Origin: Octopus bimaculoides | Taxonomy: Eukaryota | Reading direction: 5' to 3' | Assembly: GCF_001194135.2 (NCBI RefSeq) | Contig: NC_068994.1 | Span: 5,444,724 to 5,500,951 of the forward strand | Length of the DNA: 56,228 nucleotides | Shown here: positions 1 through 56,228 of the stretch, in pieces | Position numbering within the stretch: the stretch's first letter is position 1 | Layout: each line of letters opens with the position of its first letter | Position numbers and translations under genes: made by a program | The notes under the pieces: model-generated | The model's input: only the letters and a program-made list of their open reading frames with translations | The model's database searches: none | Told to the model about the DNA's origin: nothing

Positions 1-1322
1 AGTTTATCCCGAAAGTAGCCCTGCTGGAAGGGATCTATCATCAGAAGTATTACTCATGTGGCCATCTAGTTTTTCTTTAGATATTGTGTACCTAGTTTTA
101 TATTATCTAATGTATGCTATTTTTATTTCAAACAATAGTGTGTAGTGTAAGGGATGATCCACTGCTATTTCTAGCAGATTATACAAACATTTAAATGTTT
201 TCCGCTGGGACTGTTTATTTTTCAGTCAGACCTGGTTGAGCGAAGCTTACTATGGCGCTTATTCATTCCTCTAAGTTAATTCTTCTGCATCTATGGCTGC
301 ACTGCTTTAGGAACTGCTCCAAGTACATTAGCATTTATTCAACTATCTCTTGTAGTGCATTGTTATCATTAGGTAGTGATCATTTGGTTTGATTGGTGAC
401 GACTAAGTTTTGGGGTTTTTGATGAAAAAAGGGCTTCTGCTCCCATTTTATTAATTAGAAATATGTATGTATCTAGACAATGAAAGTTAATTGTAAGATG
501 AGCCTCCCTTTTTTTTCAGAAACAGTGTATGTACTGTTACAACACGCATTATACCAGTCTCCTTTTAAGGAGGTGAAGTATACTTCTCTGAATATTTTGC
601 CGGTAGTTCCATCACGTCAAGGGATCACGTAGGTACACCACCCATATTGGCTCACGTTCAGTTTGGTGCTTGGAGCACAGATGTGATGATGATTAGAGGA
701 AAGAAGACATTGGTCAATTTATTCTAGCGGTAAACATTCATCAAAAGTAGAGTCTATAGCGTGTTTATTGCGACAATGCAAGTAGAAAATGGCTGTTTTC
801 CATAGTGCAAAGTTCTGATTTACTTTGGTCATCTTTACTTTCGGAATAACAAAGAATCTAGACAGTCTGCCTTTGCTGGGAATGTTAAAACAATATATAT
901 ATATATTTGAAACAAGAGTAAATTGTATATTTGTAAAATGAACAGAAAGACTGATAAACAACAATTGAGACTGAAATGTTAAAATAGGGAAAGACACAGA
1001 AGAAGGGAAGAAAGATATTACAGGGAAAGCAATCTGTGCCATAAATAGTTGTAAGATTTTTAATATATTTCCGCATAAAAACTAATATCTCGGTGGTAAT
1101 AGTAGAAAGTAATCGAGTTAATGAGAAAGATTAAGTCCTATAGATTTGCCAAACAGAATTTTAAATAATGACCATACCAAATCATATAAGATTGATAAAG
1201 TTAATATTCAAAGGTTATTGCGGATATGGATATTTCTAGAAACTAATATAAGAAAGATTTGCAATGAAATGTAATAATCCCTCAGTAATATTATTGAAGA
1301 GGAGATTAAAAGTTTATCTAAC

Positions 1323-1466
1323 CTTTGCACTTATGGTGAAGAACAGACCAGTAATATCCTATCATGCAACCTTCCTCACAGCGTCCAGTGACTTCATCAC
1401 ATTTAGAACCTTCACAGTGTTCACAGCGTTCCATACACATATCTCCATAGAATCCAGGAGCACATT
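1323..1466 (-). CDS. EGF-like (laminin/MEGF10-type) exon of a lectin-EGF ectodomain
   Basis: Minus strand: acceptor ttattgcag|AA TGT GCT, donor AAA G|GTTAGA; 144 nt, phase 1-1; (Q)CAPGFYGDMCMERCEHCEGSKCDEVTGRCEEGCMIGYYWSVLHHKCK has MEGF10/CED-1-type Cys spacing and splices in frame from the 2494-2676 exon. Confidence 0.92.
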
Positions 1467-1675
1467 CTGCAATAACAAAAATGATAAAAAATGAAAATAT
1501 CACGGTTAGTGTATATATTTCACTAACGTTAGCATCTAATATTCAGTTGTAACGATATTTTATAGAATGAATATGGTTTAAATTTAATGATAATTTGTGG
1601 ATATCTTGATGTCACTGATAGATCAAATATTACATATAATTATATAAGATGATGACTATAAATTTACATCTGCGT

Positions 1676-1840
1676 TCATGCTGGAGAAAATGCTTAGTGA
1701 CATGTCATCCGTCTTTACGTTCTGCGTTCAAATTCCGGCGGAGCCGATTTTTACTTTTCGGGGTTGATAAGATAAGTACCAGTCAAGCAATCGGGTCGAT
1801 GTAATCGACTTGACTCCTCTCACCAAAATTTTAGGGCTTC
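1676..1840 (+). mobile_element. tRNA-derived SINE, family B (partial)
   Basis: aaatgcttag...gttcaaattccg...cggggttgataa...aagtaccag...gggtcgatgtaatcgact core shared with many copies in the window. Confidence 0.8.
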
Positions 1841-2493
1841 AAAGAAGAAATAAGGAGTAATCTTTTAGTGACCTCAAAAATGAACATAACCATGCAGAGG
1901 GCGAATATTTGAAAACACATCATCTTATCGAATCATGTAAAATGAAAGAAGATGAGTGAATGAAAGTTGGAGAGAGTGTAATGGTACATAGAATTGTATA
2001 TTTAGTTTATATAGTGAAATATTTGTTATATCAATCGTAATTAGCTTTATCAATGCTCCAATCAATACCAGTGGGAAGTTTTATGGTCAACAGAATGACT
2101 TTGCTCATTGGATATAGAGTTCTTGACTGTAGGTAAGCAGTATGCCAGTATATTTGACAAGTGTTTGCTTAACCTGTAACAGAGAATTGAAATCGTATCA
2201 CTAAAGCGTTACTATTTAGGAAAACCAGGGCGGAGGAGGGGCAAAGAGGTGGGGAAGCAGAAAGATTTCAAAACCGAACCAACTATCTAATGGTAATTAG
2301 TATGTTCATTTATGTTCGGAGTTCAAACCCCGCTCTATATATTTTACCTTTTAAACTTTCAGGATCGATTACAGTTATCAGTCAAGTATGGAAGTCAAGA
2401 TAATCGGTTGTACTTTATCTCAAAATCGATAGCTCTGTAACATTCTCATAAATCAATATTTACCAAGTGAAATAACAAATAAACATAACTTAC

Positions 2494-2676
2494 GTATTAC
2501 TTCCACTTCACATAGAGTAAGCATTTTATTCCATCCATCTAACGATATTTTGACATAACTTGAATTGAGTGGTTTTCTACATTTAATATGAATTACATCT
2601 TTATCGTATTCAGAATAGATACTTTGAAAACAAAGTGATGATCCAGCATAAACTTTAAATCCTTTCAGCCTGTCAC
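2494..2676 (-). CDS. C-terminal half of an F-type lectin / F5-8 type C (galactose-binding-like) domain exon
   Basis: Acceptor ttttggttctag|GT GAC AGG, donor ATA C|GTAAGT; 183 nt, phase 1-1; GDRLKGFKVYAGSSLCFQS...IKCRKPLNSSYVKISL...MLTLCEVEVI matches the FTP-domain end motifs (DRL.GF.VY, YV.I, LTLCEVEV). Confidence 0.9.
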
Positions 2677-2813
2677 CTAGAACCAAAATATAAGAGCAAA
2701 ANNNNNNNNNNAATCAGATGTTAGTTATATTGAGAATAATTTGAAAAGAAAGATCATCAAGCAAAGGGTTTACCTTTTTATAATTTGTCTCATTAAATAA
2801 TCGATAACACAAT

Positions 2814-3142
2814 ATGTACTGGAACTCCGTCGGTTACGGCTACGAGGGTTCCAGTTGAGTTGAGCAACGGAACAGCCTGCTCGTGAAATTATATTTCAAG
2901 TGGCTGAGTACTCCACAAACACCTGTACCCTTAACGTAGTTCTAAGGGAGATTCAGCGTGATGCAGGGTGTAATGAGGCTGGCCCTTTGAAATACGGATA
3001 CAAGTCATTCTTCCAGCTGAGTGGACGGGGGCAATGTGCAATAAAGTGTCTTGTTCAAGGACACAACCCGTCGCCGGGAATTGAACTCATGACTTTGTGA
3101 TCGTTAGACGAATACCCTAACCACTTAGCCACATGCCTTTTC
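2814..3142 (-). mobile_element. tRNA-derived SINE, family C, with 14-bp target-site duplication
   Basis: Pol III A/B-box head on the minus strand near 3060-3140; ATCGATAACACAAT at 2800-2813 and 3143-3156. Confidence 0.85.
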
Positions 3143-3192
3143 ATCGATAACACAATGAGTTGAAAAAAAATCAATAATTGAGATATTTTTTC

Positions 3193-3640
3193 AGGCATGT
3201 ATACAGGTGTGTGGTAAGAAGCTTGCTTCCCAACCACATGGCTCCTGGTTCAGTCACACTGCACAGCACCTTGGACAAGTGTCTTCTACTATAGCCTCGG
3301 GCCGACTTGGGCCTTGTGAGTGGATTTGGCAAACAGAACCTGAAAAGAAGCCCGTCGTATGCATGTATATATATGTGTGTGTGTGTGTGTGTCTGTGTCT
3401 GTGTGTCTTTGTNNNNNNNNNNGTGTGTGTGTGTGTGTCTGTGTCTGTGTGTCTTTGTTTATCCCCCCACTGTCGCTTGATGTTGGTGTGTTTATATCCC
3501 CGTAACTTAGCGGTTCGACAAAATTGACCGATAGAAGTACTAGGCTTAGAAAGAATAAGTCTAGGGGTCGATTTGTTCAAGCAAAGGCGTTGTTCCAGCA
3601 TGGCCTCAATCAAAATGATTGAAACAAGTAAAAGAATAAA
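3193..3640 (+). mobile_element. tRNA-derived SINE, family A, with internal (TG)n
   Basis: gtgtggtaag...ggttcagtc...cttctactatagcctcgggccg...gaaacaagtaaaagaataa; homologous to 30049, 52425 and 53478. Confidence 0.88.
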
Positions 3641-3897
3641 ATAATATATATGCTTATATGTATATTCGTGATGGGGTAGGCTCTGCACAGTTGGCGCTTT
3701 GTTTACGTATTTGCTTCATATTCATTTGTTCGGTTCTTTTTGTGGCTCTCTATATTTAACGTTGAAATGTATTCCTTTGTAAAAATCATATTAGTTATAC
3801 ACGTTTCTGTTAATTAGAAACTTTAGCAATGTCTCTAGGATCGTGAAGATAAAATGTAACGAACATCTTATTTTGAGGGTGGGTTGAAATGGTCATA

Positions 3898-4887
3898 GGA
3901 TGACTATGAAGGAGTGCTGTGAGAGCTGTCAAATATTGAATGCATTAATTTCAACACTGCTTATTAATAATAACTGTATTGTTTTTTTTTCCTCAGGTAA
4001 ACTGATATCTGACAGCTCAAAGAAGACCTCAAAAGTAGCTAGTAGCAACTGCATGTATGACGTCATCATCTCTGCAAGACTCGTTCCCAGACAGGATTTC
4101 TCATGACGAGGAACAGAGGATGATGAAATGGAGTCAAATCAGGGGAATAGGGAAGGTGCTTAACCAGTTCAAAGCCGTATTCATGCAGAGCAGCCATTGA
4201 AAACAAAGACTTGTCCGCTTGACGATTGTTCTGATGAAACAAAATAACTTTTGTCAGATTTCTTGAGCGCTTAGTCTTCATATATTTTTATATCTGCCTC
4301 AGCAACTTGGCATAGTACCCGCCATTGATGGGGCAGCCCCTTCAAAATAGTCAATAGATACAATACCTTTGCATCCTCAAAAACTGAAACCATCACCTTG
4401 CTGCAGGTGTAACGACCTAATCCATCTTTGAAGTAGAGGAGGTGGGGTGTTTCTACTCCATCTATTGTCTTTTTGACTCTGTCTCAAAGTGATAAACCCA
4501 ACACGTATCTCGGCTTAGGAAATTATTCAAGGAAACTAGCTGGACCTGCTCCAAACAATGTCAGATTTCCCCGTGATGTTATACGTCTGGTGCGCTTTTG
4601 ATCAGGTGTCATTAGACGTTGCACCCACCAAGCAGAAACATTCGTCATGACAAGTTCATGTTTAATGTGCAAAGTATTTTCATCTCNNNNNNNNNNNNNN
4701 NNNNNNNNNNNNAGTGTCAAATTTTGTCCATTTTCATGAGAATTCGCTTCTAGTAACATTTGAAGTCTTCTTTGAACAGTCAGATGTCAGTTTACTTGGA
4801 AGGAAACAGTACAGATATTAAGAAGTAGAGTTGAAACTTAATGCATGCAAGATTTCTCAGCTCTGCATCACTCCTTCATAGTCGTCC
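3898..4887 (-). mobile_element. Defective mariner element with long (~135-150 bp) TIRs, TA-flanked
   Basis: TA|GGATGACTATGAAGGAG... and ...CTCCTTCATAGTCGTCC|TA; broken transposase with WWVQRL (WVPR-like) and LPYSPDL motifs. Confidence 0.9.
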
Positions 4888-5321
4888 TAAGAATCTTTCA
4901 GCCCACCGTCGTATATCTAGAATATCTCCAGTGTAAAATTTCAATCTGAAAGCTAGTAGGAATTAAATTAAACAACATGAAACAGTTTGAAATTTTTGTC
5001 AATGTCATTTTCCTGTACCACGTAGAGAGAAGTGGATGTTCCTGTGTATTCATTCACACACATTCATACGTTACGATACACATTAATGATAGACAAGGCA
5101 AACAACTACAGATACAGACACAGAAATATATTTCCTTGTTTTCTATTAAATCTATCTATCTATCTATCTATCNNNNNNNNNNNNNNNNNNNNNNNNNNNN
5201 NNNNNNNNNNNNNNNNNNNNNNNNNNNNNNNNNNNNNNNNNNNNNNNNNNNNNNNNNNNNNNNNNNNNNNNNNNNNNNNNNNNNNNNNNNNNNNNNNNNN
5301 NNNNNNNNNNNNNNNNNNNNN

Positions 5322-5355
<34 letters not shown>

Positions 5356-5589
5356 AAACAAACACATACATACACATAGCACAAACACACACATACACAC
5401 ACGAACACACACACATATAACTGATTAATGAAACAGAAGAGGNNNNNNNNNNTACACACACGAACACACACACATATAACTGATTAATGAAACAGAAGAG
5501 GGATTTTGGGGTAATATTTATTTTCACTCCAGACTAATATTAAACGCATCTTCTGTTTCTTTTATCAATTATTATCTCTAACTAAGACT

Positions 5590-6162
5590 GCGGAATTCCT
5601 GAAGTAAATCCAACGGAAATATACCCCAATTGCGGATGACACCTGGTAGCCCAAAGTGTGGCAGTGCTTTACTCACCGCGTCAACACACTAATTAACAAA
5701 GCTGTCCATTACCCGACAGAGTTCCTTAATTCTCTTGTGACACCTGGAATTCCTCCACATAAAATTTTTCTGAAGGTAGGAATCCCAATAATGCTTCTAG
5801 GAAATTTAGATCCTCCTAAATTATGCAATGGGATAAGGTTGATTGTGAAGACATTATCACCTAAAGTGATAGAAGCTACCATCATCACTGGATGTGCCTC
5901 TGCGGAAGAGGTTTTCGTTCCAAGAATTTCAATCAAACCAACAGATATGCCCTTTGAATTCAAACGAACACAATTCCCAGTGCGACTTTCTTTTGCAATG
6001 TCTATTAATACAGCTGAAGTTTAGTCTTTGAAATCTACTGGCTTGATTTTCTCATGGTCAACTTTGTTTGGTTGCTCCAGGGTAAGTAGTTTGCAAGACT
6101 TATTTGTCTATGCTCCAAACCAGACAACAAGGAATGTTGTTTACCCAGAAGCGCTTACATAA
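5590..6162 (+). mobile_element. Helitron-type PIF1 helicase C-terminal fragment
   Basis: FLNSL...GIPPH.I.LKVG.PIMLL.NLDPPKLCNG.RL...QFPVRLSFAMSIN...SHGQL...NVVYPEALT*; contains stop and frameshift. Confidence 0.88.
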
Positions 6163-6765
6163 TTTCCTTCAACTAATGTGGTAGAATTTATTTCCCTTCA
6201 TTAAAGTGGTGAGTTTTGTATTTTCGTTTATTATTATTATTATTATTATTANNNNNNNNNNNNNNNNNNNNNNNNNNNNNNNNNNNNNNNNNNNNNNNNN
6301 NNNNNNNNNNNNNNNNNNNNNNNNNNNNNNNNNNNNNNNNNNNNNNNNNNNNNNNNNNNNNNNNNNNNNNNNNNNNNNNNNNNNNNNNNNNNNNNNNNNN
6401 NNNNNNNNNNNNNNNNNNNNNNNNNNNNNNNNNNNNNNNNNNNNNNNNNNNNNNNNNNNNNNNNNNNNNNNNNNNNNNNNNNNNNNNNNNNNNNNNNNNN
6501 NNNNNNNNNNNNNNNNNNNNNNNNNNNNNNNNNNNNNNNNNNNNNNNNNNNNNNNNNNNNNNNNNNNNNNNNNNNNNNNNNNNNNNNNNNNNNNNNNNNN
6601 NNNNNNNNNNNNNNNNNNNNNNNNNNNNNNNNNNNNNNNNNNNNNNNNNNNNNNNNNNNNNNNNNNNNNNNNNNNNNNNNNNNNNNNNNNNNNNNNNNNN
6701 NNNNNNNNNNNNNNNNNNNNNNNNNNNNNNNNNNNNNNATCTATCTTTCTGTTTGAATGGTGAAG

Positions 6766-6800
<35 letters not shown>

Positions 6801-7559
6801 TCCGATATGTTAGGAAAACTTTCNNNNNNNNNNNNNNNNNNNNNNNNNNNNNNNNNNNNNNNNNNNNNNNNNNNNNNNNNNNNNNNNNNNNNNNNNNNNN
6901 NNNNNNNNNNNNNNNNNNNNNNNNNNNNNNNNNNNNNNNNNNNNNNNNNNNNNNNGGATCAAAACAGTTTGATTCAAATTCGTTGGTACTCTTGAGTTTC
7001 AAGCACGATACTAGTCGTCAGCCATTTTGAATTTGAATGACAAATTGATCGTTATTACAGTGAGGTGGGATGCACTTGGTGTGATTTGATGTTGGTTTAT
7101 GGGTAACAGTTAGCTGGAAAATACCGCTCGGCGAACAGGAAATTGACCATGTGGAGGGCAGGAAATAGACTAGAAGTCGGTCAGGTNNNNNNNNNNGGAA
7201 ATTGACCATGTGGAGGGCAGGAAATAGACTAGAAGTCGGTCAGGTTGTTGGCGGGGAGTAGGAAATGGTGGCATGTGCAAGTCTATAGTTTTCCATGTGA
7301 GTGTGTAGATGCACTCATATAGTTTTGCGTTCATGTGTTTATTGGTGCGAGTGAGCGCATTTGTACATAGGCGCGCACGCACACTTCTGCACACACAAAC
7401 ACAAACACACGCACACGCNNNNNNNNNNNNNCACGCTTGGAGGAACATTCATGCGCGCGCACAGACACACAGAGGCTTGGACGAACGCGCACGCACACAC
7501 ACATACATACACACACATGCACATACGCACGCACCCACACACATGCAAATTGTTGCAAA

Positions 7560-7995
7560 TTGATGGTTTCGGTCTCAGATTCCTGGTTAACATTTCACTG
7601 TCGCCTACACAGGTGACTGTACATCTTTTTTTCCAGGTAATGTCCCAATACAAGTATTCTTGCGTCTCAAGAACCGGTTAGCGTCTGTTATTTTNNNNNN
7701 NNNNGAAGGTTGAATCCTAAATTTCGTTTTCACTCCATACTATGTCTCCTGGATACTGGTTTAAAATGATAGACCGAGGTCTCATTTCTTGTGACTATTC
7801 TCTCCAAAAAAGCTTCGACTTCGTCCTTATAGCGGTCGAATAAGCGTTGACAGATCTCCACACATTTNNNNNNNNNNCTTCGTCCTTATAGCGGTCGAAT
7901 AAGCGTTGACAGATCTCCACACATTTGGACCTATGCACTTCGGTAAGCTTTCTTGCCGCCCATCTGGCACGAACTTTACGGAAGGAAAGATTGTG
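7560..7995 (-). mobile_element. Mariner transposase remnant (second family)
   Basis: IIHHNLSFRKVRARWAARKLTEVHRSKCVEICQRLFDRY...FLERIVTRNETSVYHFKP resembles the WVPRxL and IVTGDETW regions. Confidence 0.8.
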
Positions 7996-8230
7996 GTGGA
8001 TTATTTGTATATACTTTTTGACTTACTTTTGTATTTTTTTTGTGTGTGTGTNNNNNNNNNNATTTGTATATACTTTTTGACTTACTTTTGTATTTTTTTT
8101 GTGTGTGTGTATGTGTGTGTGTGTTTGTGTGTGTGTGTATGTGCATGTGTGTGGTTGTGTGTGTAACATTACGAATTAAATGCGACTCTAATAATGTAAA
8201 CGTTCGCACGTACATACTTTATGTGTTATG

Positions 8231-8264
<34 letters not shown>

Positions 8265-8317
8265 NNNNNNNNNNNNNNNNNNNNNNNNNNNNNNNNNNNN
8301 NNNNNNNNNNNNNNNNN

Positions 8318-8349
<32 letters not shown>

Positions 8350-8359
<10 letters not shown>

Positions 8360-9412
8360 GTGAGAATTTACAAAAAGAAAAGACGAAGACAGGTATGTAA
8401 ACAACAAACAGATGTGTTAGCTTAACGCGCTGGAAGAGAGAAAGTCTTAAACATTTCGAGCCTACGCTCTTCGACAGAAAGGAATATAGAAATAAACAGG
8501 GAGAGAAAATAAAGAATGTTTGGTGGTTAGCGATCTATCATGGCGAATGCCGGACAGAGGGGGACAAGGGTGTGGGTGGGGGTTAGGCTGAGTGTGGAGT
8601 ATGTGGGAATGAGGTGTAATGGATAGGGTGGGGTNNNNNNNNNNNNNNNNNNNNNNNNNNNNNNNNNNNNNNNNNNNNNNNNNNNNNNNNNNNNNNNNNN
8701 NNNNNNNNNNNNNNNNNNNNNNNNNNNNNNNNNNNNNNNNNNNNNNNNNNNNNNNNNNNNNNNNNNNNNNNNNAGAGAGGGAGGGTAGGAGTGAAGAGAA
8801 ATAGGTGTCAGAGCAAGAGAGGCGAGGTGATTGAAGTAGAAGTGAGAGGAAGAGAGGAGAAGGGAGGAGAGTTGAGCTCATGTGGCGCAANNNNNNNNNN
8901 NNNNNNNNNNNNNNNNNNNNNNNNNNNNNNNNNNNNNNNNNNNNNNNNNNNNNNNNNNNNNNNNNNNNNNNNNNNNNNNNCCCCTGTACAAGGACAATCC
9001 GAACACAGACAAGTGTTGCAAAGAATGACCGGTAGAACGGAAATGGCGCGAGATCGAGATGTCATTTTCTAGTCGGATGTCTCGGAGGTGTTCCGCGAAC
9101 CGGTCAGCCAAGCGGCGTCCNNNNNNNNNNNNNNNNNNNNNNNNNNNNNNNNNNNNNNNNNNNNNNNNNNNNNNNNNNNNNNNNNNNNNNNNNNNNNNNN
9201 NNNNNNNNNNNNNNNNNNNNNNNNNNNNNNNNNNNNNNNNNNNNNNNNNNNNNNNNNNNGTCAGCGATATGATAGGGTGGATGATGGGTGCCTATGAGGA
9301 GGGTGGTGCTGGAGAGGTATGGGCAAGTTCGGCTTTGTGGGCGGGAGCAAAGGAACAAGCCGGGTTGGGAGGTTGCGTTAGGGAAGAAGCTGTGGGCCAA
9401 GAGGTATAACAC
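8350..9412 (-). mobile_element. Penelope-like retroelement 3' part (GIY-YIG endonuclease plus terminal repeat)
   Basis: PGLFLCSRPQSRTCPYLS...HIAD and ADRFAEHLRDIRL.ND..ISRHFRSTGH; gapped. Confidence 0.85.
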
Positions 9413-9584
9413 AGTATCAATAACAACGTAATTTTAATAGAAAGAAAACAATTCATCATTTAATTATGATTCAGTCATAAAAATACACACGGCATTCATT
9501 AAAATCCATAACGATCTAAAGTCAAGTAATGCAATGGAAATTAGAAGTGTTATAGATGGAAAATAATTTTTACATTATTCACAT

Positions 9585-10129
9585 TTGACGGCTATCTGTC
9601 CTCATCTTGTTTGTTGCTAACACAACTTTTCCGCGGATATATTCTCCAGCCTTTATCAGGTGTCCTGGAGAAATTTCGAACCTAAGTTCTCATTCCTAAG
9701 GTATTTTCCTGATGTTATTTTATTATTATAATCGAACTCGGAATCTTGGGCTTAGTAGACTGCGCCCTTAACCACTACGCCATATACCTGTAGGCAATGA
9801 TGGAGTGAATTTTGGGGCTTATAAATCTTATCTTTTCCTATCCTTCCTTAATACTGGTTCCCATGTGCTACTCATCTGCATTCGCTCTGCTTAGGAGGCT
9901 GTTGTGTCCTAACATATGTGCTGCTTCTTTTAGTTTTCGTATTTTCTAGTGGTATTCTCTATTATTTTAACTTCATTCCACAGGGGAAGATGATCTCCAT
10001 TTTTCCATATATGANNNNNNNNNNGCTATACCCGATTTATCAATATCTCCTCGGGTCTCAGCTTTGCGATGTTCCTCTAGGTTAAGAGCGCGGGCTACTA
10101 ACCCCAAGATTCCAAGTTCGATTCCAGAC

Positions 10130-10140
<11 letters not shown>
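9585..10140. mobile_element. Composite repeat: Penelope-type terminal repeat plus inverted pair of tRNA-like SINE heads
   Basis: 9730-9785 and 10075-10130 are reverse complements (ggttaagagcgcgggctactaaccccaagattccaagttcgatt), each next to an (ATT)n tract. Confidence 0.55.
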
Positions 10141-10174
<34 letters not shown>

Positions 10175-11655
10175 NNNNNNNNNNNNNNNNNNNNNNNNNN
10201 NNNNNNNNNNNNNNNNNNNNNNNNNNNNNNNNNNNNNNNNNNNNNNNNNNNNNNNNNNNNNNNNNNNNNNNNNNNNNNNNNNNNNNNNNNNNNNNNNNNN
10301 NNNNNNNNNNNNNNNNNNNNNNNNNNNNNNNNNNNNNNNNNNNNNNNNNNNNNNNNNNNNNNNNNNNNNNNNNNNNNNNNNNNNNNNNNNNNNNNNNNNN
10401 NNNNNNNNNNNNNNNNNNNNNNNNNNNNNNNNNNNNNNNNNNNNNNNNNNNNNNNNNNNNNNNNNNNNNNNNNNNNNNNNNNNNNNNNNNNNNNNNNNNN
10501 NNNNNNNNNNNNNNNNNNNNNNNNNNNNNNNNNNNNNNNNNNNNNNNNNNNNNNNNNNNNNNNNNNNNNNNNNNNNNNNNNNNNNNNNNNNNNNNNNNNN
10601 NNNNNNNNNNNNNNNNNNNNNNNNNNNNNNNNNNNNNNNNNNNNNNNNNNNNNNNNNNNNNNNNNNNNNNNNNNNNNNNNNNNNNNNNNNNNNNNNNNNN
10701 NNNNNNNNNNNNNNNNNNNNNNNNNNNNNNNNNNNNNNNNNNNNNNNNNNNNNNNNNNNNNNNNNNNNNNNNNNNNNNNNNNNNNNNNNNNNNNNNNNNN
10801 NNNNNNNNNNNNNNNNNNNNNNNNNNNNNNNNNNNNNNNNNNNNNNNNNNNNNNNNNNNNNNNNNNNNNNNNNNNNNNNNNNNNNNNNNNNNNNNNNNNN
10901 NNNNNNNNNNNNNNNNNNNNNNNNNNNNNNNNNNNNNNNNNNNNNNNNNNNNNNNNNNNNNNNNNNNNNNNNNNNNNNNNNNNNNNCACTTTTCTGTACA
11001 TAACTATAAAAAATGTAGTATATACTTAAAATATACGAAGTTTGTATCATCCCAAAGTACCAGATGGGAGATAGCTGTTATAAGACAAAAACTTAACATT
11101 TATAAACTAAATATTCATAAAAAATCAGGCAAGAATATCGAGAAAGTTAATATTATATCACATAAAAATTCCTTAAACTCTACATAAGGCTGAATTTTTA
11201 GCGCTAACTTATTTTATATTACATACTAGATAACTTTCTAAATTGATAACATAAAATAATATTTGGCAAAAACTTTCGCGTATGACTCAAAGATTTTGAA
11301 GGCCGNNNNNNNNNNNNNNNNNNNNNNNNNNNNNNNNNNNNNNNNNNNNNNNNNNNNNNNNNNNNNNNNNNNNNNNNNNNNNNNNNNNNNNNNNNNNNNN
11401 NNNNNNNNNNNNNNNNNNNNNNNNNNNNNNNNNNNNNNNNNNNNNNNNNNNNNNNNNNNNNNNNNNNNNNNNNNNNNNNNNNNNNNNNNNNNNNNNNNNN
11501 NNNNNNNNNNNNNNNNNNNNNNNNNNNNNNNNNNNNNNNNNNNNNNNNNNNNNNNNNNNNNNNNNNNNNNNNNNNNNNNNNNNNNNNNNNNNNNNNNNNN
11601 NNNNNNNNNNNNNNNNNNNNNNNNNNNNNNNNNNNNNNNNNNNNNNNNNNNNNNN

Positions 11656-11735
11656 CTCACTGTTATCCAATGGGTGAAAAAACACAATATGCAACTAAAC
11701 GATGACAAGTCTTATAAAAATTCTGCTTGTCATTA
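11656..11735 (+). mobile_element. Small LINE RT fragment
   Basis: TVIQWVKKHNMQLNDDK resembles the post-YADD W...N.MQLN.DK segment of CR1/L2 RTs. Confidence 0.5.
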
Positions 11736-12099
11736 GGTTACTTAGCCCATCAGTAAAGAGAAAAGGAGGGAGAAAGTAAAGGAGAGAGAGAGAAAGGAGG
11801 GCGAGAGAAGCCGTCACGACATGAGGTTGGAGGAACATAATTGTAAAGCTTTCACGTGATTAGTTGAAGGGAAGAAAACGGTGAGAGAAAAGGAGGATGA
11901 GGCGAAGAGAGAGGCATAAAGAGGGAGAAAGAAAAAGAGGGAGAGAGAAAAAACAGAAAGAGAAGCGTCCAAGACATGTGGTAAGGGGAACGTAATATTT
12001 ATTACGTGATTAAGAAAAATAGTTGAAAGTATTTATATAGAGGAGAGTTAGGAATAAAATTTTAGCAGAGTGATGTTCTGTAGAGAAAGGCAGAGAGAA

Positions 12100-12140
<41 letters not shown>

Positions 12141-12269
12141 NNNNNNNNNNNNNNNAGAGAGAGAGAGAGAGACAGTGAGGGATGACGGTGGTGGTAGTGG
12201 TGATGTTGGGTGCATAGTGTGAAATAGGCTTTTTTCTTAAATTGAACTAAGTTTTTTATATCACCTATT

Positions 12270-12454
12270 ACTTGACGCATGCGCATCCTAATCCTGCCAT
12301 TCACTTTAGAAAGAAACTAGTTTCCGTTCGCCTTTCATATGCAATAAATATCAATAAATCACAAGGGCAGACATTTGATAAAGTGGGGTTGTTCTTGTCT
12401 AAACTTGCATTCGGCCACGGTCAGGTATTTATTGCATTCGCAATGGTTCTCAAA
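12270..12454 (+). mobile_element. Second Helitron/PIF1 helicase fragment
   Basis: FRKKLVSVRLSYAININKSQGQTFDKVGLFLSKLAFGHGQVFIA (PIF1 TINKSQGQT / FSHGQLYVA motifs). Confidence 0.85.
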
Positions 12455-13039
12455 NNNNNNNNNNNNNNNNNNNNNNNNNNNNNNNNNNNNNNNNNNNNNN
12501 NNNNNNNNNNNNNNNNNNNNNNNNNNNNNNNNNNNNGCAAAGAAGTAATGGATTGAAAGATGTGCGCAAATTGAAATGTGTATTGGCTCTGACCAATCAC
12601 CTTGCCGTATAATTTACCAACGATATGGTTTTCAGAGTATGCCATGCTGCATTAAATGTTTACCACCGTGAAATTGTGACCCCAATATTTTACATATAAA
12701 ATAATCTTTTTTTAATATAAAATTTTTGTGTTCTATATATGAAATTGTGACCATGTAAAATGTGAAAGTTTCCCGTTTTGGCGATAAATGCAAAAATAAG
12801 GGTTAATATTTATTTTATGGGTGCTGTGTATTAAGTCTACAGAAGTGTGCATAAAGTATATAAATTATATATATAAAGTGCATTAAGTAAAAATCGTATT
12901 CTAATTTCCTTCACTTTTCAATGAATAGCAGATGAGCAACTATCTTTTGATANNNNNNNNNNTCCTTCACTTTTCAATGAATAGCAGATGAGCAACTATC
13001 TTTTGATACAGAAACAACACAGTCCACGCTTTCAGGCTT

Positions 13040-13800
13040 TTGTATACAGTTTTCGGGAACAACCCAAGAAGTTTACTATTGATTCCATGAAATATTCACG
13101 AGTCCCACAAATTCTGAAAAGAGGTTCCACATAAGCTACCATATACTGTTCTCCTACGTGAAACCCTCGTGGTATCAAGCACTGCTAGGGACCTCGGAAA
13201 AACAGTCGATAACAACTTAGAATAGAGGGACCGCATAAACNNNNNNNNNNAAAACTGACATGATCCGTATGTTGTGCTCCTGGATCCTAAGAATTTTCAG
13301 GTTCAGAGATGCTCCTACCATTATACTTCTCTTCCCTACCGAAGCCCGTCCTCATGTACAATACTGTTGTGCGCTTTGGTCTCTCGACACGAAAGTAAAT
13401 ATCATAAAAATTGAAGCACCCCAGAGATCAAGAAAAAGCAAAACATGTCAGGGCTTGATTTTTGGGATCGGCTCCAGAAATTCAAACTTTATTTCCTTCA
13501 ACTTCACCATGAGAGCTATATCATTCGTATAATGCGAAAAATATTCCAATATTGTTCAAATAGCGTTGGTATCAACTTTAACGTTCATCCTAGACTTGGT
13601 CCTAATGCCATTCGTACTCTACAAAAATCGTCCTCGCATCCAATCACAACACTAAGACAGAAGCGTTTCACCTCAACTGGCCCTGCTTTCTTTAACATCA
13701 TGCCAAGACACATAAAAGAAGAAAAAGATCTCATGATATTCAAACATTCCCCGGTTGAATATCCCGAACAAATCCCAGATAAATCAAGTACACTCGGATA
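13040..13800 (+). mobile_element. CR1/L2-type LINE, RT C-terminal remnant
   Basis: RDLGKTVDNNL, RIFRFRDAPTIILLF...RPHVQYCCALWS, MSGLDFWDRLQKFKLY...HPRLGP; frameshifted. Confidence 0.82.
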
Positions 13801-14143
13801 NNNNNNNNNNNNNNNNNNNNNNNNNNNNNNNNNNNNNNNNNNNNNNNNNNNNNNNNNNNNNNNNNNNNNNNNNNNNNNNNNNNNNNNNNNNNNNNNNNNN
13901 NNNNNNNNNNNNNNNNNNNNNNNNNNNNNNNNNNNNNNNNNNNNNNNNNNNNNNNNNNNNNNNNNNNNNNNNNNNNNNNNNNNNNNNNNNNNNNNNNNNN
14001 NNNNNNNNNNNNNNNNNNNNNNNNNNNNNNNNNNNNNNNNNNNNNNNNNNNNNNNNNNNNNNNNNNNNNNNNNNNNNNNNNNNNNNNNNNNNNNNNNNNN
14101 NNNNNNNNNNNNNNNNNNNNNNNNNNNNNNNNNNNNNNNNNNN

Positions 14144-14168
14144 TTACCATACAACTGTGGTGGACAAC
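14144..14168 (-). CDS. Start of a probable EGF-like exon running into the 13801-14143 gap
   Basis: Acceptor tatcaatttag|GT TGT CCA CCA CAG TTG TAT GGT AA = (G)CPPQLYG(K/N); phase-1 start and the CPxxxYG pattern; only 9 codons visible. Confidence 0.5.
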
Positions 14169-14399
14169 CTAAATTGATAACATCGAAACAGTTTCTTTGT
14201 AAATGAGCATTAAAATAAAACAGTTATTGAATATAAAATTCAATCTTACAAGATCTCATATATGAAGTAATTTATCAACAAGAGATGCTATTTTCTACGT
14301 TTAACTTTTACAGTCTTAAAAATGTAGAAATTCTTGCAATATAAGAAATCAAAAATTATGCGATTCTTGTACATGTACAAACTACATAGGCTACAGTTC

Positions 14400-14570
14400 A
14401 GACCCTACCGTATCTAGAATGTGTGCCGCCCGGGGTGGCCCTTCCGTTTGCTGCCCCTAACCCCACAAAAGTAGATATTGCCTACAGCAGAACCAAAATT
14501 GGTGCCCCTTTAAAAGTGCCACCTGGGGCGGACCAACCCTACTGCCTCCAACCGTAGCTACGCTAGTGAG
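14400..14570. mobile_element. Small GC-rich MITE-like element
   Basis: gccgcccggggtgg and cctggggcgg internal repeats, ending tagctacgctagtg. Confidence 0.4.
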
Positions 14571-14850
14571 TTTAGAACAGTTTAAAGCATCGTAGCCGAG
14601 AAGAAAGACTTAAAATGATTATATCAAAAAGAAATAAACAGTATGTTAACATTGCAGTTTTGAGTTACGGGCACACTGGGCAGTTGTGTAGAGGCCTTTT
14701 GTTTTTAAGGGCCCAATTATGATATATATATATANNNNNNNNNNGTGTAGAGGCCTTTTGTTTTTAAGGGCCCAATTATGATATATATATATATATGCTG
14801 TGTCTTACTGTTAGTATGTAAATATTATAGGCATTAGTTCAATGACTTAC

Positions 14851-14883
14851 CCGTAGCGAGGGCTACATTGCTACTAAGGTCTG
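14851..14883 (-). CDS. 33-nt micro-exon, probable N-terminal ectodomain segment
   Basis: Acceptor ctaccttag|CA, strong donor ACG G|GTAAGT; phase 1-1; DLSSNVALAT joins in frame to GCPPQLYG. Short, so chance cannot be excluded. Confidence 0.45.
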
Positions 14884-14940
14884 CTAAGGTAGTGCATGTA
14901 TGTATGGGTAATATATATATATANNNNNNNNNNATATATA

Positions 14941-15440
14941 TATTCCGATTTGAAGCCACAAATTTGAAGCATAAACAAATGACCGAAAAATTATGAGCTA
15001 ACTTCAGGCTGAATCGAACCCACAAATCGACACCTATACGGCTCCTTGCAAATTCTATTAGCCAAGCGCTCACCCGTCAATTTCAGTTAAATTTAGTTAA
15101 TATATACTGAAACTGTCTAATACTGCATATAATATTTTTGTAAACAAACTCGAAAGGCTTTGTAAGTTAAGGGGAGAAAGCTACTATGTAAGACTCATAG
15201 TATAATAATAACCGTATAATAATATATCATTATATTTACTCTCCAATTTGAAGCGACAATTTTTAAATATAAGCAAATGACTGAAAAATAATGNNNNNNN
15301 NNNAATTTGAAGCGACAATTTTTAAATATAAGCAAATGACTGAAAAATAATGAGCTAATTTCAGTCTGAATCGAACCTACATATCAACGCTTACTCGTCT
15401 CCTTGCAAATCCGATTGGCCAAACGCTCACCCATCAGTTT
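14941..15440 (-). repeat. Tandem duplicate (~300-bp period) of a tRNA-like Pol III head
   Basis: Two copies of tttgaagc...gaatcgaacc...ccttgcaaat...gcc..cgctcaccc; minus strand shows TGGCTAATAG and GGTTCGATTC boxes. Confidence 0.7.
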
Positions 15441-15689
15441 NNNNNNNNNNNNNNNNNNNNNNNNNNNNNNNNNNNNNNNNNNNNNNNNNNNNNNNNNNNN
15501 NNNNNNNNNNNNNNNNNNNNNNNNNNNNNNNNNNNNNNNNNNNNNNNNNNNNNNNAGATAAAAATAGTTATTTCCAGTTTACCGGGTTACCCAAAGTGTC
15601 GCGTCCATGAAGTACTTAACTTAACAGTGTCTCTAGTCCCTAATTCACGAAAACCATTTAGTCTATGGAAAATATTGAAATAATTATAT

Positions 15690-15756
15690 TTATCTAAATA
15701 CTCTTCTACTCTGTAACTTATAGTGAGCTCCTCTGTCGTATTTGTGATTTGCTGAC

Positions 15757-15798
<42 letters not shown>

Positions 15799-16657
15799 NN
15801 NNNNNNNNATATATATATATATATAAATCGAAGGTAGATCAGAAAGAACACAACAAACAGAAACCGTCAAAACACAACATGCGGGAAAAGGATGATAGCA
15901 CGACAACGGCAAACAGGACAAGCAAGACAAAGCGGTCATTCGCAACCAAATAGCTTCTTCAGTCGGAGTCCGGAATGTCTGCGTAGTTTCGCCCTCTTAA
16001 CTCCGATATTACTCGAAACCGGCTGGGCCAGGGAGTTAAGCTAAAAGCATTAAGCCTGTGAGAAAGGCAGACGAATGTAAATACACAAAAATAAATAAGT
16101 AAATAACGGAAAGGGTTTTTCGGCTATCGGACAAACGTAAAATATGAAATAGAATTATATATATACAATGGACAAACGCCTTTCGGCTATACAACAAAAT
16201 AAAATAATTATACAATTACAACAAAAATAAGACAAAACGAAAAGGGTCTTTCGACCATCAGACGAATGTAGTAAGCTAGCGCAAGGAAAAAAAAATGGAA
16301 AAATCTTAACTGGGTGGGCGGCAGGACAGAACAGAACAGACGGGCACGACCGACCTCTAAGGTGGCCGGCCGAAAAAGGACGACAACGCCTGAACCGGAC
16401 AGTGTTTACGTGGTATGAGAAGGGAGGATTTGAAAAGGGCAGAGGGCCTAAAGAATAGGAGAGAGGAGAAAGAAATTAGAAGGACCAAAAAATGAAAGGG
16501 AGGGGAGAGAGAGGAAAAGGTATATGAGAGTTAAGAGAGTGAGAGTCGTACATAATATTCAAGGGGTATCTTTTTTACAACGTACACAAGTTGTACTTAA
16601 CGCTGCTTGGATAAATCAAAGTTTGCACAGAAAGAACACAACAAACGGAAACCGTCA
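15690..16657. mobile_element. Probable Penelope-associated repeat debris with internal duplication
   Basis: agaaagaacacaacaaac(a/g)gaaaccgtca occurs at ~15840 and ~16630; purine-rich tract similar to the 8350-8900 region. Confidence 0.4.
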
Positions 16658-17149
16658 NNNNNNNNNNNNNNNNNNNNNNNNNNNNNNNNNNNNNNNNNNN
16701 NNNNNNNNNNNNNNNNNNNNNNNNNNNNNNNNNNNNNNNNNNNNNNNNNNNNNNNNNCTTATTTTCACACAGTTTTGTTCTGCTAAACCTTGTCATGCAT
16801 TGGTTACTCGCACATAGTTCTCTTCCTAACATATCAATGTGAGATTATCCAATTTATAATTTGATTTTATTTTGCAATGGTTTCTGTTGTTGCATTGTCA
16901 TGCTCTCTTTTGCAACATTCGTTTATATCGGCGTCAGTGTTTGTATATTTGGCATCCATAAAGATTGAAAATTAGTGTGGGGTGGTGCGATCTGTATCTC
17001 CATGAATCTAAATGAGCGCTGCAATAAGTGTTTGAATCTGAGAAGGGTATAAATTGAATAAAATCATAATTAACATATCCTCCTCTATCTTCTTTTACTT
17101 AAAACCATGAACTTTTCAATACCCCTTCATGTGTGCATATATATACATA

Positions 17150-17640
17150 TACTATAAATGATAATAATGATCATAACCTTAAAAGCGATCACCATGCGTT
17201 GACTAAATAAAAAAATAAAATATTCCAATATTGGGGCATATAAGCCCTCGATGGAATAAGTTGGCTTTTCATACGCATGGGAATCGGACCCACACCTCAT
17301 ATATTGGCGATAAGTGTGCTAACCGATTACAACCACGCATTTCTTTCCGCTAGATTTAAGACCTATCATTTCGTAGCATTTTTTTAAACAAGCATATGTG
17401 CTTTCTACGTTAATGGAGATGCAGTGATGAATGAAAATTATGGAAATGATACTAATAAATATTATAAGCTTAAAACCTAGAAGCCATCACCGTGTATTGA
17501 CTAAAGAAAATAGCCTGATAACGGGAAATATAAGCCCTCGACGGAAAAAAAGTAGAGTTTTCGTTGGCACGGGGATCGAACCTAGCTTTCTTATATTTGC
17601 GATACGTGTGCTAACCGATACCACTATCTTACCCGCTCGC
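17150..17640 (-). repeat. Second tandem duplicate (290-bp period) of a tRNA-like head
   Basis: ataagccctcga at 17240 and 17530, each followed by a ggga(a)tcg(g/a)acc...gtgtgctaaccgat segment. Confidence 0.72.
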
Positions 17641-17953
17641 CTCTTTTCTTTAAAGATTCTTGAAACGTTATCTCGAAGAGCTTTTAGGATAGAATATTTT
17701 AAACCTGAGAGTTGGCTTAATATCTACATTGATTTTAAGATTGTATATATATCAACGCATAGATATAAGTAACTTATTAATTACTATAAAATATGATAAA
17801 TTATATTAACCATAAATGTTTATAAGCTGCGGAAAAATTGTCGTTAAATAGGAATTTCCAATGGTTAAATAGATTTTATCAAAGTACATTTCTCTCGTCA
17901 TTTATAATTATATACATACATACATACATACATACATACATACATACATAAAC

Positions 17954-18004
<51 letters not shown>

Positions 18005-18184
18005 TGAGGAATGACCGCTTATTTTTGTATGTAATATTATTTTAATCTTCGGATTTTTTAATATGCTAGACCACTGGTTTTAGTTGATTAATATCAATCT
18101 CTACCCTCATTAATAAATTTTATATTTATATTTATATATATATATATACATACATACATACATGTGTATATATATATATATATA

Positions 18185-18243
<59 letters not shown>

Positions 18244-18796
18244 ATATGTATACGTATATAAGAAATCAGTGTTTGTATTAATAGAAACAATTTCAATTTT
18301 GTTTTAAATCTCTTTCGGATGAAGTCAAGGAGGGAATTCACCATCTTTTCCTGAATCGGGGTTTCTGAATGCACTATTTCTTTTCACCGTCTTTCCTCCT
18401 CCACTTCCACTTCTGAGGTTATCGGATACCAGTTTATTCTTATGATCTCGTGGAACTTCATGATTCGGATAAATCGGCTAGCAGTATCACTTCAACTGTC
18501 ATGAATGTAGCCAGTTCAGGTACTGAGAGACCGGACCGACGTGAAGTATTCGAACTGTTCCGGGCTGGTCACTTCTACTTTTGCTAACCCTTCTACATCC
18601 TTGTAACAGTTAATATGGTCGGTATATTAATAAATATTCCTAGAATGTTTACTTCTGATGATGTACTTGAGTACGTGAAATGTATTATGTTATTAAATTT
18701 ATTTCTTTTTCAGCATTGTAGAACTATGACCTTCTTTGCTCATTTTACTAATATTTTTAGTAAAGTCGCTTATATTGCTTTTAAGTATGCTTACAA

Positions 18797-18988
18797 AACC
18801 AGCAATTTTGAGAAAAGGATTAAATCAATTCCATTGGCTCCAGTAATAAACTGGTACTTATGCTCTCGACCTCGAAAGGATGAAAGGCAAAGTCTTCCTC
18901 AGTGGAATTTGAACTAAGAACGCAAAGACGGGCGAAATACCGCTAAGCATTTTGACTGGCGTGGTAACGGTTCTGCCATCTCGTTACC
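18797..18988 (-). mobile_element. SINE family B
   Basis: ctggtactta...cgaaaggatgaaaggcaaagtc...ggaatttgaact...gaaataccgctaagcatttt. Confidence 0.85.
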
Positions 18989-19455
18989 TTGTAAATTCAC
19001 TAAATTTAAAAGCAACCTATCAGAGGTAATAATTGCGTTAAACAGTTCAAAGCAAATAACATGAATAGCAGCAGGAAGCGTAAAGGTCTACTGTGCCCTC
19101 AAATTTTTTTCTTCGATTTACTAAATTTGTTACAGTAGAGGAGACAATCATTTATCACCAACCACCAAGAAAATCAGTTGGTTGGCTGTGAGTACATGCC
19201 TAAGGAGCTGGAAATGCATCCATCAAACTATCTTTGCAGCCGCTGTTACGATGGTTTTCATCTAACGCTGATAGATATTTTGCTTCTAAACACTGCACAT
19301 CCGTAAGATATAGCAACGCCGGACGAATACCGCAGTAAGCAGTAAATTTGTTTTCATGTTGTACGTATATTACGTATGATGCACATATATATGTGTGTCT
19401 TTATGTATAATATATATATGCATATATATGAGTATATATATTTTCATATACATAG

Positions 19456-19489
<34 letters not shown>

Positions 19490-19673
19490 CTGTGCGTGTG
19501 TGCATGTGTGTGTCTATGTGTACATATGTATGCATATACTATTAACTCAGGAGGTTGTGTGTGATGAGTGTACGGTAGCCACCCAGAAGCTTTTATAAGG
19601 GCATTTGCAGGCATTAGCCGTATACAAATTAGAAGGATGTATTTGATTTGTATATTTGTATGTATTTGTGTTG

Positions 19674-19707
<34 letters not shown>

Positions 19708-19993
19708 TGTATATGCATATATATATATATATATATANNNNNNNNNNNNNNNNNNNNNNNNNNNNNNNNNNNNNNNNNNNNNNNNNNNNNNNNNNNNNNN
19801 NNNNNNNNNNNNNNNNNNNNNNNNNNNNNNNNNNNNNNNNNNNNNNNNNNNNNNNNNNNNNNNNNNNNNNNNNNNNNNNNNNNNNNNNNNNNNNNNNNNN
19901 NNNNNNNNNNNNNNNNNNNNNNNNNNNNNNNNNNNNNNNNNNNNNNNNNNNNNNNNNNNNNNNNNNNNNNNNNNNNNNNNNNNNNNNNNNNNN

Positions 19994-20024
<31 letters not shown>

Positions 20025-20058
20025 GTATAAATGACCAATGCATTTTCTCATTTTCCAG

Positions 20059-20152
20059 AGCCGTCTACCCAAAATATCCCGGTGTTGGTGATAGTTCCAT
20101 TGCTGCTGGTCATATTACTAATCATAGGACTGGTGACTGTGATTTGGTTTTG
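20059..20152 (+). CDS. RPTP transmembrane exon
   Basis: ttttccag|AG CCG...TTT TG|GTATGT; 94 nt, phase 1-2; [31 protein letters not shown] is a single hydrophobic helix. Not shown in this frame in the ORF track. Confidence 0.92.
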
Positions 20153-23100
20153 GTATGTGGCTATTTTTTAAATCCTCTTTTTTACTTTTAAAAGGAATTA
20201 ATGAAGTTAAATGACCACTAGATTATTAGTTAGTGTCCTTACTATGTGCCATTTTCGGTTATTGTGATATAAGAATACCTCATAATTCATAATCTATATA
20301 ATCTAATCCATACAAATATACAATATCCTTTCCTAATTACGATGTATGCTGATTTATTGTTACTGCTTATGAGAATATTAAATGTAGTAACTGCCCTGTT
20401 ATTGTGTTAAATTCTGAATTAATATCAGAAGTAAGAACTGTAGCATTACTCGATGAGTTTGATATTAACATTAAAAACCAGTTTTATAATTTTCGTAGGA
20501 TGAAAGCAGATTTCGCCTCTGTGATATTTCAACACGGGTAGTTGTGACATCAGACTGCAGACTGCAAACATTCACACCGAGTCCTCAGTTTTGCGCTAAA
20601 CCCCGACATTTAAAATTAGTATTTCGTTAGCATGAAGTGAGGGAATAAAATATGTTGCTGAATAATGTTGATATTCTCAAACATATTGAGTTTATTTTCA
20701 CGGTGTAACTAAAACAGCACTTTAACAGCAAAGGACATATTTAGTGGTGTCGTATGCAACCGTGATTAAAGTACGAGAGATACTGAAACGTTCGTATGCT
20801 GACTATGAAGGATTGCTGCTGAGAACTATGGAACATTGCAGGCATATATGTCAACACTTCTTGTTACGAAAGATATAGGTTATTTTCATGTAAAGTGACA
20901 TTTGACTGTACAAAGAAGACTTCAAATGTAATTAGAAGTGAATTCTCTTGAAAACGGACAAACTTTGGCATCGTGATTTTGTTGAATAATTGAAGAAAAA
21001 AGCTTTAAGCCCCAAGGACATTCATGCTGACATAGCTGCTACAGTAAGGGATGACGTTCCAGCTTTATCAACAGTGCAAAAGTGGGCAACTGAATTTAGT
21101 GGTTGAGGAGAGTCTTGAAAAAGAGTTGAGAATATTCTGAGCAATGAGCTTGGCACGAGCAAGGTTTCTGCTCAGTGGGTGTCACGTTTTCTGACACATG
21201 ATCAAAAGCACACTAGGCAGATCACATCACGGGAAAACCTGATATTGCTTGAAGCAGATCCAGAGAGTTTTCTTGAACGTTTCCAAAGCCACGAAGAGTA
21301 TTAGACTCATCACTGTAGGACAGAGACAAAGCGACAGCCCGTTCTGTGAAACACCCTTCCTCGCCTACTCTTAATGAGACCAACTTCGTTTCATCTGCAG
21401 AGAAGATGATGGCCTCAGTTTTTGAGGATGCAAAATGCATTGTTTTTATTGAGTATATTCAAAAGGAGCACAGCATCAATAAAGAATTCTATGGCAACTT
21501 ACTGAGGCGGTTACGAAAGGCTATCAACACCAAATACCTAGGAAAACTGATGAAAGAGGTCTTATTTCATCAGGACAATGCTCCAGCAAGAAGGTCCTTG
21601 ATTTAAATGGCTGCCGTGTGTGACTGTGTCTTTGAACTGGTTGATCACTCTCCCTATTTTCCTGATTTGGTTCCATTTGACAACCATATGTTCCCCAACA
21701 TGAAACAAAACTTGGCTTGCAATTAGGATCGCAGTGGCGATGACGTCATATAAGTACAAGAAGAGTAACTAAGTTTATGATATACCTGCCCGCAGATATC
21801 TCACTTAGTAATATTTTTTCTTCCTAAAAAAAAAGGGTAAATAAACATATTTCCCGATTCTCGCACATTTAATGAATCATCCATTACAATTATTATCTCA
21901 ATTATTATAAATTTCTTCAGGTAAATTTACAAAAGAAAAAAAATGATATATTTTGATAAAGCCTTAAATACAGGCAGCTAAATCATTAAGGATATATCCA
22001 TACCTATTTGATGGGTATGCTAAAAAGTTCCTGGTTTTGAGTAAAAAAACTACAGAAGGATCAGTTAATCATGATTTAATGCAACATATTGTCTTCTCCG
22101 ATTCACATAGTTATTGCAGCGGAATTTCAGTTTTTCTAAGTCCTGTACAAGAACTCGGAATGTTTGGCCTCTAACCGTGCGACACCCTTTAAGCTAGGAA
22201 CATTTCATCGTCCCACTTTTCAAATGTTTGTGTGTATATGTGTGTGTGTTCGTGTGCTTAATTTTGCGTATGTGTATGGATACGTATGTAAGTAGGTAGA
22301 TACCTACACATATTACTAATAATTATGCATTGTCTTTTTGGCACCGTAAGACAAGTCATTGGTGTAGCGAGTTGGAATCGTCTCCAAAAATAAGATTTAT
22401 TTATTTAACATTTATTTTATCAACTTAGCAGCGATTAATGTTGGTAACTGAATGAATTTTGAACGTAAAGTGATGAAAATAATGACCACAAGGTATTTAA
22501 TAATGCTTAAAATAACAGTATTTCACATATGTGCAGAATTTAATCGTTATAAGAATGGAGAAGTAAATATTCTCATGTTGGCAATAACATTTCACTCGCA
22601 AACTTATAAAGGAATATTATAAAGGAATATTAACCTTATAAGTAAGTATAATGTGTCATACAGGTTACTTATTGTTTCAATTTTTGCATGAAATTGAAGA
22701 TCATGGTGTTCGCTTTTTTGATTCTTTTAATTTGTTGCTATAAATTTACGAGCGGTGTATCATTATTAATAGTATTATTTAATATTATACTGTAACTGTA
22801 TAATACTTAACATTTTTGTCTTAGACAATCACATTGATAATTACACACTTGTAGTTCATGAAATGTTTCTATATTTCATTAGGAAATTTAGGGGTAAAAG
22901 ACCAATTGCAAAACATGTCGAGAAAATCCGCAAAATACCGGAAAATAAGTGTGCAGAAGCCGTTCCTGAAGATACAGGTAGGTTTATTACCTCTCACTGT
23001 TTCTTCGATTTTTCTTCTCTGTCTTGTGAACGTTCCATCGTCTCGGAAAACCAGTGACTATTTTATTATGATTTAATATGTTGTCTTTTGTATATTTAAA

Positions 23101-23356
23101 ACTGTTTCCCTACATATATGTATCATAGTTGAATTCCAAAGCGTGGCAACTTGGACAACTATTTTCTACTATAGCTCCCCCTCACGAAAGCCTTATGACT
23201 AGATTTGCTGGAGACCGTGGTTGAAGCCAATGCGATTTTCTTGAATAAATTTATTCTTTAGTATTTCATGATATTTTTATGTAATTTTGGTTAAATATAT
23301 CTGTTAAAATGAGATATCAACATTATTTTCACTTTTTCGCAATTTAGACCACACCC

Positions 23357-23414
<58 letters not shown>

Positions 23415-23429
23415 CATCCATCCATCTAT

Positions 23430-23490
<61 letters not shown>

Positions 23491-26400
23491 AGGTAAACGG
23501 AATTGCATGTGCTTGCATAAGAGTGCGTATTTCTGTTTACGAATAACTGTATATACAATTCTTTCTTATCAATCTTTATTGTTAATCTTTATAGCACATC
23601 TTTATGAAGAAACCCAGCTGAACGAAAACGAAAGTATATACGTGAACATGGCCAGTACTTCGTTTAAGTTAAATCTGCAGAAATACGTTTCTGAGAAGAA
23701 ACAGGAAGTGGAACCATTTAATGATGAGTTCTTGGTCAGTGACTATCTTTTATGAATATGTTAACAATTTCATTCGTAAACTACTCTATTGTAACCTAGC
23801 ATTATTCTTATTAGTGTCAGTATAAATTTAATGTATCAATAGAGTTGGAAGTTGGTGTGTTAATTCAGCATATAAAACTACATCAGTAAACCAAGTATGA
23901 AAACAATTGCAACAAAATTTTAAAATAGAAAACTATTATAGAAATAGTCTTCTATTTTGAAATAGNNNNNNNNNNNNNNNNNNNNNNNNNNNNNNNNNNN
24001 NNNNNNNNNNNNNNNNNNNNNNNNNNNNNNNNNNNNNNNNNNNNNNNNNNNNNNNNNNNNNNNNNNNNNNNNNNNNNNNNNNNNNNNNNNNNNNNNNNNN
24101 NNNNNNNNNNNNNNNNNNNNNNNNNNNNNNNNNNNNNNNNNNNNNNNNNNNNNNNNNNNNNNNNNNNNNNNNNNNNNNNNNNNNNNNNNNNNNNNNNNNN
24201 NNNNNNNNNNNNNNNNNNNNNNNNNNNNNNNNNNNNNNNNNNNNNNNNNNNNNNNNNNNNNNNNNNNNNNNNNNNNNNNNNNNNNNNNNNNNNNNNNNNN
24301 NNNNNNNNNNNNNNNNNNNNNNNNNNNNNNNNNNNNNNNNNNNNNNNNNNNNNNNNNNNNNNNNNNNNNNNNNNNNNNNNNNNNNNNNNNNNNNNNNNNN
24401 NNNNNNNNNNNNNNNNNNNNNNNNNNNNNNNNNNNNNNNNNNNNNNNNNNNNNNNNNNNNNNNTATAACATAGCTAAAATGTACAGCTATCGTTTTCATA
24501 TATTCACAGAGACTACCAAAAACCTTACCACTGCCTTATACTGAAGCAACAAAACCTGAGAATGCAAAGAAGAATCGCTATAAAACGATACTGCCTTGTA
24601 AATATTGATTTCTTTTTTGTAGTTAAGGCATCATATCCATCAAAGAAGTGAAATAAAATGTGCGCCTTTGTTGTGAAAAATGTAGATATTTTTCCAGCTT
24701 GACAAATATTCTCTATCAATAATGGTACTCATAGTTGTAGTAAACGTTGATGAGGACTCTTAATGGTTTTCATGAGATTATTTTGAAGCACCAGAAAAAT
24801 CAATACTCACAATTCTGAAAAGGCAAATCAACAAAGCTCTTCCATTATACTGCACTTCTATGGTCGGAGTAATTCACATAATGTCGACTACTTCATTTAT
24901 ATATGTGTACCTATTTCATGAATTTAAGCACCGAGTAAAGCTACTAATTCATGGCATGCATAGAAAATATATATATATATATATAGGTTATGAGAGGTAA
25001 TGGTGTCAAGAAGAGCCAAATGTATCAGGTAATGCTCACTAAGTGCTATGGATAGACCATAGTTAAGCTCCAGGTTCAGTGATTATACGGATGAGGAGTC
25101 CAACGTAGGTCATATATAAGTGTGTGTATATATAAAAAAAATTTCGTAGTGAGATAATAAAAAAACCAAGGCTGTGTAGATTTTAGAACATTTATAAATA
25201 GGTCTTACAGCTGTTTCCAGGATATTTATTATATTCGTTCCTCAGAGACGGTGTGAGAAGATAGTTAAGTAATAGTTAATTTAGATAACATACGAAATAG
25301 AGAGTGAAGTGGATGAATGAAAATAGATATGAGATATGTTAGGACATTGTATTTGTAGATCCATTATTTAGGAAGAATGGTATACATATAAGATTCGAAT
25401 ACCTTGTGAATAAATTTAAAATATTATTTAAAATTGGTCATTCCAAGTACAGAGTTTATACACAGTGTTATTGTCACTTTAGATAAAACCCTTGATTCAA
25501 TATTTTGTATCTTATCTAAATTAACTATTGCTTAACCATTTTCTCACACCGTCTCCGATGAAGAGATATAATAAATATCGTGGAAACAGCTTTAAGACTT
25601 ATTTATAAATGTTCTAAAATCTACACAGCTTTGGTTTTTTATCTCATTACGAAAAATGTTTATATNNNNNNNNNNNNNNNNNNNNNNNNNNNNNNNNNNN
25701 NNNNNNNNNNNNNNNNNNNNNNNNNNNNNNNNNNNNNNNNNNNNNNNNNNNNNNNNNNNNNNNNNNNNNNNNNNNNNNNNNNNNNNNNNNNNNNNNNNNN
25801 NNNNNNNNNNNNNNNATATACATACATACCGTCCCCCGTATAAAACCGACAACAAAATATAAATGGACAAAAGCAAAAAATGATCATAAGCAATATTTTA
25901 TGTGGCTGAATTAAATAGATTTTGTAACCCCCGTAATTGTGGAGATTTATGTTTAGTGAGTCCTTGAAATAAAATGCACTACCAGTTAAACAGTGCCATA
26001 AGATTACTCAAATAGTCTTGACAAGAACATCGACAAAACCTGTTTTCCATGAAAAAAAGGAACATAACCCATTTGAATCAAAATCATTGTTTTTGAGCTA
26101 AGAGTTATTTTTGCAAATTTCTCAGTATCTGATATATTTTGTGCGCTGGTAATTCTGGTTGATTAATGTCTCGTAGTTTGTCTTTTAATGCCACATATTA
26201 TATCCACACAGGACTAATTATGTTTCTACTCAATGATTTATATTGTGTAGGATTTGGAATACTGTCTCAATTTATTACTTAATGTTACGCTCTCGCTCTT
26301 GCAAATTCACGTTTCTCTCTTTTCCTTAATATGGCCAAGTGTAGAAATCATTCACAGTGTTTGTTGAATACTCATTTAATGTTTATTTCTTAATCAAATA

Positions 26401-29400
26401 TCACTTGTTGAGCCATTTCGTATAATATTACTTGATATTTTTTTTTTAAATTTCAGCAATATTTTGTGTTTGTTGTATTTTATAGTTTTTAGATACCTTT
26501 CTAGATTCTACTTCTTGCCAATATAACTGATATCTTACTAACTAAAAATACATATTTCTTCGTTGCATATTTCAGACGACCATTCACGTGTTAGGCTTCA
26601 ACCTGACGAGATATCCTCTTCAGATTACATCAATGCAAACTTCATCAGTGTACGTCAAAAATATTTCTTTCGCTCCTCTCATAAGTTACCATAACTTATT
26701 TTAACTAAAAAAATATGAAGTTGTTGTTGATTTGTGCAATCTAAGTTCATCTTGGTTTTAATGTATCTACGTGGCCATCGCATCTCTACTCTATATAAAT
26801 ATTTCAAAATAATTCTGTAGTTTTGCAAAATATGCATAGTGTTTATTATATTATTTCATAAGCTAAATTGGTCGTAACACTGAGTATGGTTTCGCAGCCT
26901 CACAGAAGTGAGTTTGCATTTTTTTTTTAGCAGGGGTGAGAAAGAAAAGTAGAACAAAAGAGAATTGTTCAATGACAAAAGTATAACAAACTTACTTAAA
27001 CAGAACTATAACAATAATAACAAATACAGCCACGATACTATTATTAGCAAATTTCATTTCCATTCACAATGGAATAAACGCTCATCAGTATGTATGCACT
27101 TTAGTATATACAAAATACAAGAGTTTTACTTCTAGATGAATTTAGTAATCCGTAGATTTAGAGATTACTAGTTTAGATATGAGGTGCACATTATAAATGA
27201 CGAATGTTTCGTTGGATTTCTGTGTTAATTTTATAAACCTCCAAGGTCAAATGTTAATGTTGCAAGGAAGAGGAGTTAGGACAACAACAATATTAATAAA
27301 TTATCATTCACTATAAATACAAATTATAAAAACCAATGTCGATTAGCATATACGAATGTGCGATAGTGAATTAAATTTTATATTTCATTCTTTGGTGTTT
27401 AATAATTGAATGAATGACATTTTAATAATCCTTTGATTTACCTTTGTTTTTTTTCTTTTGTTTTTTTTCTCTCAGAACCAGCGTTATATTGCTTGTCAAG
27501 GTATGTATTATTAATTATATTGATAAAGAAAAATAATTATATTGAAAGTTTTGTGTGAATCCTATCATCTTCAGGGCTTTCAGTAAATGAAATTGTATTT
27601 TCCAGGTTTTATTATATATCGCTTTTCTGTGGTCGTTAGAGGGGTAAAGAAAAATAAATATTCCATAAATTTTCACTGAAAATCTATCCTTAAATTATTT
27701 TCAGATTATTTTCTTCTCAACAAAAGCACCAGCCCTATCAATGAGCTAATTATTACATATCTTAAAACCCCCTCATTCATATAAGTAAATCTACTATAAT
27801 AAACTTCGTTGTGTATACATACATACATACATACATATGATGGCCGCTCTCGTCCAAGACGACGTACTAACGTTCGGCTTTCACCGGACGACCTGCACAA
27901 ATGATTCGTTTATAGTGATCAAATTTTTGTGCCGAACATTAGCTCACTGTCTCCATCAAATCGATATTGTCTGAACATGTGTACAATATGTCACTCCTCA
28001 GGTATCGAACTGATCTCAGAGCAACACGAAAGTATTTTACTCAAGTACACAAAACACCATTCGGACTAGTGACTGAAATCACAATTTTAGCAATCATGAG
28101 TGCAACACGTTAAATCCTAGCGCCCTCATATACATACATACGTACCCGTATATATTCATTGAATTATTCTTTTCTATCGCCCACCGAAGGAATGTGCGTA
28201 TATTATATATCTTACATTTCCTTTCGATATATAATTATCGGACATAACTCTAATTTGCAATTACTTCCAATGTTCGAGCTTTTGAGAAGCAATTCCCATG
28301 GTTCACTTGAAAACTTAGAGTTTATTGACTGTGGGGAAACAACGTAAAGTGCAAAAGCACACAGACAACCACAGGCCAATTTAAATAGGAGTAGAGTGTA
28401 GACAGAAATTTTAGGTTCTTCTAAATTTTTCTTAATGGTTTTCATTTTGCTCTTTTATTTGAACAGGTCCTACACAAAATACGGTGAAGGATTTCTGGCG
28501 GATGGTTTGGCAATTAAAATGTAACACTATAGTCATGCTAACTGACATTATGGAGAATGGAAAGGTATGGTGTTTCTTCAGGAGAACTTGATAACGCAAA
28601 ACATTCTTTAAGAAAATTTCTCTATATATGTATGTGAATGTGTATGTATGTATGTATGTATGTATGTATGTATGTATGTATGTATACGTTCAGAATTCTA
28701 AGCTTTGTTTATGTATATATTCTCATGCATATAGTTGTATATTTAGACATGCTCAAAAATACTTTAACTATAAACTTCTGGAAATTTCACAGCTTTTTAC
28801 AGTTCCAGGGATGGCTTAGATGTATGGTCTTCGAATATGCATGCATGCATGCATGTAAGTATGTATGTATGTATGTATGTATGTATGAATGTGTATTTGT
28901 ATGTATGTATGCATATATGCGTATATTCATGCATGCATAGACGCATCCAAGCCATTAGAGTAGAAATACATATTTCCCTATACATAGAATTATCGGAATG
29001 TTCATTACGACAGATGTTAACGGTTTTGATTTGCCTATAAATTTTGAAAGCGTTACGGTTATACTGGGAAACTAATATTAGATTCTTATCCAAAAAGCGA
29101 TGCCAGAACATAGAACTACAGGTTTCCCCATGACGCAATAGTTATTCCAAATGTTGGCACAAGGCCAACAATTTTGGGTGAAGGTTAAATCTATTACATC
29201 AACCCCGTTGTTCAACTCATACTTACTTTATCGACCCAGAAATTATGGATGGCAAAGTCGACTTCAGCGAAATTTGAACTCAGAATATGAAGATAAACGG
29301 AATACCGCTGAGGCCTTTGAACACTATGCATTTATGTGTGTCAGTGTGTGTGTGTGGTGTGTGTGTTTAGTATAAAATATTGTAACAGCTATATATTGTT

Positions 29401-30211
29401 TTGAGTGTTCTGTGATTTTAGTCACTCCTTTTCTGTTTAAGAATCACGATTTTAAGTGTCATTTTCTCTTTTTTATTTTTTATTTTATTTATTTATTTAT
29501 TTTGGCAGATTAAGTGTGTGCAGTATTGGCCAGATGAAGAGCATACTGAGTTATTTGGTTCCATCGAAGTTACACATAGCAACACTAGCTATCATTCAAC
29601 TCATATACACCGAACATTTATTATTTCTAAGGTAAGGCATTCCATAATATTTCATGTTATATATGAGTAATGTTACTTACAAGGACTAAAATAGTAGCAA
29701 TATAAAATCAACGTTCATTGAAATATTTCCAAATTTTATTTGAGTAACATTAACAAGAATGGTGAAATTCTGGGAGACCGTTGAATAAAATGTAGCCTAA
29801 CATAAAATTTAATTGCTAAAATAAACATGGAGCGAAAAAAGGAGAAGTAATTTTTACTCCTTTATAATTTAACTGCTTTCTTGCAATAAAATCATCATAT
29901 CATAGGTGCAGGCTGTGTGGTAAGTTGCTTGCTTATGTACATACCTACATCTATATGTATACTTACATGCATATATGGGTACAGGACATAAAAAAAACGT
30001 TAAACACAATGAGAAACTAAAACATAAAGACGAAGACAGAAAACGAACAGGCGTAGGAGTGGCTGTGTGGTAAGTAGCTTGCTTACGAACCACATGGTTC
30101 CGGGTTCGGTACCATTGCGTGACACCTTGGGCAAGTGTCTTCTACTATAGCCTCGGGCCGACCAAAACCTTGTGAGTGGATTTGGTAGACAGAAACTGAA
30201 AGAAGCCCGTC

Positions 30212-30273
<62 letters not shown>

Positions 30274-31283
30274 TTGTGTGTATTTGTGTGTCTATGTTTG
30301 TCCCCCAAACATCGCTTGACAACCGATGCTGGTGTGTTTACGTTCCCGTAATCTAGCGGTTTGGCAAAAGAGACCGATAGAATAAGTACTAGGCTTACAA
30401 AGAATAAGTCCTGGGGCCGATTTGCTCGACTAAAAGGCGGTGCTCCAGCATGGCCACAGTCAAATGACAAACAAGTAAAAGAGTAAAAGAATAACAGTAT
30501 ATCGCAAAAATATGGAAAGATTACTGAAAAAGTGTTTCTAATATCTATGAAGATCAAATCACTTTTTTAACATTCACTATCCAACCTTTTTGTATAACCA
30601 CGACTATGTAACTCAACATTTCATTTCTTTTAAACATCCTAACTTCTATTTCTAGACGGTTAAGTGACTGCTTTGGCGTTCTCTCGTTTCATATGTGCTT
30701 TACAGGCCAGATTCATCTCACTGAAGCAAGCACTATAGTACTTTGTGTTTTATCACTGATCTAAAATTTGCTATTTTGTATCGAAAACTGATGCTTTGCA
30801 GCGGGCAGCGCTGTGAAATAAGTTGGAAGCCCTGTAATGGTATCAAAATTAATATTATAATAATATATTACGATAGTGTTTTATTACATTGTTTAATAGT
30901 GTTTCAGTATAATTCTACATCTCTTTAATTCCAAACATTTCAACGTTTTATTTACAGACAGGTGTTCATCAAAATGAAAGATGGACAATCGATCACTTCT
31001 ACTTTAATAAATGGCCAGATCATGGCATTCCACGACACACAGAATATATCTTAGAATTCAGAAATATTTTAAGGTTCAGAGAAGCAACAACATCATCATT
31101 GGTCGTACATTGCAGGTTTGTAATTATATCTATAACATGCATAATTCATATCTTATATAATGATAAATGTGCATTTTTATATTTATAATAAGCATAATTA
31201 TATCCTCTATACAATGATGTTAAGGTTCCTTTTTATAATTTCTAAAAGAAGATCCAGAGCGGCAGAAATGAATTAGAAAGCTA

Positions 31284-31363
<80 letters not shown>

Positions 31364-31870
31364 TGTATGTATGTATGTATGTATGTATAAATTTAAATAC
31401 TAGGGGTGAATAACCATGTTCTCTAACCGGCAAAATTCACTGCAGAGAATTATTTGCTGCAGAATTATTTCCGGTATTTTGGCGCGCTAGAACAAAGACA
31501 TTTGAAATAGAACCCCTATTGTAATTAGTAGAACTATATACATGTTCAATCTCATGTGGAGGTCTCGTGTATAGTTGTGCAAATTATATTACCAAGACAA
31601 TGACACTGGATATTTGCAGACAATTACGTAAGTAATTACGTAAGTAATTACGTAAATGATACCAACGAAAGCGTTTTGTGATTAATATTTATATTTGTAT
31701 CTTTTCATTTGTCTTGCTCGCTTACGTTCTGGTATTTACTGAATTTTCTTGAGAACAATCTTTTCTTAGTGGTCAGACCATAGGTGGTCTTCTAGCAAAA
31801 TGGATGTCCATTTAGTGGTCAACCCTCTTATATATATATGTATATATATATGTATATATGTATATATATG

Positions 31871-31910
<40 letters not shown>

Positions 31911-33602
31911 CGTGCGTGTAATCGTGCGCGCGTGCGTGTGTTGGTAACAATTCATGTTAAATTTCGAAATGTTTTGTTATCACATAATTCATGATACAGT
32001 GAAAAAATATAAAGCTAAATCTTAGTAAATTGCAGGGTCCACGAAATTTCCCCTAAATTGAACCAAATAGGCTTCTGTGAACCGTGTACAACGTTTTGCT
32101 ATTTTTTGTGAGGGCCAACGATATTCAGAAATATTTTAGAGACAAAGTATCACGTTNNNNNNNNNNNNNNNNNNNNNNNNNNNNNNNNNNNNNNNNNNNN
32201 NNNNNNNNNNNNNNNNNNNNNNNNNNNNNNNNNNNNNNNNNNNNNNNNNNNTCAACAAAGAATCGATTATAAATATTGACATGGTTTAAGAAAAAGGAAA
32301 AATCTCAAAATAGAAGAATGACTGAGAAAAATATCCAAAGTTTACCTATTAGGTTCTTAGTAATGTAGGTGTATATATGATGTCAAGAAATTTTAACCAA
32401 TATTATCTGACGTTAACACAACATGTCGTCCCAATTTTGATTATTTCCATGCTTAAAGAATAATTTTAGTTAAAATTGTTTGCCGGAAAGTGTGTTAAAA
32501 TCAGATTTAGATCCGATTACCAATATTAGGGAATTCTATTAGGCGGTGAGCTAGCAGGATCGTTAGTATGGCGGGCAAAATGCTTTGTGACATTTAGTCA
32601 ATTTTTATGTTCTGAGTTCAAATTCCGCCGGCGTCGACTTTTTATATTTTCGAGGTCGATAAAATACGTACCAGCTGAATACTAGTTTCAATGTAATCGA
32701 TTTATCCCTTCCGCAAAATTATTGGCCTTGTACCCAAATTAGAAACCAGTATTATTCAACTGTTATTTTTTCTACTCCTGAATAAAAACAGTAAATGTTT
32801 TTTTTTTTTGTTTTTTAAGCCTAATCCATGTATTTATTTTGTTATTCATTAAATTGTTGGAAGCGATCATAGACATTTCATTGCCCTTGGCCTGTCTTTC
32901 AGTGCTGGTGTTGGTCGTACCGGAACTTACATTTGCATTGACATTCTTCTAAATGAGATGTTGACTGGTGAATCTGTTGATGTATTGGCATGTGTCACGA
33001 AGCTTCGGGAGGAGAGGATGCATATGGTCCAGAAAAGGGTGAGTTAATGACAATGTAAATAAGAAAAATACTTAGTCTAATAGCTCGTAACTCTCAGGAA
33101 CTCTCCCTTATATGGGCTTGCTTTCATCTTTTCTTTCAGCGGCAATGGTCATTGCTGTTATATTCTATAATTTAGCTATTTCTTGAAAAGTGGTGAAATG
33201 GTAGAAATTTTACAACTCCAGAGAAATTGGCTTGCAGGATTTGTAACCGTGTCTTCAATTTGATTTTAAAACTCGCTGATCTCAGCTTCACCTATAATAC
33301 TTCAGTCGATAAATAAAGTACCTGTTTGGAGTTGAGATTCCGTCTTCTCTCTATCCCTCACGCACACATATCTCTCTCTTTTTCTTCATCTCTTTCTCAC
33401 TAACTTGTGCTTTCTGTTCAAAACTCTAATCTTGTGACATTGTGTCACACTGGGTTATATATTAATAGTGCATGTGCCTGTTGAATACCGAGAATTGTAC
33501 GCTTTAATTTTATTTGTTGGAAGTCAGTAGATAGATATACACACATATATGCGTAAGTACAGACACTCACACACACGCACGCACATACATACATACTTAC
33601 AG

Positions 33603-33664
<62 letters not shown>

Positions 33665-36600
33665 CAATGAAATTTTAATCATAGATATTGGACACAAATG
33701 AAGTAATATTTCTAAAATTTCAACTTCTTAGGAGGTTAGTAAGACCCTTTAATGGGGGCTTAACCCCAATAATTTAGTCATTTTTCCTGAACCAAGACGA
33801 ATACAGTTTGTAGTCTTGTATATACATACACACACACCACACATATAGTTATATATCTATATAGTTATATATTTATGAAAAGTTGATTCGGTTATATCTA
33901 CTAACATATATAAACAAGTTTATATATGATGATAGTCTGTTTTAGTCCAAGCAAGCTGAACAAGCGACTTATTTATACTGATTAAATGTATGTACTGTTC
34001 ATTAGCTCACATTCTCTGTGAAATCTACGCTACCTGAACAGGTGCGCGTTGTGCCACATGTCAGGTGTCAAAGTGATCGCAGAGTAATATCAATTGTTTT
34101 GGTCTAGAAAAAATACGCACCACCCAGTGCAAGAATTGAGCCCACGTTCTTCGGATCATGTGTACAACTAATTCATGCGCCTTCACAAGGGAATATACAG
34201 CAAGTATAAGATTTGTGGCTGAAATTCATGTAGAGTTTGTACTTGTTAGTATGAAACTTAAACTGCTTACCGAATTATTCACTGAATTCCATGCATTGAA
34301 TTAGCATTTTCACAATAAGATAGATCTCACTAACTTCACCTATTCACCTATATCATTAACTTTAAATATTCAATAATATTTAGTTTTAGCCTCATTAGAT
34401 ATTGTCGACCTTGCCTACTCTGATGTTACGTCGCTGAATTCATCTCAAACTAATAGTATTACAGTATAGTATACGCCCAATCCTTACACAGAAAGAACAA
34501 ATGTCATTGAAAAGAAATACATTGTAACATTCTCTCAATTAGAGTTCACGTGATCGTGTAACGTGGCTTTTGAAGTTTCATTGCTGGGCGGATTAAATGT
34601 GGATTTAAAACACAAGGGAATAAGTTCATAAATTCCATAGATACCTTGTTTTACGCATGCGTTTTATTTGTTTTACTAAAGTTCTCAACAAGATTATAAG
34701 CCCGGTGACAACAATATTGGCAAGATATCGCACCTCGGCGAAATAATTAAATTTTCGTTTTTATATTAAGCCTATTTCCAATGAAGCTTCAACTCTGAAC
34801 ATCTTTTGCAGATTGTTGGGGGTTTATTTATCTAGTTCTCTCTAAAGAACAAGATATGAATTAAATACTCGATCACACTAAAGGTTTAACGTGTTAAGTT
34901 TTGTAATATGCTTTATTATGTTCACGACTTTCTCTCTCTTCATATTGATATATTTAAACCGTTTCCTACAAATCTCTAATCTCAGGCTGTTTTTCCCTCA
35001 AATTGATCAAACTAACCCATAATTGTATTAATCTCACGCATTCTTCAATTTCATTCTTCAATTTCTAAAAGGTTATTCATGAAACGAAGGTTTCTTTCTT
35101 TTTCTTTACCAAACTAATGACTACGAAACACAATGTCTTTTATTCCAAAATTTATTGTTTGCTTAAACACTGTGTCTATGTGATTTTAAACTGATTCATC
35201 TTTGTTTTCAGATACAACTGGAGTTTATATATGATGTTTTAGTCGAGAACATTCTCACCGGAGATTATGACATAGATGTGAATAATATACCAAAGGAATT
35301 CTCTAGAATAACGGAAACANNNNNNNNNNNNNNNNNNNNNNNNNNNNNNNNNNNNNNNNNNNNNNNNNNNNNNNNNNNNNNNNNNNNNNNNNNNNNNNNN
35401 NNNNNNNNNNNNNNNNNNNNNNNNNNNNNNNNNNNNNNNNNNNNNNNNNNNNNNNNNNNNNNNNNNNNNNNNNNNNNNNNNNNNNNNNNNNNNNNNNNNN
35501 NNNNNNNNNNNNNNNNNNNNNNNNNNNNNNNNNNNNNNNNNNNNNNNNNNNNNNNNNNNNNNNNNNNNNNNNNNNNNNNNNNNNNNNNNNNNNNNNNNNN
35601 NNNNNNNNNNNNNNNNNNNNNNNNNNNNNNNNNNNNNNNNNNNNNNNNNNNNNNNNNNNNNNNNNNNNNNNNNNNNNNNNNNNNNNNNNNNNNNNNNNNN
35701 NNNNNNNNNNNNNNNNNNNNNNNNNNNNNNNNNNNNNNNNNNNNNNNNNNNNNNNNNNNNNNNNNNNNNNNNNNNNNNNNNNNNNNNNNNNNNNNNNNNN
35801 NNNNNNNNNNNNNNNNNNNNNNNNNNNNNNNNNNNNNNNNNNNNNNNNNNNNNNNATTTGATATTGGAGCATGAAATCTAAGTTTCACTACACTCAAATC
35901 CTTCAATTTTTTTAATTAACTAACATAGATATTCGAAAGTGATTTTTCCATTTGAATACACCACTGTTTAAATTGAATTCCACTTCAAATCCATGCATCG
36001 TCCATATCACTGCATGTCATATTTCAAGTAATGTAACCCCATTCGCATGTCATTTTTGTATGGAATGCACGTATGAATGAATGTTTCGTGAAGGAAAATA
36101 AGAATTGAAGAACTTCAGGCAGATACCTTTGCAAGTACTTCATATGATGAATCTGGCTAAGGGAATGAGCTTTGAAGAGTATAATAATCCGTGTCGGTTG
36201 GTTTTATCTTGTGACACATACAAACTGTTAATCCGAAGTCATTCTCCAAGGCGGTACATTAATCACAGGGAATAAAAGTTACCAGGAAAGAACGAGGAAT
36301 TATGATTTTATTTACTGACATACTTTTCGCAAAAATTGATTAACCGAACGTTGAGAATACAGTGGTTTGTACTTGCAATCGATCAGTTAAGTAATCAATT
36401 AATCATTTGAAAACTGGAACTGTAGTCTCGCAAACTTTCTCTCATCGGAGCTTAAAAGCGGTAACATTTTCCAAAGAAATGAACAAAGAAATTTGCAGCC
36501 ATGTAACACTAAAATTGTGGCCTTCAAACTCGGCAAACTTATATCCCATAGGCTTCAACATATGAAGCATCGTTGAAAAGGAGACTAATTGACATTCTCA

Positions 36601-39600
36601 CGATACCAGAGCTTCATTAAAGGCCAGCTTTGTCTAAGCTTTATCCGAAATGAATTAGGACGATTTTGGTGGTGACAGGTCAACTATTCCGGTCCTGCAT
36701 CGAAGCAGTAATCAGTGCTGAGAGGCAGATTCAGTAAATAATCATACGAGTAAGCTTTCGCGAGCATGCTATGTTTTATTTCGATCCCAGTTTGCATGTC
36801 GTAAAGGTGACAGAGATTCCAGCATGCTCCAGAACCGGACGACGATCTGTTTCAGAGTTCAAGCCTGTAATTTTAAGAAAGGGGCATGTCGATTACAACG
36901 ACCTGAATATATGACTGGCACTTTATTCTATCGCTCCTCCCTATCCAAGGGTCGAAAGGATAAATTGACCACAGTGGATTTGAACACACAGAACGAGCTG
37001 GAAGAAAGGCTGCCAAGCGTCTTAGCCGACATCTTAACGATTCATCCAAGTCACTGTGATGCTTTTTTTCTTTTTTGCTACATTATGTCCTGAAATAACT
37101 CCCCACCCCCACCCTCCATACACGACATCTATGGACTGGACTGGATAATTTCCAATCTTGTTTGTTTACTCAAACAAACTTGCACAGTATCACAAACGCA
37201 CGGGCGCATACGTCCGCCCACTCATCCATCCATCCAGTCATCCATCCAGCCAACCATCCAGCCATCCATTTTTACATACATACATACATACATACATACG
37301 TTATTATTATTGAGTGAGCGAGCAGCGCATGCCACATAACACTTATTAACACTTGGATTATAGTTGGGTTATGCAAATTATTCTTGAAGCATGAAATCTT
37401 GTCGGAAGCCCGTTCTTGTTGTTGGGAGGTAGACATTGTCTGTGGCCGTAATTAATACAGTTATTCATTATCCAGATTATAGAGGCAATAAGAGCCTATT
37501 CTTATTTAAGATATACACAAATTCGGAGAGAACTCGATTAGTTTGTTCTAATTTGTATAACAATGCATGTGCTTACAACGTGTATTAATAAGCATTAACC
37601 ACGGTTAGACAGTTATGTCAGGAAGAGCAAACCGAAAAGCTCATAAACACTGTCCTTCGACATCTAAATTAGCGACTAAATATAGAGTTTCAGATATATT
37701 TAGGACAGCAAAACAAAAAAAAAAAGCTTTATTCTTTTTCTCGCAGGAATGTCATAGATACAAACTTTCTATCATTTAAAAGTTACTAAGTATAATATAT
37801 GTGGATGCGTGTTTGTGTGTGGATGTGTGCGTGTGTGGATGTGTGTGTGTGCGCGTGTGTGTGTGTGCGCGTGTGTGTGTGTGCGCGTGTGTGTGTCTGT
37901 GTGTGTGAATATGCATTCTCCAGTATAAATATATCGCAACGATTGTTGTATAATTATTCAAATTAGTACTGTGAACTATAAGCAGTCTTAGGTTACTGTA
38001 ACGTAATAGCTTCGTTTATCTATTAATTTAACATTTTGCTTTTCTAGTAACTTGCAGGCCAGTCTAGATTTCGTTGTGTTTGTATAGAGTTAGATATTTT
38101 TTTTTAGGAAGGAAAATATATTGGTTTTGTTTATTAGACAATAATTTGTTAGATACTTAATCTAAAACGTTCAGTAATGTCACAAATAAATATCACAAAT
38201 GGATTATACATGTATAAACATATCTAAAATATCAGTATAACATGGAATAGTTTATGCACCAAGATCTTTCTCCAGTAACTTAATTAATGGGTTGTAACAT
38301 CATTACAATCTGTTTCTGTTTCACAATTAGTTGGGATCCAATATTTCCCACAAATTGTAAAGTAACAATAGAAAATAGACAGCGTTTAAGTACCCCCAAT
38401 TTAACAGATAGATCGGTCACCCATAACATCATTAATTTCAAAATATAACAACTTTTTAATATCGAAGTAATTTATTTCTTCAAACTAAAATAATTCCTAC
38501 ACTTTCTACTTACAGATCTCAACTTCAGATTTTATCATTTTGTTATATGAAGAGGATCAAATAAATATTTTCCACATTTCTGATTAAATAATATTTGATA
38601 ATTGTGCATACTGAGTCTTACTTTCTAATAACTTCCTGATAAAGCCTAATATATAGAGGATATACTTTATAACTGAATAGAAGTTTAGCAGGTTAAACGG
38701 TCAGCATGCTTATCTCTGTTCAGTTTCAAACTGGTTCTTTTAATGTGTAATTAACTCTAAAAGTGTATTTTATGGAATTGATTAATTAAGATATCTATCA
38801 TGCTCTGCGTTAATTTTCTAGAAAATAACTCTTTTTTTTTTTCATAAATGGAAGGAGAGTATGCGAATTTCAATATCAACGGGGTCTTCATTGATGTAAG
38901 TAAATTACTTTCGCACTTATTATCAATTTGCTTTAAAATCTTCTAGGTTTAGATCGGCATTTCCCTTTCTGATGTAGCCGCGAGCGGCTAATGATATCTT
39001 GACAGACCTCATACTCTGGAATGACACGGATATCACAGCTGGAGCGAGAGATCTGTACCTAATGCTCATTTTCAACTGGATTAAAATGGAACAACGCATG
39101 CTTTTTCGAAATCTACTTTCCAATGTTATAATTTGAGACGAAAGCAATTTCGAATGTAGTGCAGAACGGTTTTATCGTCCTGCCCGCACCTTGGGCATGC
39201 CGGCGGCACAGACATTCCATGCCCAGACAGTATATCGTGAACAAGTAAAGCATTCCTATAGCACTGCCAAGCCAGAGATTTCTGGTAATCTTGATAACAC
39301 AACCGAATCTTGAACTTTAATCCTAAAGTTCAACTACATCTAGTATGGTTAATATGAGAAGGATTAGAGTCCCGCTGCAGTTTGTGCTTTTTCTCAAGAT
39401 TTACGAGAAGGGATAAGGAGGCAAGAGCTCAGAAAAATCCAGGACATACACTTCTGCTGATGACTAAAATATAGAGGCGGCCTTGGAGAAATCCCTCGTA
39501 TTTCCAACTAACGCTGGAATAACGGAGTAACATGTTGACTTTAAATATAGTCCACATTGTTTAGCGTTCTGTGCAATACGAAAGAAAAATAAGAGTGAGT

Positions 39601-42600
39601 ACATTAATATATTTAAAGTATATTAAGGTTAATGTGCAACAGCTCCAGTAGAGGTTGGACGATTGTAAAGAGAATCGCAACGTCTTGCTTTGGAAGGTTA
39701 ACAGAACATACATGGGTCACCGTCGAGCGAACAAAAGATAAAACTTGGGAACAAATACGATCATCAGCCGATAATCAAGCGAAATATTCGTTGTTTGGTT
39801 TGCGTGTTTTAGTGTGTTGATGGCATGTTTTAAAGGTATGAAAAGGGCCAAATTTAATCAATTTGGTTTGCATATGTGAGTATATATATGTGAGTATATA
39901 TATATATATATGTATATATATGTGTATATATATATGTATATATATGTATATATATATATATGTGAGTATATATATGTTTGTATCTCTATGCGTGATGCAT
40001 GTGCGTGAGCAAGTGTGTGGGTATGCGAGTGTTTGTTAGTGTAAATGCCTCGTTACTGCTCAGATTTTAAGAAGATATTTCACTCTTACAAAAAATACTT
40101 CGTTGTAGTAAGACAAAACTTACGAATTAAGGCTATACCTGTATTTACTTTTCCTTGTCTGGTCTCCAGTTTTATAATTTTCTTCCTGTTTTTCTTTTAT
40201 GCATAGGGTCCTTCTTGCGAAAAAGAATTTCTTGTTACAAAATCTCCAAACGAAAACGATGCTCTGGAGTTTTTGAGGTGTATGCGCAAAAGAGGTTACC
40301 TAAATATCGTAGCATTTGATTCAAGCGAGGTAAAACTACAGATATTTTGTTTTCATACTAAAGTTGTCACTAACTATGTCATTGTTTCTAATTTATTGGT
40401 ATCCAAATTGTTATAACTCCAGTTATTTCTTCCAAGAGATGCTGTACATTTTGAAAGCTGAGAGATATATTGCTAATGCTAACTTAATATATAATATTAG
40501 GTAGAGATTTTCAGGTTGTTAGTCATCAGATTTTGTTGGCACCATTGTATGTGTTTCCACATTACTCTTCNNNNNNNNNNNNNNNNNNNNNNNNNNNNNN
40601 NNNNNNNNNNNNNNNNNNNNNNNNNNNNNNNNNNNNNNNNNNNNNNNNNNNNNNNNNNNNNNNNNNNNNNNNNNNNNNNNNNNNNNNNNNNNNNNNNNNN
40701 NNNNNNNNNNNNNNNNNNNNNNNNNNNNNNNNNNNNNNNNNNNNNNNNNNNNNNNNNNNNNNNNNNNNNNNNNNNNNNNNNNNNNNNNNNNNNNNNNNNN
40801 NNNNNNNNNNNNNNNNNNNNNNNNNNNNNNNNNNNNNNNNNNNNNNNNNNNNNNNNNNNNNNNNNNNNNNNNNNNNNNNNNNNNNNNNNNNNNNNNNNNN
40901 NNNNNNNNNNNNNNNNNNNNNNNNNNNNNNNNNNNNNNNNNNNNNNNNNNNNNNNNNNNNNNNNNNNNNNNNNNNNNNNNNNNNNNNNNNNNNNNNNNNN
41001 NNNNNNNNNNNNNNNNNNNNNNNNNNNNNNNNNNNNNNNNNNNNNNNNNNNNNNNNNNNNNNNNNNNNNNNNNNNNNNNNNNNNNNNNNNNNNNNNNNNN
41101 NNNNNNNNNNNNNNNNNNNNNNNNNNNNNNNNNNNNNNNNNNNNNNNNNNNNNNNNNNNNNNNNNNNNNNNNNNNNNNNNNNNNNNNNNNNNNNNNNNNN
41201 NNNNNNNNNNNNNNNNNNNNNNNNNNNNNNNNNNNNNNNNNNNNNNNNNNNNNNNNNNNNNNNNNNNNNNNNNNNNNNNNNNNNNNNNNNNNNNNNNNAA
41301 ACTGTTAAAATTGGGCCATATCTCCTGGAACTAATAAATGTTGAAGGAAAAGATGTTTGTATACATAGAGTTTTGAAGGTTGAGTGTGATATCAATGTAA
41401 GCTAATTTCATGTTTAAAATTATTCCACCTTTGAAAATGATATTATAGCTTAACGAATGCAATTCCTTATATTCCTGCATTGTAATATATTATTATATTT
41501 TGTTGGTTCATAATAACAACATAATTAAGGACTCTTGTTTCAGTAAGATGAAAAAATCTTCCCGTACGTGACCGTTTACTCTGACTTGTGAATGCAGCTA
41601 TCCAGTCCCTGAGAAAGGATCCGAAACCGGATGCTTTGAGAATAGACAGACGCCAAGTACGGATGGTCGTAGTTGATTAGGGACCCATTTGTGCCATGCT
41701 CATTGACAGCTCTCTCCCTCTATGATGTATCAGATGAGGTAGAAGTTGTCGTGGATTGCTCTGCTTGGGGTGGCACATGTCTGCATCTTACCAGTCCCTT
41801 CATCAACAACAAACCCCCACTTTTCTGCAAAAATCTACTTTGGCAAATAACTTACTGCGATCAAATCCATCCTATCTAGTAACTTTCAGTCACTCGCTAC
41901 TACTCGCTCGTGTCTGTGACTCGACTTTTATTTGAAAATCGTGAAAACCCAAAGAATTTCTTTCAATTTTTGTATTTCATTCACAATATTTTTTCATATT
42001 GCAGTCGAGGATCGAAGAATTTGAGATCAACCATTTCCAAGTCACCATATGGGCTGGCGGAAATTACCCATCATGCGCAGACATTTTACAACTAAGTTAT
42101 ATTCTCAGCGCTCATCAAAATGAGCAGTTCAATAAAAAAATTGCTGTGTATTGTAGGTAAGTGAAAATATTGATGAATTCACAAATTCACACTACATCCG
42201 TTGTGATCCCATTTGTAAACAATTTTTCTTTTTAACTATGTCTTCTAAGTTTTTTAATAAGTTTCCCTCTGATCCTGTTTTCTCTATTACTATCACTTTA
42301 CTAAACCTTATCGAACGTTATTTAATCACCCTTTGGGATGGCGAAAGAGTAGTTAGAGTGAGATCTAGGCACTTCCGAAACTCCAAAACACTACGCCTCC
42401 CAATAGCGTTAAACTTTGAGACTTGCACACCTAAAATGCATCAAAAATGGCTATAAAATCTTAAGGCATCTAAACTAAGGGGAAAATAACAGGGATATAT
42501 CCAAATTAATGGCTATGCTTCACAAAACGATTCTTTTCGTAGATACGTATCTGTTCAGATATTTTTTCTAACAGGGCTAAAAGGTGTTGAAATATATTGA

Positions 42601-42940
42601 TCGTAAGTTTTCTCTGTTCTAGTCTGTTGGTATGATTCACCGCTTCTTCTAAACGGTCTTCCTTTTTGTCGCACTCCTTTAAGGCAGTACGAACCACCTC
42701 AATTTCCGATACTATTACGTTGACGTCGTCCGTTTAAGCCGAGGCGAAACTAACATATCGTAGATTACGCGGAACGCCCCTCAAAACATACAACTTCAGC
42801 AGTAATGGCTCGAGAGTCAGTACGTATAGGAGAGGCGAGATTGGGCATCAATGACTATTTTGATAGGTGGCCATTTACTTTGGCCACAGAACAGGTGTCG
42901 TTGTACATAGCAGATATTCAGCATCTGAAAACAGGACTGA

Positions 42941-43003
<63 letters not shown>

Positions 43004-44146
43004 TAGTAATTTTTAGAAAATAAGAAACATCGTCTCAATTTTACTTATGTACAGTATAATAAAGAATGATTTTTGGTTTTTTTTTAACGGAACTTCTACA
43101 TACAATTTCAAACATATATCCTTGTCTCTGTATGTTACTGTGAAATCTTGTCAGAATCATATTACAATGTTAGAATCTATTATTCACATATTTTTAAACG
43201 TAAAACTTTTCTCATTCTTCTTTTATGTAAAGTAAAAATTTCCATAAAAGTGGTCTGCTGTGCATCATTCACATTTTGAAAGCTGCAATAACCAGTCAAT
43301 CAGTAATCAACATAGTTCGATTAGTTCGACTGATCAAAAAAATTGAACCAAGTATAGTACCTGACTGTGTAAGTATAGCAACATTTTTTCTCACTTTGTT
43401 TTATGTGCTTCAACCAAGTTTTTGCTAAATATCAGAAAGAAAAAAATCTGTCGTTAAATCTTTTTACTGTTATTTCAACACTTTTCTGAGAATAATTTTC
43501 ATGTTTTGTGATTATTGATGCACTAGTGATTATTTGGATAAGTTATCTTACACTGGAAATGTACGGACTGTGGGTGGTACATATGTGGGTAAATTTGATT
43601 AGCAAACTCCAGAATCGAAAGAACTGAAACATTTCCTTTGCTACCCTAGACATTTTTAAACGTATTATTTTCTTTCTACTTAAGACACAAGGCCTGGAAT
43701 TTTGGGGAGGAAGTTAATAGATTACATTGACCCCTGTGCGTAACTGGTACTTAATTCATCGACCCCGAAACGATGAAAGGCAACGTCGACCTTGGCGGAA
43801 TTTGAGCTCAAAGTGTTCACACGGATCAAATAACGCTAAGCATTTTGCCCGGCGTGCTAACGATTCTGCAAGCTCACCGCCTTAGTATATCTTCATATAA
43901 TAAATGCATCTGCGTAAATTAGTAACAAATGCTTATTTCGAAAGTGGTTTTTATTAGATGTGGAAGGAATTTATAATTCTAAGTAAAGGATACAGTAAAA
44001 TAAAATAATTGTGTATTAACTCATTTTAATTGATTTGATTGAAAAACTCATATTTATTTCTTTGACAGGAATCCTACGCCTTCATTTGGAAAATTGCTGA
44101 ATATTTACAGAACGAAACGTCTCTATACTCCAATTTTGTACAGTGA
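20059..44146 (+). CDS. Receptor-type protein tyrosine phosphatase, TM through stop (at least 17 exons; tandem D1 active / D2 pseudo domains); ectodomain absent from this strand
   Basis: Phase-consistent GT-AG exon chain giving TM, juxtamembrane, [49 protein letters not shown], then a degenerate D2 and a stop. Parts fall in N gaps. Confidence 0.95.
20797..21750 (+). mobile_element. Defective mariner, same family as 3898-4887 (5' TIR present, 3' TIR lost)
   Basis: gactatgaagga...gtaaagtgacatttgactgtacaaagaagacttcaaatg matches the TIR of the first copy; transposase remnants include [13 protein letters not shown] and LFHQDNAP. Confidence 0.88.
22009..22200. mobile_element. Mariner terminal fragment
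   Basis: gatgggtatgctaaaaagttcctgg resembles a mariner ITR, followed by ttcagtttttctaagtcctgtacaagaactcggaa subterminal sequence. Confidence 0.55.
22883..22977 (+). CDS. RPTP juxtamembrane exon 1 (basic stop-transfer)
   Basis: ttcattag|G AAA TTT...ACA G|GTAGGT; 95 nt, phase 2-1; [31 protein letters not shown]. Confidence 0.87.
23361..23488. repeat. Compound microsatellite (TCTA)n(TCCA)n(CT)n
   Basis: Read directly. Confidence 0.95.
23595..23734 (+). CDS. RPTP juxtamembrane exon 2 (YEET, YVNM, start of wedge region)
   Basis: ctttatag|CA CAT...TTC TTG|GTCAGT; 140 nt, phase 1-0; [46 protein letters not shown]. Confidence 0.9.
24510..24597 (+). CDS. PTP D1 exon (KNRY motif)
   Basis: ttcacag|AGA...CCT T|GTAAAT; 88 nt; [29 protein letters not shown]. 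Confidence 0.95.
25128..25665. mobile_element. Foldback/MITE-like element with ~175-bp inverted repeats
   Basis: 25128-25305 and 25497-25665 are reverse complements (aaaccaaggctgtgtagattttagaacatttataaata versus tatttataaatgttctaaaatctacacagctttggttt). Confidence 0.8.
26576..26649 (+). CDS. PTP D1 exon (DHSRV, DYINAN)
   Basis: tttcag|AC GAC CAT...ATC AGT|GTACGT; 74 nt, phase 1-0; (Y)[24 protein letters not shown]. Confidence 0.95.
27476..27500 (+). CDS. PTP D1 25-nt micro-exon (YIACQG)
   Basis: Long pyrimidine tract ctctcag|AAC CAG CGT TAT ATT GCT TGT CAA G|GTATGT; phase 0-1. Confidence 0.92.
27895..28125 (-). mobile_element. Degenerate SINE (family C-related)
   Basis: tgattcgtttatagtgatcaaa...caggtatcgaactgatctcagagcaac...actcaag; homologous to 33960-34180. 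Confidence 0.6.
28467..28564 (+). CDS. PTP D1 exon (FWRMVW, IVMLT)
   Basis: tttgaacag|GT CCT...GGA AAG|GTATGG; 98 nt; [32 protein letters not shown]. Confidence 0.97.
28688..28836 (-). mobile_element. 5'-truncated 3' end of the R4/Dong-like LINE, inside (TATG)n
   Basis: Homologous to 50155-50306; (TATG)n on both sides. Confidence 0.75.
29148..29315 (-). mobile_element. SINE family B
   Basis: ggcacaaggcc...tttatcgaccc...ggcaaagtcgac...aatttgaactcagaa. Confidence 0.8.
29509..29631 (+). CDS. PTP D1 exon (KCxQYWP)
   Basis: ttttggcag|ATT AAG TGT...TCT AAG|GTAAGG; 123 nt; [41 protein letters not shown]. Confidence 0.97.
30049..30490 (+). mobile_element. SINE family A, near full length
   Basis: aggcgtaggagtggctgtgtggtaagtagc...ggttccgggttcg...(TG)n...aaacaagtaaaagagtaaaagaata. 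Confidence 0.92.
30958..31115 (+). CDS. PTP D1 exon (WPD loop to VVHC)
   Basis: tatttacag|ACA GGT...CAT TGC AG|GTTTGT; 158 nt, phase 0-2; ...[13 protein letters not shown]...SSLVVHC. Confidence 0.97.
32542..32750 (+). mobile_element. SINE family B
   Basis: ggcggtgagctagcagga...gagttcaaattccgccg...gtcgataaaatacgtaccag. Confidence 0.85.
32903..33038 (+). CDS. PTP D1 exon ([11 protein letters not shown])
   Basis: gtctttcag|T GCT GGT...AAA AGG|GTGAGT; 136 nt, phase 2-0; completes [10 protein letters not shown]. Confidence 0.98.
33960..34180 (-). mobile_element. Degenerate SINE (family C-related)
   Basis: cattagctcac...gtgccacatgtcaggtg...gatcgcagag; homologous to 27895-28125. Confidence 0.6.
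35212..35319 (+). CDS. PTP D1 end / D1-D2 linker exon (3' end lost in gap 35320-35856)
   Basis: ttgttttcag|ATA CAA CTG...; [36 protein letters not shown]. Confidence 0.9.
36200..36740 (+). mobile_element. DD37D/maT-like transposase remnant
   Basis: [34 protein letters not shown] resembles WPPNSPDLNPLDY..WSIVE. Confidence 0.72.
36905..37040 (-). mobile_element. SINE family B (partial)
   Basis: actggcactttatt...gtcgaaaggataaa...ggatttgaacacacagaacg. Confidence 0.65.
38855..38895 (+). CDS. PTP D2 exon (INxxFID); 5' boundary uncertain (38855 or 38822)
   Basis: [13 protein letters not shown]|GTAAGT aligns to D1 DYINANFIS with the same phase-0 donor. The upstream acceptor gives a 74-nt exon containing an in-frame TAA. 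Confidence 0.75.
38930..39530 (-). mobile_element. L1/Tx1-type LINE 3' fragment (CCHC knuckle)
   Basis: [18 protein letters not shown]...[26 protein letters not shown]. Confidence 0.78.
40207..40329 (+). CDS. PTP D2 exon (degenerate YIxTQGP / FWRMV equivalent)
   Basis: tatgcatag|GGT CCT...AGC GAG|GTAAAA; 123 nt; [41 protein letters not shown]. Confidence 0.85.
41299..41378 (+). CDS. PTP D2 exon, 3' part (5' end in gap 40571-41298)
   Basis: [26 protein letters not shown]|GTTGAG parallels D1 FGSIEV...HRTF. Confidence 0.8.
41570..41880 (-). mobile_element. L1/Tx1-type RT fragment
   Basis: [20 protein letters not shown]...[12 protein letters not shown] resembles QTCA.PGRSIHDN...ALINLD...DH.YL. 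Confidence 0.72.
42005..42156 (+). CDS. PTP D2 exon (WPD replaced by WAG; ends IAVYC)
   Basis: ttcatattgcag|TCG AGG...TAT TGT AG|GTAAGT; 152 nt, phase 0-2; [50 protein letters not shown]. Confidence 0.88.
42640..42800 (-). mobile_element. L1/Tx1-type RT fragment (YADD region)
   Basis: [36 protein letters not shown]; the YADD motif is mutated. Confidence 0.55.
42947..43002. repeat. (AAT)n microsatellite
   Basis: Read directly. Confidence 0.95.
43233..43368 (+). CDS. PTP D2 exon (degenerate P-loop, SGLLC)
   Basis: ttttatgtaaag|T AAA...GAC TGT|GTAAGT; 136 nt, phase 2-0, identical in size and phase to the D1 counterpart; [46 protein letters not shown]. Confidence 0.9.
43685..43882 (-). mobile_element. 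SINE family B
   Basis: cacaaggcctggaattttgggg...taactggtactta...ggcggaatttga...ctaagcattttgcccggcgtgctaacgattctg. Confidence 0.88.
44069..44146 (+). CDS. RPTP terminal coding exon (YSNF tail, TGA)
   Basis: tctttgacag|GAA TCC TAC...GTA CAG TGA; [25 protein letters not shown]. Confidence 0.9.
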   Translation, partial: ESYAFIWKIAEYLQNETSLYSNFVQ

Positions 44147-44524
44147 TGTGCAGGAGTGAATCTTTTTAGAGATCCGTCATAATACGCTTTACATCTTATG
44201 AATTAAGAAATGATGTATGCAAAACAATTACTTAATTGTTGGATAAAGAAAACAAAAAGCCTCGCTGGAATTCTTTGTATCTCTCAAAGGAAAAGGAAAA
44301 CCATTTCAAGAAGATAAGAATTCGTCTCTCAAAATTTATTTACATGCTACGGGGAAAGCTTTATCTTTGTTTACACATATAAGCCAACTATGAGCATAGT
44401 TCGGTAATAATACCTTATGCTAATTACAGTGGCCAAAAGAAATTCGGGACACTTTTTCTTCACGAAATGTCAATGTAAATTCATCAGGAAGCCTTAGAAA
44501 GAATGCGCTGAATTTATGGTTTTC

Positions 44525-44530
44525 AATAAA
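44525..44530 (+). terminator. Candidate polyadenylation signal
   Basis: AATAAA about 380 nt after the RPTP stop; AT-rich context makes a chance match likely. Confidence 0.25.
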
Positions 44531-46044
44531 CGAAAATATGTCTCTCCTTGCCTACAAATAAATGGTTGAGGTTTTTCTCTCTTATACAAATCAATTAACT
44601 TTGAAATATAAATATTGATATCTTGGAATTATTACAACTTCTCTTTGAGACTTGGCCACAATTGGCGATAAATTCTCTTTTGTTGTCTCCAGCTGAGAAG
44701 ATTATCAACTAATTTTTATTTTTCTGTTGTGTGTATACAGCATTCAGTATATCACCGGTTAACATACTTATCCAAATCTATGTCATTTAATCTTTTGAGT
44801 CATTGCCCTTATTCACATTTTTCTTAATTATATATCTTACAATATTTTATCTGCTGATTTATTACAATCAGTTTCCTTTGCCCCTTTCTCCATTTTCAAT
44901 ATTTTGTTCTTTCATTTTTTTTAATCCTTTCTTTAATCAACACACTTGATAACCTACATTTTAATATTATATAACGTTTGACATTCCTACAATTACAAGA
45001 GGTAACCTTCAGCTAATTCGAAACAGCGATNNNNNNNNNNNNNNNNNNNNNNNNNNNNNNNNNNNNNNNNNNNNNNNNNNNNNNNNNNNNNNNNNNNNNN
45101 NNNNNNNNNNNNNNNNNNNNNNNNNNNNNNNNNNNNNNNNNNNNNNNNNNNNNNNNNNNNNNNNNNNNNNNNNNNNNNNNNNNNNNNNNNNNNNNNNNNN
45201 NNNNNNNNNNNNNNNNNNNNNNNNNNNNNNNNNNNNNNNNNNNNNNNNNNNNNNNNNNNNNNNNNNNNNNNNNNNNNNNNNNNNNNNNNNNNNNNNNNNN
45301 NNNNNNNNNNNNNNNNNNNNNNNNNNNNNNNNNNNNNNNNNNNNNNNNNNNNNNNNNNNNNNNNNNNNNNNNNNNNNNNNNNNNNNNNNNNNNNNNNNNN
45401 NNNNNNNNNNNNNNNNNNNNNNNNNNNNNNNNNNNNNNNNNNNNNNNNNNNNNNNNNNNNNNNNNNNNNNNNNNNNNNNNNNNNNNNNNNNNNNNNNNNN
45501 NNNNNNNNNNNNNNNNNNNNNNNNNNNNNNNNNNNNNNNNNNNNNNNNNNNNNNNNNNNNNNNNNNNNNNNNNNNNNNNNNNNNNNNNNNNNNNNNNNNN
45601 NNNNNNNNNNNNNNNNNNNNNNNNNNNNNNNNNNNNNNNNNNNNNNNNNNNNNNNNNNNNNNNNNNNNNNNNNNNNNNNNNNNNNNNNNNGTGCAATCTG
45701 TATAAATGAAGTTATGATTATAAATTCTGGTCAGTCATGCGAATTAATAAATTTATCTATATCTATAAACGTTGATGTTTGTCATTTTGTTCTAAAACAC
45801 GTCACTATACACCAAAATTATCTCGAAATAATACATGGGCTAAAACAGGGATTACTCGAGAAAGCAGATGGTAAAAAACTGATTTTTGTAATGAAATGGT
45901 AAGCTCTACACTTCTCTCTGTTTCACTCTTTATTTTCTTCTCTTTCGCATACACAACAACTCCATACCACCCCCATAAACGCGTGCGCACATTTTACCAT
46001 TCATCTCTCTCACACAACATTGTACTGTCTGAGTATTTTATTTT

Positions 46045-46580
46045 CAAATTTTTTTGTACAAAGCTAAAAAAATTAGGTTGGTGGGGTGATCGATTACATC
46101 GATACCAGTGCTCACTGCTATTTATTTTATCAAATCCGATGAAGTGCAAGGCCGCCCTCGGCTGAATTTAAACTCAAAATGTAGCGAGTGAGAAGTAACC
46201 TCGCTATACATTTTGCCACTGCTCTAAAAAGCTACTCACTCGACCCTCCATTCACCACACTAATAATGGTTTCAAATTTTGGCACAAGGCCAGAAATTTA
46301 GTTGGAAGAGCAAGTCGATTACGTATTTTATCGACTCCGAAAGAATGAAAGGCATTGTTGACCTCGGCAGAATTTGAACGCAAAGCGTAAAGACGGACGA
46401 GATCTCGCAAAGCGTTTCGCTTTGTGTGCTGCTGATTCTGCCCGATCGCTACCTGATTTATCCCCCTAATGATTTTTTCTACTAAAGGCACAAGTCCTGA
46501 CACTTGCAGAGGGGACCAGTCGATTACGTGGACCCCAGTGTTTCACTGGTACTTAATTTATCGACCCCGAAAGGATGGCA
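46045..46580 (-). mobile_element. Cluster of about three partial SINE B copies
   Basis: Repeated gtcgattac...ctggtacttaatttatcgacccc and ggcacaaggcc blocks. Confidence 0.8.
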
Positions 46581-46764
46581 GGCACTTAGATGATAAATCT
46601 TTCTGAAAGCACACACTACTGTCGTTAACGGACCACAGGATGTATTAGATGATAATGTAGTACTGGATGCAGTGTCTGAAATAAACGGTCACAGATAGAA
46701 TGCCTTTGATCTTACGGGTATCTGCATAATCATGGTTGATTTAGAGCTAAACAACTGTACTATC

Positions 46765-46878
46765 CACCACCACCACCACCACCACCACCACTATCACTGC
46801 TATCACCACTACCACTGCCATCACCACTACCACTGCCATCACCACTTCAACTGCTATCACCACTTCAACTGCTATCAT
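46765..46878. repeat. (CAC)9 grading into five 18-bp minisatellite units
   Basis: cactatcactgctatcac / cactaccactgccatcac x2 / cacttcaactgctatcac / cacttcaactgctatcat. Confidence 0.9.
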
Positions 46879-47326
46879 ATCCTATACTGTTTGGGCGTTA
46901 AGTACAACTATATAGTTAAAAGGTTTATGAGATCTTGGGAATTCCGGTTTAATCCTACTTTGAGCAAGTGTCCCCTATCAAAGCGTCATGTTAGCCAGAG
47001 TGCACTGAATTAAATTTTTATAGAAGCGCCCTCAGTGAGATCTCCTTGAATCGACTGACTCTGTTTTTAAACGTTTCGATACAGATGGATCTCCCACCCC
47101 ACCTCACGGCCGACAAGTACCTTGCGTAGAATCCACATTTGGGGCAGGTGTGCGGTTTGAGGATTGTTTAAAGTCTTTTTTCTCACCAGGGAGGACGTGG
47201 AAATGAGATTCGAGCGTTGCCCTTCCTCCATTCTGTACGAGCTATAACAAAAATAATTTTTAAAAATATCTACCCTCAAACATTAGTATTATTCACAAAA
47301 TACTAGCTATTAACAATAGTAATCTA

Positions 47327-47383
<57 letters not shown>

Positions 47384-47449
47384 NNNNNNNNNNNNNNNNN
47401 NNNNNNNNNNNNNNNNNNNNNNNNNNNNNNNNNNNTCTCTCTCTGTCTG

Positions 47450-47487
<38 letters not shown>

Positions 47488-47619
47488 CAGATGTCGTCCC
47501 AAAATTAAGGTAACCGAAGTTTCGGGCTTTAATAACTATCAATAGATGTAATAAGATATGAAAACTATACATTATTAAAGCTTAGTGTATCTTATTTTCT
47601 CTTCAGACTAAATAAATTC

Positions 47620-48305
47620 ACATCTATATATTAGGTAATGTTTGTAGACCAAAATACAAACAATCCTCCGCAAAGGAGACGAAGCCAATACATCTATTGC
47701 AAAAAGGCTTAAAATTAACCGAACACTCTGGAAAATTGTGAAGAAATCTCAAGAGACTGGTTCCACCGCTGATCGATCTGGACGTGGCCGAAAAAGAAAT
47801 GTGCGAAGCCCTCAGCGAATCAAAAGTACCAGAGAAACGATACGGCGAAATGCTCGCCGATCCGCTTGAAAATTGGCTGCCACAGCAAAAATACGCTGAA
47901 CATCGATGTATTGAATGCTGAAGAAGGATCTCAGGATCCAATCCTACAAGATGATCCACCGTCAAGTTTATAAGGTCATGCGACTGGAGAGAAGTCGTTT
48001 TATCCTACGTCAAATTGCAGCCCAACATAAGACAGCAAACCACCAGAATGACTGATCAGCTTTGGAGTGTGTCTGGTTCCGTCGAGGGTGGCCTCGTAAA
48101 TCGACGTCAATGTCTACAGCTGGGTGTTAAAATCAACGCCCAGCGATAGATTTGCGACATTCTGGAAGCTGAACTGCTTCGGTGGGCCAATGAGCGCTTT
48201 CAAGGCTCACCTTGGACTCAGCACCATCTCACAGCTCGAAACAGACACGGGATTCAGAAAAAAACATTCATAAGCAAGGATGTATGGTCCTCAAGAAAAC
48301 CCTAA
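47620..48305 (+). mobile_element. DD37D/maT-like transposase remnant, internally deleted
   Basis: IAKRLKINRTLWKIVKKSQETGSTADRSGRGRKRNVRSP (HTH region) and GVKINAQR*ICDILEAELL.WA...FQGSPWT. Confidence 0.82.
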
Positions 48306-49178
48306 CTTTTTTTATTTTTAATTGCCTTTACACTTGTATTGCAGAAATTTAAAATTATTCCTGTTTTGTCTACAATGTTTGTAGTTGTGTAAACTTAGTA
48401 TCTTTTAATGTATTCTATATAGATCTAAGACTTTGAGAAAGAAAAAAAAACAACGGGCTTCTCTGCCTCTATTATTGCTGCTGTTAACGTCGTCGTTGTT
48501 ATTTTTCTTCTAAAGTTTTGCATTTTTCCCTAATATTTCTAAATATGTTGCATATCTGTCTTTGTGTTAGTATTTTATTGATATTGTAATTTACAATTTA
48601 TACACACATCCCTTTACGATAGAGTTTACATCCATAAAATTTTTCATTCTTCCAAATTTAAAACTATATTAATTTCATTAAGCACGATAATTTGTCTGAC
48701 CCCGTTCCAATCCTCAAACAAACGCACACGAGTTGAAATAACGTATAGTAAGTAAATGCATAAACGTAAAACAGACACTGGATGGCTAGTTAAGAAACAG
48801 TAAATGCACAGACGAACGGAAACAGACACAGAAGGGCCCCAAGTCATCATCAGTTATCGACCAGAGTATCAAACGCAATTTCGCGCCTGCGTTTGTATGA
48901 TTGTGTATAGAAGAAAATAACAATCAATGAAATTCCAACCCAGTCTGATTTTCACGGTTTATTATTTGCAATATTATAATAATAGAATATTATATATTTG
49001 TTGTGATAAAACTATTACTTGCATGCGTCACGTGATCATCAGATTTATACAGTAGTTGTGACAGCCATGTTCCACAATTGACAACTCTAGTGAAATGATT
49101 GGATTCGTCCTTTAAATACCTTCCGATTGGTTCCAGTAGGCTGAATCTTACAAACTATATTTTGATAAATCAGTCTGT

Positions 49179-49390
49179 GGCTTAGATGTCATAGTTTGGT
49201 GAGCGCGCCAACTAAGTTAGTTCTAACTGTATTTCGACCAATCAGTATTTGGCTTAGATTTCATGGTTTGGTAACTTGGTTAGCATATATCCCGCTTTTT
49301 ATAACGAAATATTTAAGCCAATTGGTGAGCGGGTTAGACGTCACGGCTTGGTGAGCACGTCAGGGTTAGACGTCGCGGCTTGGTGGGCAC
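49179..49390. repeat. Four copies of a ~28-bp motif GGYTTAGAYGTCAYRGYTTGGTGAGCAC
   Basis: Copies at 49179, 49251, 49331 and 49363; a related copy at 53777. Confidence 0.8.
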
Positions 49391-49774
49391 TGATAGTGTT
49401 AACTATATTAATATTAAGTTGACTGAACCTTGACCACACCTAAAGAAGAAATTTTGCGTTTCAGTCAAGTTAATATTAATATGGTTAACACTATCCTCAT
49501 CGTCATCGTCACCATTATTATTGCTGCTGTTAGTGCTGGTTGTGCTGGTAGTAATAGTAGCAGCAGTAGTAGCATTTATCGTTATTATTATTATCATTAT
49601 CATTCCCATAATTATTTCATGTTCTCTCGAAAGTTCACAAAATTCATACACACATAGACACACACACACACATACAGCGGCTGTTATGTATGGATGTGTG
49701 TCTCCATATGTGCACCTGTGTAAAGTGAAGTATGCGTGTATATGGTCATGTGATTCAGTATTCATTTGCGTGTA

Positions 49775-49838
<64 letters not shown>

Positions 49839-50068
49839 TCTTTGTTCATATTACCTCTGTACGTATCTATCTGTATGTCGATCTGTTTACATTCATATCC
49901 ATTTACCTACATACATATGCATATATGTATGTACGTATGTTTGTATGTATATATGTGTGTGTGTGTATGAAGCTGTATTGCTTTCTAACCAAGATCTAAG
50001 GCTCCGACATTGGAATTTTAACATCACCAACAGGGTATTTTTTGTATGTATGTATGTATGTATGTATG

Positions 50069-50126
<58 letters not shown>

Positions 50127-50154
50127 TGTGTTTCCATATATGTTCGTATGTATA

Positions 50155-50905
50155 TGTGCAGATTTGTATGTTTTGTTTTACGTATGCATTCTCGTGCATA
50201 TAGTTGCATATCTAGACATGTTCATATATATTCAAATGATAAACTTTTGGAAAGTTTTACAGATTTTTACAGTTCTAGTGACGGATTGGCTCTGTAGCCT
50301 TCGAATTAACCTTTTCCTTTCTGATTTTCAGAAGCCTAATTTCTCAAGATTGGTATTCAGGCAGTGTGTTACATATTCCAGGGTCCCAAAGGTTAGTTAC
50401 AGGTATAAACCTGAACTTGTAATCTGGATAGAGTAACTGCAGATTTCTCAATAGTTCAACATAGATATTCTATTTCTCAGTGATCTTCAGCTTCATGTTA
50501 ATATCTGCTGGGCAGCTAACTTCTACAAGTGTACTCAATTTCTCTTCTCAATCCCAAATCATTATATCAGGCCTGAGATTTGCACTGGGACGTTCCACCA
50601 GTGCTCCTTTTTATTATGAGCGGCTATGGCTTCTACCATACTGCGGGTTCTTATTTCTTTGTCGTAGTGGTTATCCTTCCAACGGATTTCATTATAAAGT
50701 GCCCTCCCTATATCATACATCATCAGTAGATAATACCGTGATGACATTCTTGGAAAACTGCTTAAGATGTGGGTGATATCTTCAGTGTTCATTCCTCAAA
50801 GTCTATATCGGTTGTCATATTTTATTGTTTTCCATGCATTTGTATCCCTTTTGTGCATCAGGTATTTGGTCGATACCTTCTGTGCATCAAGTATTTGTTG
50901 TTTGT
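50155..50905 (-). mobile_element. R4/Dong/NeSL-like (RLE endonuclease) non-LTR retrotransposon, 3' part
   Basis: STKYLMHKRD, EDITHILSS.PRMSSRYYL, EHWWNVPV, RPDIMIWD..EK...LVEVSCPADIN..K..EK..Y (PD-D/ExK RLE pattern); stop at 50232-50234. Confidence 0.82.
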
Positions 50906-51288
50906 ATGTGTATGTGTGTGTATGTGTGCTGCCTGTCCGTCTATCTGTTTGTCTGTCTGTGTGTATGTATGTATGTATGTATGTACGTACGTACGTACTT
51001 CTGTATGTATGTATGTATGTATGTATGTATGTATGTGTGTATGTATGTATGTATGTATGTATGTATGTATGTTTGTGTGTATGTATGTGTGTATGTATAC
51101 ATGACCTATCAACAAAGGAATGCCAGTTATACTCATCCCATATGTTCAGTAATCATAGGTTACAACAGAAAAAAAATTTTCTGGTCTTCTTCCTACTTGT
51201 TAGAAAAAATAGAATCTAGTTTGAAGGAGATCATGCTTCAATTTCTTGAAAAACATGCGATTGTGTAAAGGATCTCTCTTTGACTCGT

Positions 51289-51320
<32 letters not shown>

Positions 51321-51629
51321 GTGTGTGTGTGTGTGTGCGTGCCTGGTGATTGCATGAACAATAGTAAGAGGGGAGTGTTCTGAAAAGTAGGCCAAAACAT
51401 TCCGATTATTATCTACTAATATAAATGCAGGCTGCAGCGACGTATATCGGAAGCCATCGGAGTTACTGCTATCTCCAGTTGACAATTGGAGAAGGGAGTG
51501 TCACACAATGTAACTTATATGGAAAACACAATACTTTATAAACACATATAGCGCTCACTTACTCAGATATTCAAGTCTAGTGTATAGACTTTTAAACAAA
51601 TCTTTCAATATTTTTACCATTATTATGTG

Positions 51630-52277
51630 CCTGCAGAAGGGCAGCGAGCACACAAGGCAAAATGCTTAACGGCATTTCGCCCGTCTTTACCATTCTAAGT
51701 TCAAATTCCGCCAAGGTTTAGTTTGCTTTTATCCTTTCGGAGTCGATAAAACAAGAACCTCTTGAGTATTGTAGTAGAAGTAATTGATTTAAACCCCCCG
51801 ACCCTAACTTGGTGGCCTTGTGCCAAAGTTTGAAATAAATATACTTATATACTCTAGGAACAAGGACCGAAATTTTGGGGGAAGAGGGCCAGTCGATTAG
51901 ATTGACCCCAGTACGCAATAGGTACTTAATTTATCGACCCCGAAAGGATGAAAGGCAAAGTCAACCTCGGCGGAATTTTAACTCAAAACGTAAAGACAGA
52001 CGAAATACAGCTAAGCATTTTTGCCTGACTTGCAAACGTTTCTTATTTCTTTATTGCCCACAAGGGGCTAAACGTAGAGGGGACAAACAAGGACAGACAG
52101 ACAAAGGAATTAAGTCGATTACATCGACCCCAGTGTGTAACTGGTACTTAATTTATCGACCCCGAAAGGATGGAAGGCAAAGTCGATCTCGGCGGAATTT
52201 GAACCCAGAACGTAATAGCAGACGAAATACCGCTAAGCATTTCGCCCGGCGCGCTAACGATTCTACCAGCTCACCGC
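51630..52277. mobile_element. Three SINE B copies: + (51630-51836), - (51853-52035), - (52045-52277)
   Basis: The first two are tail-to-tail with a ~16-nt spacer. Confidence 0.88.
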
Positions 52278-52424
52278 ATTAGCTTGAAATAAATATCATT
52301 TCCCGTCTCATCACTGATTGATCTGTGTTTGAATGTGTAGCAGTTCCAGTGTGCAGCCAGTTTAGTGATTTAAAGGACACACGGCAACTGTTCAATTCAT
52401 TTTCCATGTATAATGTATACATAC

Positions 52425-52596
52425 AGGCGTAGGAGTGGCTGTGTGGTAAGTAGCTTGCTTACCAACCACATGGTTCCAGGTTCAGTCCCACTGCGTGGCA
52501 CCTTGAGCAGGTGTCTTCTACTATAGCCTTGGGCCGACCAAAGCCTTGTGAGTGGATTTGGTAGACGGAAACTGAAAAAAGCCCGTCGTATATATG

Positions 52597-52600
<4 letters not shown>
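52425..52600 (+). mobile_element. SINE family A, 5' half
   Basis: aggcgtaggagtggctgtgtggtaagtagc...gaaactgaaaaaagcccgtcg. Confidence 0.9.
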
Positions 52601-52635
<35 letters not shown>

Positions 52636-53132
52636 NNNNNNNNNNNNNNNNNNNNNNNNNNNNNNNNNNNNNNNNNNNNNNNNNNNNNNNNNNNNNNNNN
52701 NNNNNNNNNNNNNNNNNNNNNNNNNNNNNNNNNNNNNNNNNNNNNNNNNNNNNNNNNNNNNNNNNNNNNNNNNNNNNNNNNNNNNNNNNNNNNNNNNNNN
52801 NNNNNNNNNNNNNNNNNNNNNNNNNNNNNNNNNNNNNNNNNNNNNNNNNNNNNNNNNNNNNNNNNNNNNNNNNNNNNNNNNNNNNNNNNNNNNNNNNNNN
52901 NNNNNNNNNNNNNNNNNNNNNNNNNNNNNNNNNNNNNNNNNNNNNNNNNNNNNNNNNNNNNNNNNNNNNNNNNNNNNNNNNNNNNNNNNNNNNNNNNNNN
53001 NNNNNNNNNNNNNNNNNNNNNNNNNNNNNNNNNNNNNNNNNNNNNNNNNNNNNNNNNNNNNNNNNNNNNTATATATATACACACTTATATATATGATGTA
53101 TAAACACACACACACACACATACATACACACA

Positions 53133-53224
<92 letters not shown>

Positions 53225-53477
53225 ATAAGGCAGATGACAAAGGAGTAGATGACTATCATAGGAAACTTCATCAGCTTACACTCTTTCTGCTTATATGATG
53301 CAGTGGACTCGTACCTGAGTGCCTGAACAACACCCCATATCTTCATCGGAGCCTCAAATGCAAATTATTTGGAAATGATTTACACTTGTGCCTATACACG
53401 GCATGAACAATGAGAAAAATCAGTACAGATATATATATATATATAAGAAAAGTATCTGTTCACAGATTCATGTCTAT

Positions 53478-53631
53478 AGGCACAGACGTGGCTGTGTGGT
53501 GAGAAGCTTGCTTTCCAGCCACATGGTTCTAGGCTCGGTCCCACTGCGTAGCAACTTGGGTAAGTGTCTTCTACTATAGCCTCGGCCTGACCAAAGTCTT
53601 ATGAGTGGATTTGGTAGGAACTGAAAGAAGC

Positions 53632-53636
<5 letters not shown>
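53478..53636 (+). mobile_element. SINE family A, 5' half
   Basis: gtggctgtgtggtgagaagcttgc...cttctactatagcctcggcc...gaaagaagccc. Confidence 0.88.
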
Positions 53637-53674
<38 letters not shown>

Positions 53675-54084
53675 GTGTGTATGCTTGAAGTGTGTATAGG
53701 CTCCAGAAATGTTAAGTTTTGCAAGCTGCATTCTGACCAATCAGCTTCACTAAATTACCTGAGTTGATTGGTGTTTGGTTTAGGCGTCACGGTTTGTTGA
53801 ACATGTCAAGAGAGTTGTATTTTTACCTTTGCCAAAATAGTAGTCGTTTCGTTAGTTTTATGAATGTTGTAAATTATGGCGGCAGCGGCGGTAGTGGTGG
53901 TGGTGGTGGTGGTGGTGGTAATGGTGGTGGTAGGAGTAGCTGTGGTAACAGAACTTTAAACCCTAAATAAGAGTTTTTTACTGACTTTACTCTTGACTTA
54001 GCTACTATTTTTTCCTGCTACCCTCATCATAAGAACCTTTAGTACTGTTGTTGTTGTTAGTTGGTAGTGATCCTAGCAGTAGAA

Positions 54085-54420
54085 ATATTTAGCTTGGATT
54101 GGAATTTATCAATAAACTTCTTTTCTCTGGTTTTTCTCTCGATTTCACTTGGACTGTGTAATTTGTGGAACGGAAATATTAATATTTTCCGACCACATGA
54201 TGCTAGATGGTTACTCAAGGTATCTGACAGACATCTGGGTCTCTAATTTGCTGTCGATGCACACGTGAACGTTCTGATAGTGCATTTCCAGCCTAACCCA
54301 CACATAGTTCTTCGCAATTCGGTCATTTGATGCAGTAAATTAAGTTTTTGCTTTTGCAGTTCTTATTTGCGTTTGTGAATATTTTTCTGGTTTTGGTGTT
54401 CGTATATTAGTATCTATAAT
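54085..54420 (-). mobile_element. Penelope-like GIY-YIG endonuclease remnant (second family)
   Basis: NLIYCIK*PNCEELCVG*AGNALSERSRVHRQQIRDP...IFPFHK...EKKFIDKFQSKLN. Confidence 0.8.
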
Positions 54421-54429
54421 ATTTCCGCG

Positions 54430-55586
54430 TTTTGAAAGAATCATCCTTCTTGAAATGTAGGCCTCCACATCCATAGCATGAGTTTGATCCTAACATATTT
54501 TGTTTATTCCTTCTTGGTGGATATGCCTGTACTTCTGAGAAATCCTTCTCATTAATTTTTTTAACGTCCAGTCGCAAGTATACCATTATTTGACACGCCT
54601 CTGCAACTGTCTGCAGGGCTAAACTTTGGTCCGCTTGTTCAAGTTATGTGAGAATTCCTGCACGTTTCTCTGCATCTTTGTTTGCCGTCAGCCCTTGTAC
54701 AGAAATGAGGCCTTTAAACATATCAGGAGTTAGTTCCTTCAGTTTAGCTAGATTCCAACATTCCCATCGTGTGTTAAATAGGGAACTCTTATTACTGAAT
54801 ATTTTTTATAGTAATTCAACTGTTTCCTGGAAAGAAATTTCTTTAGTTTATTTGCGTAATATAAAATTACAATATTTTTAATGATCTGGCGGCGATAATT
54901 TAGATAATAATAGTCTTACTTTTCCCTCGTCCGTCCACGACTTTCAATCTTCCCTGAATATTTCTTCGTACCTTCTGAAGTACACTGCAAACATTATAGC
55001 CACTTCTGGGTTATAACTGAATTTTGTTATAGCGTTCGATACGCCGTCTGGTAAAAATTAACTTGCAGAGTTTACCGATTTCAGCATCAATTCCAGCAAC
55101 TGCTATTCGTCTCTTGGGTACTGCTGTTCGACTCTTGAGTACTCTTGTTTGATTCTTGAATACTGTTGTTCGACTCTTGAGTATTGTTGTTTTGACTCTT
55201 GAATACTGTTGTTCGCTGTAGCAATTGTTTCTTCCATAATTAACAACTTTGTATCACAAACATTTGGTAACTGACCTGCGTGAGCATCAAATCCTTGTCG
55301 CCAATATTATTGTTTCACCAAATATTATAACGATAATTTTTTACACTATAAACGTGTAGTAACAATGAGACATATATGGAAGCAGAGTAAAAACAACGTA
55401 ACAAGCCAACAAACTCTCCACGAACTATACAAGAATCAACGAAGTATATTTCAAAAAACAACCAAACCGACAACATACGACTTCCCGTGAATAACGCTTA
55501 ATCTGCTGTGTCTTTGAGACCGCTACTATTTATAGACGTTCGGTCAGTCTATTCTCGCAGGGGGTGCCGTGACCCGCGGCACAACA
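54430..55586 (-). mobile_element. Degenerate Ty3/Gypsy element: 5' LTR (~55305-55586), PBS and gag
   Basis: LTR begins TGTTGT and contains CTATAAATAG; PBS-like TGGCGACAAGG at ~55293-55303; gag FSYNPE...YFRRYEEIF...KVRLLL.KL...SLFNTRWEC and knuckle CYGCGGLH. Confidence 0.8.
55119..55215 (-). repeat. ~4.5 copies of a 21-bp unit at the gag N-terminus
   Basis: tactgctgttcgactcttgag-type units; one unit is 22 bp and causes a frameshift; encodes NNS(I/T)QES repeats. Confidence 0.85.
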
Positions 55587-55859
55587 CATACACATATATA
55601 TATATACAAATATATACAAACACACACCCACAGAGTCACCTACATGGACATATAAGTATATCAGTACATCCAAACGCACACGTACATACGTACATACACA
55701 CATGCACACATACATGCATATGTACAGATATATACATGCATACATACATACACACATGCATACATATACATGTACATGTACACCTACATATACATATATA
55801 TACATAAATGCATATATACACATATATATTCTTATACATTTATACATATATTTATATAT

Positions 55860-56228
55860 GGTGGTTGTCTACTCCTTAAACAGAGTTTGACCACCTCATG
55901 CACCTACACCTTAGCCCTTTCATGGCGTCTGATGTGGCTTTTTAAACCAGACAGTGTTTTGAAAAAACACCCACACAGATTGCACCTCTGATTTGCACTA
56001 CCAATACCTGCAAGTAAGTTCTGCTCATTGTGGATCCTAACATGTCTTTTAAGACCCTCATTGGATTTGCAAACCCTCTGGCACACACCACATTCAAACG
56101 TGTGCACAGACATATAATCAGAATAGCTGGGTGAGGTTTGTTTTCCATGGGTTCGCAGGTGAGATTTGAGGCCAGCCAAGGACAGACATGGTCTGTCACA
56201 GACTGTGCACACAAAAAGGTCCTTGTCA
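55860..56228 (-). mobile_element. 3' end of a probable RTE-type LINE with three C2H2 zinc fingers
   Basis: Open frame from the window end: three CX2CX12HX3H fingers with SxxGL(K)xH and no TGEKP linkers; short 3' UTR (GGTGGTC...GAGTAGACAACCACC) running into an (AT)/(ATAC) tail. Confidence 0.7.

Follow-up and report, generated by a model that had tools for sequence, protein, structure and literature searches.

Opposite-strand halves of a lectin-EGF receptor phosphatase in the Octopus bimaculoides assembly probably reflect a scaffold placed backwards

In the Octopus bimaculoides reference assembly, the lectin and EGF exons of a receptor-type tyrosine phosphatase lie on the minus strand and its transmembrane (TM) and tandem phosphatase (D1, D2) exons on the plus strand. 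A single O. vulgaris gene, CAI9733298, is the ortholog of both halves, which bears out an earlier first-pass annotation of this DNA in taking them for parts of one receptor; the strand changes at a 100-N gap. We conclude that the opposite strands are very probably produced by a mis-oriented scaffold at a Hi-C join, which cuts one ordinary gene; the split receptor most likely does not exist, and neither a receptor split nor trans-splicing is needed. The stretch of DNA analyzed, here called the window (56,228 nucleotides), is O. bimaculoides CM046614.1, approximately 5,444,724-5,500,951, and is 100% identical to GCA_001194135.2, with matching gaps.

The Minus-Strand 5' Half

The ectodomain exons all lie in a block of very small contigs at the left of the window.

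1-16657, minus strand: 5' half block, reversed, colinear to the O. vulgaris locus L004 (25599 to 9671) and the O. sinensis contig L005 (20859 to 1961)
15590-15661, minus strand: exon X, the upstream exon, reading LNGFRELGTRDTVKLSTSWTRHFG; residues 1-24 of the O. sinensis protein P0140 match it at 83% identity
14146-14196, minus strand: start of the first EGF exon, including NCFDVINLGCPPQLYG, 16 of 16 residues identical to P0140; acceptor position uncertain
10175-10986: gap of 812 N hiding the exon for the N-terminal half of the FTP lectin (FTP-N), bracketed by its flanks in L005 and L004
2494-2676, minus strand: exon for the C-terminal half of the FTP (F5/8 type C-like) lectin, 183 nt, phase 1-1; ortholog at L004 23041-23223
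1323-1466, minus strand: EGF exon (second of the ectodomain's EGFs), 144 nt, phase 1-1, protein match at E 1e-19; ortholog at L004 24145-24294

The FTP C-half and EGF exons share one N-free contig (1-2701). Splicing them creates a split codon, C+AA, encoding Q, and the product LTLCEVEVIQCAPGFYG matches LTLCEVEVLQCVPGFYG of the paralog P0002. The FTP C-half exon has the acceptor ttctag and the donor gtaagt and matches P0002 at E 4e-20; alone it gave no Pfam match, whereas the O. vulgaris protein and P0002 do match PF22633 and PF00754. Its N-terminal partner is bracketed as follows: the gap flanks 10025-10174 and 10987-11128 align to L005 20437-20285 and 19348-19205, with the FTP-N exon between them at L005 19451-19771, and in L004 the same exon (9917-10177) lies between alignment ends at 9814 and 10886. 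The first EGF exon runs at its 14146 end into the gap 13801-14143, where its remainder is hidden; its DNA is 95.7% identical to L005 4520-4633, and GCPPQLYGK is found also in O. vulgaris P0279. Six further gaps (2702-2711, 3413-3422, 4687-4712, 5173-5321, 5443-5452 and 6252-6738) interrupt no claimed exon, and two of them, 2702-2711 and 4687-4712, are each crossed by single O. vulgaris alignments. The sequence around the gap 3413-3422 (approximately 3179-4204) gave no alignment to the O. vulgaris locus.

The first-pass annotation had described four minus-strand exons. Homology bears out the FTP C-half, EGF and GCPPQLYG exons; the fourth, at 14883 (DLSSNVALAT), has no homology support. The contig that carries it is 179 bp long and flanked on each side by a gap of 10 N. 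In O. sinensis the corresponding position is intronic in the gene model, and AGCAAGT stands there in place of the donor GGTAAGT. Exon X (15661-15590) was not in that list; its DNA is 89% identical in O. sinensis, where both acceptor and donor are present.

The Plus-Strand 3' Half

The remaining exons lie to the right, beginning with the TM exon.

20059-20152, plus strand: TM exon, starting in phase 1 and ending in phase 2
22883-22977, plus strand: juxtamembrane (JM) exon, in frame with the TM exon
~23594-23734, 24510-24596, 26578-26649 and 27476-27502, plus strand: exon 3 and first part of the D1 exons (ends approximate; tblastn of P0001 and P0128)
~28466-28567, 29509-29631, 30958-31113, 32901-33038 and 35212-35319, plus strand: second part of the D1 exons (ends approximate; tblastn of P0001 and P0128)
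38809-38895, plus strand: linker exon with an in-frame TAA (tblastn of P0005)
~40207-40329, 41301-41396, 42005-42154, 43231-43365 and 44069-44146, plus strand: degenerate D2 exons (approximate; tblastn of P0005)

The TM exon begins 66 bp past the gap 19738-19993, a gap inside (TA)n, and the plus-strand placement of TM, D1 and D2 in the first-pass annotation was verified. The TM-to-JM order, in frame, is the same as in the O. vulgaris model P0274. D1, whose last exon (35212-35319) runs into the gap 35320-35855, matches Pfam Y_phosphatase (E 1.3e-88) and holds KNRY (KKNRYK), the WPD loop and the HC(X)5R(S/T) catalytic loop; judged by these catalytic motifs, it is predicted to be an active phosphatase domain. 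In D2, the start of exon 41301-41396 falls in the gap 40571-41298 and exon 44069-44146 includes the stop; where C(X)5R is expected the motif is CSKNFHKSG, so that the catalytic arginine motif is lost. Pfam matched two stretches of the phosphatase part, which fits a second, membrane-distal PTP-like domain. With its PTP motifs, a single TM segment N-terminal to them and tandem D1-D2, the 3' half would by its sequence be a classical receptor-type PTP. The NCBI model at the locus (P0001, "PTP alpha") has neither the TM exon nor an ectodomain.

Searching the window yielded no EGF or FTP exon on the plus strand, in agreement with the first-pass annotation, and no second copy of either gene half.

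Both Halves Belong to One Gene in Related Octopuses

We compared both blocks with long-read assemblies of two related octopus species. In O. vulgaris, the ortholog of both halves is CAI9733298/CAI9733299 (P0274/P0128), annotated as "receptor-type tyrosine-protein phosphatase T-like." Its order on a single strand is FTP, EGF, at least five further EGFs, TM, D1 and D2. P0274 (1022 aa) is a single gene model with FTP, six EGFs, TM, D1 and D2; it is truncated N-terminally and leaves out one intact EGF exon (L004 61073-61222). L004 contains no N between 2524 and 107907, and every exon of the O. vulgaris gene has the same orientation in this gap-free stretch, whereas in the window the exons lie on opposite strands. 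Compared with O. vulgaris at the amino-acid level, the FTP C-half exon (against P0128) and the TM exon are each 75% identical, the EGF exon 70% and D1 83-96%; the introns are colinear with CAI9733298/CAI9733299 at 85-92% nucleotide identity. At 14% divergence, the ectodomain exons have lost none of their ten cysteines and keep splice sites and reading frame intact (dS 0.152, dN/dS ~0.98); the cytoplasmic part has dS 0.165 and dN/dS 0.30, indicating purifying selection. The similar dS values of the two halves fit a single orthologous locus.

The orientation of the two blocks differs. Window 16758-49276 aligns forward to L004 62267-107907; with a threshold of 80% identity, the right block has 24128 forward bases. 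The match of window 1-11128 to L004 25599-9671 is in reverse, and at the same threshold the left block has 5315 bases aligned in reverse versus 1606 forward. Identity in the left block, introns included, is 82-90%, and the reversed match is carried on to window 16657 by L005. Within this left block, one small sub-block (4205-5172) runs counter to its neighbors in the O. vulgaris alignment. By contrast with the window, the O. sinensis contig L002 and L004 are unbroken across the equivalent of window 16758, and both have same-strand EGF exons 1.1-4.6 kb upstream of that point. The first-pass annotation had proposed comparison with a chromosome-level Octopus assembly; both related species show the same-strand arrangement. 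Relative to O. vulgaris, ~37 kb with the intervening EGF exons is absent from the window. The direct EGF-TM junction suggested earlier, HHKCK-E-PSTQ, is accordingly not canonical, since at least five EGF exons spread over those ~37 kb separate the two exons in O. vulgaris. Nor is the gap 19738-19993, previously regarded as critical, the place to look: it hides nothing, both its flanks adjoin in O. vulgaris, and the real switch lies at 16658-16757.

Two other readings of these exons were rejected. Each O. sinensis EGF exon upstream of TM carries a frameshift, which might suggest decaying pseudo-exons; we discarded this reading because the EGFs are intact in O. vulgaris and the differences are single-base deletions of the kind that long-read errors typically produce. 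The proximal EGFs of O. sinensis are ~34% identical to the window EGF, which might suggest a separate gene for the minus-strand ectodomain; this was set aside because P0274 holds both kinds of EGF in one protein.

The Strand Switch Coincides with a 100-N Gap

The deposited assembly, GCA_001194135.2, is a 2015 shotgun assembly re-scaffolded with Hi-C data using HiRise and Juicebox, and according to the supplement the shotgun assembly itself was left unimproved (PMC9068888). The supplement gives 100 bp as the default gap, stated there for the squid assembly of the same paper (PMC9068888). Only one of the 39 gaps in the window has this length.

16658-16757: strand-switch gap, 100 N (CM046614.1 5461381-5461480), where colinearity with L005 on the left and with L002 and L004 on the right stops exactly

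Contigs to its left have a median size of ~250 bp, and those to its right span 1.2-6.3 kb. The left block has this gap as its right edge and is reversed as a whole, internally colinear with L004 and L005; its left edge falls beyond the window. No contiguous sequence in the window spans the switch, the visible boundary of the reversed block being the N gap itself. From the gap length we infer that 16658-16757 is a HiRise/Juicebox Hi-C join of two shotgun scaffolds. The closest known parallel is the orientation errors of Hi-C re-scaffolding in fragmented short-read assemblies: here the switch falls at a default-length join between blocks of very different contig size, each colinear internally with the long-read assemblies of two related species.

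These data suggest a simple account. The gene, coding for a cephalopod receptor-type tyrosine phosphatase, would run from the upstream exon through an EGF, the FTP lectin, an EGF and several further EGFs to TM, JM, an active D1 and an inactive D2, and would be spread over two old shotgun scaffolds joined by Hi-C alone at 16658-16757. The scaffold with the 5' half (window 1-16657 and its continuation to the left) would have been placed backwards. The flip would bring the region upstream of the gene against the intron before the TM exon and put the lectin and EGF exons onto the minus strand. It would also push the other EGF exons leftward out of the window, where they are expected on the minus strand.

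Weighing the Alternatives

A mis-oriented scaffold had been ranked first in the first-pass annotation, and the evidence favors it. The other options listed there, namely head-to-head paralogs, a real inversion and trans-splicing, gained no positive support. The exons are co-oriented in both related species, and no contiguous sequence crosses the strand switch. A backwards scaffold and a real inversion of the same block in O. bimaculoides would yield an identical assembly, and the present sequence does not tell them apart. A real inversion specific to O. bimaculoides, ~50 kb long, with one end upstream of the gene and the other in the last ectodomain intron, seems improbable to us. It is equally improbable that such an event parted a TM-less lectin/EGF ectodomain from an ectodomain-less TM-D1-D2 phosphatase, the two divergently transcribed. 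The deposited assembly does show this arrangement, and P0001 without TM exon and ectodomain, the in-frame TAA of the linker exon and the ectodomain dN/dS of ~0.98 agree with it. However, no contig spans either breakpoint, and the sole visible one is a 100-N gap of Hi-C default length. The preserved cysteines, splice sites and frame of the ectodomain exons, and the purifying selection on the cytoplasmic exons, also argue against an inversion. Short-scaffold orientation errors are a well-known weak point of Hi-C scaffolding, and the flipped sub-block 4205-5172 points to orientation noise in the region. We infer that an assembly error, and not a true rearrangement, lies behind the flip. An inversion, if real, would mean that receptor fission had occurred naturally. 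The linker TAA and the ectodomain dN/dS of ~1 would also fit a gene decaying after a real disruption.

It is also quite unlikely that the halves belong to head-to-head paralogs, with the minus-strand ectodomain coming from a neighbor with its TM and phosphatase exons beyond the left end of the window and the plus-strand gene's ectodomain hidden in gaps. The family is indeed tandemly duplicated, in O. bimaculoides on the same chromosome (P0005, L003) and in O. vulgaris (CAI9733298-306), and L004 1-4296 carries a minus-strand model with a weak phosphatase match. Against this, the left block is colinear, introns too, with the 5' half of the very O. vulgaris gene that matches the right block; dS is alike in both halves, neither of which is duplicated within the window; and P0001 and P0005 are the only close O. 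bimaculoides proteins with D1 among the best matches listed. Opposite-strand trans-splicing between the EGF and TM exons (AAGTGCAAAG joined to AGCCGTCTACC) is the most far-fetched of the readings, and we give it almost no credence. All that speaks for it is compatible exon phases, which are generic, as the first-pass annotation had itself cautioned: every EGF exon in the family is phase 1-1. The arrangement is not conserved, the exons being co-oriented in cis in both related species; in the canonical protein, at least five EGF repeats come between the two exons; the opposite-strand DNA exists only across the 100-N join; and the proposed EGF-TM junction occurs in no protein of a 5.8-billion-sequence collection. 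The likeness to Drosophila mod(mdg4) lies only in the apparent opposite-strand placement of 5' and 3' exons. For the Drosophila gene, the opposite-strand DNA has been verified and its transcripts are known; the octopus arrangement is seen solely across a join in the assembly, and related species lack it.

A backwards scaffold would explain NCBI's truncated, TM-less "PTP alpha" at this locus. The analysis flags a probable mis-oriented scaffold of ~50 kb at CM046614.1 5461381-5461480 of the O. bimaculoides reference, and surprises of gene structure in this assembly should first be compared with the long-read assembly of O. vulgaris.

An Octopus Family of Lectin-EGF Receptor Phosphatases

The receptor belongs to a tandemly duplicated, octopus-expanded family of receptor phosphatases with an FTP-lectin/EGF ectodomain, a family of modest interest that is already in public annotations. 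A literature search for it found nothing specific. The tandem paralog at L003, 113 kb downstream, carries both its TM-to-D2 unit and the gene model upstream of it on the plus strand. A homolog search with a chimeric query of ectodomain, TM and D1 recovered only P0001, P0002 and P0003; a query of the EGF exons of the O. sinensis contig with TM and JM brought no new homologs and missed the 352-aa model upstream of P0005. The O. vulgaris protein P0004 was not located on any contig.

Outside cephalopods, the best match to the cytoplasmic part is vertebrate receptor PTP alpha/epsilon (R4 subtype), at 34-43% identity, which shares the single TM segment followed by tandem D1-D2. PTPRA and PTPRE differ in having short, glycosylated ectodomains without the lectin and EGF modules that the octopus gene has, and the octopus D2, with CSKNFHKSG and no catalytic arginine motif, differs from theirs. 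The ectodomain resembles mollusc FTP/F5-F8 type C lectin-EGF proteins (annotated as fucolectin, MEGF10 or draper) in its predicted FTP modules (PF22633/PF00754) and its laminin-type EGF modules, both kinds encoded by phase 1-1 exons. In the octopus protein, unlike those, the modules are followed by a TM helix and a tyrosine phosphatase; their lectin role is putative. An ectodomain with dN/dS of ~1 beside a conserved catalytic part is what one would expect of a recognition receptor, and this protein may be one.

Ectodomain and Phosphatase Exons Are Orthologous to One O. vulgaris Gene

The first-pass annotation had described a lectin-EGF receptor phosphatase whose ectodomain exons lie on the minus strand and whose transmembrane (TM) and phosphatase (D1, D2) exons lie on the plus strand.

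Receptor exons in the window; percentages are identity to the O. vulgaris ortholog CAI9733299 (P0128)
15661-15590, minus: exon X, an upstream exon overlooked in the first pass
ending at 14146, minus: first EGF exon (GCPPQLYG), entering gap 13801-14143; 16/16 residues identical to the O. sinensis model P0140
2676-2494, minus: C-half exon of the F5/8 type C-like lectin (FTP), 183 nt, phase 1-1, acceptor ttctag/, donor /gtaagt; 75%
1466-1323, minus: EGF exon, 144 nt, phase 1-1; 70%
20059-20152, plus: TM exon, spliced in frame to the next; 75%
22883-22977, plus: juxtamembrane (JM) exon, in frame with the TM exon
plus strand: D1 exons; 83-96%

Much of that description held. The FTP C-half and EGF exons, carried by a single N-free contig, have the splice sites and phases claimed for them and match the paralog P0002 (E 4e-20 and 1e-19, respectively); splicing them creates the split codon C+AA (Q), and the product, LTLCEVEVIQCAPGFYG, matches LTLCEVEVLQCVPGFYG of P0002. 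The GCPPQLYG exon is likewise borne out by its identity to P0140. An EGF pattern scan of the whole window found one exon only, on the minus strand, so the reported absence of a plus-strand ectodomain exon is correct. In contrast, an exon proposed at 14883 was not upheld: it lies in a 179-bp contig, its place is intronic in the O. sinensis model, and O. sinensis has AGCAAGT where the window has the donor GGTAAGT. On the plus strand, D1 is an active-type domain with KNRY and WPD motifs and a match to Pfam Y_phosphatase (E 1.3e-88), and D2, which ends at the stop codon 44144-44146, is degenerate (CSKNFHKSG).

Searching representative proteins without a profile, with P0002 as query, led to two O. 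vulgaris proteins, CAI9733299 and CAI9733298 (P0274). The latter is a single 1022-aa model comprising FTP, EGF, five more EGFs, TM, JM, D1, linker, and D2. Because other single-chain models also join FTP to phosphatase (P0125 in O. bimaculoides and P0129 in O. vulgaris), we conclude that the lectin-EGF receptor phosphatase architecture is genuine and already present in public annotation. Synonymous divergence from O. vulgaris is 0.152 for the ectodomain (108 codons) and 0.165 for the cytoplasmic part (424 codons), and such near-equal dS is expected of a single orthologous locus.

The ectodomain exons 2494-2676 and 1323-1466 have a dN/dS of about 0.98 against O. vulgaris, with every cysteine retained, and the cytoplasmic exons (20059-44143) one of 0.30. 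This is the pattern of a conserved signaling module with a fast-evolving surface, whose role in recognition is putative.

The Strand Switch Coincides with a Probable Assembly Join

The window is identical, gap for gap, to chromosome CM046614.1 of GCA_001194135.2 (100% identity; record position = window position + 5,444,723). That assembly combines a 2015 shotgun assembly with new Hi-C data (PMC9068888), scaffolded with HiRise and curated in Juicebox; the shotgun assembly itself was left unimproved (PMC9068888 supplement). It contains 713,915 contigs, versus 2,758 in O. vulgaris (PMC10700109). The same supplement gives a "default gap of 100 bp," stated for the squid assembly of that paper. Among the window's 39 N gaps, only 16658-16757 is of 100 N. 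Contigs to its left have a median size of about 250 bp and those to its right measure 1.2-6.3 kb, a contrast that fits two distinct shotgun scaffolds.

We compared the window with other Octopus assemblies, a check the first pass had itself proposed. The O. vulgaris locus L004 (OX597827.1:73538450-73646356), from an assembly of ONT reads annotated with the use of Iso-Seq (PMC10700109), is free of N from 2524 to 107907, and its gene (10001-97907) lies on one strand. Window 16758-49276 aligns forward and colinearly to L004 62267-107907 at 85-92% identity, and window 1-11128 is colinear but reversed (L004 25599-9671). In alignments of ≥80% identity, 5315 + 4299 bases of the left block run in reverse and 1606 forward, and 24128 + 3045 bases of the right block run forward. 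In the N-free O. sinensis contig L005, exon X, EGF1, and the FTP N-half exon share one strand. Window 7550-16657 is reversed and colinear to this contig, its last piece (15556-16657) matching L005 3003-1961, so the left block is reversed all the way to 16657, some 0.9 kb upstream of the 5'-most exon known for this gene. The orientation change is thus located exactly at 16658-16757. Both L004 and a second O. sinensis contig, L002, are unbroken over the equivalent of window 16758 (L002 6313-8616 aligns to L004 60407-62672 in one piece) and have co-oriented EGF exons farther upstream. L004 25600-62266 (~36.7 kb), which holds the remaining EGF exons at 28858, 32093, 42750, 46250, 58151, 58506, and 61073, is without counterpart in the window.

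None of the gaps 2702-2711, 3413-3422, 4687-4712, 5173-5321, 5443-5452, and 6252-6738 breaks a claimed exon, and 2702-2711 and 4687-4712 are each crossed by a single O. vulgaris alignment; ~3179-4204, around gap 3413-3422, has no alignment to the O. vulgaris locus. Gap 10175-10986 conceals the FTP N-half exon, which its flanks bracket in both L005 and L004, and what remains of the first EGF exon lies in gap 13801-14143. Nothing is lost in the (TA)n gap 19738-19993, whose two sides map to adjacent bases of L004 (64770 and 64765).

Weighing the Explanations

These data strongly favor the explanation ranked first in the first pass, a mis-oriented block: the switch falls at the sole 100-N gap and the orthologs are co-oriented. 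Very probably, a shotgun scaffold was placed backwards at a Hi-C join. Turning the left scaffold round would bring its far end, with a predicted match to L004 at ~62266, next to 16758 and make the gene wholly colinear with its O. vulgaris ortholog. On this explanation the gap, CM046614.1 5461381-5461480, would be a Hi-C join, and the scaffold to its left would be a short one of roughly 50 kb that ends at a second join and carries the remaining EGF exons on the minus strand, left of the window. The receptor phosphatase gene is real and ordinary; its division between opposite strands is in all likelihood not genuine.

Were the left block inverted in the O. bimaculoides chromosome itself, the assembly would look identical, yet we consider such an inversion improbable. 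No contig spans its breakpoints, the ectodomain exons retain frame, splice sites, and all cysteines, and purifying selection acts on the cytoplasmic part (dN/dS 0.30); moreover, short scaffolds are well known to be hard to orient by Hi-C. Head-to-head paralogs are less probable still, because both blocks match halves of one O. vulgaris gene: the left block, introns included, is orthologous to the 5' half of the gene whose 3' half matches the right block. As for opposite-strand trans-splicing, the proposed EGF-to-TM junction AAGTGCAAAG/AGCCGTCTACC is in frame, but phase compatibility is generic since phase 1-1 is shared by every one of these EGF exons. In the canonical protein the two joined exons are separated by at least five EGF repeats, so the junction is not the canonical one, and the opposite-strand arrangement is not conserved; trans-splicing has no support, and we regard its chance as negligible.

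Relatives and Additional Features of the Locus

The cytoplasmic part most resembles vertebrate PTPRA and PTPRE (34-43% identity), and the ectodomain is of the type found in mollusc FTP/EGF repeat proteins annotated as fucolectin, MEGF10, or draper. The gene belongs to a tandem family: a second copy of the TM-to-D2 unit, 77-96% identical at the nucleotide level with introns counted, occupies the same strand ~113 kb downstream (window 19149-46262, plus, aligned to L003 1-25336, CM046614.1 5557416-5582751). Upstream of this duplicate, its strand also carries a gene model of 352 aa. In O. vulgaris, neighboring models form a run, CAI9733298-306.

Several gene models deserve comment. CAI9733298 is N-terminally truncated, as the FTP-N exon reaches upstream of its ATG (L004 9917-10000), and it leaves out an intact, in-frame EGF exon (L004 61073-61222). 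Exon X and EGF1 are present in O. sinensis (L005 2898-2969 and 4584-4751). Judged by L005, an annotated 235-aa O. vulgaris model with a weak phosphatase match (L004 1-4296, minus) appears to sit in the receptor's EGF1-FTP-N intron. In the D1-D2 linker exon (38809-38895, plus), a T11 run is followed by an in-frame TAA, where the paralog stretch L003 reads ..WGFSFSEIEGEYANF; this may be a genuine nonsense mutation or reflect use of a downstream acceptor. The NCBI "PTP alpha" model at this locus (P0001) omits the exon and terminates by read-through at 40413.

L002 (VCDQ01002555.1) has indels relative to O. vulgaris at ~4283, 4743, 6995, 7090, and 8976: three EGF exons and the TM exon lack 1 bp each, and one EGF exon also has a 2-bp insertion. 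Its JM/D1 exons, over ~510 bp, are free of such changes. The indels resemble uncorrected errors of long-read sequencing and probably explain why the O. sinensis model P0003 begins only at the JM exon.

Window 4205-5172, a stretch of ~1 kb that includes gap 4687-4712, matches L004 21474-22459 in forward orientation between reversed neighbors; either a contig was flipped locally or a mariner-like element lies inverted here. Four side reading frames were identified by eye from translations:

4056-4684, minus: mariner-like transposase remnant
5650-6021, plus: Helitron/PIF1-like helicase fragment
13415-13798, plus: tail resembling non-LTR retrotransposon ORF2
55907-56227, minus: C2H2 zinc-finger reading frame, continuing past the window's right edge

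Follow-up and report, generated by a model that had tools for sequence, protein, structure and literature searches.

The 56,228 nucleotides of Octopus bimaculoides DNA analyzed here (the window; GCA_001194135.2, chromosome CM046614.1, about 5,444,724-5,500,951) probably hold the two ends of one receptor-type protein tyrosine phosphatase (RPTP) gene of a molluscan type. The ectodomain block (1 to about 16657) appears inverted relative to the block that encodes the transmembrane helix and the phosphatase domains (TM-PTP, 16758 onward), and a misoriented scaffold is the likeliest cause. The predicted protein would consist of an N-terminal region (unrecovered in the window), an EGF repeat, an F-type lectin domain (FTP), an array of MEGF-type EGF repeats, a TM helix and the tandem phosphatase domains D1 and D2. 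A preliminary description had proposed an F-type-lectin/EGF-TM-tandem PTP receptor as a single collinear unit from 1323 to 44146. All its domain exons are real, but those of the ectodomain are encoded on the minus strand, the EGF array is missing, and the single unit fails because of the strand conflict across a probable scaffold join. The coordinates of the exons and of the relevant gaps are collected in Table 1.

Table 1. Exons of the receptor gene and relevant assembly gaps in the window.
Feature	Position	Strand	Remarks
EGF1 exon	1323..1466	-	8-Cys MEGF-type EGF, 144 nt, phase 1-1, CAPGFYGDMCMERCEHCEGSKCDEVTGRCEEGCMIGYYWSVLHHKCK
FTP C-half exon	2494..2676	-	..DRLKGFKVYAGSSLCF...LTLCEVEVI; AG acceptor, GT donor
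Gap	10175-10986		812 N; FTP N-half exon expected here on the minus strand
Gap	13801-14143		interrupts coding; swallows remainder of EGF0
EGF0, 5' fragment	14144..14168	-	G-CPPQLYGK; canonical AG acceptor, phase 1; EGF exon before lectin domain
Gap	16658-16757		100 N; collinearity with O. vulgaris and O. sinensis ends here; probable Hi-C scaffold join
TM exon	20059..20152	+	single helix; phase 1 at 5' end
Juxtamembrane exon 1	22883..22977	+	
Juxtamembrane exon 2	23595..23734	+	ends ...PFNDEFL
PTP D1	24510..35319	+	eight exons; last cut by gap 35320-35855
D1 exons 1-4	24510-24597, 26576-26649, 27476-27500, 28467-28564	+	
D1 exons 5-8	29509-29631, 30958-31115, 32903-33038, 35212-35319	+	
Gap	35320-35855		interrupts coding; end of last D1 exon and small linker exon
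Small D1-D2 linker exon	38855..38895	+	
Pseudo-phosphatase D2	40207..44146	+	five exons
D2 exons	40207-40329, 41299-41396, 42005-42156, 43233-43368, 44069-44146	+	41299-41396 without its 5' part
Gap	40571-41298		interrupts coding; 5' part of one D2 exon

The intracellular part of the receptor is read on the plus strand. The D1 exons have canonical GT-AG junctions throughout, keep a continuous frame and match 100% to the NCBI model P0001 (368 aa), which covers D1 only, without ectodomain or TM. Their spliced translation contains the full motif set (KNRY, WPD, HC(X)5R and Q-loop). The D2 exons, likewise spliced with GT-AG, keep an open frame until a TGA stop at 44144-44146; here the WPD loop has become WAGGNYP and the P-loop arginine is replaced by lysine. 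Pfam finds two Y_phosphatase stretches (E 1.4e-91). From these residues D1 is predicted to be catalytically competent, while D2 is likely dead yet conserved. A supposed in-frame stop in the D1-D2 linker was discarded: the TAA at 38845-38847 is intronic, and O. vulgaris has the same sequence. At this linker the model of a paralogue, P0003, reads into the intron. The TM exon provides no context for a start codon, and because its 5' end is in phase 1 an upstream coding exon must exist; EGF1 ends in phase 1.

On the minus strand, and only there, the FTP and EGF exons can be translated, the plus-strand frames being closed at these positions. Among solved structures, the FTP C-half exon matches the F-type lectin FBP32 (3cqo; E 2e-6), and it is 75% identical to the O. 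vulgaris proteins P0128/P0276 (tblastn E 1.4e-23). The EGF1 exon is the sole EGF pattern match in the six frames of the window and is 73% identical to P0128 (E 3e-17). Pfam gave no match for the FTP half-exon or the EGF exon when each was scanned alone. EGF0 shares 8/9 identities with O. sinensis P0129 and O. bimaculoides P0127, which is weak evidence by itself (tblastn E 0.37). No further EGF or FTP exon was found on either strand of the window. Two cysteine-rich plus-strand ORFs (14320-14457 and 19139-19303) were rejected as EGF exons, as they have neither a Pfam EGF-type match nor a counterpart in orthologues; the latter has two sub-threshold matches to unrelated Pfam families and lies in a region that is intronic in O. 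vulgaris. Many 'EGF-like' pattern matches turned out to be (TG)n microsatellites. A Pfam search of pooled six-frame ORF pieces from 1-20200 returned no match, even for known transposon pieces, and candidates were scanned singly instead.

The N-terminal half of the lectin domain does not lie in the gap at 2702-2711. This gap falls inside one collinear HSP with O. vulgaris; it is intronic, 25 nt before the FTP-C acceptor, and conceals no exon. By the O. vulgaris model the gaps 3413-3422, 4687-4712, 5173-5321, 5443-5452 and 6252-6738 also fall within the intron between FTP-N and FTP-C. Collinearity instead places the missing half in the gap 10175-10986: window positions 9405-10173 align to 11643-10886 of the O. 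vulgaris locus (L006) and 10987-11128 to 9814-9671, and the O. vulgaris FTP-N exon (L006 9917/10001-10177) sits between these two stretches. Of the fucose motif H..R.D....R the window shows the last arginine only (DRLKG), the rest falling into this gap. In the O. vulgaris orthologue the histidine and both arginines of the F-type lectin fucose site align, while the aspartate of the motif is a lysine. The full FTP domain of the orthologue passes PF22633 (48.8 bits, cutoff 27.8) and matches solved F-type lectins, namely FBP32 (3cqo, 1.3e-24), AAA (1k12), Sm-hPAF and SpX-1. The octopus domain appears to share its fold, along with the C-terminal LTLCEVEV strand, with the Anguilla agglutinin (1k12) and striped bass FBP32 (3cqo); these two are soluble lectins, whereas in octopus the domain forms part of a receptor.

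The relation between the two blocks becomes apparent from other octopus species. In O. vulgaris the orthologous locus (CAI9733298.1/CAI9733299.1, P0276 and P0128, 'receptor-type tyrosine-protein phosphatase T-like isoform X8') is nearly gap-free and has collinear introns. P0276 (1022 aa) holds FTP, 6 EGF, TM, D1 and D2 on one strand, and Pfam detects F5_F8_type_C_2, F5_F8_type_C and two Y_phosphatase stretches in this single model. Both a signal peptide and the EGF0 exon are missing from it. Amino-acid identity to O. vulgaris is 76% for the ectodomain exons, 92% for D1 and 89% for D2. By blastn, window positions 1-11128 align reversed but collinear, introns included, to L006 25599-9671, and 16758-49276 align forward to L006 62267-107907, both blocks at 85-90% identity. 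About 37 kb with the EGF exon array, expected between EGF1 and the TM exon, are missing from the window; in the assembly they should follow to its left, on the minus strand. Among the representative proteins of O. bimaculoides none covers the array. The O. vulgaris gene spans 88 kb on one strand with 13 EGF cassette exons, compared to EGF1 and the EGF0 scrap on the opposite strand of the window. Homology to L006 62267 and to O. sinensis locus L005 8207 begins at window base 16758. O. vulgaris and O. sinensis are collinear, and in L005 the EGF exons and the TM exon share one strand. Since in the window the ectodomain exons are on the minus and the TM-PTP exons on the plus strand, they cannot be spliced together as assembled. 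Synonymous divergence from O. vulgaris is nearly equal in the two blocks (dS 0.155 for FTP-C plus EGF1, 0.160 for D1), and hence we regard them as parts of one orthologous gene.

The chromosome-level sequence, a short-read draft, goes back to the 2015 shotgun assembly, to which Hi-C data were added (PMC9068888); the scaffolder is not named in the main text of that publication. Among the 39 gaps in the window only the one at 16658-16757 measures exactly 100 N. Going by the habits of common scaffolders, we take such a gap to mark a Hi-C join. The break coincides with this gap in a Hi-C-upgraded draft, and we favor a misoriented scaffold. A real inversion in O. bimaculoides would have split the gene in two: a minus-strand FTP/EGF fragment, which might be secreted or be decaying as a relic, and a plus-strand TM-PTP remnant, which would be either a young pseudogene or a short-ectodomain RPTP that has acquired another first exon. 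We judge this the less plausible course, though one to be taken seriously. The strands are opposite in the deposited assembly, the halves are kept apart in the NCBI and older models (P0001 with D1 only, P0121 with FTP-C and EGF1 only), and an ectodomain dN/dS of about 1 is compatible with relaxed constraint. However, the breakpoint falls exactly at the 100-N gap, every visible exon on both sides retains its open frame and splice sites, the phase-1 TM exon lacks a start context, purifying selection acts on D1 and D2 (dN/dS about 0.25), and the other two species are collinear.

The minus-strand exons might also belong to a different paralogue arranged head-to-head, whose TM-PTP part would lie to the left of the window, with the ectodomain of the plus-strand gene lost in gaps. 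The family is tandemly duplicated (P0003 lies downstream), and the stretch 2712-16657 is rich in gaps. Yet this is improbable: 1-11128 and 16758-49276 match the 5' and 3' parts of the same O. vulgaris gene, DNA identity (87-90%) and dS are alike for both, and no second FTP/EGF block occurs in the window. That a plus-strand gene literally runs from 1323 to 44146 can be virtually dismissed. Both coordinates are true boundaries, 1323 being exactly the 3' splice boundary of the EGF1 exon and 44146 the end of the D2 stop codon, but the FTP and EGF exons read only on the minus strand, the plus frames are closed, and the coordinate order would give the wrong protein order.

On the preferred reading of a misoriented scaffold, this locus is misrepresented in the O. 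bimaculoides reference: one block is inverted, the EGF array is missing and the gene models are truncated. Counts of family members or scans for selection that use the assembly will go wrong at this locus. Should the gene be intact, octopus possesses a receptor class absent from vertebrates, in which a lectin/EGF ectodomain is wired directly to a tyrosine phosphatase. The best matches of D1 and D2 outside cephalopods are the vertebrate R4 enzymes RPTP alpha and epsilon (PTPRA, PTPRE; 35-43% identity), which likewise carry D1 and D2 in tandem after a single TM. In the RPTP classification, R4 ectodomains are short and glycosylated, without EGF or lectin domain. Also, the R4 D2 retains the Cys-X5-Arg loop, whereas octopus D2 has lysine for arginine and has lost the WPD loop. 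The preliminary description had invoked MEGF10, CED-1 and Draper; what is shared with these is the 8-Cys MEGF-type EGF repeat and nothing beyond it. Several members of the family carry the name 'MEGF10' or 'draper' at NCBI. Their tail is of the NPxY/ITAM type (NPxY / YxxL), in contrast to the juxtamembrane, D1 and D2 parts of the octopus protein, and Pfam scans of P0276, P0127 and P0129 found no EMI domain.

The closest known counterparts are found in snails, where the gene family was already known, and the octopus locus adds a cephalopod member. MEGF/GBD RPTPs at the SudRes1 locus of Biomphalaria sudanica (Nat Commun 2025; PMC12297450) are single-pass proteins with MEGF repeats, a galactose-binding-like domain and tandem intracellular PTPs, and form clustered paralogues with variable ectodomains; the link to Biomphalaria drawn in the preliminary description was right. 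The same layout is present in O. vulgaris P0276 and O. bimaculoides P0127, while the window holds all modules on two strands. In octopus the galactose-binding-like domain is probably, more specifically, of the F-type lectin fold. The likeness is one of architecture, together with matches in Physella and Bulinus. SudRes1 is linked to schistosome resistance, whereas the octopus member has no known disease or parasite association.

How such a receptor would work can be outlined as follows. The lectin domain and EGF array may bind a glycan, fucosylated or otherwise, or a protein ligand, on microbes or neighboring cells; clustering or segregation driven by the ligand might then alter the access of D1 to phosphotyrosine substrates, with the pseudo-phosphatase D2 serving in regulation or docking. 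A role in immunity or in the sensing of glycans is best described as a candidate function. Innate immunity and cell recognition of cephalopods are poorly understood, and a fast-evolving, tandem-duplicated family, of a receptor class tied to schistosome resistance in snails, is a reasonable candidate for study in haemocytes. Against O. vulgaris, dN/dS is 0.97 for the ectodomain, 0.24 for D1 and 0.25 for D2, in line with the expectation that the ectodomain evolves faster than D1. The O. vulgaris array comprises 13 intact symmetrical phase-1 exons, alternating between 129 and 135 nt, six of which are in the deposited model. It is tempting, but quite speculative and on balance doubtful, to propose that combinatorial choice of EGF cassettes and a fast-evolving ectodomain generate diversified glycan-sensing phosphatase receptors in cephalopods, for immune or cell-cell recognition.

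That the family is lineage-expanded in molluscs, as had been suggested, is borne out by paralogues and by its wide spread: besides cephalopods it occurs in the hygrophilan snails Physella and Bulinus, in Haliotis, oysters, Dreissena, Solemya and a chiton. Neither a different ectodomain on the TM-PTP exons nor a single-copy orthologue of a known RPTP was encountered. The proposed family architecture (EGF, FTP, EGF array, TM, active PTP, pseudo PTP) is supported by the models of O. vulgaris P0276 and of P0127 (XP_052834032.1), an O. bimaculoides paralogue with EGF-FTP-EGF-EGF-TM-PTP in one model. P0130 and P0151 represent other O. bimaculoides loci of the family. The TM exon of the tandem paralogue P0003 lies about 93 kb downstream of that in the window and in the same orientation, and its locus (L003) has a 352-aa upstream model.

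The window is AT-rich animal DNA, interrupted by 39 N runs, and carries receptor exons on both strands (see the table). On the minus strand lie the C-terminal half of an F-type lectin (FTP) domain and an EGF repeat (EGF1). Both have an open translation on this strand only, and the lectin half is similar to FBP32, an F-type lectin of solved structure (3cqo; E 2e-6). A further EGF scrap matches the EGF preceding the lectin domain in relatives, a weak match taken alone. Exhaustive tblastn and pattern searches of both window strands found no more EGF or lectin exons. The (TG)n and related microsatellites at 18088-18304, 30151-30353, 37758-37963 and 49434-51265 were discarded as false positives of the EGF scan; their Cys-Val runs mimic cysteine-rich or EGF-like ORFs. 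On the plus strand, octopus relatives used as tblastn queries, together with a splice-aware reconstruction on the template of the O. vulgaris orthologue CAI9733298.1, gave a transmembrane (TM) segment, a juxtamembrane region and two tyrosine phosphatase (PTP) domains, D1 and D2. All visible junctions are GT-AG and in frame, and a TGA stop at 44144-44146 coincides with the end of the gene in the preliminary description. An apparent stop ahead of the linker exon was rejected as intronic, the O. vulgaris sequence being identical. Pfam assigns two Y_phosphatase stretches (E 1.4e-91). The exons and domains named in the preliminary description are thus real by reconstruction, Pfam and FBP32 match. 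The single collinear gene at 1323-44146 that it had proposed is not found in the window: an exon of the minus strand has its 3' boundary at coordinate 1323, and therefore a plus-strand gene cannot take that exon in as the window is assembled.

Features of the receptor gene in the window and in the O. vulgaris locus (L006, OX597827.1)
Feature	Sequence	Position	Strand	Remarks
EGF1, 8-Cys MEGF-type EGF repeat exon	window	1323-1466	-	canonical splice sites, phase 1
FTP C-terminal half exon (FTP-C)	window	2494-2676	-	ends LTLCEVEVI; canonical splice sites, phase 1
EGF scrap	window	14144-14168	-	G-CPPQLYGK; after AG acceptor; enters gap 13801-14143
TM exon	window	20059-20152	+	
Juxtamembrane exon 1	window	22883-22977	+	
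Juxtamembrane exon 2	window	23595-23734	+	
D1, eight exons	window	between 24510 and 35319	+	
Gap	window	35320-35855		conceals last D1 exon's end and 15-codon linker exon
Small linker exon	window	38855-38895	+	
D2, five exons	window	between 40207 and 44146	+	
Gap	window	40571-41298		conceals 5' start of a D2 exon
FTP N-half (FTP-N)	L006	~10000		
FTP-C	L006	23041		
EGF1	L006	24152		
Twelve more EGF cassette exons	L006	28472 to 61207		
TM exon	L006	near 64800		
PTP exons	L006	up to 97904		

In the orthologous O. vulgaris locus (L006; 107.9 kb, only 200 N) every exon of the gene is on one strand. By blastn, window 1-11128 is collinear, in reverse, with L006 25599-9671, and window 16758-49276 runs forward along L006 62267-107907; nothing in the window corresponds to the stretch between, L006 25599-62267, with its EGF array. 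FTP-C plus EGF1 show a synonymous divergence of 0.155 from O. vulgaris, and D1 one of 0.160. Since these values nearly coincide, both blocks, judged by sequence divergence, belong to one orthologous gene, each being a half of it, and the ectodomain block is no stray paralogue. The gap-free O. sinensis locus has its EGF and TM exons on the same strand, and it too is homologous to the window from base 16758 on. This is the first base past the sole gap of exactly 100 N in the window, which we take to mark a Hi-C scaffold join. The simplest reading is that the scaffold with the 5' half was placed in the wrong orientation at Hi-C scaffolding. If O. bimaculoides truly has an inversion here, the picture would be identical; we regard this as unlikely, but by no means negligible.

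The locus is badly assembled. The NCBI model (368 aa, 'receptor-type tyrosine-protein phosphatase alpha [Octopus bimaculoides]') matches the window at 100%, exon for exon, and is truncated because the two gaps in the table interrupt the coding sequence. Its end is a read-through into the intron past 40329 (40330-40413); the start of the following exon sits in a gap. Its locus is on CM046614.1 of GCA_001194135.2, where the window corresponds to ~5,444,724-5,500,951, an offset that held up when checked; this assembly joins a 2015 shotgun assembly with Hi-C data (PMC9068888). An old model consists of precisely the two minus-strand exons, 2494-2676 and 1323-1466. A single collinear alignment, of window 1694-3178 with L006 24026-22567, runs across gap 2702-2711, which is intronic, 25 nt upstream of the FTP-C acceptor, while gaps 3413-3422, 4687-4712, 5173-5321, 5443-5452 and 6252-6738 lie in sequence matching the long FTP-N to FTP-C intron. 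Aligned to L006, none of these six gaps cuts a coding exon. By the same comparison the lectin N-half is expected not beside the C-half but in gap 10175-10986.

The full lectin domain of the orthologue matches FBP32 at 1.3e-24, and also Sm-hPAF, eel agglutinin 1k12 and pneumococcal SpX-1. Aligned to FBP32, its fucose site keeps the His and both Arg, with Asp replaced by Lys; of these residues the window shows no more than the last Arg. Fucose binding by this domain is plausible from the alignment.

D1 and D2 are nearest to vertebrate RPTP alpha and epsilon (35-43% identity). D1 should be catalytically active, as predicted from its [27 protein letters not shown] and Q-loop. D2 should be inactive, given a WPD loop reading WAGGNYP and a P-loop, [11 protein letters not shown], with Arg changed to Lys; it is nonetheless under purifying selection, with a dN/dS against O. 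vulgaris of 0.25 (207 codons). The corresponding values are 0.24 for D1 (267 codons), 0.52 for TM plus juxtamembrane (105 codons) and 0.97 for the ectodomain exons FTP-C and EGF1 (107 codons), with dS between 0.15 and 0.20 in all four regions. These ratios support a fast-evolving ectodomain, from a small sample of 107 codons and short of positive selection. The O. vulgaris isoform CAI9733299.1 shifts its reading frame within the linker exon and stops beyond D1, suggesting that a form with D1 alone exists.

The proposed family with an EGF/FTP-TM-PTP-PTP architecture is sound and is seen in relatives. The O. vulgaris orthologue (1022 aa; Pfam F5_F8_type_C_2, F5_F8_type_C and two Y_phosphatase) has the order FTP, six EGF, TM, D1, D2, and the O. 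bimaculoides paralogue XP_052834032.1 reads EGF-FTP-EGF-EGF-TM-D1. A related transcript contig (SRR8281685) encodes signal peptide, EGF repeats, TM segment, D1 and D2 in one 954-aa ORF; at ~260-440, between EGF repeats and in the place of the lectin domain, it has a Cys- and Trp-rich stretch, kringle-like by eye. The TM exon of a tandem paralogue lies ~93 kb downstream of the window's own, in the same orientation, and more family copies occur elsewhere in the genome. The two-exon peptide, searched against 1.8 billion cluster representatives, had 618 matches; 27 of the best 150 carry a PTP loop, most with a TM-like hydrophobic run ahead of it, and come from Haliotis, Crassostrea, Dreissena, Solemya, Physella, Bulinus and a chiton. 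No vertebrate RPTP subtype of the established classification is known to have a lectin and EGF ectodomain. The likeness to MEGF10/Draper drawn in the preliminary description holds for the EGF repeat type alone; the cytoplasmic tail, here PTP, is wholly different. The link to Biomphalaria that it made is correct: the SudRes1 schistosome-resistance region of B. sudanica contains 'MEGF/GBD-containing RPTP' genes of the same layout (PMC12297450). The gene is thus an uncharacterised member of a family whose architecture has appeared before, as a prediction in public octopus annotations and in print for snails. As a predicted type-I receptor, it would bind glycan or protein ligands by the lectin and EGF modules of its ectodomain; clustering or exclusion driven by the ligand would then set the access of D1 to substrates, with D2 as a putative regulatory pseudo-phosphatase.

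L006 24152-61207 contains thirteen intact phase-1 EGF cassette exons, alternating between 129 and 135 nt, which apparently arose as a unit of two exons was duplicated several times over. Just six of them enter the deposited 1022-aa model, and therefore the ectodomain may be alternatively spliced. Head to head with the orthologue, ~5.7 kb upstream, is a gene call (L006 1-4296, minus strand) with a weak Y_phosphatase hit and no tblastn similarity to the orthologue at E below 1e-3.

Mariner-type transposase remnants lie at 21319-21603 (plus strand; intron between TM and juxtamembrane exon 1; Pfam Transposase_1, E 8.8e-10), 3875-5172 and 47648-48350. The second matches O. vulgaris in the orientation opposite to its flanks, probably reflecting a transposon with inverted ends. 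Pif1-like helicase fragments at 5650-6021 and 12251-12454 (both plus; Pif1_2B_dom, E 1.7e-15), in the intron between the lectin halves, are most likely Helitron debris. The 47 bases that border the 100-N gap on its left (16611-16657) repeat 15823-15869, 0.8 kb upstream, at 87% identity; the left block thus ends in a repeat. A short interspersed repeat with the recurring pseudo-ORF '..[18 protein letters not shown]..', without a match in Pfam, occurs on both strands (18793-18995, 29137-29303, 32521-32755, 43664-43903, 46320-46584, 51836-52281) and in many copies in the O. vulgaris locus.
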